DNA from: Chiloscyllium plagiosum
Taxonomy: Eukaryota
Direction of reading: 5' to 3'
Length of the DNA: 64,000 nt
NCBI RefSeq assembly: GCF_004010195.1
Contig: NC_057719.1
Coordinates: 9,395,804-9,459,803, forward strand
Part shown: one piece after another, positions 1-64,000 of the stretch
Layout of the letters: each line of letters starts with the position of its first letter
Position numbering within the stretch: position 1 is the stretch's first letter
Translations under genes and position numbers: made by a program
The notes under the pieces: generated by a model
What the model was told of the DNA's origin: nothing
Database searches by the model: none
Seen by the model: the letters and a program-made list of their open reading frames with translations, nothing else

Positions 1-450
1 AACATCTACTGAATCTTCTCTGCACTCTCTCTGGTGTGATCATATCCTTCTTGAAGTGTGGTGATCAGAACTGCACGCAGTACACCAGCTGTGACTTAGC
101 TAACATCTCATACAGCTCTGACATAACTTCCCTGCTCTTGTATTCAGTGCCACATCTTATGCCCTTCTTAAGCATGCTATCGATCTGCCTTGTTGCCTTC
201 AAGGACTTGTGGATGTACACACTGAGATCCCTCTGATCCTCAGTACATCCCAGGGTGCTGCCATTCATTCTATACTCCCTCGCTTTGCTAATCTTCCCAA
301 AATCCCTGACACTATCACATCATCTCGCACAATTCAGTATCAAACTACATTTTGCAGTGTCCTATCCATTTGACCAATCTACTGATATAATCCTATCGTC
401 TATTTATTATTTACCACACCACAAACTTTTGTATGATCCATGAACTTACT
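1..450 (-). mobile_element. Old, degenerate CR1-like LINE ORF2 (RT C-terminal) fragment
   Basis: Minus frame reads ...LVYCVQF(W)SPHFKKD...ERVQRRF, the typical CR1 post-RT motif; heavily decayed. Confidence 0.6.
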
Positions 451-463
451 GAACAAACCACAT

Positions 464-906
464 ACATAGAACAGAGATTATAGAATGTTACAGAGCAGTC
501 CAGGTCTTTTGGCCCATGATGTTGTGCCGACCTGTGAAAGTAACCTGATGCCCATCTAACCTACAACGTTCCATTATTATACATATGTAAGTCCAATGCC
601 CATTTAAATCCCTTTAACGTCTACTACTGTTGTAGGCTGGCTGTTCCACGCCCCTATTACTCTCTGAGTGAAGAAACTACCCCTGACATCTGTCCTAAAT
701 CTATCACCCCTCAATTTAAAACTATGTCCCCTCATGTTAGCCTTCACCATCCGAGGAAAAAGGCTCTCACTGTCCACCCTATCTAACCCTCTGATTATCT
801 TATACGTCTCGATTAAGTCACCTCTCAACCTTCTCTCCAATGAAAACAGCCTCAGTTCCCTCAGCCTTTCCTCATAAGTCCTTTCTCCTACACCAGGCAA
901 GATCCT
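464..906 (-). mobile_element. CR1/HER1 LINE 3' fragment
   Basis: ORF 604..960 contains YEERLRELRLFSLERRLRGDLIETYKIIRGLDRVD...FFTQRV, followed by a 3' UTR and short-repeat tail. Confidence 0.9.
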
Positions 907-914
907 AAATGACA

Positions 915-1530
915 CAGGACCTCCCACCTGGACGTGACGGTCAAGAAGGCACAACAACATCTCTTCTTTCTCAGGTGGCTGAGGAAATTTGGCATGTCCT
1001 CACCAATTTTTACAGCTGCAGCAGAGAAAATACATTGTCCAGGTGCATAACGGCCTGGTACGGCAACTGCTCAGCCCAGGATGGTAAGAAACTACAGAAG
1101 GTGGTGTGCATGGGCCAGACCATCACAGAAGCCAACCTCCCATCCATGGACTCTATTTTCTCTTTTCGTTGCTGCTGAAAGGCTGCCAGCCTCATCAAAA
1201 GCCCCTCCCATCCCGGTAGTGCTCTCCTACAACCTCTTCCATCAGGCAGAAGATGCAGAAACATGAACACACACACCAACAGGTTCAAGAACAGCTTCTT
1301 CCCTGCCATTATTAGGCTGATAAATGGACTGTCTAAATTCAAGTACTGCTGATTTTGTTAATGTTGATATTGTTCTATGCACTTCCTGTGCAGTGTAACC
1401 AGAATGCCTCACTCAATCTAAGCAGCCTATGATCTGTATGTCCTTGCTTGCTACGATTGGCCTATACTGCTTGCAAACAAAGCTTTTCACTGTACATAGG
1501 TCTACATGACTACAAAAAATCAAATCAAAA
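915..1530 (+). mobile_element. Rex1/Babar-clade LINE 3' fragment
   Basis: Translates to TVKKAQQHLFFLRWLRKFGM / LTNFYSC..ENTLSRCITAWYGNCSAQDGKKLQKVV / LLPSGRR; ends in an aatcaaatcaaa tail. Confidence 0.8.
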
Positions 1531-1574
1531 CATACAACAAGTGATGAAGTAGTACACCACTGAACAAAGGCTTC

Positions 1575-1805
1575 CACGTGGGTCAATCCAGGCAAGGATG
1601 GCAGATTTCCTTTCCTTCAAGGGGAGACAGGTTTTCAACAACAATTGACATTTGTTACATGGTTGGCACTGAACTAACATTCTTTAATAATTCCAGATTT
1701 TACAAAATTCCCATTCGAACCATCTATCATGGTAAGTTTTGAACCAACATTAACCAACCTGAGGTTCTGGATTATCAGTCCAGTGACATCACCGTGATGC
1801 CACCT
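1575..1805 (-). mobile_element. DeuSINE-like (SacSINE1-like) SINE, 5' part
   Basis: Reverse complement matches the copies at 34035-34350 and 36432-36700 (tRNA-like head, ggaaatctgccatccttg core). Confidence 0.55.
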
Positions 1806-2557
1806 CCTTCTTCCACACCTGCATAAGAGCTCCAACAAATTTGTTCAACATATCGACTCTGCACAATCATTTCATTACTTTCTTTGGGTTCAGTTGTTAT
1901 CACATCCTTCATAATAGATTCTAACATTTTCCCCACCGTTTAAACTAACATGACTTTAGTTCTCTATGTTCTTTTTTCCTCAACTTCTTAAGTGGAAGGA
2001 TTTCATTTACTACTTTCCTATCTGCAGGATCCTTTCCAGAATCTTTTGAAACATGAAAGCTGACCACCAACGAACTCATTATCTCTACAGACACCTCCAT
2101 GGTGTCTGGAATGTAGCTGGTCTGGTCCAGGGGATTTATCCAATACTTACTTGTTCAAATCCTATCTCTTTATCAAAACTAATTTATTTCAGTTTTTCTC
2201 TCTCTCATATATCCCTTGATTCCCTTGTATTTGTAAGTAATTTTCTGTCTCTTCCCTTGAAGACAGCCATATATGAATTGTTTATTTAGTCCAACATTTA
2301 TTTATTTTTCATTCTAAATTCACCACCTTGCAACTGTAATGCACCCACATATTTTCTTGTCAATCCTTGCCTTTTCACAAAACTAACATGCAATTACAGT
2401 CTACCTGTGTGTCTTTCACTGGCTTGCATTCATATTCTCTTTTCTGTTTCTTTATTTGATTCCTGATCGGGTTTTTGCTGGATTCTACATTGCTCCCAAT
2501 CCTTGAGCTTACCACATTTTCTGCCAACTTTATAAGGCACTTCCTTTGACCAACTGC

Positions 2558-3222
2558 AATCATAAAATCATAGAGTTATACAGCGCAGAAACAGATCCTT
2601 CAGTCCAACTCATCCATGCTGACCAGATATCCTGAACTAATCTAGTCCCATTTGCCAGCATTTGCTCCAATAGTCTTCCTATTCATGTACCCAACAAAAA
2701 TGCCTTTTAAATGCCATAAATGTACTAGCCTCCACCATTTCCTCTGGCAGCTCATTCCATACATGTCCTACCCTCTGCATAAAAAAGTTATCCCTCAGGT
2801 TCCTTTTAAATCTTGCCCCTCTCATCTTAAACCTATGGTCTCAAGTTTTAGGTTTCCCTACCCTGGGGAAAAGACCTTTGCTCTTTACACTATCCATGCC
2901 CCTCATGATTTTCTAAACCTTTATAAGGTCACCCCTCAGCCTCCAATGTTCCAGTGAAAACAGCCCCAGCTTATTCCCTGCAGCTCAAATCCTCCAGTCC
3001 TGGCAACATCCTTGTAAATATTTTCTGAAATCTTTGAAGTTTCACAACATCTTACCATAGTAGGAAGAACAGAACTGAACACAGTATTCTAAAAGTGGTC
3101 TCACCAATGTCCTGTACAGCCTCAAAATGGCCGCCCAACTCGAAGTCTCCAATGCACTGCCCAATGAAGTCAAGCACACCAATCACCTTCGTCACCACTC
3201 TGTCTACCTGTGATTCCACTTC
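2558..3222 (-). mobile_element. CR1/HER1 LINE 3' fragment
   Basis: CR1 ORF2 C-terminus with 3' UTR and ctctatga-type tail (seen as tcatagag on +). Confidence 0.9.
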
Positions 3223-3223
3223 G

Positions 3224-4320
3224 AGTCATAAAGTCATAGAGATGTACAGCACGGAAACAGACCTTTCGGTCTAATTCGTCCATGCTGACCAGATATCCTA
3301 ACCTAATTTAGTCCCATTTACCAACACGTGGCCCATATCTCTCTAAACCTTCCTATTCATATACCCATCCAGATGCCTTTTAAATGTTGCAATTGTACCA
3401 GCCTCCACCACTTCCTCTGGCAGTCATCCCATACACGCACCACCCTCTGTATGAAAAAGTTGCCCATTAGGTCCCTTTTACATCTTTACCCCCCTCATTC
3501 TAAACCTATGCCGTCTAGTTCTGGACACCCCCACCCCAGGGAAAAAATCTTGTCCATTTACTCTCTCCATGCCCCTCATGATTTTATAAACCTCTATAAG
3601 GTCACCCCTCAATCTCCGAAACTTCATCAAAAACAGCCCCAGCATATTCAGCGTCTCCCTATAGCTCAAATCCTTCAAACCTGGCAACATCCTTGTAAAT
3701 CGTTTCTGAATCTTTCCAAATTTCGCAACATCCTTCCAACAGGAAGGAGACCAGAAATGCAATATTCCAAAAGTAGCCTAACCAATGCCACAATCACAAC
3801 ATGACCTCCCAACTCCTGTACTCAATACTCTGACCAATAAAGGAAAGTATACCCAATGCCTTCTTCACTATCCTATCTACCTTTAACTCTACTTTCAAGG
3901 AGCTATGAACCTGCACTCCAAGGCCTCTTTGTTCAGCAACACTTCCTTGGTCCTTACCATTAAGTGTATAAGTCCTGCTCTGATTTGCTTTTCCAAAATG
4001 CAGCACCTTGCATTTATCTAAATTAAACTCCATCTGCCACTCCTCAGCCCATTGGCCCATCTGAGGTGACCTTCTTCACTGTCCACCACACCTTCAATTT
4101 TGGTGTCATCTGCAAACTTACTAACTATACGTCCTATGTTCATATCCAAATCATTCATATAAATGGCAAAAAGTAGTGGACCCAGCACCGATCCTTGTGG
4201 CATTCCACTGGTCACAGGCCTCCAGCCTGAAAAGCAACCCTCCACCACAACCTTCTGTATTCTACCTTCGAGCCAGTTCTGTATCCAAATGGCTGGTTCT
4301 CCCGGTACATGAGATCTAAG
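3224..4320 (-). mobile_element. CR1/HER1 LINE, 5'-truncated (RT core to tail)
   Basis: ORFs 4018..4248 ([19 protein letters not shown]), 3794..4060 (WQMEFNLDKCKVLHFG) and 3478..3762. Confidence 0.93.
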
Positions 4321-4336
4321 TTGTATAAGACTTTGG

Positions 4337-5643
4337 TGAAAATAGATAAGTCCCCTGGGCCTGATGGCATTTATCCTAGGATTCCCTGGGAAGCAAGGGA
4401 GGAGATTGCAGAGCCATTGGCCTTGATTTTTATGTCCTCGTTGTCTACAGGAGTAGTGCCAGAAGACTGGAGGCTAGCAAATGTGGTTCCCTTGTTCAAG
4501 AAGGGGAGTAGGGATAACCCTAGTAACTATAGGCCGGTGAATCTCACTTCTGTTGTGGGCAAAATCTTAGAGAGAATTGTAAGGCATAGGATTTATGAAC
4601 ATCTGGATAGGAATAATGTGATCAAGGATAGTCAGCATGGTTTTGTGAAGGACAGGTCGTGCCTCACNNNNNNNNNNNNNNNNNNNNNNNNNNNNNNNNN
4701 NNNNNNNNNNNNNNNNNNNNNNNNNNNNNNNNNNNNNNNNNNNNNNNNNNNNNNNNNNNNNNNNNNNNNNNNNNNNNNNNNNNNNNNNNNNNNNNNNNNN
4801 NNNNNNNNNNNNNNNNNNNNNNNNNNNNNNNNNNNNNNNNNNNNNNNNNNNNNNNNNNNNNNNNNNNNNNNNNNNNNNNNNNNNNNNNNNNNNNNNNNNN
4901 NNNNNNNNNNNNNNNNNNNNNNNNNNNNNNNNNNNNNNNNNNNNNNNNNNNNNNNNNNNNNNNNNNNNNNNNNNNNNNNNNNNNNNNNNNNNNNNNNNNN
5001 NNNNNNNNNNNNNNNNNNNNNNNNNNNNNNNNNNNNNNNNNNNNNNNNNNNNNNNNNNNNNNNNNNNNNNNNNNNNNNNNNNNNNNNNNNNNNNNNNNNN
5101 NNNNNNNNNNNNNNNNNNNNNNNNNNNNNNNNNNNNNNNNNNNNNNNNNNNNNNNNNNNNNNNNNNNNNNNNNNNNNNNNNNNNNNNNNNNNNNNNNNNN
5201 NNNNNNNNNNNNNNNNNNNNNNNNNNNNNNNNNNNNNNNNNNNNNNNNNNNNNNNNNNNNNNNNNNNNNNNNNNNNNNNNNNNNNNNNNNNNNNNNNNNN
5301 NNNNNNNNNNNNNNNNNNNNNNNNNNNNNNNNNNNNNNNNNNNNNNNNNNNNNNNNNNNNNNNNNNNNNNNNNNNNNNNNNNNNNNNNNNNNNNNNNNNN
5401 NNNNNNNNNNNNNNNNNNNNNNNNNNNNNNNNNNNNNNNNNNNNNNNNNNNNNNNNNNNNNNNNNNNNNNNNNNNNNNNNNNNNNNNNNNNNNNNNCTCT
5501 CCCTCTTTATGGGCATTTAAGCGGGCATTGGATAGGCATATGGAGGATAGTGGGCTAGTGTAGGTTAGGTGGGCTTGGATCGGCGCAACATCGAGGGCCA
5601 AAGGGCCTGTACTGCGCTGTATTCTTCTATGTTCTATGTTCTA
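4337..5643 (+). mobile_element. CR1 LINE spanning the assembly gap
   Basis: KIDKSPGPDGIYPR...NYRPVNLTSVVGKILE...SQHGFVKDRSCL before the gap; CR1 3' UTR with (ttctatg)n tail after it. Confidence 0.85.
4668..5496. other. Assembly gap (829 N)
   Basis: Run of N. Confidence 1.
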
Positions 5644-6435
5644 ACCACTTTAATGTCTTTTGTTAGCCATGGTTAATTCGGGAGCGTTTAGGTGTTTGGG
5701 TGTTTGTTCCCTTTTGTGACCTTTTCACAATAAAAAATAAGGGCAGTAGAGAGTGGTAAATTGAGACCGAAGTTCCAAAATAAGTGTTAAATATCCATCT
5801 CCTCCTTCGGGACTGAAAGAGTAACAGTGACAATGAACTGAATGCAAGATTCCTCTGCTTGACCAGAGAACTGGTTGGAGTGCTATCTCTGCTTAAATGC
5901 CTTGTATATACGACACAACTATCACATTTTATCAATAAATAATGTTGCAATCTGCATTCTATAAAATAAAACTTGATTCATTTATTAAAACTAAAACATC
6001 CAAGACTATTCAAGAGAAATAGCAATAAATCCTTAAATTGTATTTTCTTCTTCCTCCTTTAGTTTTTTTCATCACTTTTCCTGTGATTGGATGTGGTAGA
6101 GATATTATTTTTAGTGAGCTGTTCTCTCCCCATTCTTCATTTGCTTGTTCTGGTATCTGTAACAAGCTGTATTCCTTTTTAAAATTGCAAATCAGGACCC
6201 TGTTGTGACAATTGTGGTTTGAAGGCTACTGTGAAAAGCACCGCATTAAAAATAAACTGCAACTCCCCTGAGAATGTTTCTGGCTTAGCATCACTTGGCT
6301 ACAGAGAAAACGTTTAGCCTTTATTGGTTTAGAAACTTTATTGGTGTCCATTACTTACTTACACCTGGTTGATAGTTTGTTTGATTCCTGTAAGGGGTCC
6401 TTATCTCAGAAGATAAAAGTGGTGACACAACAAGA

Positions 6436-9400
6436 TGTAAGACCATAAGACATAGGAGTGGAAGTGAGACCATTTGGCCCATCGAGTCCACTCCGCCATT
6501 TAATCATGGCTGATGGACATTTCAACTCCACTTACCCGCACTCTCCCCATAGCCCTTAATTCCTTGCGAGGTCAAGAATTTGCCAGTCTCTGCCTTGAAG
6601 ACATTTAATGTCCCAGCCTTCACTGCACTCAGTGGCAATGAATTCCACAGGCCCACCGCTCTCTGGCTGAAGAAATGTCTCCTCATTTCCATTCTAAATT
6701 GTCCCCCTCGAATTCTAAGGCTGTGCCCACGGGTCCTAGTCTGCTGCCTAACGGAAACAATTTCCCAGCATCCACCCTTTCTAAGCCATGCATTATCTTA
6801 TAAGTTTCTATTAGATCTCCCCTCAGCCTTTTAAACTCTAATGAATACAATCCCAGGATCCTCAGCCATTCATCATATGTTAGGCCTACCATTCCAGGGA
6901 TCATCCGTGTGAGTCTCCGCTGGACACGCCCCAGTGCCAGTATGTCCTTCCTGAGGTGTGAGGCCCAGAATTGGATACAGTATTCTAAAATGTGACCTAA
7001 CTAGAGCTTCATAAAGTCTCAGAAGCAAATCGCTGCTCTTACATTCCAAACCTCTTGAGATAAATGACAACATTACATTTGCTTTCTTAATCATGGACTC
7101 AACCTGCAAGTCAACCTTTAGAGAATCCTGGATTAGCACTCCCAGATCCCTATGTACTTTGACTTTATGAATCTTCTCACAATTTAGAAAATAGTCCTTG
7201 CCTGTATTCTCTTTACCAAAGTGCAAGACCTCACATTTGCTCACATTTGATGTCATCAGCCATTTCCTGGACCACTCTCCTAAACTGTCTAAATCTTTGT
7301 GCAGCCTCCCACCTCCTCAGTACTACCTGCCTGTCAACCTAACTTCATATCACTGGCAAACTTCACCAGAATGCTCCCAGTCCCTTCCCCCAGATCATTA
7401 ATATATAGAGTGAAAAGCTGCAGCCCCAACACTGAACCCTGCAGGACACCACTTGTCACCGGCTGCCATTCTGAAAAAGAACCTTTTACCCCAACTCTCT
7501 GCCTTCTGTCAGACAGCCAATCCCAGTCCATGCCAGTAGGTCACCTTGAGCACCATGGGCCCCCACCATACTCAGCAGCCTCCTATGAGACACCTTATCA
7601 AAAGCCTTTAGGAAGTCTAGATAGATAACATCCATTGGGTTTCCCTGGTCTAACCTACTTGTTATCTCTTCAAAGAATTCCAATAGGTTTGTCTGACACA
7701 ACCGCCCCTTACGAAATCCAAACTGACTTGTTCTAATCCAAACCTGCGCTTTCAGGAATTTAGAAATCTCACCCTTAATGATGGATTCTAGAATTTTACC
7801 AACAACAGAGGTTATGGTTAACCAGCCTATAATTTTCCATCTTTTGTCTTCATCCTTTCTTGAACAAGGGGGCTACAACAGTGATTTTCCAATCATCTTG
7901 GACTTTCCTGACTCCTTGAAAGATCACAACCAATGCCTCCGCTGTTTCCTCAGCCACCTCCCTCGGAACTCTAGGATGTGGCCCATCAGGGTCTGGAGAT
8001 TTATCAATTTTTAGATCTTTTAGCTTTTCTAGCATTTTCTCTTTTGTAATGGCTACCATACTCAACCTTGCCCCCTGACTTTCCTTAATTGTTGGGCTAT
8101 TATTCCTGTCTTCCAATGTGAAGACTGACACAAAATACTCAATAGGTTCTTCAGCTATTTCCTTATCTCCCATCACTAGCCTTTCAGCATCAATTTGGAG
8201 CAGCCAGTGTCTACTTTTGCCTCTTGTTTGTTTCTTATGCATTGAAAGAAACTTTTATTATCGTTTCTAATATTATTGGCCAGCTTACCTTCATATTTGA
8301 TCTTCTCTTTCCTTATTTCTCTCTTTGTTATCCTCTGTTTGTTTTTGTAGCCTTCCCAAACTTCTGAGTTCCCAGTGCTCTTGGCCACTTTAAGGGCTCT
8401 CTCTTTTTCTTTGATACATTTCCTGACTTCCTTTGTCAGCTATGGCTGTTTAATCCTCCCTCCAGATAATCTTTCTTTCCTTTGGGATGAACCTCTGTAC
8501 TGTGTCCTCAATTACACCCAGAAACTCCTGCCATTGTTGCTCTACTGTCTTCCCCACTAGGCTCTGTTTCCAGTCGATTTTCATCAGTTCCTCTCTCATG
8601 CCCCTGCAATTCCCTTTAATTAACTGTAGCACCATGACATCTGAATTTGCCTTCTCTCTTTCAAACTGCAGACTGTACTCTACCATATTATGATCGCTGC
8701 CTCCCAAGTATTCCCTTACTTTAAGATCTTTTATGAAGTCTGGCTCATTACATCGCACTAAGTCCTGAATAGCCTGCTCCCTTGTGGGCTCCATCACAAG
8801 CTGTTCCAAAAAGCCATCTTATAAGCATTCCATGAATTTCCTTTCTTTGGAGCCACCAGCAACACTATTCACCCAGTCCACCTGCATACTGAAGTCCCCC
8901 ATGATCACAGTAACCTTGCCTTTCTGACATACCCTATCTATTTCCCGGTACATCTTGTACTCCTGGTCCTGACCACCGTTAGGAGGTCTGGTTTTTTTGG
9001 CATTTGTGGTTCCTCAACTCCACCCACACAGACTCCGCATCATCTGACCCTGTGTCATTCACTGCCATAGATTTAATTTCATTCTTAACTAACAAGGTAA
9101 CCCTGCCCTCTCTGCCAACCTCCCTGCTCCCTGTCTTTTTGATAAGTTGTTAATCTTTGGAGTTTAACTGCCAGTCCTGACCCCCTGCAACCATGTCTCT
9201 GTGATGCCTACCACATCAAAATCATTCATGATGACTTGTGGCATTAATTCATCCAACTTTGTTACAAATACTACAAGCATTCAGGTAAAGTGCCTTAATG
9301 CTAACTTTCTTATAATTATTAGAGATATTGGAAATCGTAAGCTGTCCGAAGTTATCCTTCCTTTTTGCTGCCTTCCTAGTCTGCCTTGAGCTTAAACCCA

Positions 9401-9670
9401 CCTGCACACCTGCTGTCCTGCTGCTTATCTTTCCATGTAACTCCATACTCCCTGTCACTTTCGCTGTCCCTTCTCCCCGACTCAGAAGTTTAAAGTCCCA
9501 GTGACTACCCTATTTGTCCTTTTCGCTAGAACCCTGGTTCCAGGTGGGTTCAGGTGGAGACTGCCCATCGGTACAGATCCCCCCAGGTTCCAAAACTGAT
9601 GCCAATGCCCCATGAAATGGAATCCCTCTTTCCCACACCAATCCCTTAGCCACAGGTTTACTTCCCTAAG
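6436..9670 (-). mobile_element. Long CR1 LINE: end of ORF1 (SGNH esterase-like) plus nearly complete but disrupted ORF2 (APE endonuclease + RT) and 3' tail
   Basis: ORF1 end LWLRDWCGKEGFHFMGHWHQFW..LYRW; ORF2 pieces ALYLNACSICNK, LGGSDHNMV, KSPDPDG, YLDFLKAFDKV, QGSVLG, LRGDLIETYKIM; tcttatgg tail; many frameshifts and stops. Confidence 0.95.
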
Positions 9671-9790
9671 CAGTTCTTTCTCAGCAGAGTGTCTACAGGC
9701 ATGAAAGTGTTAACCAATGAGGTTGGGGGTGGGGGGGGTGGTGTGGTGGGTATGGTCAGGCAATGATGATTGGGAAAGCTGGTGGCAAAG

Positions 9791-10216
9791 GCTGAACAGG
9801 CTGGGGCTGTTTTCCTTGGCGCATCAGAGGCTGAGGGGGTGACCTTATAGAGATTTATAAAATTATGAAGGGCATGGATAGGGTAAATAGGCAAAGTCTT
9901 TTCCCTGGGATCGGGGAGTCCAGAATGAGAGGGCATAGGTTTAGGGTGAGAGGGGAAAGATATAAAAGAGATCTATGGGGCAACTTCTTCACACAGAGGG
10001 TGGTACGTGTATGGAATGAGCTGCCAGAGGAAGTGGTGGAGGCTGGTACAATTACAACTTTTAAAAGGGCATCTGGATAGGTATATGAATAGGAAGGGTT
10101 CGGAGGAATATGTGTCAAATACTGGCAAATGGGATTAAATTAGGTTGGGATATCTGGTCGACGTGGACGAGATGGACCGAAGGGTCTGTTTCTGTGCTGT
10201 ACATCTCTATGACTCT
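9791..10216 (+). mobile_element. CR1/HER1 LINE 3' fragment
   Basis: MKGMDRVNRQSLFP...GNFFTQRVVRVWNELPEEVVEAG; ctctatgactcta tail. Confidence 0.92.
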
Positions 10217-10627
10217 AAGTGGTGACACCACTGAACTAGTACCCCAATAGTTGGCAAAGTGGTTGACTCTGAACTGCTGTCTGGGGTGGCTGACTGAGTC
10301 AGTTTAAGGGTAATTAGGGATGAACAACCATTGCTGGCCTTGTCTGGGACACCCCTATCCCATGAAAGAACAAATAAAAAGAAAAGTTGCAGTTGGACCT
10401 TGAGCCAGATATCAGGGATTCCCCTGGTCTCCCTTTGTGTCACAGAAGTCAACAGACTAAAGGCGCCATTCAGCCCATCCCACTTATACCAGCTCTTTAA
10501 AAGAGGCCTCCAATAATTTTGACTCCACCTAGCTTCCTTTCAAAGCTCTACAAATGCTTCCTCTTCACAGGTTTATCCAACTTAATTTAGACAGGATTTA
10601 TTGAATTTGGTTCAACCAATCTTTCAG

Positions 10628-11320
10628 GTCATAGTCATGGAGTCATCAAGATGTCCAGTACGGAAACAGACCCTTCGGTCCAACCCGTCCATGCCAGCCA
10701 GATATCCTAAATTAATTTAGGCCCATTTGTCAGCACGTGGCCCGTATCCCTCTAAACCCTGCCTATTCATATACCCATTCAAATGCTTCTTAAATGTTGC
10801 AATTGTACCAGCCTCCACCACTTCCTCTGGCAACTCATTCCATACACGTACCACCCTCTGCGTGAAACGATTGTCCATTCGGTCTCTTTTATATCTTTCC
10901 CCTCTCACCCTGAACCTATGCCCTCTAGTTCTGGACTTCCCCATTGCAGGGGAAAGACTTTGCCTATTTACCCTATCCATGCCCCTCATGATTTTATAAA
11001 CCTCTATAAGGTCACCCCTCAGCCTCTGACGCTCCAGGGAAAACAGCCCCAGCCTGTTCAGCCTCTCCCTATAGCTCAAATCCTCCAACCCTGGCAACAT
11101 CCTTGTAAATCTTTTCTGAACCCTTTCAAGTTTCACAAAATCCTTACGATAGGAAGGAGACGAGAATTTCATGCAATATTCCAACAGTGGCCTAATCAAT
11201 GTCCTGTACAGAGGCAACATGACCTCCCAGCTCCTAGCTCCTACACTGAATACTCTGACCAACAAAGGAAAGCATACCAAACGCCTTCTTCACTACCCTA
11301 GTGACCTGCAACTCCACTTT
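10628..11320 (-). mobile_element. CR1/HER1 LINE 3' fragment
   Basis: ORF 10717..11280: LYRTLIRPLLEYC...LRGDLIEVYKIMRG...WNELPEEVVEAG. Confidence 0.93.
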
Positions 11321-11574
11321 GTATTTCACTCTTGACATTCATGGGCAGAGGTTCTCAGCGACAGGCACTTCAAACAAGAGGTCACAGCAGGAGATACATT
11401 CGCAACATTTGGGGAATAGAGGACTACAGATGTTGTGCAGGCAGATGTGATTAATTTAAAATGGCATCACGGTCGGCACAGACATGGTGGACTGAAGGGC
11501 CTGTTCCTGTGCTGTAGTGTTCTACGTTCTAAGAGACTGTGCCACAGAGGTAATATCAATAGCCTAGTACACAC

Positions 11575-12069
11575 GGCAAGACTTATACACTTAATGGTAA
11601 GGTCTTGGGGTGTGTTGCTGAATGAAGAGACCTCGGAGTGCAGGTTAATAGTTCCTCGAAAGTGGAGCCACAGGTAGATGAGATAGTGAAGAAGACATCT
11701 GGTACGCTTGCCTTTATTAGTCAGTGCATTGAGTATAGGAGTTGGGAGGCCATGTTGTGACTGTAAAGGACATTGGTTAGGCCACTTTTGAAATACTGCA
11801 TGAAAGAGAACATGTTTAAAAGGAACCAAGGGTCAGCTTTTTTACGCAGAGGGTGGTGTGTGTATGGAATGAGCTGCCAATGGAAGTGATGGAGGTTGGT
11901 ACGATTACAACATTTAAAAGGCATCTGCATGGCTGTATGAACTGGAAGGATCTAGAGGGATATGGACCAAGTGTTGGTAAATGGGACTTGATTAATTTAG
12001 GATATCTGGTTGGCATGGACGAGTTGGACGAAAGGGTCTATTTCCATGCTATATAGCTTTATGACTCTC
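11575..12069 (+). mobile_element. CR1 3' fragment with an internal deletion near 11800
   Basis: YTLNGKVLG...RPLLKYC joined directly to ...FFTQRVVCVWNELP and the tail. Confidence 0.8.
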
Positions 12070-12310
12070 ATAATCTGGAGGCCTGGGTTAATGAACTGAG
12101 GGATATTAAATCTAGTGAATAAATCTGGAACTGAAAGTGAGTCTAAGTCATGGTGACCATGAGAACTGTCACTGATTATTGGAAAAACCCATCTGGTTCA
12201 CCAATGTCCTTCAGAGAATGAAATCGTCTGGTGTCCAGGCCCACATCAATAGAATGGATTCTCTGTAGCAAGCCATACAGTTCACAGGTAAATAGGGATG
12301 AGTAATAAAT
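12070..12310 (+). mobile_element. DeuSINE-like SINE
   Basis: acccatctggttcaccaatgtcc core and agggatgagtaataaatg tail shared with other copies. Confidence 0.55.
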
Positions 12311-14069
12311 GTGACTAAATTAAAATAATTCTGTAGAGCAACTCGCTGCTTCAAAGAAATGTCTCTTCATGACATCTCTGGTGTGCGTATATTTAAGGTT
12401 GAGAAGGCTGCAATCCAATTCAAGGAGAGTGGATGCCTGAAAACAGGTACCACTTAGTGAATTGTGATTAGAGAGTAAATTTACCTCTTCCAGATGATTT
12501 TATGGAATTGCTGAGTGATTGGTATAATACCAATCCTATTTAGGAGGTCCAAATGACACTACAAATGTGGAAGCTAACCGCAAAATGGCTTGAGTTCATT
12601 GCTTGACCCCAGAGTTATAATGTTGTCATTTTTCCCAGTGCCTATTGTCACAGATTAATCAGTGCATTTTCTAAATGGTTGTATTTTACTCCTGTGATGC
12701 CATACTTTCCTTCTGTCACTTGCAGATGCTGTTGTGATGAATGGCTAAAACAAAATATCAATTTTATGAAGTGGGTCCTCTGGTAATATTGGGTTTGTGA
12801 TAAAAGAGATGATTGCACATTGAATTCTTGATATAGACCTTGCAGCATTAGTGAATTACTTAATGAATTTACTCTCTCCAAGTTTTGTATTGAGATAAAT
12901 GCACTATCTCGGATATATTTGTATTTCATATTATTCCAATCGCAGGACTGTTACGGCGCAGGAGGGGGATATTCAGCCCGTCGTGCCTGCTCCTATTCTA
13001 TTATCCAGTGCCAATCTCCTGCACCACTTCTACCCAAAAATGGATCCAATGCCCCTCTTGAATGCCTCAGTTGAATCTGCTTCCCCCACATTTCCAGGCA
13101 GTGTAGCCCATCCCCGAACTCCGCTGTGTGACATGTTTCACAGTTCACCCATGCACCCTTGCATGTCATTTTAAATCTATACCCTCATGTTCTTGTTACT
13201 TTACCAAGTAGAATTCAACTCTGTCCAGCTTGCTTTTGATTTTGAAAACCTCAATCGGATCTCCTATCCTCAGCCTTCTTCTCTCCAAAGACAGCAATCC
13301 CCAATTCTTGAATCTATCGTCATCGCAGGGGTTTTACCATGCCTGCAGCAGTTCTAATGAGCTGCTTCTGCTCTCTGTCCAAGACGTTCACATCTTCCCC
13401 ACAATGTGACACCTCAACCGTCTTTATATTCAGTAAATGGTTTCTCATTTGGTCATTCACAGCACATCAAACACTTCAGCTGGGATTGCCGTAATAAATT
13501 ATGACATCATAATGACAAATTCCAGGATGGTTGGCAATCAAGAGTTGTCCATTTACGGTTCAATCCCTTTCTCATCGATGTGGGAAGATAGGGAATGTGC
13601 GGACAGGTATGCCGATGACAAGTGGCAGGGAAGGCTGCAGGGTGGGAATGGTTGGATATCGGAAGTCATGCAGTGAAGACGTCGCGTCAGAACTGACAAC
13701 CCTCATGTTAAAACTGAACATGAGGAAAACAGAAATATGGAAAGTAGGAGCCGGAGTAGGCCATTCAGCCCTTTAAGCCTGCTTCACTTTTCAATATGAT
13801 CATGGCTGATCATCCAACTCAGATCCCTTCCTTCCCATATGCATCGATCTTTTCGCCCCAACAACAAAAACTAGTTCCTTCTAGAAAAATGGCTCACAGG
13901 TGAGGATCGTCCAAACACTCCCAATTTATGGGGCTCAGAAGGCAGAAACATCAGCTGGAATTTCCTCAGGGGTGACCCCATTCCACCATCTCCAGGTTTG
14001 GCACTAATCACAGTCAGGTTTCGTATCTCCAGTAGACCATTCATTGGAAAGTGATTTCTAATAAGACAA

Positions 14070-14409
14070 TAGAGTCATAGAGATGCACAGGACAGAAACA
14101 GACCCTTCAGTCCAACTCGTCCATGCCGACCAGATATCCTAAACTAATCTAGTCCCATTTTCCAGCACTTGGCCCACATCCCTCTAAACCCTTCCTATTC
14201 ATATACCCATCCAGGTGCCTTTTAAATGTTGTATCTGAACCTACCTCTATCACTTCCACTGATCGCTCGTTCCATACGTGCACCACCCTCTGCATGAAAA
14301 GGTTGTTCCTTAGGTCCCTTTTAAAATTTTCCCTTCTCATCCTAAACCTGTGTCCTCTAGTTCTGGATTCCCCCACCCCAGGGAAAAGACCTTGTAAATT
14401 TACCCTATC
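14070..14409 (-). mobile_element. CR1/HER1 LINE 3' fragment
   Basis: ORF 14149..14376 plus tail. Confidence 0.9.
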
Positions 14410-15763
14410 TGAATACTTTGAACAAAGACAGTTTCACAACGTATGGTGTTCATCACAATATTCCAAAGAGCTTCATACCTGCTGCAGTAGTCCTTGAAGA
14501 GAAAATCCATAGTAAATCAGGAAACACAGTTGCCAACTGGCACCTCCTCACTACAACAACAGGATAATGCAAGGTGTGGGTGAGGGGGAGGATTTTTAAC
14601 CTACTAAAATAGACAGTTTTCGGTCAAGTAAAGATGTACAGTCTGGAAAGTCTATTTCACAACCCTCATTGTTGTTCAGATTTTCAACTTAGGTGTTCAT
14701 GAGCAAGATTCCATCATGACCATTGAGAACTTGGCTGATTCTTGAAGTCAGTGTCTTTGCCTCTGGCTCATGGATCTAGGACCCTGCTTCAGAAGGCTCA
14801 ATATTAGATTCTGTGGAACAGGGACATGAACTTACTAACTCGTACCTTGGGGGAAAGAATGCTGTCACCGATCCATGGCTAACTCTGCCATTAAAACTAA
14901 CTAACAGACACAGAACTGTCTTTACCATTTGTGATGGGAATGTTAAACAAGGACTGAATTACTGCTCTGAGATTTCAAACAACATCCTCTAATGGGATAT
15001 TCCAACTGCTTTTGATTTAAATGCAAGGCATTTACTTTTAATATGCCTGAAATGATTTCCAGGGAATTCAGGGATCATGAATATAAACTGTCTCTCAATT
15101 TTAAAACATCAGTTGGATGCAAATTGAACCATTGCCAAACAACATCAGCAAAGTTTAGAATTTTACTGTCTCAAATCTGCATCAGGACAGTGTCATGAGA
15201 ATTTTCCTGGCTGTTAGACTCACTGGGTTCACAGAATGTTAACCAATTAGCACTCCAACATGAAAATCAAATGTGTCCCACTCTGAAACATTTTCTACTG
15301 GTTGAAATCAGGACTGAACACACCTACTATCGGCTAACATCCTTCTTTCTTGAGAGATGAACAAAGGAACGTTGCTTGCCTTTCATTTATGCCTTATCCT
15401 GGCCATGTATGCGCTTCTTAAAACAATTGTGGTGCCATGGAAAGTGAATATACGGACTTCGTTGTCACCTGTACATACAGGAAATTCCCATTGTAATCCA
15501 TCATACAATTACTGTCCATGCTAAATATGATATCAAACATAATTACACAAAATGTATTGTATGCTGTATACATGCACAAAGGGCTGAAATGGACCTCCTT
15601 CTGTCTTGTACCATTCCATAATGGTCACCAACTCCTCAATCAAGGAAGGATCTAGAAAGAATGCAGATTCAGATCATGGCATCACTGGAGATTACAAACT
15701 CATATAGGTGCAGGATGAAGAACAAATTAGTGATCACGACTGTCATTTCACACACCTTGAACA

Positions 15764-16081
15764 AATCATAGAATCTCTACAGTGTGGAAACATGCCATTC
15801 AGCCCATTGAATCCACACTGACCCTCCGAAGAGCATCCCACCCCTAACCCTGTATTTTTCCAATGGCTGATCCACCTCGCTTGCACATCCTTGGACACAA
15901 TGGGGCAATTCAGGATGGCCAATCCACCCTAACCTGTACACCTTTGGGCAGTAGGAGGGAACCGGAGCACCCGAAGGAAACCCATGCTGACATGGAGAGT
16001 ACATGCAATCACCCGAGTGTGGAATCAAATCCAGGTCCCTGGCACTGTGAGGCAGCAGTGCTAACCACTGAGCCACCATCC
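15764..16081 (-). mobile_element. HE1-type V-SINE (tRNA-derived)
   Basis: Head gtggctcagtggttagcactgctgcctcacag, V-domain core gggtttccttcgggtgctccggtt, CR1-shared tail ctgtagagattctatga. Confidence 0.9.
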
Positions 16082-16817
16082 TAATGGATGAAATAGAAGC
16101 ATTGCAGTTTGCACTGATTCATAGTGATGAAGGATATAGGGAGAGTAGCTACGAATGATACGCATGTTACTTTACCAATGTCAACTCCTACATTTATTGT
16201 CACGCTGTACAAAGGGAGAGGTACTGGGGCCAACGTATGAGTCAGGGAATGACAGGGCAAACAAGCAACAAGGTGTTCACTGAGAAAGAAGGCTAATTCG
16301 ATCACTGAACTTGATAGCCCGAAGAAAGAAAAACACAGAGATGAAGGTATTCAGTTGTCAGAATGAAACAGCCTGACAGCTGTTGCTAAGAAACAAGCTA
16401 ACAGAGTCTTCAACTCACAATCTGAATAGATGTTTTCAACTGACACCACCTTACATCCAGAGTTAACAAATTACATTGTGCAGGATGTGCAAGAGGGAAA
16501 AAGGGCTGTGTGTCAGAACATAAATTTCAGTTACCCTTCCATGTCAGGACCCTGCATGTTTCTACTTATGCAGAGCAATCTTAGAAAGTCGCATGAACTG
16601 TGGTAGACAGAGGGGCATTTGATTTGATTCCGCTGTGAGTCAGCACTGAGTCTGTATCGTCAGTAGTTATATCAATGTGATTTCAATAGGATCAGCCAAC
16701 ATAAAGGCCATTTTGCAGATGTAATTCCAGTATATGCCTCTCTTGATCAACCAGGAAATTAGGCATTTCCCTCTAATAAATACGCAATTTCTCCTCCAAC
16801 CATCCTGACTGGGAAAT

Positions 16818-17014
16818 ATATCACCGCTCCTTCACTGTCGCTGGGTCAAAATCCTTGAACTCCATCTCTATGTGTATTGTTGGTCAACCTACAGCACATG
16901 GATGGCAGTGGTTCAAGATGGAAACTCACCACCATCTTCTCAAGGGCAATTAGGAACAGGCAATAAATGCAGACCCAGCCAGCGATACCTACATCCCACG
17001 AGTTAATAAAATAA
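16818..17014 (+). mobile_element. LINE 3' tail of the type shared with DeuSINEs
   Basis: ...gttcaagatggaaactcaccaccatcttctcaagggcaattagg...aataaatgc; similar to 26245-26390 and 46925-47075. Confidence 0.6.
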
Positions 17015-17929
17015 ATGCTGGTCTGTAGCATAAACATTGGGATAAACCAATTGGGACAAGTGGCCTTTCAGTGTACTGCAAAAGTCATTGCAATACTCTG
17101 GTATTGCCAGGATAAGGCAGCTGGCTTTAGCAGGGAGGAACACAGGTCTCATGCGCTTGATAATTCAGACTCCAGAAGTGTCAAATGCAAAAATGTGCAT
17201 TGTGAAAGTCCTGACGAAACATCACCACCTGAGCAACTGAATTAGACAGGTCTTAACAACCGTTAACACACTGCTTCTGAAACTGAATATATTTGTGTCA
17301 CACTGCACATTTGCCTCCACTGGTTTGGAGGTCTCATCCTGTGAATCTGCCTGCCATTTCATTCTTCCCGATGAATATTTGTGTGTGTGTGTGTTGCAAA
17401 GCTGCTGATTGCTCTCCATACAGCGAGAGGACAGACAGAAGCTGCTTTGTACAAAATCGAAACACTCAGTGAATAATTCAGCAGACAGGAAGGAAGGCAG
17501 AAAGGCACCAAGGAATAAAAGGTTTGCATTTCAGTAAATCAGAGGTTTATATGTCAGTCCCCAAAGTTCCCTTTCCAACTCTCCATAACCAGCACACAAA
17601 CACTCACTCACTCACATGTGTATACATATTTGCTCACTCGCACACTGGGCAGTTGAAAGCTTAAAGTGCACATTGACAAAAGTCCAGGACCTTCGATACA
17701 TAACCTACAATTAGACAGCTGATTACAGCAAGGCTGGACTAATTTCTGTTTGGAGAAGGGAAAAGAAAAGTCTATCAGAAACTGTCTGCTTTAGCTGTGG
17801 GAAATAGACCGAGATGGATATGAACACAAGCTCAGTGATGAACACTGAAGATAAAAAACTAATAAATTCCCACACAAATAAATACAACCCACCTGGGCAA
17901 AGAATCGAGGGACGGCCAATCCTGTGAAA

Positions 17930-18565
17930 TTGTACTTCTGTACAGTCTGTGTTCTGATACTGTACCCTAGTACGGCCTGTGCTATGATACTGTACCCTAG
18001 TGCAGTCTGTGCTCTGATAATGTACCCAGTATGGCCTGTGCTATGATACTCTACCCCAGTGCAGTCTGTGCTCTGATAATGTACCCAGTATGGCCTGTGC
18101 TCTGATACCGCACCCCAAAACAGTCTGCACTCTGATACTGTACCCCAGTACAGTCTGTGATCTGATACTGTACGCCAGTATGGCCAATGCTCTGATACGA
18201 TACCCCAGTACAGTCTGTGCTCTGATACTGTACCACAGTACAGTCTGTGCTCTGATACTATACCCCAGTACAGTCTGTGCTCTGATACTGTACCACAGTA
18301 CAGTCTGTGCTCTGATACTATACCCCAGAATGGCCAGTGCTCTGATATGGTACCCCAATACTGTCTGTGCTCTGATACTATACCCCAGAATGGCCTGTGC
18401 TCTGATACTGTATCTCAGTACAGTCTGCACTCTGATACCGTACCCCAGTACGGCCAATGCTTTAATATTTTACCCCAGTACAATCTGTGCTCTGATACTG
18501 TACCCCAGTGCAGCAGCTGGTGCTCTGACTCTATACCTCAGTACAGCCACTGCTGTGACATTGTA
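17930..18565. repeat. 30-bp minisatellite, about 21 copies
   Basis: Unit ctgtaccccagtacagtctgtgctctgata with variants. Confidence 0.97.
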
Positions 18566-19679
18566 GCCTAAAGAATAAAGTGAGAATGTAAGCCAGAACA
18601 ACCATGAACCCCAGCTGGGATGTGCCGGAAGTTTTGGTCATTCAGTTTGACCAAAGAGAACAACTGGATATTTTCTTCGATAATAGAAATTGGAATAAGG
18701 AAAGCAACATATGGAATGTTACATTATGCATAAGCTTCTAATTTTTGTTTGCATCTGTTTTCAAATTGTTTTACTTTCCCACCTCCCACTTGTCTTCTCC
18801 TGTCATTGAGATACCACACACCACAACCCACATGAAGGAACATGCAAGTTACCTCGCTCCAGAGTTCTTTAAACATGCTCTCACATTGAGAAATCTCCTT
18901 GTCTGTGGACCCTCAATGATCCAGCTGCCATACACAATGATGTTTGTGACTGATGGGGGTCAGATAACTTGGATATCTGACCTATTGTATCCCAGCATCA
19001 TTATCAATCCCACATTAATCCTGCAACAGTTTTCCGATGAATGGAAGTGACAGACACTGCCTGATTGCCCAGACACCCAGCAGAGCCATAGTTTCCACAG
19101 AAAGCCAAGCCAATACAGCTTAGACAGAGGCTCTTCAACCCATCGCCTTTGTGCCCGGCTCTCTGAATGAACTTCTTACTTGGCGCCATTCTCCCATTTT
19201 CTCTCCATTAACCTGCACATTGTTCCTTTTTTAAACAACTGACTAACTTCCATCTGAAAGCCTCAATTGAAACTGCCTTCAACCACACTCACAGGCAGCT
19301 CATTCCGGACCCTCACCTCTCAATGCATGCAGAACTTGGCACTTTGGCCTTTTTGTTCCAACTGTTTCCTATCAGTCCCCTCCCATTCTCAATCCTTTCA
19401 TGATTGGGAACTGCGTCTCTCTCTGTTCACTCTGTACTGTCCCCTCATCAGTTTGAAAATTTTAGTCAGATCCTATCCTAGTTCTTCTCCACTCCAGAGA
19501 AACCGGCCTTAACATCTCCAATCTACCTTCATTGCTGAAATTCCTCATCCTGTAAAACTCTATACTGTCCAATTTCCAGCTTAGGCCAAACTAGTATCCA
19601 ACACCAGCTCCTTGCTTTTTTACTCTATGCCATTATTAATAAAGTCTAGGATATTGTTTGCTTTACTAAAGCTCCACCA

Positions 19680-20020
19680 ATAGAATCATAGAATCTCTAC
19701 AGTGTGAAAGCAGGCCATTTGGCCTACTGGGTCCACACCAACCCTCCAGAGAGCAACCCACCCAAACCCTGTAATCCCGCATTCACTGTGGCTAACCCAC
19801 CTAGCCTGTGCATCCCTGTACACTATGGGCAATTTTGCATGGCCCATCCACTTGACCTGCACATCTTTGGACTGTGGGAGGAAACCGGAGCACCCGGAGG
19901 AAACCCACGCAGACATGGGGAGAATGCGCAAACTCCACACAGTCACTTGAGGGTGAAATTGATCCCAGGTCCCTGACGCTGTGAGGTAACAGTGCTAACC
20001 GCTGAGCCACCATGCCACCC
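19680..20020 (-). mobile_element. HE1-type V-SINE, full length
   Basis: tRNA-like head with A/B boxes, V core, CR1-like tail. Confidence 0.92.
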
Positions 20021-20029
20021 TTAACTCCA

Positions 20030-20495
20030 AAGATTCCAGAGTTAATGGAGTTGATTTATGAGGAGAGATTGAGTAGTCTGGGGCTATATTCTTTGGACTT
20101 TAGAAGAATGTGGGAGTGATCTCATGGAAACATACAAAATTATAAAGGGAATAGATATGATAGAAGCAGGGAGGTGGAAAGCGGCGGGTGAAACTAGAAA
20201 TAGGGGGCATAGGCTCAGACTAAGGGGAAGCAGATTTAGGATTGAGTTGAGGAGGAACATCTTCACCCAAAGGGTCATGAATCTGTGGAATTCCTCACCC
20301 AGTGAAGCAGTTGAGGCTATATCATGGGATGTTTTTAAGGCAAAGACAGATTTTTCAACAGCAAAGGAATTAAGGGTTATGGTAAGCGGGTGGGTAAGTG
20401 GAGCTGAATCCATAAAAAGATCAGTTACGAACTTGCTGAATGGTGCAGCAGGTTTGAGGGGCCAAATGGCCTACTCCTGTTCCTATTTCTTATGT
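20030..20495 (+). mobile_element. CR1 LINE 3' fragment
   Basis: METYKIIKGID...RNIFTQRVMNLWNS; tail ctactcctgttcctatttcttatg. Confidence 0.88.
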
Positions 20496-20839
20496 TATTT
20501 TCAGCCAATGATGTCCTGCCCACTTTAATACTTTATGCGTCTACTAAACACAGATCCCTCTGCTCCTGTATCCCTTCGGAGTTGGATCTTTTATTTTCTA
20601 TCATCCCTCCATGTTCTTCCTCCCAAAATGAATCATGTGATATCTCCCTACATTGTACCTAATCTGGTACTGTCTCACCACTTTAAAGGCTCGGATTGCC
20701 CTTCTGAAGTTCTATACCACCCTCCTCACAGTTTTCACAATATTTCCAGGTTTCACATCATCTACAAAGACTAAGATGACATTTCAATGCTGCTGGAACA
20801 GTGACATGAGTAATCATGCATTGGATCTGAGAAGAGAGA

Positions 20840-21107
20840 ATCATACAATCCATAGAATCAAAGCATACTGTGGAAACAGGCCCTTCGGCCCAACAAATCC
20901 ACACCGACCCGCTGAAGAGTAACCCACCCAGACCATTACTCTACATTTACCCCTTACTATTGCGGAGAAAGTGAGGTCTGCAGATGCTGGAGATCAGAGA
21001 TGGAAATGTGGACCTGCTGCGCTTTTCCAGCAACACATTTCCATCCCTTACTATTGCACCTAACCCACACACCCTTGAAACCTATGGGCACTTTTAGCAT
21101 GGCCAAT
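20840..21107 (-). mobile_element. HE1 SINE 3' part, interrupted by a PLE-derived insert
   Basis: HE1 3' sequence resumes after the duplicated cccttactattgc. Confidence 0.8.
20964..21044 (-). mobile_element. PLE pLTR-derived short insertion (family A) with inverted end and 13-bp TSD
   Basis: TSD cccttactattgc at 20951-20963 and 21045-21057; atggaaatgtg...cacatttccat fold-back. Confidence 0.85.
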
Positions 21108-21409
21108 GTGTGTACATTGCTGTGTGTCTGGAGTCACATGTGCAGCAGACCAGGTGTGGATGGCAGATTTCCTTCCCTGGAGGACGTTAGTGTCCCAGTT
21201 GGGTTTTTCTGCCAATTGGCAATGGTTTAATGGTCTTCAAGAGAAGGAGCAGCCAATACAGGAGAGGGGTGTACCACCTGACAGAATGAAATGCACGGGT
21301 GTGTAAGTAAAGGGAGTTTTGCAGAACCCAATCGGAATCACTCTGAGGCAGAGGCAGCATCCAGTTGCCAGAGAGACGTCCAAATAGGACCAAATGTTGT
21401 AATGCAAAG

Positions 21410-22280
21410 AATTGAGGGGTGACTTTATAGAGATTTATAGAATCATGAGGGGCATGGATAGGAGTTGGGAGGTCATGTTGCAGCTGTACAGGATGTTGGT
21501 TCAGCCACTTTTGGAGAATTGCGTGCAAATCTGCTCTCCCTCCTATAGGAAGGATATTGTGAAATTTGAAGGAGTTTCAGAAAAGATTTACAAGGATGTT
21601 GCTGGGGTTGGAGGATTTGAGCTATAAGGAGAGGCTGAAAAGGCTGGGGCTATTTTCCCTGGAGCATCGGAGGCTGAAGGATGACCTCAGTTTATAAAAT
21701 CATGAGAGGCATGGATAGGGTGAACAGACAAAGTCTTTTCCCTGGGCTGGGGGAGTCCAGAACTAGAGGGCATAGCTTTAAAGTGAAAGGGAAAAGAGTT
21801 AGCAGGGAGCTAAGGAGCAACGTTTTCATACAGAGGAATGGTGCGCATATGAAATGAGTTGCCAGAGGAACTGGTACAGTAACAATGTTTAAAAGGCATC
21901 TTGATGGGCATTTGAATAGAAAGGGGTTAGAGGGATATGGGCCAAAAGTTGGCACATGGGACTAGATTTATTTCGGATATCTGGTCGGCTTGGCCGAGTT
22001 GGACCAAAAGGTCTGTTTCTGTGCTGTACGTTGCTAAAACCCTCCGACCCTGCACACCAAAGTCTAAATTGCGAATATATATTGGGAAAAGCTGCTAGAG
22101 GAAGTGGAGGAGGCTGGTACAATTATAACATTTACAAAAATATCTGGATGGGTATATGAATAAGAAGGCTGTATGGGATATGGGCCAAGTGCTGGAAAAT
22201 GGGACTAGGTCAGATTTGGATGTGTGGTCGGCATGGACGAATTGAACCGAAGGGACTCTTTCTATGCTGTACAGTTCTCT
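21410..22280 (+). mobile_element. Two adjacent CR1 3' fragments (about 21410-22030 and 22090-22280)
   Basis: LYRMLVQPLLENCVQ..., FFIQR, and two 3' UTRs. Confidence 0.85.
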
Positions 22281-22871
22281 GACATACGCCTGGAAATCTT
22301 CACTTCAAAACCTTCCTCCAACACAAAGGATGTCCATTAACTATTCTGTTTCCTGTCACACATGCAATTCTGTATCCATGTTGATATTTTCCTTTTTATT
22401 CCTTGAGCTATAACTTTGCTCATAGGCACTGTATCAAAAACATTCTACATTTATACATCATCTGTACACCTCATCCACGACACTGCCCTCAACAATTCTA
22501 CCTGTTACCTCTTCAAAAAGCTCCAGCGAGTTTGTTAAACATAATTTTCCCTTATGTTGGCTTTTCTGCCCAAAATCACACTTGTCCTTGGGACTTCTAA
22601 TTTCGTCACAAACAGTTATTTATCTTGCAGTTTCTCCACCCCCAGGAAGTTAGGTCTACCAGCCTGTAGTTACTGCCATCATTATCAATCCCACAACATT
22701 GCCATCATTTTCTGACTAATCTAAGTGACTGGCAGCATCAGATAACTTGGACATCAGTATTCCTGCCATTATTACCAATATTCCTGGTGCCTGTGGAACT
22801 GCACTGCCAGGTGTGATAGGATTTCAGGGTAGGAGCATGTGACAGGGACTAAGGTGAGAACCACTTAAATA

Positions 22872-23330
22872 ACATACATACACACGCAGATACAAGTATG
22901 TGCGCATGCACACACTCACCCCACACACAGACCAGACATGCGTGCACACACAGACACATGCACACATGTACACACACACTCTTTCTCACACACTAGTACA
23001 CACATACACACAGATGTACACATGCACATAGACAAACACATACACACATACAGATGTGAATGCACACACGCACAGACACATGCATTGACACACAGAAAGA
23101 GATACACACATATGCACACCCATATGTATACATAGACACAGTCAAACACATACATAGGCATATATGCAGACAGCAGGCACAGACAAAGAGTGATGCATGT
23201 GTAAGCAGATATGTACAGAGATATATAGATGCAGACATACACACATTCACACATAAAGCCATATCGATGCACTTACACGCACCAACTCATAAATACGTAC
23301 AAGACACACACTTTTTCTCTCTCAGACACA
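22872..23330. repeat. Degenerate (CA)n/(TA)n low-complexity tract
   Basis: Alternating purine-pyrimidine sequence such as acacacagacacatgcacacatgta. Confidence 0.95.
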
Positions 23331-24346
23331 CAATTATAACAAACAGAACATTAATCTATGGCCAATGAAAGGTAAGGAGAATGAAATTAGTGTAAATGAA
23401 GAGCTATTAAAGAGCCAGCATCAGCAGAGAGATAAATGGTCTCTACAATGTAATTACAGTGACTACAGAAACAGAGGGAGAAATTTCCTCTTTCTGTGAC
23501 GAAATTATTTCTGCCTGTTGAGTCTGCATTATTTCCAAGAGAAACCTAGTTAGTCACTTTGCTCCCACCTCATCCCTGATTGCATCTTCTGTATAAATAG
23601 GTCAGCCACGTTTGGAATTACACAGCAGTGGAACAAGTGGACCATTCGGCCCCTTAAGCCTGTGCTGGTATTTATGCTGTTCTTGCGCCTCCTCCCATCA
23701 TGCTCTTGTGTCACAGTGGCAGTATCCTACATCTAGGCTAGAAGATCTTGGTTAAAATCCAACTTACTCAGAGATTGTCATAACACTAGCAGGACTCTTG
23801 CAGGGGGCTGAGGTTGTTTCCCTACCTCCAAATCGAGAGACCTGGGTTCAAGTCCCACCTGCCCCAGAGGTATGTAATAACAACTCTGACCAGGATGATT
23901 AGAAAAATAGGTGACCTCACGGTAACATCCAAGCATTCACACAGCCCCTCTCAATTTTGATTTTCTGTAGAATGTACAGGGATAAACTCTTGTTACTGTA
24001 CTCAATGCTTCTGACCCCAACCAAGTGATATACTGAAATCTGCGTTTTGGGATTCTCGAGAAGTTCCACTGACGTGAAGCATGCTGTGGGCTTGCTGCCA
24101 TGTGCCTATTTGTTTAATTACAAACTGCTTCCAAACTAATTGAGAATTCAATGTTGTTGTCATGCGGCTCCCCAGGTAATTGAATATGAATTCCAGGTAA
24201 CAATGCCCCTATCACATCAGCTGCCATCAACACAACAGCTTTGTGCCTGATGGTGTAATTACCTGGATTTTCTATTTGCAAGATGCCATCTGCTTTTAGA
24301 GCACAAACCTCAAACTAGAAACAGGATTAGGCCTATCAGTCCCACG

Positions 24347-24495
24347 AGGAGACATTGAGGTCTGCAGATGCTGGAGATCAGAGTTGAGAGTGTGTTGCCG
24401 GAAAAGCACAGCAGGTCAGGCAGCATCCAAGGAGCAGGAAAATTGGCGTTTCGGATAGAGCCCTTCATCCTGCTCCTTGGATGCTGCCTGACCTG
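24347..24495 (-). mobile_element. PLE pLTR-derived insertion (family A) with inverted end and 14-bp TSD
   Basis: TSD ctatcagtcccacg at 24333-24346 and 24496-24509; gcaggtcaggcagcatccaaggagcagga is mirrored by tcctgctccttggatgctgcctgacctgc. Confidence 0.88.
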
Positions 24496-24674
24496 CTATC
24501 AGTCCCACGTGGCTTCTTGCTTATTTGATCAGATGATGGCATAATCTGACTGTGCCCTTACTCTCTTTTCTAATCCTATATCCTTTGCCAACCTTGCCAA
24601 TTTACCCAAATCATACTTAAAAGAGATTGTTTTCCTTTCAGAAATTATTTTCAAGCCAGTGCTGATGCATTTTT

Positions 24675-24982
24675 AGATTAGATTAGATTCCCTACAGTGT
24701 GGAAACAGGCCCTTTGGCCCAACTAGTCCACATTGACCCTCCGACAAGTAACCCACCCAGACCCATTTCCCTCTTGACTTATGCACGTAACACTATGGGC
24801 AATTTAGCATGGCCAATTCACCTGACTTGCACATCTTTAGACTGTGGGAGGAAACCGGAGCACCAGGAGGAAACCCACGTAGACACTGGGAGAATGTGCA
24901 AACTCCACACAGACAGTCGCCCAAGGCTGGAATCAAACCTGGCACCTTGGCGCTGTGCTAACCACTGAGCCACCATGCCACC
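24675..24982 (-). mobile_element. HE1-type V-SINE
   Basis: Head, V core and (aatct)n tail. Confidence 0.9.
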
Positions 24983-25277
24983 CCTTTGTTCCACACTCAA
25001 TGCAATGTCAGTATTTTCTAATCAATCTGCTCAGAGATGGCATTAACATACCTCTGGAGCAACTGGGACTTGAATCTGAGTCACCGAGCTCAGAGGGGCA
25101 CACCAATACTGTACGACAGGGCCCCTCTGTGCCACAAGTGAAGATTACTCAATTATCTGGCCTCCATTGTTCTCTGGGAAGAGAATTCTATAGACAAACA
25201 ACCCTCGAAGAGAGAAAAATTATATCTGTCTTAAAAGGGAGACCCCTATTTTTAAATTGGTTTCCTAGTTTTCTTCG

Positions 25278-25562
25278 AATAGATTCCGTACAGTGTGGAA
25301 ACAGGCCCTTCGGTCCAACAAGTCTTCACCGGCCCTCCGAACAATAACCCACTCCCCCTACCCTATATTTACCCCAATTTAGCTTGGCTAATTGATCTGA
25401 CCTGCACATCTTTGGACTGTGGGAGGAAACTGGAGCACCAGGAGGAAACCCACGCAGTCACAGGGAGAATGTGCAAACTCCACACAGGCAGTCGCCCGAG
25501 GCTGGAATTGAACCTGGGTCCCTGGCACTAGGAGGCAGCAGTGCTAATCACTGAGCCACCAT
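25278..25562 (-). mobile_element. HE1-type V-SINE
   Basis: Same family signature as the other copies. Confidence 0.9.
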
Positions 25563-25579
25563 ACAGCTCCCACTGTACT

Positions 25580-26960
25580 ACAGGACCCCTCTAGTTCTAG
25601 CCTCTCCTACAAGAGGAAACATGCTTTCAGCATCCGCCCTGTCACATTCTCTCAGGTTTTTCGATGTTTCAATAAGTTCATCTTATTCCTTGAACTATGG
25701 GTACAAACCTAACGTATCCACCTTTTCATCACAAGAAAACCCCTTTATCCAAGGATCAATAAAGTAAATCTTCTCTGCATTGCTTCCTATGCAGTTGTAT
25801 CCTTTCTTAAATAAGATGTCCAAAATTGAACTCCAGATGTGATCTCACCAAGGCATGATACAAATGTAGCAAAGCTTTCCTATTTTTATATTCTATTCTC
25901 CTTGCAATAAGGTATATTGCGTTTGTTTTCCTAATCACTTGCTGAATTGGAATACTAACCTTTTGCAAATCATGTACCAGGGCACCCAGAATACACATCT
26001 CTCTCAATTTAAATAATATTCTGCTTTTCAATTTTTCTTACTGGAGTGAACAAGTTCACATTTGCCGACAGTCACCTGCCAAATATTTGCCCACTCAATT
26101 AACCCATCTGTGTTCATTTGCAGATTCCTTATGTTCTCTTCACATGTTATTCTCCTACCTATCCTGTGTCATTTGTAAATTGAGTAGCCATATGTCTGGG
26201 TTATTTTATTCAAATTGTGGGTATAGACTGGAAATTTGGGTCAATATCCTGGAATTCCCTCCCAATCATATTGTGGGTCAATCTGCAGTGGTTCAAGAAG
26301 GCAGATCACCACCACCTTCTCAGGGGTAACGAGAGATGGGCAATAAATGCTGGTCAGTCAGCAACATCCCACAAATGAATAAAAACAACTAATAACCCAG
26401 TATTAATCCCTGTGGATCACTTATTATACTCTGGCAATCCCAAAATCACCCATTTATGACTACTCTCTATTTCCTTCCTCTTTCCACAATTGTATATTTT
26501 CTCCAACAACACAAACTCTAATTTTGTGCACTGCAATTTGATGTGGCACTTTGTCAAGTGCTTTCTTGAAATCTAAGCACATTGCATTCCCATTATCTAC
26601 ATAGCTTGTTATTTCCTCAAACATTTCCAAAATAAAATTTCAAACGTTCCTTTCACAAAACCATGTTGACTCTGCCTTGTATCCCATTAAAACCTCCTTA
26701 ATAATAGAATTGAGCCTTTTGCCTGTGATAGTTGTTTAGCAAAGTGGTCTGTTTCCAATTTTCTCCCTCCTTTCTTGAATAGAGAGCTACATTCATTATT
26801 TTGTAATCGGATGGCGTCTTTCTGGAATTTAGGGAATTTTGGAGAAATTGAGATTTTCTACCTCAGCAGTCACTTCTCATAAAACCTTATAGTGAAGTCC
26901 ATCAAGACCTGGGAACTTGTCAGCTTTCAGTTTTAATAATTTTCTAACTTTCCCTGATGG
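25580..26960 (-). mobile_element. Old CR1 ORF2 fragments, interrupted by a LINE/SINE tail at about 26245-26390
   Basis: IARRIEYKNRKALLHLYHALVRSHLE; LDFKKALDKVPH; QHGFVKG; KFPGLDGLH. Confidence 0.7.
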
Positions 26961-28506
26961 TTTTTCAGAACCCAGTTTAGTTTTCAGTTTGTTAAAATGT
27001 TAACTCTGTTTCTCTCTCTCCGCAGATGTTGTCAGATCTGCTGAGTTTCTCCAGATTTTCTGTGTTTGTTTCATGTCTCTTTTTGCATTGTCCTCCCTTC
27101 AGACCTCTAGTGTTCTTTGGAACTGGAATCAAAGGCAGATGCAGTGTTGAGTCTAGCCTCTATGCTCACATAACCTACTCCTTTGCGTTCTGGTATGCTT
27201 TCATCTCCATTTGTCCTCCCATCTCTTCTTTGTCCCCCCACCTCACTAAATGCCTCGTAAGGATAGTGTCTGGAGGCAGAAGAAGTTGAGGAATAACCGA
27301 CTGAATGAGGAATTGGTTGAGTGGATCCAATTCAAAGTACCCAAGCGAGCTTTCTCTATCGATGAAAACCCTTGTGCTCCAATGCAAATTTCTTTGGTAG
27401 AATAAGCGGTTGCTGCAGGAGCAATAATATATTCAGTGAAGAAGCTGAACTGAAATCAAGACATGACGGGCTCCCGTTGCTCTTTCCACTGTTTTCCTCC
27501 TCTTCGCAAGTTATTATCAGCTTTCAATATCCTTGTACTAACAGGTTTGGAATAACAGGGCTAACACTTCAGAAACAGTGGCATAGTTGGCACCAGCAGC
27601 ATTTTGCAAACTTGATCTCCATTTGCAATTACCACTCCTGCCCAGAAGGATGGGGAATGACCCCTTTGCACTTTTTGCTATAAATTCACTGATCTCTTGA
27701 TTTCCATTTAGACTTGAACTGTGATGTGAGTCAGCAGGTACTGCTGATTCATTTTATTTATTGTAAATTAGTAACCGTCTAGTGCAGTGTTTTCTCTCGA
27801 CCTTGCGCTGAGTGGTGGTTTAGGAGGATTCACCAAGATAAAAAATTAAACAAACTGATGTTTTAACTGCTCTGCTGTTGTAATTGAAACAGATTTACAA
27901 GACAATGGCAATCCACCGCTGAAGCTGCTTTGTAATACCAATCAGCGCACAAGCCACTTTTGAATAAGGAACAATGGAAGCTACCAGATAGTTACAAGGC
28001 AGAATTGAGAGGTTAGATCACTTACCTGGAGAATTAATGTCCAGGAGATATTACAAGATTGCAATCCAATGGAGTAATTCACAATGACTCATATATCAGA
28101 GATTGTAAAACTTTAACCTTCACCTGGGGAATATGATGATGAGGATGGTTGTTGAATGTCAAACAAAGATGGTTAGATTACCTCTTAATTGTGACTGTCT
28201 CGCACATAGGAACATAACTCAGTTGTCAGCTCAAACCTGAATGTTTTGTCAGAGTCTTGCTGCACATGGACAAGGGTTGCTTCAGCATCTTAGAAGATGG
28301 GAATAGTGCTAAAGATTGGGCAATTATGAGCAAAAATCCCACTTCTGGTCTTCTGGTAATGGAAAATCTTTGACGAAGCAGCTGAAGATAGTTGGGGGTC
28401 AGAGCCGACAGTGAGCAGCTCCTGCAGTGGACTGAGATCATTGGCATTCAACAACCACTTTGATCTTCCTTTGTGACTCCACCCAGCAGAGAATTTCCAC
28501 AGGCTG

Positions 28507-28665
28507 GAAATGTGTTGCTGGAGAAGCGCAGCAGGTCAGGCAGCATCTAGGGAACAGGAGAATCGACGTTTCGGGCATTAGCCCTTCTTCAGGAATCAGC
28601 CCTTCTCCAGCAACACATTTCCATCTCTGATCTCCAGCATCTGCAGACCTCATTTTCTCTTCAAA
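28507..28665 (+). mobile_element. PLE pLTR-derived insertion (family A) with inverted arm carrying a hammerhead core; 15-bp TSD
   Basis: TSD aatttccacaggctg at 28492-28506 and 28666-28680; gaaatgtgttgctggagaag / cttctccagcaacacatttc inverted arms; core on minus at 28561-28596. Confidence 0.9.
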
Positions 28666-28842
28666 AATTTCCACAGGCTGCCCTTGCATACTCAGAAACA
28701 ATGGATTGCTGGGATAAGTTACACACACAATTTACTTGAAGGGTTCAGAAAATTTCTACACACTTAATAATGGACATTTGAAAGGAGATTACAGGGTGCA
28801 AATGATTAACAGATGTTCAGAAAATGGGAATGGAGAAAGACA

Positions 28843-29163
28843 CAGGGTGGCACGATGGCTCAGTTGCTAGCACTGCTACCTCACAGTGCCAGGGGCCAGG
28901 GTTCAATTCCAGCCTCAGGTGACTGTCTGTGTGGAGATTGCACATTCTCCCCGTGTCTGCGTGGATTTCCTCCCACAATCCAAAGATGTGCAGGTCAAGT
29001 GAATTGGCCATGCTAAATTGCCCATAGTGTTCAGGTAACTGTAGGTGAGGTGCATCAGTCTGGGGTAACTGTAGAGGAATGGGTCTGGGTGGGTTACTCT
29101 TTGGAGGGTCAGTGTGGACTTGTTGGGCTGAAGGACCTGTTTCAACGCTGTAGGGATTCTGTG
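28843..29163 (+). mobile_element. HE1-type V-SINE, full length
   Basis: A box tggctcagttgc, B box ggttcaattcc, V core, ctgtagggattct tail. Confidence 0.92.
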
Positions 29164-29685
29164 ACAAAGACCTGGCATTTGGGTAATTGAGTGAAAAGAA
29201 ATTTCGCAGACATTTGAATGTGAGGAGCAGTACTTTAGAATCTGAAGTTAAAAGTCATTAAATCAGTAGGAGCATGTGTTCTTGTTTCCAGCACACATTT
29301 TCAGTTTTATGTCCTGTACTTTATTCTGTATTGGCCTGTTTATGTGTTGACAGCATCTGTCAAGATGGAACCAACTGTTAGTACATTCCACGTCCTTGAA
29401 ACATGGCGATCCTCACAGGAGAGATTAACCGCATTGACATCCACATTTACCGAAAAGTAATCTGTCTTTAATTGCAGATGTGGTCTACTTCTAGTAAGTG
29501 CACTATCCCTAATTCAAAGTCACAGAGTTTGAAACATCTAAATATTTCCACATCCTTAGACCTTTGATTTCTAACACTGCTGGGTTAGTTACACTGCTGA
29601 TCTTAATTATTGCATAATTCAGATACTTGCAGCAATAAAAATGATTCTAAAAAAATGAACCAGGAGCCGGTCATTTACACTGGGT

Positions 29686-30198
29686 CATAAGACCATAAGA
29701 CATAGGAGTGGAAGTAAGGCCATTCGGCCCATTGAGTCCACTCCGCCATTCAATCATAGCTGATGGGCATTTCAACTCCACTTACCCGAATTCTCCTCGT
29801 AGCCCTTAATTCCTTGTGACGTCAAGAATTTATCAATCTCTGCCTTGAAGACATTTAGCGTCCTGGCCACCACTATCATTTCTAATATTACTGGCTAGCC
29901 TACCTTCATATTTGATCCTCTCCTTCCTTATTTCTCTCTTTGTTATCCTCTGTTTGTTTTTGTAGCCTTCCCAATCTTCTGATTTCCCAGTGCTCTTGGC
30001 CACTTTATAGGATCTCTCTTTTTCTTTAATACATTTCCTGACTTCCTTTGTCAGCCATGGCTGTCTAATCCCTCCCCGGATAATCTTTCTTTTCTTGGGG
30101 ATGAACCTCTGTACAATGTCCTCAATTATACTCAAAACTCCTGCCATTTTTGTTCTACTGTCTTCGCCGCTAAGCTCTGCTTCCAGTCTATTTTCGTC
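29686..30198 (-). mobile_element. Internally deleted copy of the 6436-9670 CR1 subfamily
   Basis: 29686-29870 matches about 6440-6625 and 29875-30198 matches about 8260-8585; gtcat at both ends (29684-29688, 30196-30200). Confidence 0.88.
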
Positions 30199-30627
30199 AT
30201 GGAACATCCTGAAAGCTGCAGCAGTGATAACAGAAACTGCTTGTATTCGTCAGTGTTCATCAAGGACATGGAACTCACTTGGAGTGACATCATTCACTGG
30301 TAATTTAGCGAGACGCTATGGTAACAAGACAAAGACCATTTCTGGGTGACCCCATTTGGTGGTTATTATTCAGGCTAACAGTGACACCTAGACACTGAAT
30401 TTATTTTTGACAATACTGCATTTTTGTTCAAGTGAAAATTACTTGAAAATTATAACATGTGAGTATTTCCTCTGGTCAATGTGTGTTAGAGACATTGTAA
30501 GCCGAGAAGATAGACTTCCTCTGATCTCCCTATATGTTAATGACTTAGTAAATACAGCAGGCAGATTCTCTTTGTGCGAGTGACACTATAATGACCGCAG
30601 TAACACTCTGTGAATATCATAGGGTCA

Positions 30628-30728
30628 TAGTATCATAGAGATGAACAGCATGGAAACAAACCCTTCAGACCAACCCGTCCATGCCAATCAGATATCCCAA
30701 CCCAAATTGGACCCACCTGCCAGCACCC
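30628..30728 (-). mobile_element. CR1 3' tail inserted in the edge of the minisatellite
   Basis: tcatagagatgaacagcatggaaac...; ggtca duplicated at 30623-30627 and 30729-30733. Confidence 0.8.
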
Positions 30729-33692
30729 GGTCACTGTAAATAAAGGAGAAAGATTGTGTGTTGGGACACTGTAAATATAGCAGGAAGACTGTGCGCTAGG
30801 GACATTGTAAATATAACAGTAAGAATGTGCGTTAGGGACACTGTATATATCGCAGGAAGACTGTGTGTTAGGGACACAGTAAATATAGTAGGAAGACTGT
30901 GCATTCGGGATACCGAAAATATATCAGGAAGACTGTGCGTTATGGACACTGTAAATATAGCAGGAAGACTGTGCTAGAGACACTGTAACTATTGCAGGAA
31001 GACTGTGTGTTAGGGACACTGTAAACATAGCAGGAAGACTGTGTGTTACGGACACTGTAAAAATAACAGGAAGACTGTGTGTTACGGACACTGTAAAAAT
31101 AGCAGGAAGACTGTGTGTTAGGGACACTGTAAATATAGCCGGAAAACAGTGTGTTAGGGTCACTGTAAATATAGCAGGAAGACTGTGTGTTAGGGACACT
31201 GAATTTATAGTAGGATGACTCTGTGTTAGGGACACTGTAAATATAGCAGGAAGTCTGTGTGTCAGGGTCACTGTGAATTTGGCAGGAAGACTGTGTGTTG
31301 GGACACTGGAAATAAAGCTGGAAGACTGTGTGTTAGGGACACTGAATTTATAGCAGGATGACTCTGTGTTAGGGACACTGTAAATATAGCAGGAAGTCTG
31401 TGTGTCAGGGTCACTGTGAATTTGGCAGGAAGACTGTGTGTTGGGACACTGGAAATAAAGCTGGAAGACTGTGTGTTAGGGACACTGTAAATATAGCCAG
31501 AAAACAGTGTGTTAGGGTCACTGTAAATATAGCAGGAAGACTGTGTGTTAGGGACACTGTAAATATAGCAGGAAGACTGTGTGTTAGGGACACTGTAAAT
31601 ATAGCTGGAAAACAGTGTGTTAGGGTCACTGTAAATATAGCAGGAAGTCTGTGTGTTAGGGACACTGTAAATATAGCAGGAAGACTGTGTGTCAGGATCA
31701 CTGTAAATATAGCAGGAAGACTGTGTTGGGGCACTGTAAATATAGCAGGAAGACTGTGTTAGGGACACTTTAAATACAGCAGGAAGATTGTGTTATGGAC
31801 ACTGTAAATATAGCTGGAAGTCTGTGTATTAGGAACACTGTAAATATAGCAGGAAGTCTGTGTGTTAGGGACACTGTAAATATAGCAGGAATACTGTGTT
31901 AGGGGCACTGTAAATATAGCAGGAAGACTGTGTATTAGGGACACTAAACATAGCAGAAAGACTGTTTGTTAGGGTCACTGTAAATATAGCAGAAAGACTG
32001 TGCGTTGGGACACTGTAAATATAGCAGGGAGACTGCGTTAGGGACACTGTAAATAAAGCAGGAAGACTCTGTGTGAGGGACACTGTAAATATAGCAGGAA
32101 GACTGTTTGTTAGGGACACTGTAAATATAGCAGGAAGACTGTGTGTTAGGGACTCTATAAATATAGCAGGAAGACTGTGTGTTGGGCCACTGTAAATATA
32201 GCAGGAAGACTCTGCGTTAGGGACACTGTAAATATCGCAGGAAGACGGTGTTGCGACACTGTAAATAAAGCAAGAAGACTGTGCGTTAGGGACACTGTAA
32301 ATATAGCAAGAAGACTGTGTGCTAGGGACACTAAATATAGCAGGAAGACTGTGCGTTAGGGACACTGTAAATATAGCAGGAAGTCTGTTTGTTAGGGACA
32401 CTGTAAATATAGCAGGAAGACTGTGTGTTAGGTCACTGTAAATATAGCAGGAAGACTGTGTTAGGACACTGTAAATATAGCAGGAAGACTGTGTGTTACG
32501 GGCTCTGTAAATATAGCAGGAAGACTGTGTATTAGGGACACTGTAAATATAGCAGGAAGACTGTTTGTTAGGGACACTGTAAATATAGTAGGAAGACTGT
32601 GTATTAGGGACACTGTAAATATTGCAGGAAGTCTGTGCGTTAGGGGCACTGTAAAGTATAGCAGGAAGACTGTATGTTAGGGGCACTGTAAATATAGTAG
32701 GAAGACTGTGTATTAGGGACACTGTAAATATAGCAGAAAGACTGTGTTAGGGACACTGTAAACATAGCAGGAAGACTGTATGTTAGGGACACTGTAAGTA
32801 TAGCAGGAAGTCTGTGTGTTAAGGACACTGTAAATATAGCAGGAAGACTGTATGTTAGGGACACTGTAAGTATAGCAGGAAGTCTGTGTGTTAGGGACAC
32901 TGTAAATATAGCTGGACGACTGTGTGTTAGGGGCACTGTAAATATAGCAGGTAGACTGTGTGGTAGGGGCACTGTGAATATAGCAGGAAAACTGTGTTAG
33001 GGGCACTGTAAATATATGAGGAAGACTGTGAATTAGGGACACTGTAAATATAGTAGGAAAACTGTGTGTTACGGGCACTATAAATATAGCAGGAAGACTG
33101 TGAGTTAGGGACACTGTAAATAGAGCAGGAAGACTGTGAGTTAGGGACACTGTAAATATAGTAGGAAGACTGTGTGTTACGGGCACTATAAACATAGCAG
33201 GAAGACTGTGAATTAGGGACACTGTAAATATAGGAGGAAGACTGTGTGTTACGGGCACTATAAATATAGCAGGAAGTCTGTGTGTTAGGGATACTGTAAA
33301 TATAGCAGGGAGACTGTGTGATAGGGACACTGTACATCTCGCAGGAATAATGTGTGTTATGATCACTGTAAATATAGCAGGAAGACTGTGTGTTAGGTAT
33401 ACTATAAATATAGCAGGTGGACTGTGTTAGGGACACTGTAATTATAGCTGGAAGTCTGTATTGGGGACACTGTAAATATAGCAGGAAGACTGTGTTAGGG
33501 GCACTGTAAATATAGCAGGAAGACTGTTTGTTAGGGTCACTGTAAATATAGCAGGAAGACTGTGTGTTAGGGACACTGTAAATATAGCAGGAAGACTGTG
33601 TTAGGGGCACTATAAATATAGCAGGAAATCTGTGAGTTAGGGGCACTGTTAATATAGCAGGAAGACTTTGCATTAGGGGCACCGTAAATACA
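30729..33692. repeat. 36-bp minisatellite (with 34/35-bp variants), roughly 80+ copies
   Basis: Unit ggacactgtaaatatagcaggaagactgtgtgttag; degenerate monomers extend left to about 30480. Confidence 0.98.
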
Positions 33693-34034
33693 TCAAGCTG
33701 TTCTCTGCTCTCTGTGTGCATCAGTGAGACTGTAGACATAGCCATAATCACTCAAAATTAATTACATTAAGCAGATCCTGAAACCAAGGTGGGAGACTCC
33801 CACGCGGGCCGCGGGAATGCCAAAGCAATGTACTCCATACTTCCCTGAAAAGGTCAGTGATACTTGCGAGTTCCTGACTGTCTCCAATCAAAATAGAGAA
33901 AGTCCATTCAGAAAGGTACCAAACAGACCTGAAGACTTTGTCAGAGACGTGCAGAGGTGAAGTCAAAATGGACCACCGAGCCAATAAACCATCTCCCGAA
34001 TCCTTCAAAGCACCACCCGGCCATTACATGGGGA

Positions 34035-34350
34035 GTGGCTGTGATAGCCCAGTGATCTTGCCAATGAACTGATAATCCAGGGACCCAGGTAATGTTCTGG
34101 TGAGCTGGGTTCAAATCCCATCACAGCATGTGGTGGAATTGCAATTTCAATTCAATAAAACATTGAATTAAAAGTGTGATGATGACCAGTTGTTGATTGT
34201 CATAAAGCCCATCTGGTTCACTAATGTCCTGTGTAAAAGGAATGTGGTGTCCGTCTCTGCACTGGTCTACATGTGACGCTTATTAGGGATGGGCAATAAA
34301 TGCTGGCCCAACCACAAAAACCTATATCCCAAGGCTGAATTTAGAAAAAG
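34035..34350 (+). mobile_element. DeuSINE-like (SacSINE1-like) SINE
   Basis: B box gggttcaaatccc, cccatctggttcactaatgtcc core, attagggatgggcaataaatgctgg tail. Confidence 0.65.
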
Positions 34351-34654
34351 GCTACAGGTCATCCATTTGGCTTCTCAGAATCCATTACACTGGAGTCGTC
34401 TTCGATCTCTGAGGGACTGAAATGCATTGGGAATCATCCTCCTTGGTCATGATATTGTGAACACAGGAGTGTGAAAAAGTGAGCATCTTCTATACTTGCG
34501 TGAGCAAAGATGTTTTTTTTTCACAATTCTCAGACGCTAAGCAACAATGAATGGAAACTAAGAGGAGGAATTGGGCAATTGTGAGGTGCAGCTACATCAC
34601 TGAAATATGCGGGGTAAATATCAGTCAGGAATGCCCCACTTTTCTTCAATAAGA

Positions 34655-35167
34655 TACTATTTCATTGGAGGCAGTTCAGAGCGGGTTCTCTGAGGTAATC
34701 CCCGGTATTAAGGGATTGCCTTATGAGCAAAGATTAAACATGTTGGGGCCTCATTGGAATTTAGAAGAACAAGACGTGATCTCATTGAAACATAGAGAAT
34801 CCTTAAGGGGCTTAACAGGGTAAATGCTGAGAGGACGTTTCCCCTTATGAGCGATTCCACGACCAGAGGGCAAAATCTCAGAATAAAGAGGTGACAATTT
34901 AAGACTGAGGTGAGGGGGAGTTTTTCTTCTCTCAGAGGGGTGAGATTCTTTATAATCTCTTGCCGCAGAGAGCGGAGTGGGGGAGAGTCCTTGTGTAAGT
35001 TTAAGGCTGAGATAGATAGATTCTTGATCAGTCGGGGAATCTAGGGTTACGGGGGAAATGCAAGTCAGTGTACGTAAGATATGTCGGATGAGTATGATCC
35101 AATTGAATGACGCAGCAGGTTCAAGGGGCAGAATGGCTAAATTCTGCTCCTATTTCTTATGGTCTTA
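34655..35167 (+). mobile_element. CR1 LINE 3' fragment
   Basis: ttggaggcagttcag...RRDLIET..., 3' UTR ending cctatttcttatggtctta. Confidence 0.82.
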
Positions 35168-35231
35168 ACCCATGCTTTGGGATGTTTGTTAGCCCCCTAG
35201 GGGTGTAGACATGACCTTTAATCTGTGAATA

Positions 35232-35362
35232 GGAGACGGTGAGGACTGCAGATACTGGCAAGTCAGAGTCAAAAAGTGTGGCACCCGAAAAGCACAACAG
35301 GTCAGGCAGCATCCGAGGAGCAAGAGACTTGACGTTTTGGGTATAAGTCCTTCATCAGGGAT
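35232..35362 (-). mobile_element. PLE pLTR-derived short element (family A)
   Basis: gtgaggactgcagatactgg...gtcaggcagcatccgagg...ccttcatcagg; degenerate hammerhead core. Confidence 0.8.
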
Positions 35363-35613
35363 GCCGATTAGTAATCATTCAGATTACAGTGGTGTTTGTA
35401 TGTGTTGCAAGTAAACATGATATTTTCACCTTGTTGGGAAGTCAATGCCAGAAGTCAACAGTATAAGATAGTTAACAATTATTCCAACAGGGCAGTCAAG
35501 AGAAAACTCTTTCCCTTGAGAGTGAAAAGTGCTTCCACAAGGTGTCATGGATCACTTTGATGCATGTAAAGTGAAGCTGAATGAGGGAGTACAGAATTGA
35601 AGGATATGCTGAT

Positions 35614-35935
35614 TGGGTAGCACTGCTGCTTCACAGCTCCAGGAATCAGGGCTCAGGCGGTCATCTGCGTAGAGTTTGCACATTCTCCCTGTGTCTGTGC
35701 GGATCTCCCCCAGGATACTCTAGTTTCCTCCCACAGTCCAAAACTGTGCAGCGTAGGTGGATTGGCCATGCTAAATTGCCATGGAGAGTCTGAGGTTGTG
35801 CTGGCAAGGCGGATTAGCCATGTTAGATGCAGGATGACAGGGATAGGGTAGGGGACTGGGTTTGAGTGGGCTGCTCTTCGGAGGGTTGGTGCAGACTCGA
35901 TGGGCCAAATGGCACTGGAGGGTTCTTTGATTCTG
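35614..35935 (+). mobile_element. HE1-type V-SINE
   Basis: V core and CR1-like tail. Confidence 0.82.
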
Positions 35936-36431
35936 AGTGGGCAAGATTGGGAGGAGGCTTGGTGTGCATCATAAATCCTGGCATCGACCTTTGGAGCAAG
36001 TGGCTTGTTTCTCTGCTGTACATTCAGTAGAATTATGTTATAACTGTGCATGTGAAATCTTGTCAGTTCAGAACTGAATTTGCTCATCTTGTTGCCAAAG
36101 GCTTTGTAGCAATTCGCTTCCCCGTATTTCTCCTCCACTGAACTGGAAGTGCGCCTAAGTGAACTGAAAATACCTCCACAACTTTGTACCCAGTGTCTCT
36201 CTCTATACTATCAGTTGTTGCAAGTCATCCCCAGAAAAAGTCAATGAGCACAGTTTTATACTGCACAGTGAATTGGGCTGGCATAATAGAATTTAGATCA
36301 TACCTTCTATCGTTATTTAGATCGTCACATTCCTTAACGGAGTTATGAATTTCTAGGGAAAATCAAATGTGAGAACAAAAGAACTATTATGAATACAGTA
36401 AATGTTTTTGCTTTATTCTCATTTAAATTGT

Positions 36432-36700
36432 GAGGCAGTGTTGTTGTGGTAATGTCACTGAACTCAGTAATCCAGAACTCCAGGCTAATGCTCTCGTTCA
36501 AATTGCACCATGGCAAATGTGGAAATTTGAATATAATAAAATCGAGTATTAAAAGCTGGTTGGATGGTGAACAATGGAGTCATGCTCGATTGTCAGAAAT
36601 GGCTCATCAGGTTCCCAAATGCCCTGTGGGTAAGGGAAATCTGCCATTCTGACCTGGTTTGGCCTACACGTGACTCCAGACCTACAGCAATCCAGTTGAA
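36432..36700 (+). mobile_element. DeuSINE-like SINE
   Basis: Head gtggtaatgtcactgaactcagtaatccag; core ggaaatctgccattctgacctggtttggcctacacgtgactccagac. Confidence 0.65.
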
Positions 36701-36788
36701 GACAGCAGTCGGCCATTCAATTGCTCAAGCCTGCTCTAAAAAAGCAAAGATCATTACAGCACAGGAACAGGCCCTTTGGCCCTCCAAG

Positions 36789-36912
36789 ACAAAAGTGAGG
36801 ACTGCAGATGCTGGAAATCAGAGTTTAGATTAGAGTGGTGCTGGAAAAGCACAGCAGGTCAGGCAGCATCCGAGGAGCAGGAAAATCGACGTTTCGGGCA
36901 AAAGCCCTTCAA
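36789..36912 (-). mobile_element. PLE pLTR-derived short element (family A)
   Basis: aaagtgaggactgcagatgctgg...gacgtttcgggcaaaagcccttca; flanked by cctccaag / cctctaag. Confidence 0.85.
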
Positions 36913-37094
36913 CCTCTAAGCCTTGGCCCATCCATATCCTTATTCTAAACATGCTGTCTATTTTCTAAAAAAAAATATGCTATTCAATATGATCATGGCT
37001 GATTATCCAACTCAATATCCTAATTCCACCCTCCCCCATATCCCTTGATCTCTTTCACCACAATAGTTATATCTGCCTCGTTGAAATCAGGGCA

Positions 37095-37958
37095 ATTAGG
37101 AATGGGAATTTGCTTGGGTTTGTACTTGCTGGAGTGCAGAAGCATGAGGGGGGAATCTGACTGAGGTGTATAAAACACTGAAGGGGATTGGTAAGGTGGA
37201 CATTGAGTGCACAGATGCTCCATCTTGTGTGGGACAGTCTCGAACAAGAGGGCGTGGATATTGAGTGAGGGGGGGTAGGTTCAAAACTGAGATGAGGAGA
37301 AACTACTCTCGATGAGTTGTGATTCTGTGGGACTCCATGCCTCAGAGTGCAATGGAGGCAGAATCATTCAATAGATTCATGAAAGAAATAGATGTGTTTC
37401 TGACAAAAATGGAAAAAGGGCTGGAAACTGGAGTTGAGACCAGGATAAGATCAATCATAATCATGTTAAATGGTACAGTAGCTCAAAGGGGCGAATTGCT
37501 TGTTCCCGCTCCTGATTCCCAAGTTCCTGTGAAATAAATGCTTGGCCATGAATGAATAATAACAACTGAACCACAAATTCTCATTCATTAACGAAAACTT
37601 TGCACATTGTATTTTAGCTCAACTCATTCTTGAGTTCCCATTTCACTTCGTCCTATTTGAGGTATTATTCAGAAATTTTATGTTGCATTGTTTATTTTAT
37701 CATTTGAGTTACAAACAGAGGTTGGATAGGCTGGGACTTTTTCCCCCCCCCGGAGGATAGGAGACTGAGGCGTGACCTGAGAGACGTCTATAAAACCATG
37801 AGATGCCTAGACAATGTAGATAGCCCACAACTTTTCCCCATCAGTAGGAGGAGTCTAAAACTGGAGGGCATAGGTTTAAGATGAGAGGGGAGTGATACAA
37901 AAGGGTTTAGAGGGGCAATTGTATTCACAGAGAAGATGGTGAGTCTCTGAAACAGGCT
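37095..37958 (+). mobile_element. Two CR1 3' fragments (about 37095-37530 and 37716-37958)
   Basis: LGLYLLECRSMRG..., LWDSMPQSAMEAES; LDRLGLF...RLRRDL. Confidence 0.75.
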
Positions 37959-38610
37959 GGAGAAAGTGAGGTCTGCAGATGCTGGAGATCAAAGTTGAAA
38001 CTTTATTGCTGGAACAGCACAGCAGGTCAGGCAGCATCCAGGGAACAGGAGATTCGACGTTTCGGGCACAGGCCCTTCTTCAGGAATGAGCAGAGAGTGT
38101 TCAGCAGGAGAAGATAAAAGGTAGGGAGGAGGGACTTGGAGGAGGGGCGTTGGAAATGTGATAGGTGGAAAGAGGTCAAGGTGAGGGTGATAGGTCGGAG
38201 TAGGATGGAGGCGGAGAGGTCAAGAAGAAGACTGCAGGTCAGGAAGGCGGTGCCGGGCTGGAGGGATCCGGCTAAGACAAGGTGGGGGGAGGGGGGATGA
38301 AGAAACTGGTGAAGTCCAAGTTCATCCCCTGCGGTTGGAGGGTTCCCAGTCGGAAGATAAGACGCTCCTCCTCCGACCGTCGGGTTGTTGTGGTTTGGCG
38401 GTGGATGAGTCCAATGACCTGCATATCCTCGGTGGAGTGGGAGGGGGAGTTGAAATGCTGTGCTCCAGGTTGGTTGGGTTGGTTCGTCCGGGTGGCCCAG
38501 AGGTGCTCTCTGAATCGCTCCGCAAGTAGGCGGCCTGTCTCTCCCTCTATATTGGGGAGACAGGCCGCCTACTTGCGGAGCGATTCAGAGAGCACCTCTG
38601 GGCCACCCGC
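37959..38610 (-). mobile_element. Penelope-like element 3' end: GIY-YIG endonuclease C-terminus, 3' pLTR with hammerhead, inverted 5' end
   Basis: Minus frame from 38541 reads ETGRLLAERFREHLWATRTNQPNQPGAQHFNSPSHSTEDMQVIGL...EEERLIFRLGTLQPQGMNLDF; the inverted piece on + reads LYIGETGRLLAERFREHLWATR. Confidence 0.92.
38052..38087 (-). ncRNA. Minimal type I hammerhead ribozyme motif (PLE family A)
   Basis: Minus strand: AUUC CUGAAGA A GGGC CUGU GCCC GAAA C GUC GAAU; stem I AUUC/GAAU and stem II GGGC/GCCC pair perfectly. Confidence 0.8.
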
Positions 38611-39224
38611 AACAGGGAAAGGACCCCTCCCCCACTGAGTGTCAGAGTTGAACCTTACAACTCTCCATTGTAAAGGTTGAGAATTAGGACATGGGGATGT
38701 TTGTCAAGCAAACAGTGAACACTTGTTTCGGTCACGAGATTGTTGCCATTAATGGATGGGATGCAAATGGATGGTCAAGACACTGGAAACTTTCAATGGA
38801 AAAGCAACAGATAAAAGACTTTTAGATGGTAGACTTGGGACTCTTAGTAAACTTCCTTTTATTCAAACTAATTCGCCCTACTTTTTTTTATTGTGGTCAT
38901 AGCTTTACTCAGCAAAGCAGTAGTACAATGAAGTCTCAACGTTAATGGCAAGAACTGCATGGACATTGGAAAATTGTACCACCACTCAAGCATTTCCCTT
39001 TGCAATTAATGAGGTAATTGGTACCACTTCACATAGATATAGTCTGCCAATAGTAATTTCATATAAATATACATTTTGGGATAAATGGAGCCATGATTTG
39101 GATCTCTAACACATCGGAGCACTGGTTGACATTGGCCCCTTGTATGGGACAGAATCAGTCTGACCATTGTGCCACAGACAGTCTCACACAGGGAAGCTCA
39201 CACCTTCAATACATTATCTGGGCC

Positions 39225-39561
39225 AACATGACACCAATTGTTAAAGTTCACTTGAGAACGTAACTTTCAAAAAGGTTTTGCAATTTACATATGAAAGAAC
39301 TGAAACTGACATGGTCATTCTAACAGATGAGAGACTTAATAAACAATCCAGGTCTTTTTCAATATATAATTTCAGTTGCATCACACTGTAAACTTTTACT
39401 ATAAATTCTGTGTCTTACAATGTTATACTCCACAACCATCTGATGAAGGAGCAGCGCTCCGAAAGCTAGTGCTTCCAATTAAACCTGTTGGACTATAACC
39501 TGGTGTTGTGTGGTTTTTAACTTTGTACACCCCAGTCCAACACCGGCATCTCCAAATTATG
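39225..39561 (+). mobile_element. PLE pLTR-derived element (family B)
   Basis: Ends ttaactttgtacaccccagtccaacaccggcatctcc, like the copies at 39651 and 52469; contains a hammerhead core. Confidence 0.75.
39437..39471 (+). ncRNA. Minimal type I hammerhead ribozyme motif (family B)
   Basis: CAU CUGAUGA A GGAGC AGC GCUCC GAAA GC UA GUG; 5-bp stem II, stem I CAU/GUG. Confidence 0.75.
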
Positions 39562-39650
39562 GGAAAGGAGTCTTCTTACAGTTCAGCTGTTAATTGGCAG
39601 TGGCTGTGAACCACCTCAATCTCGATCAAAATGGCTCCTAATCAGTACAG

Positions 39651-39959
39651 AGTTAAAAATCACACAACACCAGGTTATAGTCCAACAGCTTTATTTGAAA
39701 GTACAAGTTTTTAGATTTCTAAGTGATTAAAGACTGAACAGCAATCTAGGTTTGTTCAATACATCGCATCAGTTGTATGACACTTTGATCTTTTACTATA
39801 AATTCTCTGTGTCCTCTGTGATCCTGCCCCACTAACTACCTGATAAAGGAGCAGTGCTCTGAAAGCTTGTAATTTCAAATAAAGCTGTTGGACTATAACC
39901 TGGTGTGGTGTGATTTTTAACTTTATCCACCCTAGTCCAGCACCAGTATTTCCACATCA
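39651..39959 (+). mobile_element. PLE-derived element (family B) with inverted 5' arm
   Basis: 39651-39707 is the reverse complement of about 39866-39922; taatcag flanks both sides (39639-39645, 39960-39966). Confidence 0.78.
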
Positions 39960-40119
39960 TAATCAGAAACATGAAATGGCCTTTTGATTCAACAACTTCA
40001 CAGAAACCCCACATCAGTAGTTGATGCGACGGGTGAAACGTATCACACTGCCTTCCTCCTCAACTTCAGGTTAAGATGTTAAAACAGGGAGTAAGATGTT
40101 CCAATTTTCACTTTACCCA

Positions 40120-40600
40120 AGCTGTACAAAGGGAGTGGTATATTGGAATAAGGAAGCCTTGTTACAATTGTGTAGGGCATTGGTAAGACCTAATCTGGAA
40201 CATCACATGTAGGTTTGATCTTCATATTTAAGGAAGGATATACCTCCGAAGGAGATGGTACAGCAAAGGTTTACGAAATTGGTCCTTGGGACAAAAGGAC
40301 TGTCCTACAACAAAAGGCCAGGTAAATTCTCAGGATGTTTAAAAGAATGAGAGGTGATCTTATTCAAACATGCAAGATTCTGAAGGGACTTGACGGATAT
40401 GTTTTCTGCTGGTCTTTGAAATTAAAATATGGGGACATAATCTTAGGGTAAGACATTCAACATTTAGGACTGACATGAAGAGAAATATCTCCACTTAAAG
40501 AGTTGTGAACTTGTTGAATTCTCTCTCCCAGGGGATTGAGGGTGCTCTATTACATTTATCTGGGATAGACAGATATTTCGTCCCTCAGATAATCGAGGGG
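40120..40600 (+). mobile_element. Old CR1 ORF2 C-terminal fragment
   Basis: EYWNKEALLQLCRALVRPNLEH...RMRGDLIQTCKILKGLD. Confidence 0.7.
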
Positions 40601-40744
40601 TAATAATTGCTTTGTAGTCGACTTTCAAGTCTGGTTCTTGTCCCTGGTTCTGATGAGTGCAAGACAAAAAGCTTCAAACTCCATTTAGCAGTTGATTGAG
40701 GAGCAAACAGGGGAAGAGCAGTTGAAAGAAAGCAAAATACTGCA

Positions 40745-41440
40745 CAGAAATTTTCTTGTACACACTTAACAAATTACTCTCCAACTAAATCCTTCACACC
40801 ATGGCAGTCCCAGTCTATGTTTGGAAAGTTAAAATCCCCTACCACAAACACCCTATTATTCTTACAGATAACTGAGATCTCCTTACAAATTTGTTTCTCA
40901 ATTTCCCTCTGACTATTAGGGTGTCTATAATACAATCCCAGTAAGGTAATCATCCCTTTGTTATTTCTCAGGTCCACCCAAATAACTTCCCTGGATGTAT
41001 TTCCGGGAATATCCTCCCTCAATACAGCTGAAATGCTATCCTTTATCAAAAACACCACTCCCCCTCCTCTCTAGCCTCCCTTTCTATCCTTCCTGTAGCA
41101 TTTGTATCCTGGAACATTAAGCTGCCAGTCCTGTCCATCTGTAATTGCTATGATATAGGTTTAGGGTGAGAGGGGAAAGATATAAAAGAGATCTAAGAGG
41201 CAACTTTTTCACGCAGAGGGTGGTATGTGTATGGAATGAGATGTCAGAGGAAGTGGTGGAGGCTAGTAAAATTGCAGCATTTAAAAGGCATCTAGATGGG
41301 TATACGAATATGAATTTGGAAGGATATGGGCCAGGTGCTGGCAGGTGGGACTAGATTGGGTTAGGATATCTGGTCAGCATAGACGGGTTGGACCGAAGGG
41401 TCTGTTTCTGTGCTGTACATCTCTATGACTCTACGACTCT
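40745..41440 (+). mobile_element. CR1 insertion with inverted 5' segment (EN domain on minus, 40745-41156; 3' end on plus, 41155-41440) and 8-bp TSD
   Basis: Minus: GGGVVFLIKD...GLYYRHPNS...VVGDFNFPNIDW; plus: GNFFTQRVVCVWNE and tail; TSD atactgca at 40737-40744 and 41441-41448. Confidence 0.88.
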
Positions 41441-42912
41441 ATACTGCAGATACTGGAAATCTGAAATTAAAAAAAGCAGAAAGTGCTGGAGAAACTCAGC
41501 AGCTCTGGTAGCATCTTCGGAAAGTGAAACAGAGTTAACATTTTGAGTCCAGTGTGGTTTCAACTCCACTTCTGAAGAAAAGCCAAGATTGGCCATGATT
41601 GTACTGACAGTACAGCAGTCTCAAGGGGCTGAATGGTCTACTCCTGTTCCCATTTATTTTCTTTTTGTACGTGACTTTGGAATGCTTAAATGATAACCGT
41701 GGATGGAAGAAATAAACCAATAGGTGTATTGCCTGGCATAGACATCTCCTGTCTTGACAAGTGCCTTTCAAGACTTTGCAGTGAAATAAAACATTCCTTT
41801 GTGTGCATGCAAATTCCTTTTTCATTGACAAAGATTGCTTTCCTATTGACTTGAAACGTTACTCATACATGATGTAACATGGTGAGTGAGGTGCACAAAT
41901 CGTTTATGATGGGTTTTTTTCTCTCCTTCAGTTTCATTCTTGTGAAGAATTAGGGCATTTCTCTGAAATGATGCCACATCAGTTTCAATTCCAGTTTCCA
42001 CAAACGAAAGGCAATGTAACATAAGGGTAGAAATTCCTGTTGGCAATAGAAACAAGTGAAAGCTGAAGACATTTGCATGACACTCGTCTCTGCCCTCAAT
42101 CTAATTGCAAGAATTAACCTATATTTCTTTTTTCTTCATGTAGGAGGGGTTGGAGATACTCAGACTATTTCCCCCGGGGGCAGAGATGTTTCAGGGTAGG
42201 CTGACTAAACATTTTCAAATTATGAAGGATTTCGAACAGCGAGAGATCATTTTGTATGGCTCGGGAGTCAGTGGAAAGAGGTCATCGATTTAAAGTTGTC
42301 GCTAAGAGACAGTGAAAAAAACGAGAAATTTCGTTATGAAGGGAGGCACTGGACTGTGGAATGTTTAGCCAAAGGAAATAGTCAAGATAGAGACCATTAT
42401 GTCATTTAAAGGAAAACTGAATAGACTTTCCCTTTTATGCTCCTGAAGCAGAAACAGATACAGGACTGGGGAGAGAGAGAGAACAACAGAAACTGCGAGG
42501 TCGAAAATGGTTGCTCCATGACACATTCCTTTGATATTGTTTTCATTCAAATGGTGCATGAGATATCACATGAATGCACTAAATGAAGCGATTAAGTATT
42601 GCATATACAACAGTACAGTATATGTGCGTACAGACAAAATAGTGTTGTGCATTGTACACATTTGAATTAAGCAATGCAGAAATAATGCTAGTATTTAAAT
42701 ACACAAATCTTTTTGGCAAGATTTATGAAAGGTCTCTGCTATCCTTCCAGCTCAGCTTCTAATGGTTTATTCTGTTGCTTATCTCTGAGTCAACACCCAA
42801 GTTTCACCAATTAAATGCAGTGAGCATAGATCATTTATTAGACGTACATAGAATGACTGAACATGCCAGCTGGCTTCATACAATGCTGTGGGGGTGCTCC
42901 AGCAATTTCCAC

Positions 42913-43199
42913 TGCAGTGATTGGAATGAGGTTGGCTCGGTGGATTTCATTCAGCATGCGTTCCCTGACTGGGGCTGGTAATGTGGCCTAATCAGGGAGC
43001 CCTGGCTGACTGATATAAACAGGAGTATGTGTGGTGTTGTGGTAATGTCACTAAACAAATAACCCATAAACAGGAGTGTCAGACAGTCTCCTTTCTCTCA
43101 CGTCTGGCTCTGAACAAGCTGGCCAGAGTGCAGATACTGTGCACATGTAAGTAAAGGGTGACTTTGTGATGGGCCACCAGCCTCTATGCAATTATTTCA
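42913..43199 (+). mobile_element. Solo-LTR-like element (TG...CA)
   Basis: Homologous to 57196-57850: tg(c/t)agtgattgga...aatcagggagccctggctgac, TATA box, a(g/a)taaagggtgactt...atttca. Confidence 0.7.
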
Positions 43200-43329
43200 T
43201 CTGCAAAACTAGAAAATTCATCTGTATTTTACCTGTTTATCCTTTATTTTTCTGCATACACCTTGTATTTTTTCTCATCTGATTATTGTACCAGAGGGGC
43301 ATACTCAGAGGTGAGACAATAACCTGGTG

Positions 43330-44480
43330 GTGATCTCAGGGGACTCACATTCCAAAGGTTCAGGCTTAATATTCCAGGAATGTTGTTCCAAATTCTACTG
43401 AGGCAGCTGGTGGAATTTAATGTTAATAAATAAATCGGAGCGCTGATCATGAAACTACTTGCAGTAAAACCCCAACTGGTTAACTAATGTCCCTTTGGGA
43501 AGGAAATAGAACATAGAACAGTACAGCACAGTACAGGCCCTTTGGCCCTAGATGTTGTACTGACCTTTCATCCTACCCTAAGATCAAACTATCCTACATA
43601 CCCTACATTTTACTATCATCTGTGTGTCTACCCAAGAGTCGCTTAAATGTCCGAATATCTCTGCCTCTACTACCACCACTCCACAAACCCACAACTCCAT
43701 GTGTAAAGAACCTGCCCATGACATCTCTCCTAAACCCCCCCTTCAATCACCTTAAAATTGTGCCCTCTCATTGTAGACATTTCCACCCTGGGAAAAAGTC
43801 TCTGGCTATCCACTCTATCTATGCCTCACATCATCTTGTTCACCTCTATCAAGTCACCCCTCATCCTTCTTCGCTCCAGTGAGAAAAGCCCTAGCTCCCT
43901 CAATCTTTCTTTATAAGAAGTGCCCTCCAGTCCAGGCAGCATCCTGGTAAATCTCCTCAGCACCCTGTCTAAAGCTTCCACACACTTTCTCTACTGAGGT
44001 GACTGGAACTGAACACAATATTCCAAATATGCCATCATTGCCCAATCGGACCTACGTGTAAGTCTGGACAACGTAGTTGACACTTAACTGCCCTCTGAAA
44101 TCATAGAATCCCGACAGTGTGGAAGCAGCCCTTTCGGCCCATCGAGTCCACACAAACCCTGTGAAGGGCATCCCCCCCAGGATCCCTCCATCCTCTAAAC
44201 CTACATTTCCCAAGGCCAATCCACCTAACCTGCATGTTTTTGGACTGTGGCAGGAAACTGGAGCACCCGGAATAACCCAACACAGACATGGGGAGAACGT
44301 GCAAACTCCACACAGACAGTCACCTGGGGGTGAAATTGAACCCAGGTCTCTGGAGTTGTGAGGCATCAGTGCTAACTACTGAGGCACCGAACTGTAACTA
44401 AGGAAACCATACAATTCAAGGGAAATTGAGGATGGGCAATAACTGCTGACCTGTCCATTGTGATCTGCATGAAAGAATGC
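43330..44480 (+). mobile_element. DeuSINE-like SINE split by a CR1 3' fragment (43508-44028, minus) and an HE1 SINE (44100-44389, minus)
   Basis: SINE core ...ggaaggaaat resumes as atgccatc after the CR1; ...actgccctctgaaa resumes after the HE1 with the gggcaataa tail. Confidence 0.75.
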
Positions 44481-44619
44481 ACTATTTGAAACAAAATCCT
44501 TCACATGAGGTTCCAGACCCTTGCTAAGGAGCCCCAGGGTGCACTGACTGCTATTCAGTACTTCCCACACCAATAATTCAACAGTGAATCTGAGTGAACA
44601 GGCAGCTGAGCGTCAATAG

Positions 44620-44791
44620 GTTGACAGGCAGGAGGATGGAAGAACACAGCAAGCCAGGCAGCATCAGGAGGTGGAGAAGTCAATGTTTCGGGTGGAACCC
44701 TCTCCACCTCCTGATGCTGCCTGGCTTGCTGTGTTCTCCAAGCCTGCTATTTGTCGACCTTGGATTCTAGCAACTGCAGCTTTTTTGTCTC
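44620..44791 (+). mobile_element. PLE pLTR-derived fold-back insertion (family C)
   Basis: agaacacagcaagccaggcagcatcaggaggtggaga is mirrored by tctccacctcctgatgctgcctggcttgctgtgttct; flanks gagcgtcaatag / gagcttcaacag (10/12 match). Confidence 0.78.
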
Positions 44792-44817
44792 GAGCTTCAA
44801 CAGTTCACTTGGAGGTA

Positions 44818-46140
44818 CTCAAGAAGGGGAGTCGAGACAACCCTGGTAATTATAGACTAGTGAGCCTTACTTCGATTGTGGATAATGTGTTGGAAAAGGT
44901 TATAAGATAGAGGATTTATAATCATCTAGAGAGGAATAAGTTGATTCGGGATAGTCAACATGGTTTTGAAGGGTAGGTTGTGACTCACAAACCTTATTGA
45001 TTTCTTTGAGATGGTGACCAAACAGATGGATGAGAGTAAAGCGGTTGATGTGGTGTCTCTGGATTTTAGTAAGGCATTTGATAAGGTGCCCAACAGTAGG
45101 GTATTGCAGAAAATACAAAGGCATGGGACTGAAGGTGATTGGCTAGCTAAAAGAATACAGAGGATGGTGGTTGATGACGAATGTTCATCCTGAAGTGGAG
45201 TTACTAGTGGTGTACCACAAGGATCTGTTTTGGGTCCACTGCTGATTATCATTTTTATAAATGACCTAGATGAGGGTGTGGAGGACGGGTTAGTAAATTT
45301 GCGGATGACACTAAGGTTAGAGGAGTTGTGGATAGTGACGAAGGATGTAGTAGGTTGCAGAGAGACATAGATAAGCTGCAAAGCTGGGCTGAGTGGTGGC
45401 AAATGGAGTTTAATGCGGACAAATGTGAGGTGATTCACTTTGGAAGGAGCACCAGGAATGCAGAGTACTGGGTGAATGGTAAGATTCTCGGTAGTGTAGA
45501 AGAGCAGAGAGATCTCGGTGTCAATGTAAATAGATCCCTGAAAGTTGCCACCCAGGTTGATAGGGTTATCAAGAAGGCATACGGTGTGTTAGCTTTTACT
45601 AGTAGAGGGATTATGTTTAGGAGGTCACGCTGCAGCTATACAAAACTCTGATATAGCCACACTTGGATTCTGGTCACTGCATTATAGGAATGATATGGAA
45701 GCTTTGGAAAGGGTGCAGAGGAGATTTACTAGGATGCTGCCTGGTATGGAGGGAAAGTCTTATGAAAAAGGCTGAGAAAACTTGAGGCTGTTTTTGTTAG
45801 AGAGAAGGAGGTTGACAGATGACTTAATTGAGACATATAAGATAATCAGAGGGTTAGATAGGGTGGACAAGAAGAGCCTTTTTCCTCAAATGGTAAAGGC
45901 TAGCATGAGGGGGCATAGCTTTAAATTGAGGGGTGATCGATATAGGACAGATGTCAGAGGTAGTTTCTTTACTCAGAGAGTAGACTCGCAAACTCTAAGA
46001 GCATTTAAATGGTCATTGGATAAACATATGGATGAAAGTGGAATAGTGTGTATGGCATAGACAGGCTTCCGATTGGTCCCACAGGTTGGCACAACATTGA
46101 GGGCCGAAGGGCCTGTACTGTGCTAAAATGTTCTGTGTAC
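44818..46140 (+). mobile_element. CR1 LINE, 5'-truncated (RT to tail)
   Basis: [53 protein letters not shown], 3' UTR. Confidence 0.93.
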
Positions 46141-46179
46141 TCACGATCACTTGCAATTCTGCTCCAGTGCAGCCCTGAT

Positions 46180-46705
46180 CGGGCCACTTGTAGTATTCTG
46201 CGTACAATTCTGGCCACCTTTCTACAGGAAGGATAATGTTGAACTTGAGCGGGTACAGAAAAGATTTACAAGGATGTTGCCAGGGTTGGAGGGTTTGAGC
46301 TCCAGGCAGAAACTAAATTCTCCCTGGAGCGTCGGAGGCTAAAGGGTGACCTTATAGAGGTTTATAAAATCATGCGGGGCATAATTAGGGTGAAAAGACA
46401 AGGTATTTTCCCCAGGAGAAGGGGGTCCTAAATTAGAGAGCACTAAGTTTAAGGTGAGAGGGGAAAGATTTCAAAGGGACCGGAGAGGTAACTTCTTCAC
46501 ACAGAGAGTGGTGCATGTATGGAATGAGCTGCCAGAGGAAGTGGTGAAGGTGGGTACAATTACAACATTTAAAAGGCATTTGGAATGGTATACGAATAGG
46601 AATATGGGCCAAGTGCTGGAAAACAGGACTAGATCACATTGGGATGCCTGGTCAGTGCGGACAAGATGGTCCAAAGGGTCTGTTTCCATGTTGTGTGACT
46701 CTATG
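46180..46705 (+). mobile_element. CR1/HER1 3' fragment
   Basis: CVQFWPPFYRKDNVELERVQKRFTRMLPG...GNFFTQRVVHVWNELP; gactctatg tail. Confidence 0.9.
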
Positions 46706-47301
46706 AGATTGGTACAATGTTGATGGAACCCAAGCTGAGCTTTCTCCCTTCTTCACCCTCAGGCATTGAGGTTATCTAGACACAACGGAGATAAGCTGGT
46801 TCACCTCAGTCTGAAAATTGAGTGTGGGGTCTCACCATTGCACTGGAGTGCTCAAATTGATCGGGGCTCATACTCTGCACTTTAAACCCACTACCCACCA
46901 GCTTTCATCTGTGACTCAGCACTGTTGTCCCTGAACAGCACTGTCTCTATAGCCCCAAGGACTGCAGCAGTTTAACGAGGTATCTCAACATCACATCCTC
47001 CAAGGCAATTGGGGATGGGCAATAAACTCTCACCTAGCCAGTGATGCCTACGTCCCATGAACAAATTTAAAAAAGAATCAGCCATTTGTAGTTTCAGGCC
47101 CTTGTCATTTCGGAGCTTTAATCAACACAGACTGTTCAGCTGAGAGTGCTGTTGGAGGTATCACCCTACGAGTGAAGTTGGGACACTGCCTATTCTTCCA
47201 GCAACTTGTCAAATATCCCGTGGCGCTGCCATGAAGAGGAGCAGCACTGGCCGTGATACCCTGACCATCCCTTGAATGAAATGCGTTACTCTGTCGTTCA
47301 C

Positions 47302-47508
47302 CTTGTTGCTCTCTGTGGAAGCCGGCAGTCTGGAAACTGACTGCTGCATTACAGCCATGCCAGTACTTGGAAGATTAGACCTTGTGGGCTGCAAGGGGAT
47401 GTCAGAGGAGAAAAGGCAGTATGTAAATACATCTCCTGTCTGACTTCCCGAGCTGTCTTCACTGAATTCAGCTTCCAAGCTGTCCCTGCACTCAGTCGTG
47501 TGGAAGCA
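47302..47508 (-). CDS. Candidate internal coding exon of an unidentified host gene (207 nt, phase 0/0)
   Basis: Acceptor ctgatttcttccccAG; open frame CFHTTECRDSLEAEFSEDSSGSQTGD...ASTESNK; donor AAG/GTgaac; unique sequence; no recognisable homology. Confidence 0.22.
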
Positions 47509-48439
47509 CTGGGGAAGAAATCAGGCAGAGACACCGGAATATCGAAATTTGAGTAAACAGGGATGATGCTTAATGCGCAATGAGATATGATTTTTAAAAC
47601 AGACCAGGGTTGCTGGGTAATGTATGCTCTGAGTGCACATTCCCTTGAAGAGTTATATTCATAAGCAGTGACCTCTTGGTGTCTACAGTTTTCATTATCT
47701 ACAATGAAAGCTGATGCTTGGTAATGCAGAGCAAATTACATTCTCAATCCTGTCACATAGATGCAATCAAGTCTTTGCAAGATGCCAAGAGGCGGTCTCT
47801 TTGGGAGGGGGAGCTGGGAAGGGTGGGGTGTCAGTTGTCAATATCTGCCAGGCTCATTACTATAATTTTGGAGCTGAGTTCACCGTCACAAAAGAGGACG
47901 CATTAACAATACGATGGTGCAATGTTCAGAATTGCACCATTTGAGTGGCCCTCTTTATCTCTCACACAGACGCTCGCTCTCTTCAAAATCAAAATTCTAT
48001 TCATGTAAGTCACTCCCCGGATTGTGGCTGGTGAGAGGGAAGAGAAAAGACAAGAGATAATGATTCATAATTACAAGTAATAGCAGCCAAAGTGAGGAAC
48101 AAGCGAATTAAATTGCAGCCTGCTCCCATCGGACCCACAGTGAGGGGTCACAGCAAGTCAGTTGGAGCTTCCCAAATGCCTTTGATCAAACTCCTTTGTG
48201 ATACAGCTTCAGATTCTAGTCATCCTGGCTGGAAACGAGGAAGGAAGGGGGGGAGGGAGACAACAAAATTAAACGTGCTGTTTGCTTCTTAACTGGCGCC
48301 GATTCAACAGAAGAAGATGAAAGCTTATCGAGGAACATTTAGGAATGTAGAGTTGAGGTTAAAATCAGATCAGCCGTGATCTGATTGAATGGTGAAGCTG
48401 GCTTTAAGGGCTGAGTGGCCTGCTCCTGTTCCTTGCCAA

Positions 48440-49015
48440 AGACAAGAAATGCTGGAGGTGACAGCAAGTCAGACAGTATTCATGGAAAGAGAGCAAGCTA
48501 ATGTTTCCGAATCTAGATGACACTTTGTCAGAGCTGATGTGAAGTGTGGAGGGGACAACGCTTATGCAATTGTGCGGGGGGGGGATGGGGGGAGTGGAGG
48601 GAACCTGGTGGGGGTGGATGGAGTGCTAGCGGAAGAAAGGATGTTGATAATTTGGATTAAGTGATTGGAATGTGAGTCAAAGATCCAAAGATGTGCTGGT
48701 CATGGGTACGGAAATGGGTCTGCGTGTGTTACTCTTCAGAGGGTCAGTGTTAGATTTGTTTGGCCAAACGGCCTGTTTCCACACTGCAGGGAATCTAATC
48801 AATGGTGTGTCTAACTGTCAGACTGAAAAGGACAGTAACTGGGATGAGGTGAGAAGAGAGGGGAATGGTGACAGAGAGTGTAACAAAAGAAGTGAAAAGG
48901 GAGGGAAGGAACTTGAGTGGGTTCATAATTTGAAGGTCTTGAATTCAATACGAAGTCCAGAAAGTTGTAAGGTGCCTTGTCTGAAGGTGAGATGTTGTTC
49001 TTCTAGTTTGTGTGT
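48440..49015 (-). mobile_element. Old PLE 3' end, interrupted by an HE1 fragment (about 48676-48800)
   Basis: Minus frame KLEEQHLTFRQGTLQLSGLRIEFKTF; downstream sequence matches 61620-61700 and 62030-62180. Confidence 0.75.
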
Positions 49016-50949
49016 TAAGTACCATCACAGGAAGATGAATACCTTGGCATTTGCCAACAACAACTTGCGCCTCATTGTTTTCATCCCAACATTCAAACTG
49101 CTTTTCTGTCACATCAACATTTTTTGATCACCAATAAATCAAAGTATTCAAAGAAAAATGAAAATAAAATGCAAACACTTTGTGTATCCCTTCTTTTGGC
49201 CTCCCACCAGGGAACGAGAAGTGAGCTTAATGTTATTTCTGGGAATTCCTGAATAACCCTTGGCAAATTGAACTCTGAGGATTAACTGAACCTCTCTCTA
49301 AAACCTTCCATTAAACCTTGCAAATAAACCAGGAGAGATAAGCGTTTTTCTTTTCCTCTCAGAAAATCCTTATTGCAGAAAATGTGAGTGGTTTCCAAAG
49401 AAATTTTGCTCTTGGAGTAACAGGTCGTTCATTAAATTGTTAATAATGAGCGAGACAGACAGCTCCCTATAATCTGCTGTGAGATTTCAGTAGCAATTTC
49501 CGGAGTGCTTGCAAGAAATGTAAATGATAGTATGGTGTAAAATAAAAACAAGAGGATGAAACCTCCAGGATGCTGAAAAACCAGACAACCTTGAATTCAA
49601 CAAGTGGCTATCAGTTCATTATTAGCAAATCTGTTGCATTGGACATAGCCCAGTTTGCTAGCGATCTCACATGGGAGCACTGAGAGGGTGGACAGTGGTG
49701 TCTGAGCTGAGGCTCTTGTACATGTTTTAGGTATTAGAGCCATGCAGAATTTCAAAGATTCTTGTTCTGTTATGTACCAGTTTCAAAATATCACTGCAAT
49801 CAAAAAAATAATACTTGTACTCATGATGAGAGCTCAAGCTTCTAAAATCTCTGTAAGTGTCTGTTCCCCTTGCTCTGAGCCCTCACCCAGGCCTAAGCAG
49901 TCACACACAGCGAGTACAGATCAGTCACCAGCCACACATAATCAAACGCAGATCAGTGGAGTTGCTGAACGTTGTCTGCCTTCTCAGGTGGACAACGGAG
50001 AATCCCACAGCACTATTACAAAGAAGAGCTGCACTTGGTGTCTGGACTATTGATCTATCTTCAATCAACATGATTTTTGTTCAGTAAGCACAGAGTTAAT
50101 GCAGTTTGTAAAAGAAGGAACTGCGATTTGAAAAAAAAAACTTTTCTCACACAGTGAGGAGTTAAGGCCTGGAATGTGCTGCTTGGAAGTGAGGTGGAGG
50201 CAGATTCAAACAAGACACTCACGAGTGCATTAGGTGATCAGGGCTACAGGGAAAAGGCAGGGAATTGGTATCTAAATTAATATACTCAGGGAGCTGGTGC
50301 AGACACAATGGACTGAACAGTCTCCTTCTTCACTACAATAATTCACTGGTTACGGGGATGGCGAGCAGGGAAGTGCGGTTGGGACTGTGCTCTTATTGAA
50401 TGATCGAGGAGACCTGAAAGAGTAAATGGCCTATCCCTCCTCTTGTTTATTTGTAAGTTGTGTTCTTATGAAGCACATTATTTTTATGGCTTTGAGCAAA
50501 TTGACTCCCTCACTCGATACAGTAAAACAGCTACCACACTTCAGGAGTACTTCACTGGCTTTTTTTGTTGCAATTAAGGACATGGATGCATTTATATTAA
50601 AATGAGTCACTGCCTGAAATTTAATCAAGTGTTAGAATTATTATCATGTTCTCTTCCTTCATTCAATGGATGCTGGATCCTACAGGATTGCTGCTCTCTT
50701 GTCAAATGCTGTAAATAAATTCATGCACCACAATTAATTACTGCAGTTAATTGTGAGATGAGACTTGTGACTTCCAATTTCCTTGTATTAAATGTAGACA
50801 CCGTCTCTCAGGCCTTTAAGGCCCACACCTGCCATATGAGTGTGTGAGGCTGAGGATAAAGGCATGAACCATCAATCATCAAGGTGAGTTGGCTTGTGTG
50901 TGTGTGTTTGTGTGTGGGGCAGAGGGGGAACTGGTGATGTTTTTAACAG

Positions 50950-51255
50950 GGACAAGTCCAGACCGACTGTCCACAGAGTAACCCACTCAGACCCTTTCCC
51001 CTACTCTATTACTCTACATTTAACCCTGACTAATGCACCTAACCTACACATCCCTGAATACTATGGGCAATTTAGCATGGCCAATGCACCTAATCTGGAC
51101 ATCTTTGGATTATGGGTGGAAACCGGAGACCCGGAGGAAACCCACACAGACATGGGGAAAATATGCAAACTCCACACAGACAGTCACCCGAGACTGGAAT
51201 CAAACCTTCGTTCCTGGCCCTGTGAGGCAGCAGTACTATCCACTGAGCCACTGTG
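50950..51255 (-). mobile_element. HE1-type V-SINE
   Basis: Head and V core on the minus strand. Confidence 0.87.
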
Positions 51256-51329
51256 TCTTCTACCAGGAATCTGGACATGAACGTGGGAAAGTGATTTAGC
51301 TGGTTATTTTCACTGAAAATCACGACATT

Positions 51330-51498
51330 CTCTTTTCCATTACAGAGAGATGGCTGGTGGTGAGTTTAAGGTGAGGGTGGCCACCCCTTTGGGGAAGGGT
51401 AAGGTTGAGAGGGCATAGCCTTCATGATGACCTCAGATGGAGCAGGAATTGACTTTAGATCGCTCTACATCACAAATCAGCCATCCAGTTAATCTGAC
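51330..51498 (-). mobile_element. Degenerate tRNA-derived SINE of another family
   Basis: Minus: ctggatggctgatttgtgatg...gtcaattcc (B-box-like)...ctcaacct...ccctcaccttaaactcaccaccagcc. Confidence 0.45.
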
Positions 51499-51662
51499 CT
51501 CCTCGTCATATATGTTGTCACTTTCTTGTACAGAGGGCTGCTTCTCTCTCAGTGTCCTCCTCAGACTATGTTCCCAGTGCACCCTCTCCTTTATCATGAT
51601 CACACCATCAGCTCCATCAGTAACTGACTCCTGTCGGATTTTACTCTGGTAAAGCTCTGCAC
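51499..51662 (-). CDS. Candidate internal coding exon of an unidentified host gene (164 nt, phase 1/0)
   Basis: Acceptor ttttcacctctctgttaaAG; open frame AELYQSKIRQESVTDG...REKQPSVQESDNIYDEE; donor GAG/GTcaga, which overlaps a SINE head. Confidence 0.25.
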
Positions 51663-52468
51663 CTTTAACAGAGAGGTGAAAACAAGTAATGGGTTTGGAT
51701 TTATTGGGTGGGTGGGGACTGACCATAATAGCAGCTGGGCTCGAGATGCTGTGACCATGGGCAGGGTTCAAAAGGGATGGATGACCTTCAAGGGTGGGGT
51801 GCTCCCAATGCACCCACGGGACACTCAAAAGAAACTCCCTCCCCTGTAGCTGCCTGCCTGACACCAGCCGGTGCATTCAAAGCTTTCTACATGATGTCAG
51901 CATCCCCTTTGAGGGGGTGGTAAAATAGCATCGGTGTTGAAGACCTTCACTGGCCAATTGGCTACTTCAGTGTCTCAAAAGACCCACGTCCCCATTTTCC
52001 TTAATGTTTGAGATAAATGGATTTCCCACGAGAAGGCCATATTTTGAATTATATGTGACTCCACCCTACTCACCTCCCTCAACCACCACCTGAAACCCAC
52101 TGGCAGGAGAACATAAAGTTCAGTTTATGACCAATTTGCTTCAAGTTTTCTTTAATTTATGTTTTCATTTTCAAAACAAAATTGCTGCAGATCCCTGATC
52201 CTTCCATCATTTCTCTGGAAGAGAGTGAGCAGACTCACTCGACGGATGGGGGCAAATCACCCCTCCTCCAGAAGTTGTTTGTCATCTTTGGTGTCCCTCT
52301 GCCTTATGAATTCACTTGTGGAAGGATTAGGAGGACACAGATTTAAAACGGTGACATGAGGAAAACGTGACATGAGGAAAAGTCAATGTCTCACAGTGGG
52401 ATAGTTAAAGCTTGAAATGTGCTGCCAGAGAGTGTGGTGGAGTCAAGGCCCATTGATGCATTCAATAG

Positions 52469-52800
52469 ACAAAGTTAAAAATCACACAACACCAGGTGAT
52501 AGTCCAACAGGTTTATTTGGAAGCACTAGCTGTCGGAGCGCTTCTCCTGCATCAGGTGGTTGTGGAGCAGGACCTTAAGACACAGAATTTATAGCAAAAG
52601 GTTACAGCAAAATCTTTATAGCAAAACCTTTTACTATAAATTATGTGTCTTATGATCCTGCTCCACAACCCCCTGATGAAGAAACAGTGCTCCGAAGGCC
52701 AGTGCTTCCAAATAAACCTGTTGGATTATAACCTGGTGTTGTGTGATTTTTAACTTTGTACACCCCAGTCCAACACCGGCTTGTCCACATCATGACTACC
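52469..52800 (+). mobile_element. PLE-derived palindromic insertion (family B)
   Basis: Arms 52469-52603 and 52625-52759, each with a decayed hammerhead; flanks ttcaatagacaa / ttcaatacacaa. Confidence 0.85.
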
Positions 52801-53419
52801 TTCAATACACAACTTAATGTTATCTCATTAGTTATTTGCATCAGAGAAGAGAGGAGAATGGCACAGGGTGAAGTTCTAAGTCGGAGGGCAGGCACAGATA
52901 ATGGGCTGAATGGCCTGCGTTGGCAGCAGCTTGACATTAACTAACATAAAGAGAAGCTTACACCAGTTGGGGGCTCATCACACTTCTCAGAGATCACCAA
53001 ATGCCTCTGAAATCCAAACAAATTCAAACAGTTACTTTTGGCAAGGTATGAGGCCATCAGTCAGTTTATCTGTTTTTTGTCAGTATTAATTAAAGAGTGT
53101 CAGGGGATTCACTGGGTAAGCAGACAGGGCCTGGATTTAGAAATGACTCAGGAACAATGCTGTAGATCCACTGAGTACAGTGGCATAGGGGTGTACTGAT
53201 ACAGTTCTCTGGAGGGGAGGAGTCATCAGCAAAGTGCCAAAAGGCACATTGTCCCCAAAAATGTAAATCGGCAACAGCAGCGTGGCAACTGGCATTGTGT
53301 GAAACTTTGGTCTCCTTATCTCAAGAAGGAGGTTCTGCTTATGGAAGGTGTGCAACAAAAGGTTTACCAGTCTTGGGATGACAGGACTGATGTATGAGCA
53401 GTGACTGGATCAGTTAGGA

Positions 53420-54085
53420 CACAGGAAACAGAGAATCAGGAGTAGCCCATCCAACCCCTCAAGCCAGGTCCACCATTCAATGAGATCATGGCTAATCTGT
53501 GGCCCACCTGCCTTTGGCCCATATCCCTTAATACCTTTGCTTAACAGAAGCTTATCTATCTCAGATTTAAAACCAATGACTAATCCTGCATCGGTTGCCA
53601 TTTGTGGAGAGAGAGTTCTGAACACCTACAACCCTTTGTGTGGAAAATTGCTTCCTAAAATCTCGCCTGAATGGTCTGACATAAAATGGCGTCGGTTCTA
53701 AAGTCTCTGACCAGTAGAAATAATTTATCTTTATCCACGCTCTATTTTTCTGTTAATATCTTGAAAACTTCGATCAGATCACCCTTTATTCTTCTAAATT
53801 CGAGATACAACAGGTCTCATCTTTCCTCATAACTTAACCTCGTTCTTATAAACATACTTCGTAGTCCTTCCTAAGGTGTGGTGCCCACATCTGCTCACAG
53901 TACTCCAAGTGGGGTCTAACCAGGGTTTGGTATAACTGCAACATAACATCTGCATCCTTATACTCCAGACCTCTCGTTATAAAGACCAGCATTCCTTTAG
54001 CTTTCTTGAGTATGTTTCACGCCTGTTCATGATATTCCAAAGATCTATGCAGCTGAACCCCCAAGTCTTTTTGGATATCCACTGT
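53420..54085 (-). mobile_element. CR1 LINE 3' fragment
   Basis: Minus: YQTLVRPHLEYCEQMW..., GDLIEVFKILT, 3' UTR. Confidence 0.82.
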
Positions 54086-54116
54086 ATTTTAAATCTCTCT
54101 TCTCAATTTAAAAATG

Positions 54117-54265
54117 AGCCCAGCGGTCGTGGAGGGAGCGGCCATGTGGCTGGTGGCATCTGAGCAGTTCTCCTGCTTCTCCGTTGCTTGCCTGACCTGC
54201 TGTGCTTTTCCAGCACCACACTTTCAACTCTGAACTCCAGCATCTGCAGTCCTCAACTTTTCTGC
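54117..54265 (+). mobile_element. PLE-derived insertion (family A) with an inverted ORF-like scrap at its 5' end
   Basis: TSD ttaaaaatg at 54108-54116 and 54266-54274; pLTR tail ...gcatctgcagtcctc; 5' piece is reverse of ggccgctccctccacgac (RSL.D, compare 60823). Confidence 0.72.
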
Positions 54266-55075
54266 TTAAAAATGTACCCCCTAGTCTTGGAAACCCCCCA
54301 CCCTAGGGAAAAGACAACTACCATTAACCCTATCTATATTTTACATTATTTTAAAAACCTCTGAAAGGTCACCCCTCAACCTCCTACACTCCACTGAAAA
54401 AAGTCTCAAACTATCCAGCCTTTCTTTACAACCCAGCAACATCCTGTCACCAAATCTCTTTAGTTTAATAGTATCCTTCCTCTTACTGGGTGACCAAAAC
54501 TGGACACAGTACTCCAGAAGACATCTCACCAATGTCCTGTACAACAAACTCAATGTGACTTCCCAACAACTATACTCAAAGGACTGAGCAATGAAGGCAA
54601 ATGTTCAAAATGCCTTTTTAGCCACCCTGTCTACCTGTGATGCTAAAATTATGTATCTGAACCCCTAGGTCGCTCAGTTCTACAACTTTACCCAAGGCGT
54701 TACCATTAATTGTGTAAGTCCTACTACCCCATTTTGTACCAATATGCAATACCTCGCATTCATCCAGATTGAACTCCATCTGCCATTTTTCAGTCCATTG
54801 ACCCATTTGATCAAGATCCCTTTGAAATCTTTGAAAATCTTCTGCATTCTCTACTGTTTCCTCAATGTGGGTGTCACCTGCAAACTTACTAACCATGTCT
54901 TCTACATTCTCTTCCAAATAATTTACATCAATGACAAAGAAAAGAGGACCCAGAAACGATCCGTGTGGCACACCACTGGTCACAGGCTTCCAGTCTGAAA
55001 AGCAACCTTCCACCACCGCTCTCTGTCACCTGCCATTAAGCCAGTAACGTATCCAATCGGCAAGTTCACCCCGAA
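54266..55075 (-). mobile_element. CR1 ORF2 RT fragment
   Basis: ORFs 54618..55016 (PHGSFLGPLFF..SKFAGDT) and 54341..54553. Confidence 0.9.
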
Positions 55076-55294
55076 TCTCTCTTCAAAAATATTCAATGAG
55101 GTTTTCCAGGCATGATTTGCTTGTCATGAATGCATGTCGGCTCTCCCTGATGAGCTGAAAACTTTCAAGATGTTAATTTTCCCATCCTTGAATATGGACA
55201 ATAACTTTCCCACCAGCTATACTGGAGTTATTGGTCTGAAGTTCCCCTGTTTTCTTCTTTGGCCCTTCCTGCATTAGAGAAGTGACATGTGTAA

Positions 55295-55650
55295 TGGATT
55301 TAGGGGACTCTCACTGAAACATATAAGATTCTAACAGGATAAATGTAGGAAGAATATTCCCAATGATCAGAACCAGGGGTGACAGTCTAAGGATATGGGG
55401 TAGGTCATTTAGGACTGAGATTAGGAGAGATTTCTGCACCCAGAGGGTGGGGAGCCTGTGGAATTCTCTGCCACGGAAAGCAGTTGAGGCCAAAATATTA
55501 AATGTTTTCAAAAAGGAGTTAGATAACGTTTGTAGGGCGAAAGGGTTCAAAGGGTTTTGGGAGAAAGCAGGAACAGGTTTAAATGATCAGCTGCGATCAT
55601 GCTTGATGGGGTAGCAGGGTGATTCACCTGCTCCTGTTCCCTATTCCTAT
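55295..55650 (+). mobile_element. CR1 3' fragment
   Basis: TRGDSLRIWGRSFRTEIRRDFCTQRVGSLWNSLP. Confidence 0.85.
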
Positions 55651-56852
55651 TTTCTAAGCTTTGGTGTTCCTATTGCATTCTGTGTTTTACTGTAACGAAG
55701 GAATTGGAGGCAAATGCACACGCATGATGCATGAAGCTTGCACTGTTCAGTAAATAGGCATCACACAGCTGCAACATTTCTGAATAACGGAGCAAAGGCT
55801 GAATTAAACTTGTTTTTTTACCTTCCTTAATGAGGCCATATTTGTATGCACTGTAATTTTAAATCTCATGCGCAATACTGTTATAATTATGTTCCTTTGT
55901 AACTCTTTCTTTCGCATAGAACAGGTTATTGAGGCATTCAAGAGGATATTGAATGATTTTTTTGGATAGAAATGGTGTGCAGGAATACGAAGAAAAGGGA
56001 GGAGATAAACTCCAGGGGATAGAACCAGTACAGGCACGTTGGGCCAAATGGCCTCCTTCTGTGCTGTAACAATTTGCTGATTCTGTGATTATTTCTAAAA
56101 GTAAAGGTTCAGGGACAAAAGAAAAAAATACTTCGTGTTCACATTGTCCTGTTTCTCTCAACCACCTGCATCGCTGAGTCCTTAAATTAAAATCTTAGGT
56201 TAACCTGTGCCATATTTTGAAAAACAAGCAGAAATGAGTCAAAGGATATAAAGAGCAGGGGTATGCAGTTAATATCTGCAGTTCTGCTTCATACCAATGA
56301 GGGTGAGAGATCACATGTTGGACGTCCTGGATGGAGGCAAGGTCCATCAGTGAGCAAGTCACTCAGGGATTATAGTCGTACACCTTTCTCTAGCTTGTTC
56401 ACACACATACAATAATTTTAACAAGTGTTGTGCATTTGAATCCCTGGCCTGGATTGTCATGAAGGAAAGGCATTGACAAATACTGGGGTCAATGCACTGA
56501 TATGTTCATGTGGATTTGTAATCACCAGACCTGCAGGAGAGACTGCCAATGTGTGCCGCACTACAAGCTATGAAATAAGTTTGCATTAATATTTATTTTT
56601 GTTTTTAATGAGACCTATTACAAGCACAACAGGCATTTTTAGTACACATTCCTCACTGTGCAACAGAGAGCAGCATAGGAATGTTAAACTGCCTGACTCT
56701 TTGTCATTTGTAAACTGCACTCCCGTTGACAAAAAAGTGAAGGATAAAGTATTACATATCCGTTTCACCACAGACTGAAGGAATTGCTTTGAATTTGTTA
56801 CCATCTGGAGAATGTTAACACCTTCCAATTAATCAATGCTTGAGCACATTCA

Positions 56853-57060
56853 TGGGATGTGGCTATTGGTGGCAGGGTCAGTATTTCCTGTTCCTGATTC
56901 TATTGTGGGATGTGGGTATTGCTGGCAGGGTCAGCATTTCCTGTTTTTGATTCTATCACGTGATGTGTGTATTGCTGGCAAAGCAAGCATTTGTTACCCA
57001 TCATGAATTGGTCAGCATGACTTTCTGGGGCCATTTCAGAGGATGGTCGAGAGTTAACCA
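56853..57060 (-). repeat. DeuSINE-like tail with a tandem triplication of about 53 bp
   Basis: gggatgtgg.tattg.tggcagggtcag.atttcctgtt..tgattctat repeated, third copy degenerate. Confidence 0.75.
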
Positions 57061-57195
57061 CGTTGTATTAATATCTAACATTATTACAACCAAGCAAAAC
57101 TGATTAGAATATTTCGGTCTTGCTTTTGACCGATGCAGATTCAATGGGCCGAAGGGTCTTTTTCTGTGTTGTAGACCTCTATGGCCCGAGGACAG

Positions 57196-57850
57196 TGTAG
57201 TGATTGGAACAAGGTTGACCAGACGGATCTCGTGGAGTATGGGTTCCCCGAGTGGCCTGGGTTAACAGTCTCCAATCAGGGAGCCCTGGCTGACAGGTAT
57301 AAGCAGGAATCTCCAACAGGTCAAGGCAGCGGGCCGTGGAGGGGGTCGTTAGGGCCGACTGCCTGCCCCTCTTCTGTGGTTACGTTAGAGCCCGGGTGTC
57401 CTTGGAGAAGGAGCACGCGGTGTCCACCAACACCCTGGAGTTGTTCAGGGAGAGGTGGGCGCCGCGGGGAGTGGAGTGCATCATTTCTCCCTCCAACTCT
57501 ATTTTGATTTAGTCCCTACCCTCCCCTTCACTGTTTTGATCACACAGCACTGCCCTTTGATGTGAAGGGCAGTGCTTGTCACTGGCCACTCGGGTGTTTT
57601 CCTATCTTCCTGGTGGTGGAAATTGAATAAAGAGTTGTGCACTTTGTGTCTTTCACTGTGTCTCACACGTATATACACACACACCATCTGTGCTGGGGAA
57701 AAAAAAATAAAATAAAATAATCAGGAATCTCAGGGATTCTCCTCACTCTAGTAACTGGCTCTGAACTAGCTGGTCAGAGTCCATGTACTGTGTACGTGTA
57801 AATAAAGGGTGACTTGGTGACAGGATACCAGTCTCTGTACAGTGATTTCA
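57196..57850 (+). mobile_element. Solo-LTR-like element (TG...CA) interrupted by a Tx1-like insertion
   Basis: tgtagtg...atttca ends, TATA box and AATAAA; flanks gacag / gacac; homologous to 42913-43199. Confidence 0.75.
57314..57721 (+). mobile_element. Tx1 (L1-group) LINE 3' end with A-rich tail and 10-bp TSD
   Basis: 57315-57512 reads NRSRQRAVEGVVRADCLPLFCGYVRARVSLEKEHAVSTNTLELFRERWAPRG...*; AATAAA; A tail; TSD caggaatctc at 57304-57313 and 57722-57731. Confidence 0.82.
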
Positions 57851-57864
57851 GACACTAATATCTG

Positions 57865-58310
57865 GAACGAGTTGATTGCTTTATAAGGAAAGGTCAGACA
57901 GGCTAGGCGTGTATCCTCTGGAGTTTAGAAAAGTCAGAGGTAACTTAATTGAAACATATAAGATCCTGAGAGGACTTAACCAATTGGATGTGGAAAAGAT
58001 GTTTCCTCTTGTGTAAGAATCTAGAACAGGGAGTTAAAGTTTAAAAATAAGGGGTGCATAATTTGAACAGAGATGAGGAAACATTTTTTTCTTCTCTCAG
58101 AGGGTTATGAGTCTTTGGAATTCCTCAAAAAGTAGTAGATACAGAATCTTTAAATATTTTTAAGGCAGGGGTAGATAGATTCTAGATTACCAAGGGAATG
58201 AAAGATATTGGGATATACAGCGATGCAGAATTGAGGTTAAAATAAGATCGACCATGATCTGATTGAATGGCAGAGCAGATTCAATGGGTCAAATGACTTT
58301 GTCTTGTACT
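57865..58310 (+). mobile_element. CR1 3' fragment
   Basis: RLGVYPLEFRKVRGNLIETYKILRGL and 3' UTR. Confidence 0.82.
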
Positions 58311-58371
58311 TACATATGTATATTGCTGCTGTCTGGAGGCACATGTAGGCCAGACCAGGCAGGTCTTCTTC

Positions 58372-58802
58372 ATAGAGTCATAAATATACAGCACAGAAAC
58401 AGACCATTTGGTCCAACCCAACCAGATATCCCAACCTCATCTAGTCCCATTTGCCAGCACTTGGCCCATATCCTTCTAAACCCTTCCTATTCATATACCC
58501 ATCCAGATGTCTTTTAAATGTTGCAATTGTACCAGCCTCCACCACTTCCCCTGACAGCTCATTCCATACATGCACCACCCTCTGTGTGAAAAAGCTGCCT
58601 CTTAGGTCCCTTCTATATCTTTCCCCTCTCACCCTAAACCTATTCCCTCTAGTTCTGAAGTCTTCCACCCCAGGGGAAAGCCCTTGTCTATTTACCCTAT
58701 CCATGCCCTGCATGATTTTATCAACCTCTATAAGGTCATTCCTCAGCCTCCAACGCTCCAGGGAAAACAGTTTCAGCTTATTCAGCCTCTCCCTATAGCT
58801 CA
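58372..58802 (-). mobile_element. CR1/HER1 3' fragment
   Basis: ORF 58441..58803. Confidence 0.92.
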
Positions 58803-58885
58803 ATAAAAGGAATTAATTAACCTTTTTTTAATGACAATTGATCGTTCTCATGGTTACTGTTACCGAGACTATGTTTTAACTCAGT

Positions 58886-59082
58886 GAAAGTGAGGACTGC
58901 AGATGCTGGAGATTAGAGTCAAGAGTGTGGTGCTGGAAAAGTACAGCAGAGCAGAAGAGAATTGACATTTTGGCCAAAGGCCCTTCATCATTCCTGATGA
59001 AGGGCTTTTGCCCGAAACATCGATTCTCCTGCTCCTTGGATGCTGCCTGACCTGCTGTGCTTTTCCAGCACCACACTCTTGA
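58886..59082. mobile_element. PLE-derived palindromic insertion (family A) centred on the hammerhead core
   Basis: Centre cccttcatca-ttcc-tgatgaaggg (58981-59004); core on + at 58990-59025: CTGATGA A GGGC TTTT GCCC GAAA CATC. Confidence 0.87.
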
Positions 59083-61316
59083 TTTTAATTACTTGAAGTT
59101 AAACCCTAACAGCTGACATTCCGAGATTTGAACCACATCCTCCCAGGCCTCTGAAGTACTAGTACCAATGACATTTGCCGCTACAGCACCATCTCATCTC
59201 GTTGTGTTTAAGTACTTATTGTCCACCTTTGATGACCCTGAGAAGCTGGGGACACAACTGTGTTGACACTTTGCTGAAAGCTAGAGAAACCTGCTCCGAC
59301 CCACCACCATTTACAACCCGCCAACGTCAATCAATCCAACATTCAGGCTTTTCTCTATTCATTGTTGGAGCCATGACATGCCAGTGGTACCCTTGAGTAT
59401 CTCAGCAAATGCCTACCGTTCACACATAAACGAGCATCACAAGGACTCATTGTCCTGTCAATTGCAGAAGCATTGCAGTCAATTGCCACTCAACTTTCAC
59501 CCTTTCGGGTATGGGTTCCTGGATAATGATCTGGAGCTGGAGCATGGCTTTATTCATTGTCCTAGGATCAAGAGATTAATTGCAGAGCTCTCTTAGAGCT
59601 GTCAGAAGCTGACTGAGTTTAAATTGCATAGGCTGGATTTTGGAGCATTTCCTTTCCTCTGAGAGAAAATAAGCAAACAACTCTGGCCTCAGCAAGGATT
59701 TGACACAATGCTTCTGAATCTGCAAACCCAGGAAAGGTAAGTGACCATTAATTCTAATCAAGTCGAGTGTAGCACAAAATTCACAGGCTTTAGAAATAGC
59801 TAGGCTGGTGAAGTACAACAGAATGCATCAAATAATGTCTCTCAGCTTTTATATAATGTTGGCTTTCTAAGACATGATCATGATATCACATCATAGCCTA
59901 TGACCTATTTGTGTAAAGATCCTGGTTTTCATTTTACTGAGGCCACTTACAAAATGATACACTTGAGGGAAATGTGCAACAGATTGGAACCAAATTACAC
60001 CATGCTAGCCCAGACACAATGGTGACTGGGATTGTACATATGTAGGTACATGGAGCTGTAGTGAACATCTATATCAGTCCTTCAATATCACTGTTTAGTT
60101 CTTTTGTTACAGGAGCCAACGTAAGTATTATTTTATCAGCTACACTTTCCCTTCTGAAGGTAAAAACCCACTGCACCACAGCAGACCACAACAGCAGAAC
60201 AGATCAGAGTACAGGAGAAATTCAGAGTTGCAGTAATTTCTTTTTGCTCCAGAAATTTATTCTAAAGCATCAGCTATTAATGTAAAGTGTTACAAATTCA
60301 ACTCAAGAGAACATAATTATGACAGCAGAAGAACGTCAGATTTTAAATTGCAGTGTCGACAAATATGGTTTCATTAGGCAAAAAGTTTGATTCAGCTGCA
60401 GCTCACTTCCTTAGACATGATGCAGCTGTATTCTGTCCTATTGTTGAATGACGCCAGTCTCTTGCAGATTAAAACAGGATGTGCTTCTGCCTCCTAACTC
60501 CTACAACCCTGAATGAAACAGTAAACGGTAGGGAAATCGTGCTGTGGCAATGTCACCAGACCACCAGTCCAAGACCAATGCACCGGGGGTATATGTTCAA
60601 TTCAGGTGGAAACTGGTGGGTAGATTCAGTTAACAAATCTCATACATTATAAAGCTTGCTTCAGTAATTGTGCAGTGATTGGGTTTTTATCCAGGTGGTG
60701 GTGCAATGGCGGTAACTCTAATTCTGGGCTGAAGGATCTGGGTTCAAACCCTACCTGTTCTGGAAAAATGTGTTTGAAAAGGTTGGTTTCAAAGAAAGAC
60801 AGCAGAGTTCTGACTTCGCAGGGATCGTTCCCTTCGGGACACCACAGTCCATTCCACAACCATCAACACCAACCCCCCTTTCACACGGCACCTTCCTATG
60901 TAAGGTGCAAACCTTCACCTCCTCCATGCTCACCATCCAAGGGCCTGAACAGTCTTTCCAGGTGAAGCAGCATTTCACCTGTTCCTCCTCGAATCCTGCA
61001 CCAGAGCGGCCGACTCTACATTGGAGAAACCAAACGCAGAATGGGTGGCCGCTTTGCAGAACACCTCAAGTCTGTGTGCAAGTAGGGCCAGACCTTCTCG
61101 TGTATGGTTATTTCCACACAGTGTCCTGCTCACATACCCACGTGTCTGTCCTTGGCATGCTGCAATATTCCTGTGAAACACAGCGCTAACTGGAAGAACA
61201 ACATCTCATCTTCAGACTAGGCACTTTCCAACCTTCTGGGCTCAATATTGAGTTCAACATCTTCAAACTGTGAATCCATTCCTTCCCTTTCTTTCAGCTT
61301 TGCTTGTTACATTCAC

Positions 61317-61454
61317 CAGGCAAAAGTGAGGATTGCAGATGCTGGAAACCAGAGTTTAGATCAGAGCGCTGCTGGAAAAGCACAACAGGTCAGGCAGCAT
61401 CCGAGGAGCAGGAAAATCGACGTTTCGGGCAAAAACCCTTCATCAGGAATAGAG
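61317..61454 (-). mobile_element. PLE pLTR-derived insertion (family A) with intact hammerhead core and 11-bp TSD
   Basis: TSD gttacattcac at 61306-61316 and 61455-61465; minus 61450-61415: ATTC CTGATGA A GGGT TTTT GCCC GAAAC GTC GATT. Confidence 0.9.
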
Positions 61455-61714
61455 GTTACATTCACTGTCACCATGTCCTCTTTCGTCTTCCCCCACCCCA
61501 CTGGGACTGTCTACTCTTCCCATTCTAGAGTAGACAGGCAGGAGGCTGGAAGAAAACAGCAAGCCAGGTAGCATCAGGGGGTGAAGTCAATGTTTTGGAT
61601 GTAACCCCTCTTCAGGCTAGTCTGGCAGTTAGACACACCATTCTTCTGCCATTCTCACATTCCCATCACCTAATCTGAACTATCAACATCCTTTCTCCCT
61701 TTTCAGAGGTGGTT

Positions 61715-62020
61715 CTGATTAGGTTCCCTACAGCGCGGAAACAGACCCTTCGGCCCAACTAGTCCACACCGACCCTCCGAAGTGTAAACCACCCAGACCC
61801 ATTCACCTACTCTCTACTAATGCACCTATCACTATGAGCAATTTAGCATGACCAATTCACCTGACCTGCACATCTTTGGACCGTGGGAGGAAACCGGAGC
61901 ACCTGAAGGAAACCCACGCAGACACGGGAAGAATGTGCAAACTCCACGCACACAGTTGCCCAAGGCTGGAATTGACCCCGGGTCCCTGGCACTGCGAGGC
62001 AACAGTGCTAACCACTGTGC
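61715..62020 (-). mobile_element. HE1-type V-SINE
   Basis: Head, V core and tail on the minus strand. Confidence 0.9.
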
Positions 62021-62547
62021 TGCCCCACCCTCAGCACTTGACCCCCCCAACCCCAACCCCTCATTATTGCACAAATGCTGTCCCCTCCACACTTCATCAG
62101 TTCTGAACACATCATCTACAGCTAGCTCTCTCTCCACAGATGCTGCCTGACCCGCTGTGATCGTTAGCATTTTCCTTTTCATTAGTAAAGTTCTTTCCTA
62201 GCAGGATGTGAGCATCTGAGTGGGGTAAGGACACAGAAGGGAAAGGTTGAAGTTAAAGTTTGTTCTGAATTACAGATTTACAACAAAATAAATTTGTAAA
62301 TCACTGATAGCTTTTTCTCACCTGTTTCAATGTATGGAAATCAGTGTGTGAAACAGTAGGGTCAGTAATGCAGAGGATGTAAACTCAATAATCAAATAAA
62401 GAAATGAAGAATACTGGAAACTCTTCCTTTTTCTTATGCAGCAAATTGTTGTGATCTGGAATACCCTGGCTGGAAGGATAGTGGAAACAAGTTCAATTGT
62501 AGTTTGCAGGAGAGAACTAAATATAAACATGAAGAGAGAAAAAAATA

Positions 62548-62720
62548 CAGAGGAACCTCGATTATCCGGCAGTCGATTAACCGAATTTCGGATTATCCGA
62601 ACAAGATCGCAAGGTCCTGATGCGTGGCTAACTATGTTGTCCAGCATTGATTATCCGGCATTCAATTAACCGAGCAAAATACTCCTGGACTGTCTCCTGT
62701 GGAGAATCGAGGTTCCTCTG
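62548..62720. mobile_element. Tigger/pogo-like (Tc1/mariner superfamily) MITE, 173 bp
   Basis: TIRs cagaggaacctcgattatcc / ggagaatcgaggttcctctg, flanked by TA at 62546-62547 and 62721-62722. Confidence 0.88.
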
Positions 62721-63626
62721 TATAATCACTGGCTACGCAGGAGGGAGAGAGAAGTGGAACTAATTGCATGTGGATCCATGAGAGTCTGATTGTCCTCCGA
62801 AAGCTACACAATTCTATGATTCTGTAAGAAAGACTTGTAAATGTCCTATTTTTGTGGTAAAACAGGGGAGATTTTTGTTGGATCAATTGAGGATTTTCAA
62901 GGATATGGAAGATTTTGAGAATTATGCAAAAAAATGAAAGCTTGCTGGCTAATACATAACATTCAGGATTAGCCCGGATTATCATTAGAAGCAGCAAAGA
63001 GATTTTTTTATTTTAAAAAATGGTCATTAATGCATGTAATACCTTCCCACAAGCAACTCTTAAGGGAAAGACTGTCAAAGATTATAACAAAATTTAAAAT
63101 TGTATTTGACATACACAAAAAGATACATTGCAAAGGGCAGCTAAATTGGATTAGAATAGATAGCACAGATAAAGAGTTAATGCTAGTGATGAGGCTGAAT
63201 GGTCCCGTCGTGTGTTCTGATCTCTGTAATTCTACCATTGTTTCTGGTGAACTAGGTAACAAACAGGTCTTCACATCTGGTTTGTTAAACCTACTGCTTC
63301 TACAAGCAGATCCAACACTCTCGGTGACAAAAGTAATTGACAATTCCTTTGCCAAATGCCAAAGGAAGAACGCTGCTGAGTGCAGAGATGTCCAACGCGC
63401 CACTTCCTCAATAAGACATGAAACAGAGGTTTTTTCACAAGCTAAAATTTCTGTCTGAGATCAGTTGCAGTGTCCCAGTGAAGTCTAATGCAAGCTGCAG
63501 CAATAGTACCTCATTTTCCAACACTGAGTTCAAGAACTTCAGATCAGAACCTATTTTGCATCAATATCTCTCCTTTACTTTCATTATAAATCCCTTTGTC
63601 TTTTGCTCTGGACACCCTTACCATCT

Positions 63627-63804
63627 AGATTACAGTGGTGCTGGAAAAGCACAGCAGGTCAGGCAGCATCCGAGGAGCAGGAAAATCCTGATTCCTGATG
63701 AAGGGCCTTTGCCCGAAGTGTTGATTTTCCTGCTCCTCGGACGCTGCCTGACCTGCTGCGTTTTTCCAGCACCACTCTAATCTTGACTCTGATCTCCAGC
63801 ATCT
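63627..63804 (+). mobile_element. PLE-derived fold-back insertion (family A)
   Basis: agtggtgctggaaaagcacagcaggtcaggcagc...aggaaaatc mirrored around a decayed core (ctgatgaagggcctttgcccgaag). Confidence 0.85.
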
Positions 63805-64000
63805 ATTCCACTTGCTCCACCTTCCCCTCCCCATTATTTTCCAGGCCCCTTCACTTCTTAAGAAAATTTATTGGACTCAAAACATTAACTCTGCTTCTCT
63901 CCTCACAGGTGCTGGCAGACCTGCTGAGTTTCTCCAGCACTTTCTGATTTTAAACAGAGGCTCCCGTTCTGAAGGACATGTGGGAAAAAAAAAGTCCTAT

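What the first reader, a model, noticed from the sequence alone, without database searches (positions are those of the whole stretch)
20951..63804. Window-wide population of short hammerhead-bearing Penelope-derived insertions, most with TSDs
Seen: at least three sequence families of mostly 80-340 bp. Family A is at 20964, 24347, 28507, 35232, 36789, 37959, 54117, 58886, 61317 and 63627; family B at 39225, 39651 and 52469; family C at 44620 and about 61525. Families A and B carry CUGANGA-A-stem II-GAAA-(C/GC)-NUH with different stem II sequences that still pair (GGGC/GCCC versus GGAGC/GCUCC), which looks like covariation. Several copies have exact TSDs of 13, 14, 15, 11 and 9 bp. The family A copy at 37959 is physically continuous with a GIY-YIG ORF. 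Established: PLE pseudo-LTRs carry minimal type I hammerheads with a vestigial stem III, thought to act as dimers. Inference: these are either extremely 5'-truncated PLE insertions or a non-autonomous ribozyme-bearing SINE/retrozyme-like class moved by PLE machinery, at roughly one copy per 4-5 kb here.
Basis: partly seen in the sequence, partly recalled or inferred. Interest (0 to 1): 0.72.

Follow-up and report, generated by a model that had tools for sequence, protein, structure and literature searches.

The report
Truncated Penelope retroelement ends, shark genome
These short repeats are the clipped ends of Penelope-like jumping genes, each carrying a tiny hammerhead ribozyme motif, scattered densely through a shark-type genome; the pattern is mostly already described, but one family's end is also used as a poly(A) site, which may hint at how these elements copy themselves.

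Summary
All are 3' ends (pLTR) of Penelope-like elements (PLEs). Two run into GIY-YIG coding remnants; the best relatives are bamboo-shark proteins with the Neptune-type linker. Only 4 loci keep an intact minimal hammerhead; stems covary between families, but copies decay like neutral DNA. No tandem retrozyme units or SINE head were found. The scan reported this pattern before on other pieces of the same genome (four notes). Two leads remain. Eight of nine family-A arms that reach the hammerhead stop at its 5' edge. Raw RNA reads from one sample show poly(A) added 28-30 nt after family B's predicted cut site, upstream of both element ends. Together these fit, but do not show, 'strong-stop'-like cDNAs started at the 5' pLTR of PLE mRNAs. 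Verdict: new members of a known kind; interest 0.33.

The parts
20951..21057 (-). Family A inverted pair: tail-bearing arm 20964-21010 (-), short arm 21011-21044 (+), 13-bp TSD; no hammerhead left
24333..24509 (-). Family A inverted pair: long arm 24347-24467 (-) starting inside the hammerhead core, 30-nt inverted arm (+), 14-bp TSD
26985..27074 (+). Family D decayed 3' end (extra locus), no TSD above chance
28492..28680 (+). Family A inverted pair: tail-less arm 28507-28598 (-) with intact hammerhead (C3 at 28592), tail-bearing arm 28599-28665 (+), 15-bp TSD
35231..35364 (-). Family A single arm, CpG-decayed hammerhead, no TSD above chance
36788..36911 (-). Family A single arm starting inside the hammerhead core; possible 8-9 bp imperfect TSD seen by eye, not above chance
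37959..38610 (-). Longest family A insertion: tail, intact hammerhead (C3 at 38083, predicted cut after 38056), pyrimidine-rich 3' UTR, GIY-YIG C-terminal remnant, inverted arm 38545-38610 (+) duplicating 56 nt of ORF
38275..38544 (-). 90-codon remnant of a PLE GIY-YIG endonuclease; 77-81% identical to two Chiloscyllium punctatum proteins, one of which has RT, thumb, CX4CxxC linker and CCHH motif
39143..39564 (+). Family B single arm 39151-39558, intact hammerhead (C3 at 39440, predicted cut after 39468), 7-bp TSD
39478..39518 (+). Family B poly(A) module: hexamer at 39478-39483 (ATTAAA here, AATAAA in the other 4 of 5 arms), poly(A) addition in family reads behind 39495 and 39498, GU-rich stretch 39502-39518
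   Evidence: (table 7)
39639..39966 (+). Family B inverted pair: tail-less arm 39646-39716 (-), tail-bearing arm 39717-39959 (+) with compensatory stem I variant, 7-bp TSD
41441..41560 (-). Family D 3' end with the 3' half of a decayed hammerhead (extra locus)
44618..44791 (+). Family C inverted pair: short arm 44618-44700 (-) with stem II and 3' half of the hammerhead, long arm 44701-44791 (+); imperfect TSD not above chance
48431..48830 (-). Family E decayed PLE 3' region, same family as 60800-62190 (extra locus)
52461..52812 (+). Family B inverted pair: 135-nt arms, both with mutated hammerhead cores, 17-nt filler at the centre, 12-bp TSD with 1 mismatch
54108..54274 (+). Family A arm 54168-54263 preceded by a 51-nt piece of unknown origin, inside a 9-bp TSD
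58886..59089 (-). Family A inverted pair, both arms starting at the 5' edge of the hammerhead
60800..62190 (+). Older, decayed family E PLE: linker and GIY-YIG remnant 60814-61264, 3' UTR and decayed end near 62095-62190; hosts nested insertions
61306..61465 (-). Family A single arm 61317-61454, intact hammerhead (C3 at 61446), 11-bp TSD; nested in the family E 3' UTR
61525..61622 (-). Family C single arm with CpG-decayed hammerhead; nested in the family E 3' UTR
63624..63804 (+). Family A inverted pair: left arm (-) begins at the predicted cut site (+1 or +2), right arm (+) begins at -35/-36 and lacks part of the tail
63866..63958 (+). Family D decayed 3' end (extra locus)

Best explanation
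The loci are dead-on-arrival insertions of several endonuclease-positive PLE families in a carpet-shark-like genome; A and E are of the Neptune/Nematis type and the clade of B is not determined. The element's GIY-YIG/RT protein cuts both target strands with a stagger, which gives TSDs of 7-15 bp. It primes reverse transcription at two preferred sites in its RNA about 30-40 nt apart, the two ends of the 'tail', downstream of the hammerhead. cDNAs usually end within about 30-140 nt. When both target ends are primed, two short cDNAs are joined head-to-head, giving a fold-back insertion with the tail on one arm; otherwise a single arm results. The minimal type I hammerhead is under selection in the active parent elements (core fixed, stems covarying between families) but is a passenger in the inserted copies, which decay and, in inverted pairs, bury it in a long hairpin. 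Shown here: anatomy, end positions, ORF continuity, decay. Taken from published work on other PLEs: two-strand cutting and two internal start sites. Inferred: that inverted pairs come from priming at both target ends.
For: 3' ends fall in two classes. In family A the long arms end at +93 to +103 from the predicted cut and 4 of 6 inverted arms at +60 to +68; in family B at +92 versus +58/+60. Contigs of a DNA run of the same organism repeat this for B: loose ends at 39521/39524 (306+355 contigs) and 39557/39561 (1158+588). 9 of 15 loci are inverted pairs, 7 of 9 with a tail-less arm, as described in PMC3846280 and PMC8557442 (passages). PMC11167929 shows both strands cut and extended from two adjacent internal sites that delimit the tail. 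Arms of one insertion are 87-100% identical and share subfamily marks. ORF continuity at 37959 and 60.8 kb; depth continues into the ORF at 7-16% of peak in DNA contigs and 2-5% in RNA reads. Core versus flank among copies is not different when pooled, and CpG positions are 21-31% mutated. The 8 inverted pairs folded give z of -2 to -23, the 4 single arms z of +0.5 to -2.6.
Against: 5' ends are not spread as random truncation predicts: 8 of the 9 family-A arms that reach -23 stop between -24 and -36 (P about 0.0004-0.0009 for any 17-nt window holding 8 of 15 under a constant stop rate), so something special happens at the hammerhead's 5' edge. After removing an alignment slip the family-A core is better kept than the flanks (2 of 81 versus 70 of 664, P=0.016), although subfamily divergence in active parents would also give this. 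No RT-coding sequence of these families is in the window, and family B is linked to no ORF here. 7 of 15 loci lack a TSD above chance. The inverted pairs could also arise by self-priming, as proposed in PMC3846280.
Confidence: 0.78

Rival explanations
1. Strong-stop variant (a refinement of the best explanation, not exclusive of it). The PLE mRNA starts just upstream of the hammerhead in the 5' pLTR and is polyadenylated just downstream of the hammerhead in the 3' pLTR. The only complete RT loading and start site is then near the mRNA's 5' end. cDNA begun there runs off the RNA after 100-135 nt and is integrated as a solo pLTR. Long copies need a template jump through the repeated region, or a read-through or circular RNA.
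For: Wall of 5' ends at -24 to -36 in family A, 7 of 8 fixed by a junction or flanking duplication. For B, 374 DNA contigs have loose 5' ends at 39440 (C3) with mixed flanks, and depth steps down 4.5-fold upstream of the hammerhead, then plateaus. Poly(A) ends at +27/+30 in B (628+831 reads), upstream of both element ends. PMC11167929: the RNA needs ORF sequence downstream of the start sites, which inserted 3' ends lack. PMC2377424: transcription starts in the pLTR and no mechanism for pLTR regeneration is known. A frame beginning at an ATG about 20 nt after the cut stays open through the tail in 37959, 24347 and 28507, like the ORF start inside pLTR and tail in PMC3846280.
Against: No transcription start site was mapped. 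The 5' wall comes mainly from family A and the poly(A) site from family B; none of the 5 B arms in the window starts in the -24 to -36 zone. Family A depth in DNA contigs falls only from 3.6M to 2.9M across that zone. 1 of 12 A arms has a poly(A) hexamer. The putative N-terminal peptide matched 0 of 71 longer homologs and is interrupted in 61317, 36789, 35232 and 54117. The depth steps are confounded by subfamily divergence upstream of the hammerhead.
Confidence: 0.2
2. Independent non-autonomous class (SINE- or retrozyme-like): short master copies are transcribed, cleave as dimers and are mobilised in trans by PLE protein.
For: Short copies dominate (14 of the 18 sized loci are under 200 bp) and share a 5' boundary. 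A few head-to-tail joints of 127-129 nt units exist in DNA contigs (39557 to 39431, 2 contigs; 38087 to 37959). bioRxiv 2026.07.22.740005 finds retrozymes in its one chondrichthyan genome and derives them from pLTRs.
Against: No tandem hammerhead unit among the 8 tandem rows in the window. Cleaved or circular templates predict 5' ends at the cut site, but only 1 of 15 A arms starts at +1/+2 and 2 more within +6. Copies end at the tail and lack the downstream ORF sequence required for loading in the Anolis element. The same module is continuous with ORFs.
Confidence: 0.08
3. Host-selected dispersed ribozymes or hairpin regulators: the copies are kept because they cleave or regulate host transcripts.
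For: 4 loci keep an intact motif. Family reads are present in RNA and sense-biased (1388 versus 247 over the B hammerhead bin). Family B supplies a working poly(A) site somewhere in the genome.
Against: Of 11 arms with a full-length motif, 7 carry core or stem breaks. Both arms of 52468 have core changes. The monomer hammerhead fold is the lowest-energy fold in only 2 of 4 intact motifs, and co-folding gave the intermolecular stem III in 0 of 4. No peak of read starts or ends anywhere on the stretch (table 6), though this library type is blind to the cut.
Confidence: 0.05

Closest known systems
Insertion units of canonical EN+ Penelope-like elements: pLTR, adjacent inverted 5'-truncated copy, 30-40 bp tail, TSD (PMC3846280; PMC8557442; passages read)
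   Same: Head-to-head inverted arm, tail on one end only, TSD of variable length, strong 5' truncation, GIY-YIG ORF upstream of the pLTR.
   Different: Here the units are shrunk to 80-330 bp in most loci and occur every 3.2 kb in this window; a sharp 5' boundary at the hammerhead's edge is not described in the passages read.
Minimal type I hammerheads of metazoan PLE pLTRs (PMC4209133, first half of text read)
   Same: Core boxes, one bulged base after A9, G10.1-C11.1, palindromic 15.2-16.2 with no loop 3, short stem I; mostly solitary motifs attributed to truncated PLEs.
   Different: That paper counts about 4,000 (coelacanth) and 9,000 (Xenopus) motifs per genome and names no shark in the parts read; 4 intact motifs in 64 kb would, if typical, mean far more (extrapolation from one window).
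Poseidon from Anolis carolinensis (PMC11167929, first half of text read)
   Same: Two RT start sites downstream of the hammerhead that delimit the tail; both strands cut and extended; no RNA-seq ends at the hammerhead cut.
   Different: Different clade for family A (Neptune-type linker in its closest relatives); no biochemistry here; a poly(A) site between cut and tail is not mentioned in the parts read.
Non-LTR retrozymes (PMC7229834 passages; bioRxiv 2026.07.22.740005 parts 1 and 3)
   Same: Short, non-coding, type I hammerhead, pLTR-derived.
   Different: Retrozymes are head-to-tail tandem arrays that give circular RNAs; these loci are solitary or head-to-head.

Membership tests
EN+ Penelope-like element | C-terminal GIY-YIG endonuclease upstream of the pLTR | tested here: met
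   38275-38544 matches 8 proteins at E<=1e-6 among 84 candidates; 3 carry precomputed PF01541. Second remnant at 60814-61264. The window fragment alone scores no Pfam family. Not shown for families B, C, D.
EN+ Penelope-like element | Telomerase-like RT in the same ORF | tested here: inconclusive
   No PLE RT remnant in the window (tblastn of 73 proteins); relatives carry RT and thumb domains.
EN+ Penelope-like element | pLTR with hammerhead motif | tested here: met
EN+ Penelope-like element | Adjacent inverted 5'-truncated copy and 30-40 bp tail on one end | tested here: met
   9 of 15 loci inverted, 7 of 9 with a tail-less arm; two end clusters in DNA contigs.
EN+ Penelope-like element | Target-site duplication of variable length | tested here: met
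   8 of 20 loci above chance, 7-15 bp; 12 of 20 not.
Neptune/Nematis clade | CX2-5CxxC linker before the GIY-YIG domain, CCHH motif | tested here: inconclusive
   Present in P0005, 77% identical to the window fragment (definition from PMC8557442). The 37959 copy is truncated downstream of it; the 60.8 kb remnant aligns to that region but is decayed.
Neptune/Nematis clade | Placement in an RT phylogeny with reference PLEs | not tested
   No RT in the window and no named reference set was fetched.
Minimal type I hammerhead | Core boxes, bulge after A9, G10.1-C11.1, palindromic stem III | tested here: met
   4 intact motifs, 0 in 30 shuffles; tetrads ACGU (A) and AGCU (B) are self-complementary.
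Minimal type I hammerhead | Compensatory changes in stems | tested here: met
   Stem II pair 3 G-C (A) to A-U (B); pair 4 C-G (A), U-A (C), G-C (B); stem III C-G to G-C; stem I pair 2 U-A to A-U; within B, stem I pair 3 C-G to U-A. Only three independent families, so no significance test.
Minimal type I hammerhead | Self-cleavage as dimer | not testable with these tools
   Co-folding did not give the dimeric stem III in 4 of 4; a poly(A)-primed library cannot show the cut.
Non-LTR retrozyme | Two or more consecutive tandem units, each with a complete hammerhead | tested here: not met
   No such array in the window; rare head-to-tail joints exist elsewhere in the genome.
Non-LTR retrozyme | Circular monomer RNA | not testable with these tools
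   No suitable library was laid.
SINE | Pol III head derived from tRNA, 5S or 7SL | tested here: not met
   No such Rfam match over any copy at E up to 5; copies begin inside or at the edge of the hammerhead. No separate A/B-box scan was run.

The most novel reading that the evidence does not exclude
Shark PLE pLTRs are laid out like a retroviral R-U5 region: start site just upstream of the hammerhead, poly(A) site just downstream of its cut site, RT start sites further down. Most genomic copies would then be integrated 'strong-stop' cDNAs made at the mRNA's 5' end, and full-length copies would need a template jump through the repeated region. That would supply the missing mechanism for pLTR regeneration, and would make the very many family B copies a dispersed source of poly(A) sites in the host genome.
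Probability: 0.15. Interest if true: 0.68.

Novelty: new member of a known kind. Interest (0 to 1): 0.33.

Why it matters
As it stands it is an annotation result: shark genomes carry very many short PLE ends that look like microRNA hairpins or small palindromic transposons (the best Rfam hits were sub-threshold microRNA families) and should be labelled as PLE insertions. The abundance makes sharks a good system for reading PLE mechanism from genomes: each insertion records two priming sites, a junction and a 5' stop. If the 5' wall marks the RNA's start and the poly(A) site lies upstream of the RT start sites, the open question of how pseudo-LTRs are regenerated (stated as unknown in PMC2377424) becomes directly testable with CAGE, long reads and the existing in vitro assay.

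Tried and rejected
No whole genome was available, so no genome-wide copy collection. Rfam gave no hammerhead hit; its microRNA hits are all below gathering and reflect the fold-backs. Three protein searches used a wrong reading frame of the 37959 remnant and are no evidence either way (first protein); the correct frame was searched, but the profile search against cluster representatives could not be repeated. The first TSD control was inflated by the tandem array at 30.7-33.7 kb and was redone without such regions. MAFFT alignments across families did not hold the structural register, so pairs were counted from anchored positions (two anchors were off and were corrected; family E could not be registered). 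In one search two of four family-A core mismatches are an alignment slip; both counts are given. In one search the 5' end of 61317 was entered as -39; it is -36, which makes the test conservative. An ORF start in the pLTR was not confirmed (0 of 71 homolog N-termini). The 51-nt piece at 54117 matched nothing in the window or in 73 proteins. Five candidate host ORFs gave no Pfam family, so no host gene or intron orientation was established. RNA run X22 laid 0 reads and is no test; no indexed holder was on record as RNA. Summed contig depth is not a copy number and was used only for relative shape. Simple snap-back copying of the tail-bearing strand was rejected for 6 of 9 pairs, where the tail-less arm holds sequence upstream of the other arm's 5' end.

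Full report
Setting. The window is eukaryotic repeat-rich DNA (43% GC, one 829-base gap). The closest named relatives of its PLE coding remnant are Chiloscyllium punctatum proteins at 77-81% identity, so the source is probably a carpet shark (inference). No genome was held; outside evidence comes from one lay of four public runs on 37880-39620, protein searches and papers. Positions written +n or -n count from the predicted hammerhead cut.

Inventory. Self-BLAST and profile HMMs recover all 15 loci of the finding and five more: 10 of family A, 3 of B, 2 of C, 3 of D, 2 of E, one per 3.2 kb. A, C, D and E cross-match downstream of the hammerhead; B does not match them at DNA level. Of the 18 loci sized, 14 are 81-197 bp and 4 are 314-652 bp. 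The B copy given as 39225 starts at 39151: a 7-bp TSD brackets 39151-39558, and repeat depth and contig ends begin there.

TSDs. The five exact TSDs of the finding are real (13, 14, 15, 11, 9 bp; 1 of 500 controls reached 9). Three more pass at 0.4-2% of controls. The other 12 of 20 loci do not exceed chance.

Hammerhead. A descriptor for the minimal type I motif finds 4 intact motifs and none in 30 shuffled windows. They have the traits listed in PMC4209133 (parts 1-2 of 4 read): a bulged base after A9, G10.1-C11.1, and a palindromic stem III with no loop (ACGU in A, AGCU in B). The 11 core positions are the same in A and B while stems I, II and III change on both sides. Family C has the motif too, CpG-decayed. 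This indicates selection in the active parents. Among the copies the picture is neutral decay or close to it: non-CpG core mismatches are 4 of 81 in A (2 of 81 after removing an alignment slip) against 70 of 664 in flanks, and 5 of 44 against 22 of 356 in B. Pooled P is 0.62 as aligned and 0.24 corrected; A alone corrected gives P=0.016. Seven of 11 full-length motifs carry core or stem breaks. Folding gives the hammerhead monomer as the lowest-energy fold in 2 of 4 intact motifs and the dimeric stem III in 0 of 4; such folding is a weak test. Cleavage was not testable. The dimer-cleavage paper PMC5785218 was not held; I saw it only as cited in the review PMC6765202 (passages and section 11 part 2).

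Link to autonomous elements. The copy at 37959 runs through a pyrimidine-rich 3' UTR into 90 codons of a GIY-YIG C-terminus. Eight of 84 candidate proteins match at E<=1e-6. P0005 shows RT, thumb, a CX4CxxC linker and the CCHH motif, the Neptune/Nematis architecture in PMC8557442 (passages). A second, older remnant at 60814-61264 belongs to family E, whose 3' UTR hosts the A61317 and C61525 insertions. No RT remnant of these families lies in the window. Laid depth over the A copy falls from the 3' end to 7-16% of peak in the ORF in DNA contigs and to 2-5% in RNA reads, far above the unique flank. The short copies are therefore the abundant end of a series that reaches into coding sequence.

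Nine of its 15 loci are two arms joined head-to-head with their 3' ends facing out. One arm ends at +92 to +103; in 7 of 9 pairs the other stops 26-43 nt earlier. The exceptions are 24347 (+35) and 37959 (inverted arm ends in the ORF). DNA contigs confirm two end classes for B: +53/+56 (661 contigs) and +89/+93 (1,746 contigs). This is the inverted pLTR plus 'tail' described in PMC3846280 and PMC8557442 (passages). PMC11167929 (parts 1-2 of 4 and passages) explains the tail as the interval between two internal RT start sites, used on both cut strands. Arms within a pair are 87-100% identical and share subfamily marks, so they were copied from one RNA or from sister RNAs at insertion. In 6 of 9 pairs the tail-less arm reaches further 5' than the tail-bearing arm, which excludes simple snap-back copying of the latter; a hairpin intermediate trimmed at integration is not excluded. 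The 8 inverted pairs folded form long hairpins (z -2 to -23) that would bury the hammerhead; 4 single arms do not.

Against an independent class. No tandem hammerhead unit is in the window, which is the definition of a non-LTR retrozyme in bioRxiv 2026.07.22.740005 (parts 1 and 3 of 5 and passages) and PMC7229834 (passages). A few head-to-tail joints of 127-129 nt units occur in DNA contigs, so short dimers exist elsewhere. Only 1 of 15 A arms starts at the cut site. In the Anolis element the RNA needs ORF sequence beyond the start sites; inserted ends lack it and should be dead ends (inference).

Lead 1, the 5' wall. Of 9 A arms that reach -23, 8 stop between -24 and -36 and one runs to -489. 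Under a constant stop rate, any 17-nt window holds 8 of 15 ends in 0.04-0.09% of simulations (positions entered by hand). Seven of the 8 are fixed by a junction or a flanking duplication (the one at 36789 is imperfect). For B, 374 contigs have loose 5' ends at C3 with mixed flanks and depth steps down 4.5-fold upstream of the motif. Against this: none of 5 B arms in the window starts in that zone, A depth in DNA contigs drops little there (3.6M to 2.9M), and subfamily divergence confounds both. An earlier scan note (e1-7858714) saw the same clustering on another piece; I had it in my reading before the look-up.

Lead 2, a poly(A) site in family B. In raw single-cell reads (X21, about 2% of the run read, 6,889 reads laid), 628 and 831 reads carry A-runs behind 39495 and 39498, at +27/+30. 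The first group begins with a C, so at least two sequence variants use the same site. A hexamer lies 13-15 nt upstream (AATAAA in 4 of 5 arms, ATTAAA in one) and a GU-rich stretch follows; the hexamer and GU-rich pattern as a poly(A) signal is recalled knowledge. Reads are sense-biased (1388 versus 247) and span the hammerhead uncut. Limits: one sample; the sister run X22 laid nothing; reads were recruited at 85% identity from the whole genome, so the number of loci is unknown and could be small; priming on a genomic A-run after a truncated copy is not excluded. No A-run was among the listed loose ends for family A (1,916 rows were not shown). I found no description of such a site in paper searches or scan look-ups, and no paper on shark PLE hammerheads surfaced in searches. 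The library lacks most subscription journals and Repbase, and unseen supplements (alignments of PMC4209133, Fig. S2 of PMC11167929, the chondrichthyan tables of the bioRxiv preprint) may cover these families.

Mechanism. Most likely (0.78): ordinary PLE target-primed insertion with two internal start sites, early termination and frequent two-ended priming; the hammerhead works, if at all, in tandem parent transcripts. The two leads suggest a refinement (0.15-0.2): the mRNA starts near -36 and ends at about +28 of the next pLTR, so the only full RT start module is at its 5' end, and most copies are integrated run-off cDNAs. PMC2377424 (passages) places the Penelope start in the pLTR and says pLTR regeneration has no obvious mechanism. 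The weak point is that the two leads come mainly from different families and no start site was mapped.

Verdict. Observation confirmed with corrections; interpretation partly supported; new members of a known kind, noted four times before in this scan on other pieces of the same genome. Interest 0.33.

Noticed in passing
window 39478-39518 (family B reads): Poly(A) addition 27-30 nt after the predicted hammerhead cut, with hexamer and GU-rich element; family B copies may act as poly(A) sites for host or element transcripts.
   Followed up: partly
window 60800-62190: An older GIY-YIG PLE whose 3' UTR holds two younger PLE ends (61317, 61525) and an abundant short repeat at about 61720-62030; the decayed family C hammerhead lies 170 nt upstream of the intact family A one on the same strand.
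   Followed up: partly
window 54117-54167: 51-nt GC-rich piece of unknown origin inside the 9-bp TSD, 5' of the family A arm; possibly a template switch.
   Followed up: partly
window 52608-52624: 17-nt filler at the centre of the B palindrome repeats neighbouring arm sequence, as in templated end-joining.
   Followed up: no
family A, C, D, E arms, about +20 onward: A reading frame starting at an ATG about 20 nt after the cut gives a similar short peptide in most arms of four families, and the main length difference between A subfamilies is 3 nt; may be the ORF start. Not confirmed by homologs.
   Followed up: partly
window 41560-41582: A CTGAAGA motif on the + strand right beside the family D arm; may be a very short inverted arm.
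   Followed up: no
table 5 (39506, 39517, 39554 to 37958/37959; 38086 to 39557): DNA contigs join family B ends directly to family A ends, suggesting that PLE families insert at or next to each other's ends.
   Followed up: no
window 62545-62723: 23-bp inverted arms 133 nt apart (96% complementary), like a small DNA-transposon remnant.
   Followed up: no
window 30732-33690 and 17940-18546: Minisatellite arrays of 36 bp (83 copies) and 30 bp (20 copies); unrelated to the hammerhead families.
   Followed up: no
window 62973-63458: Overlapping open frames of 150-161 codons on both strands outside the obvious repeats; no Pfam match; possible host exon.
   Followed up: partly
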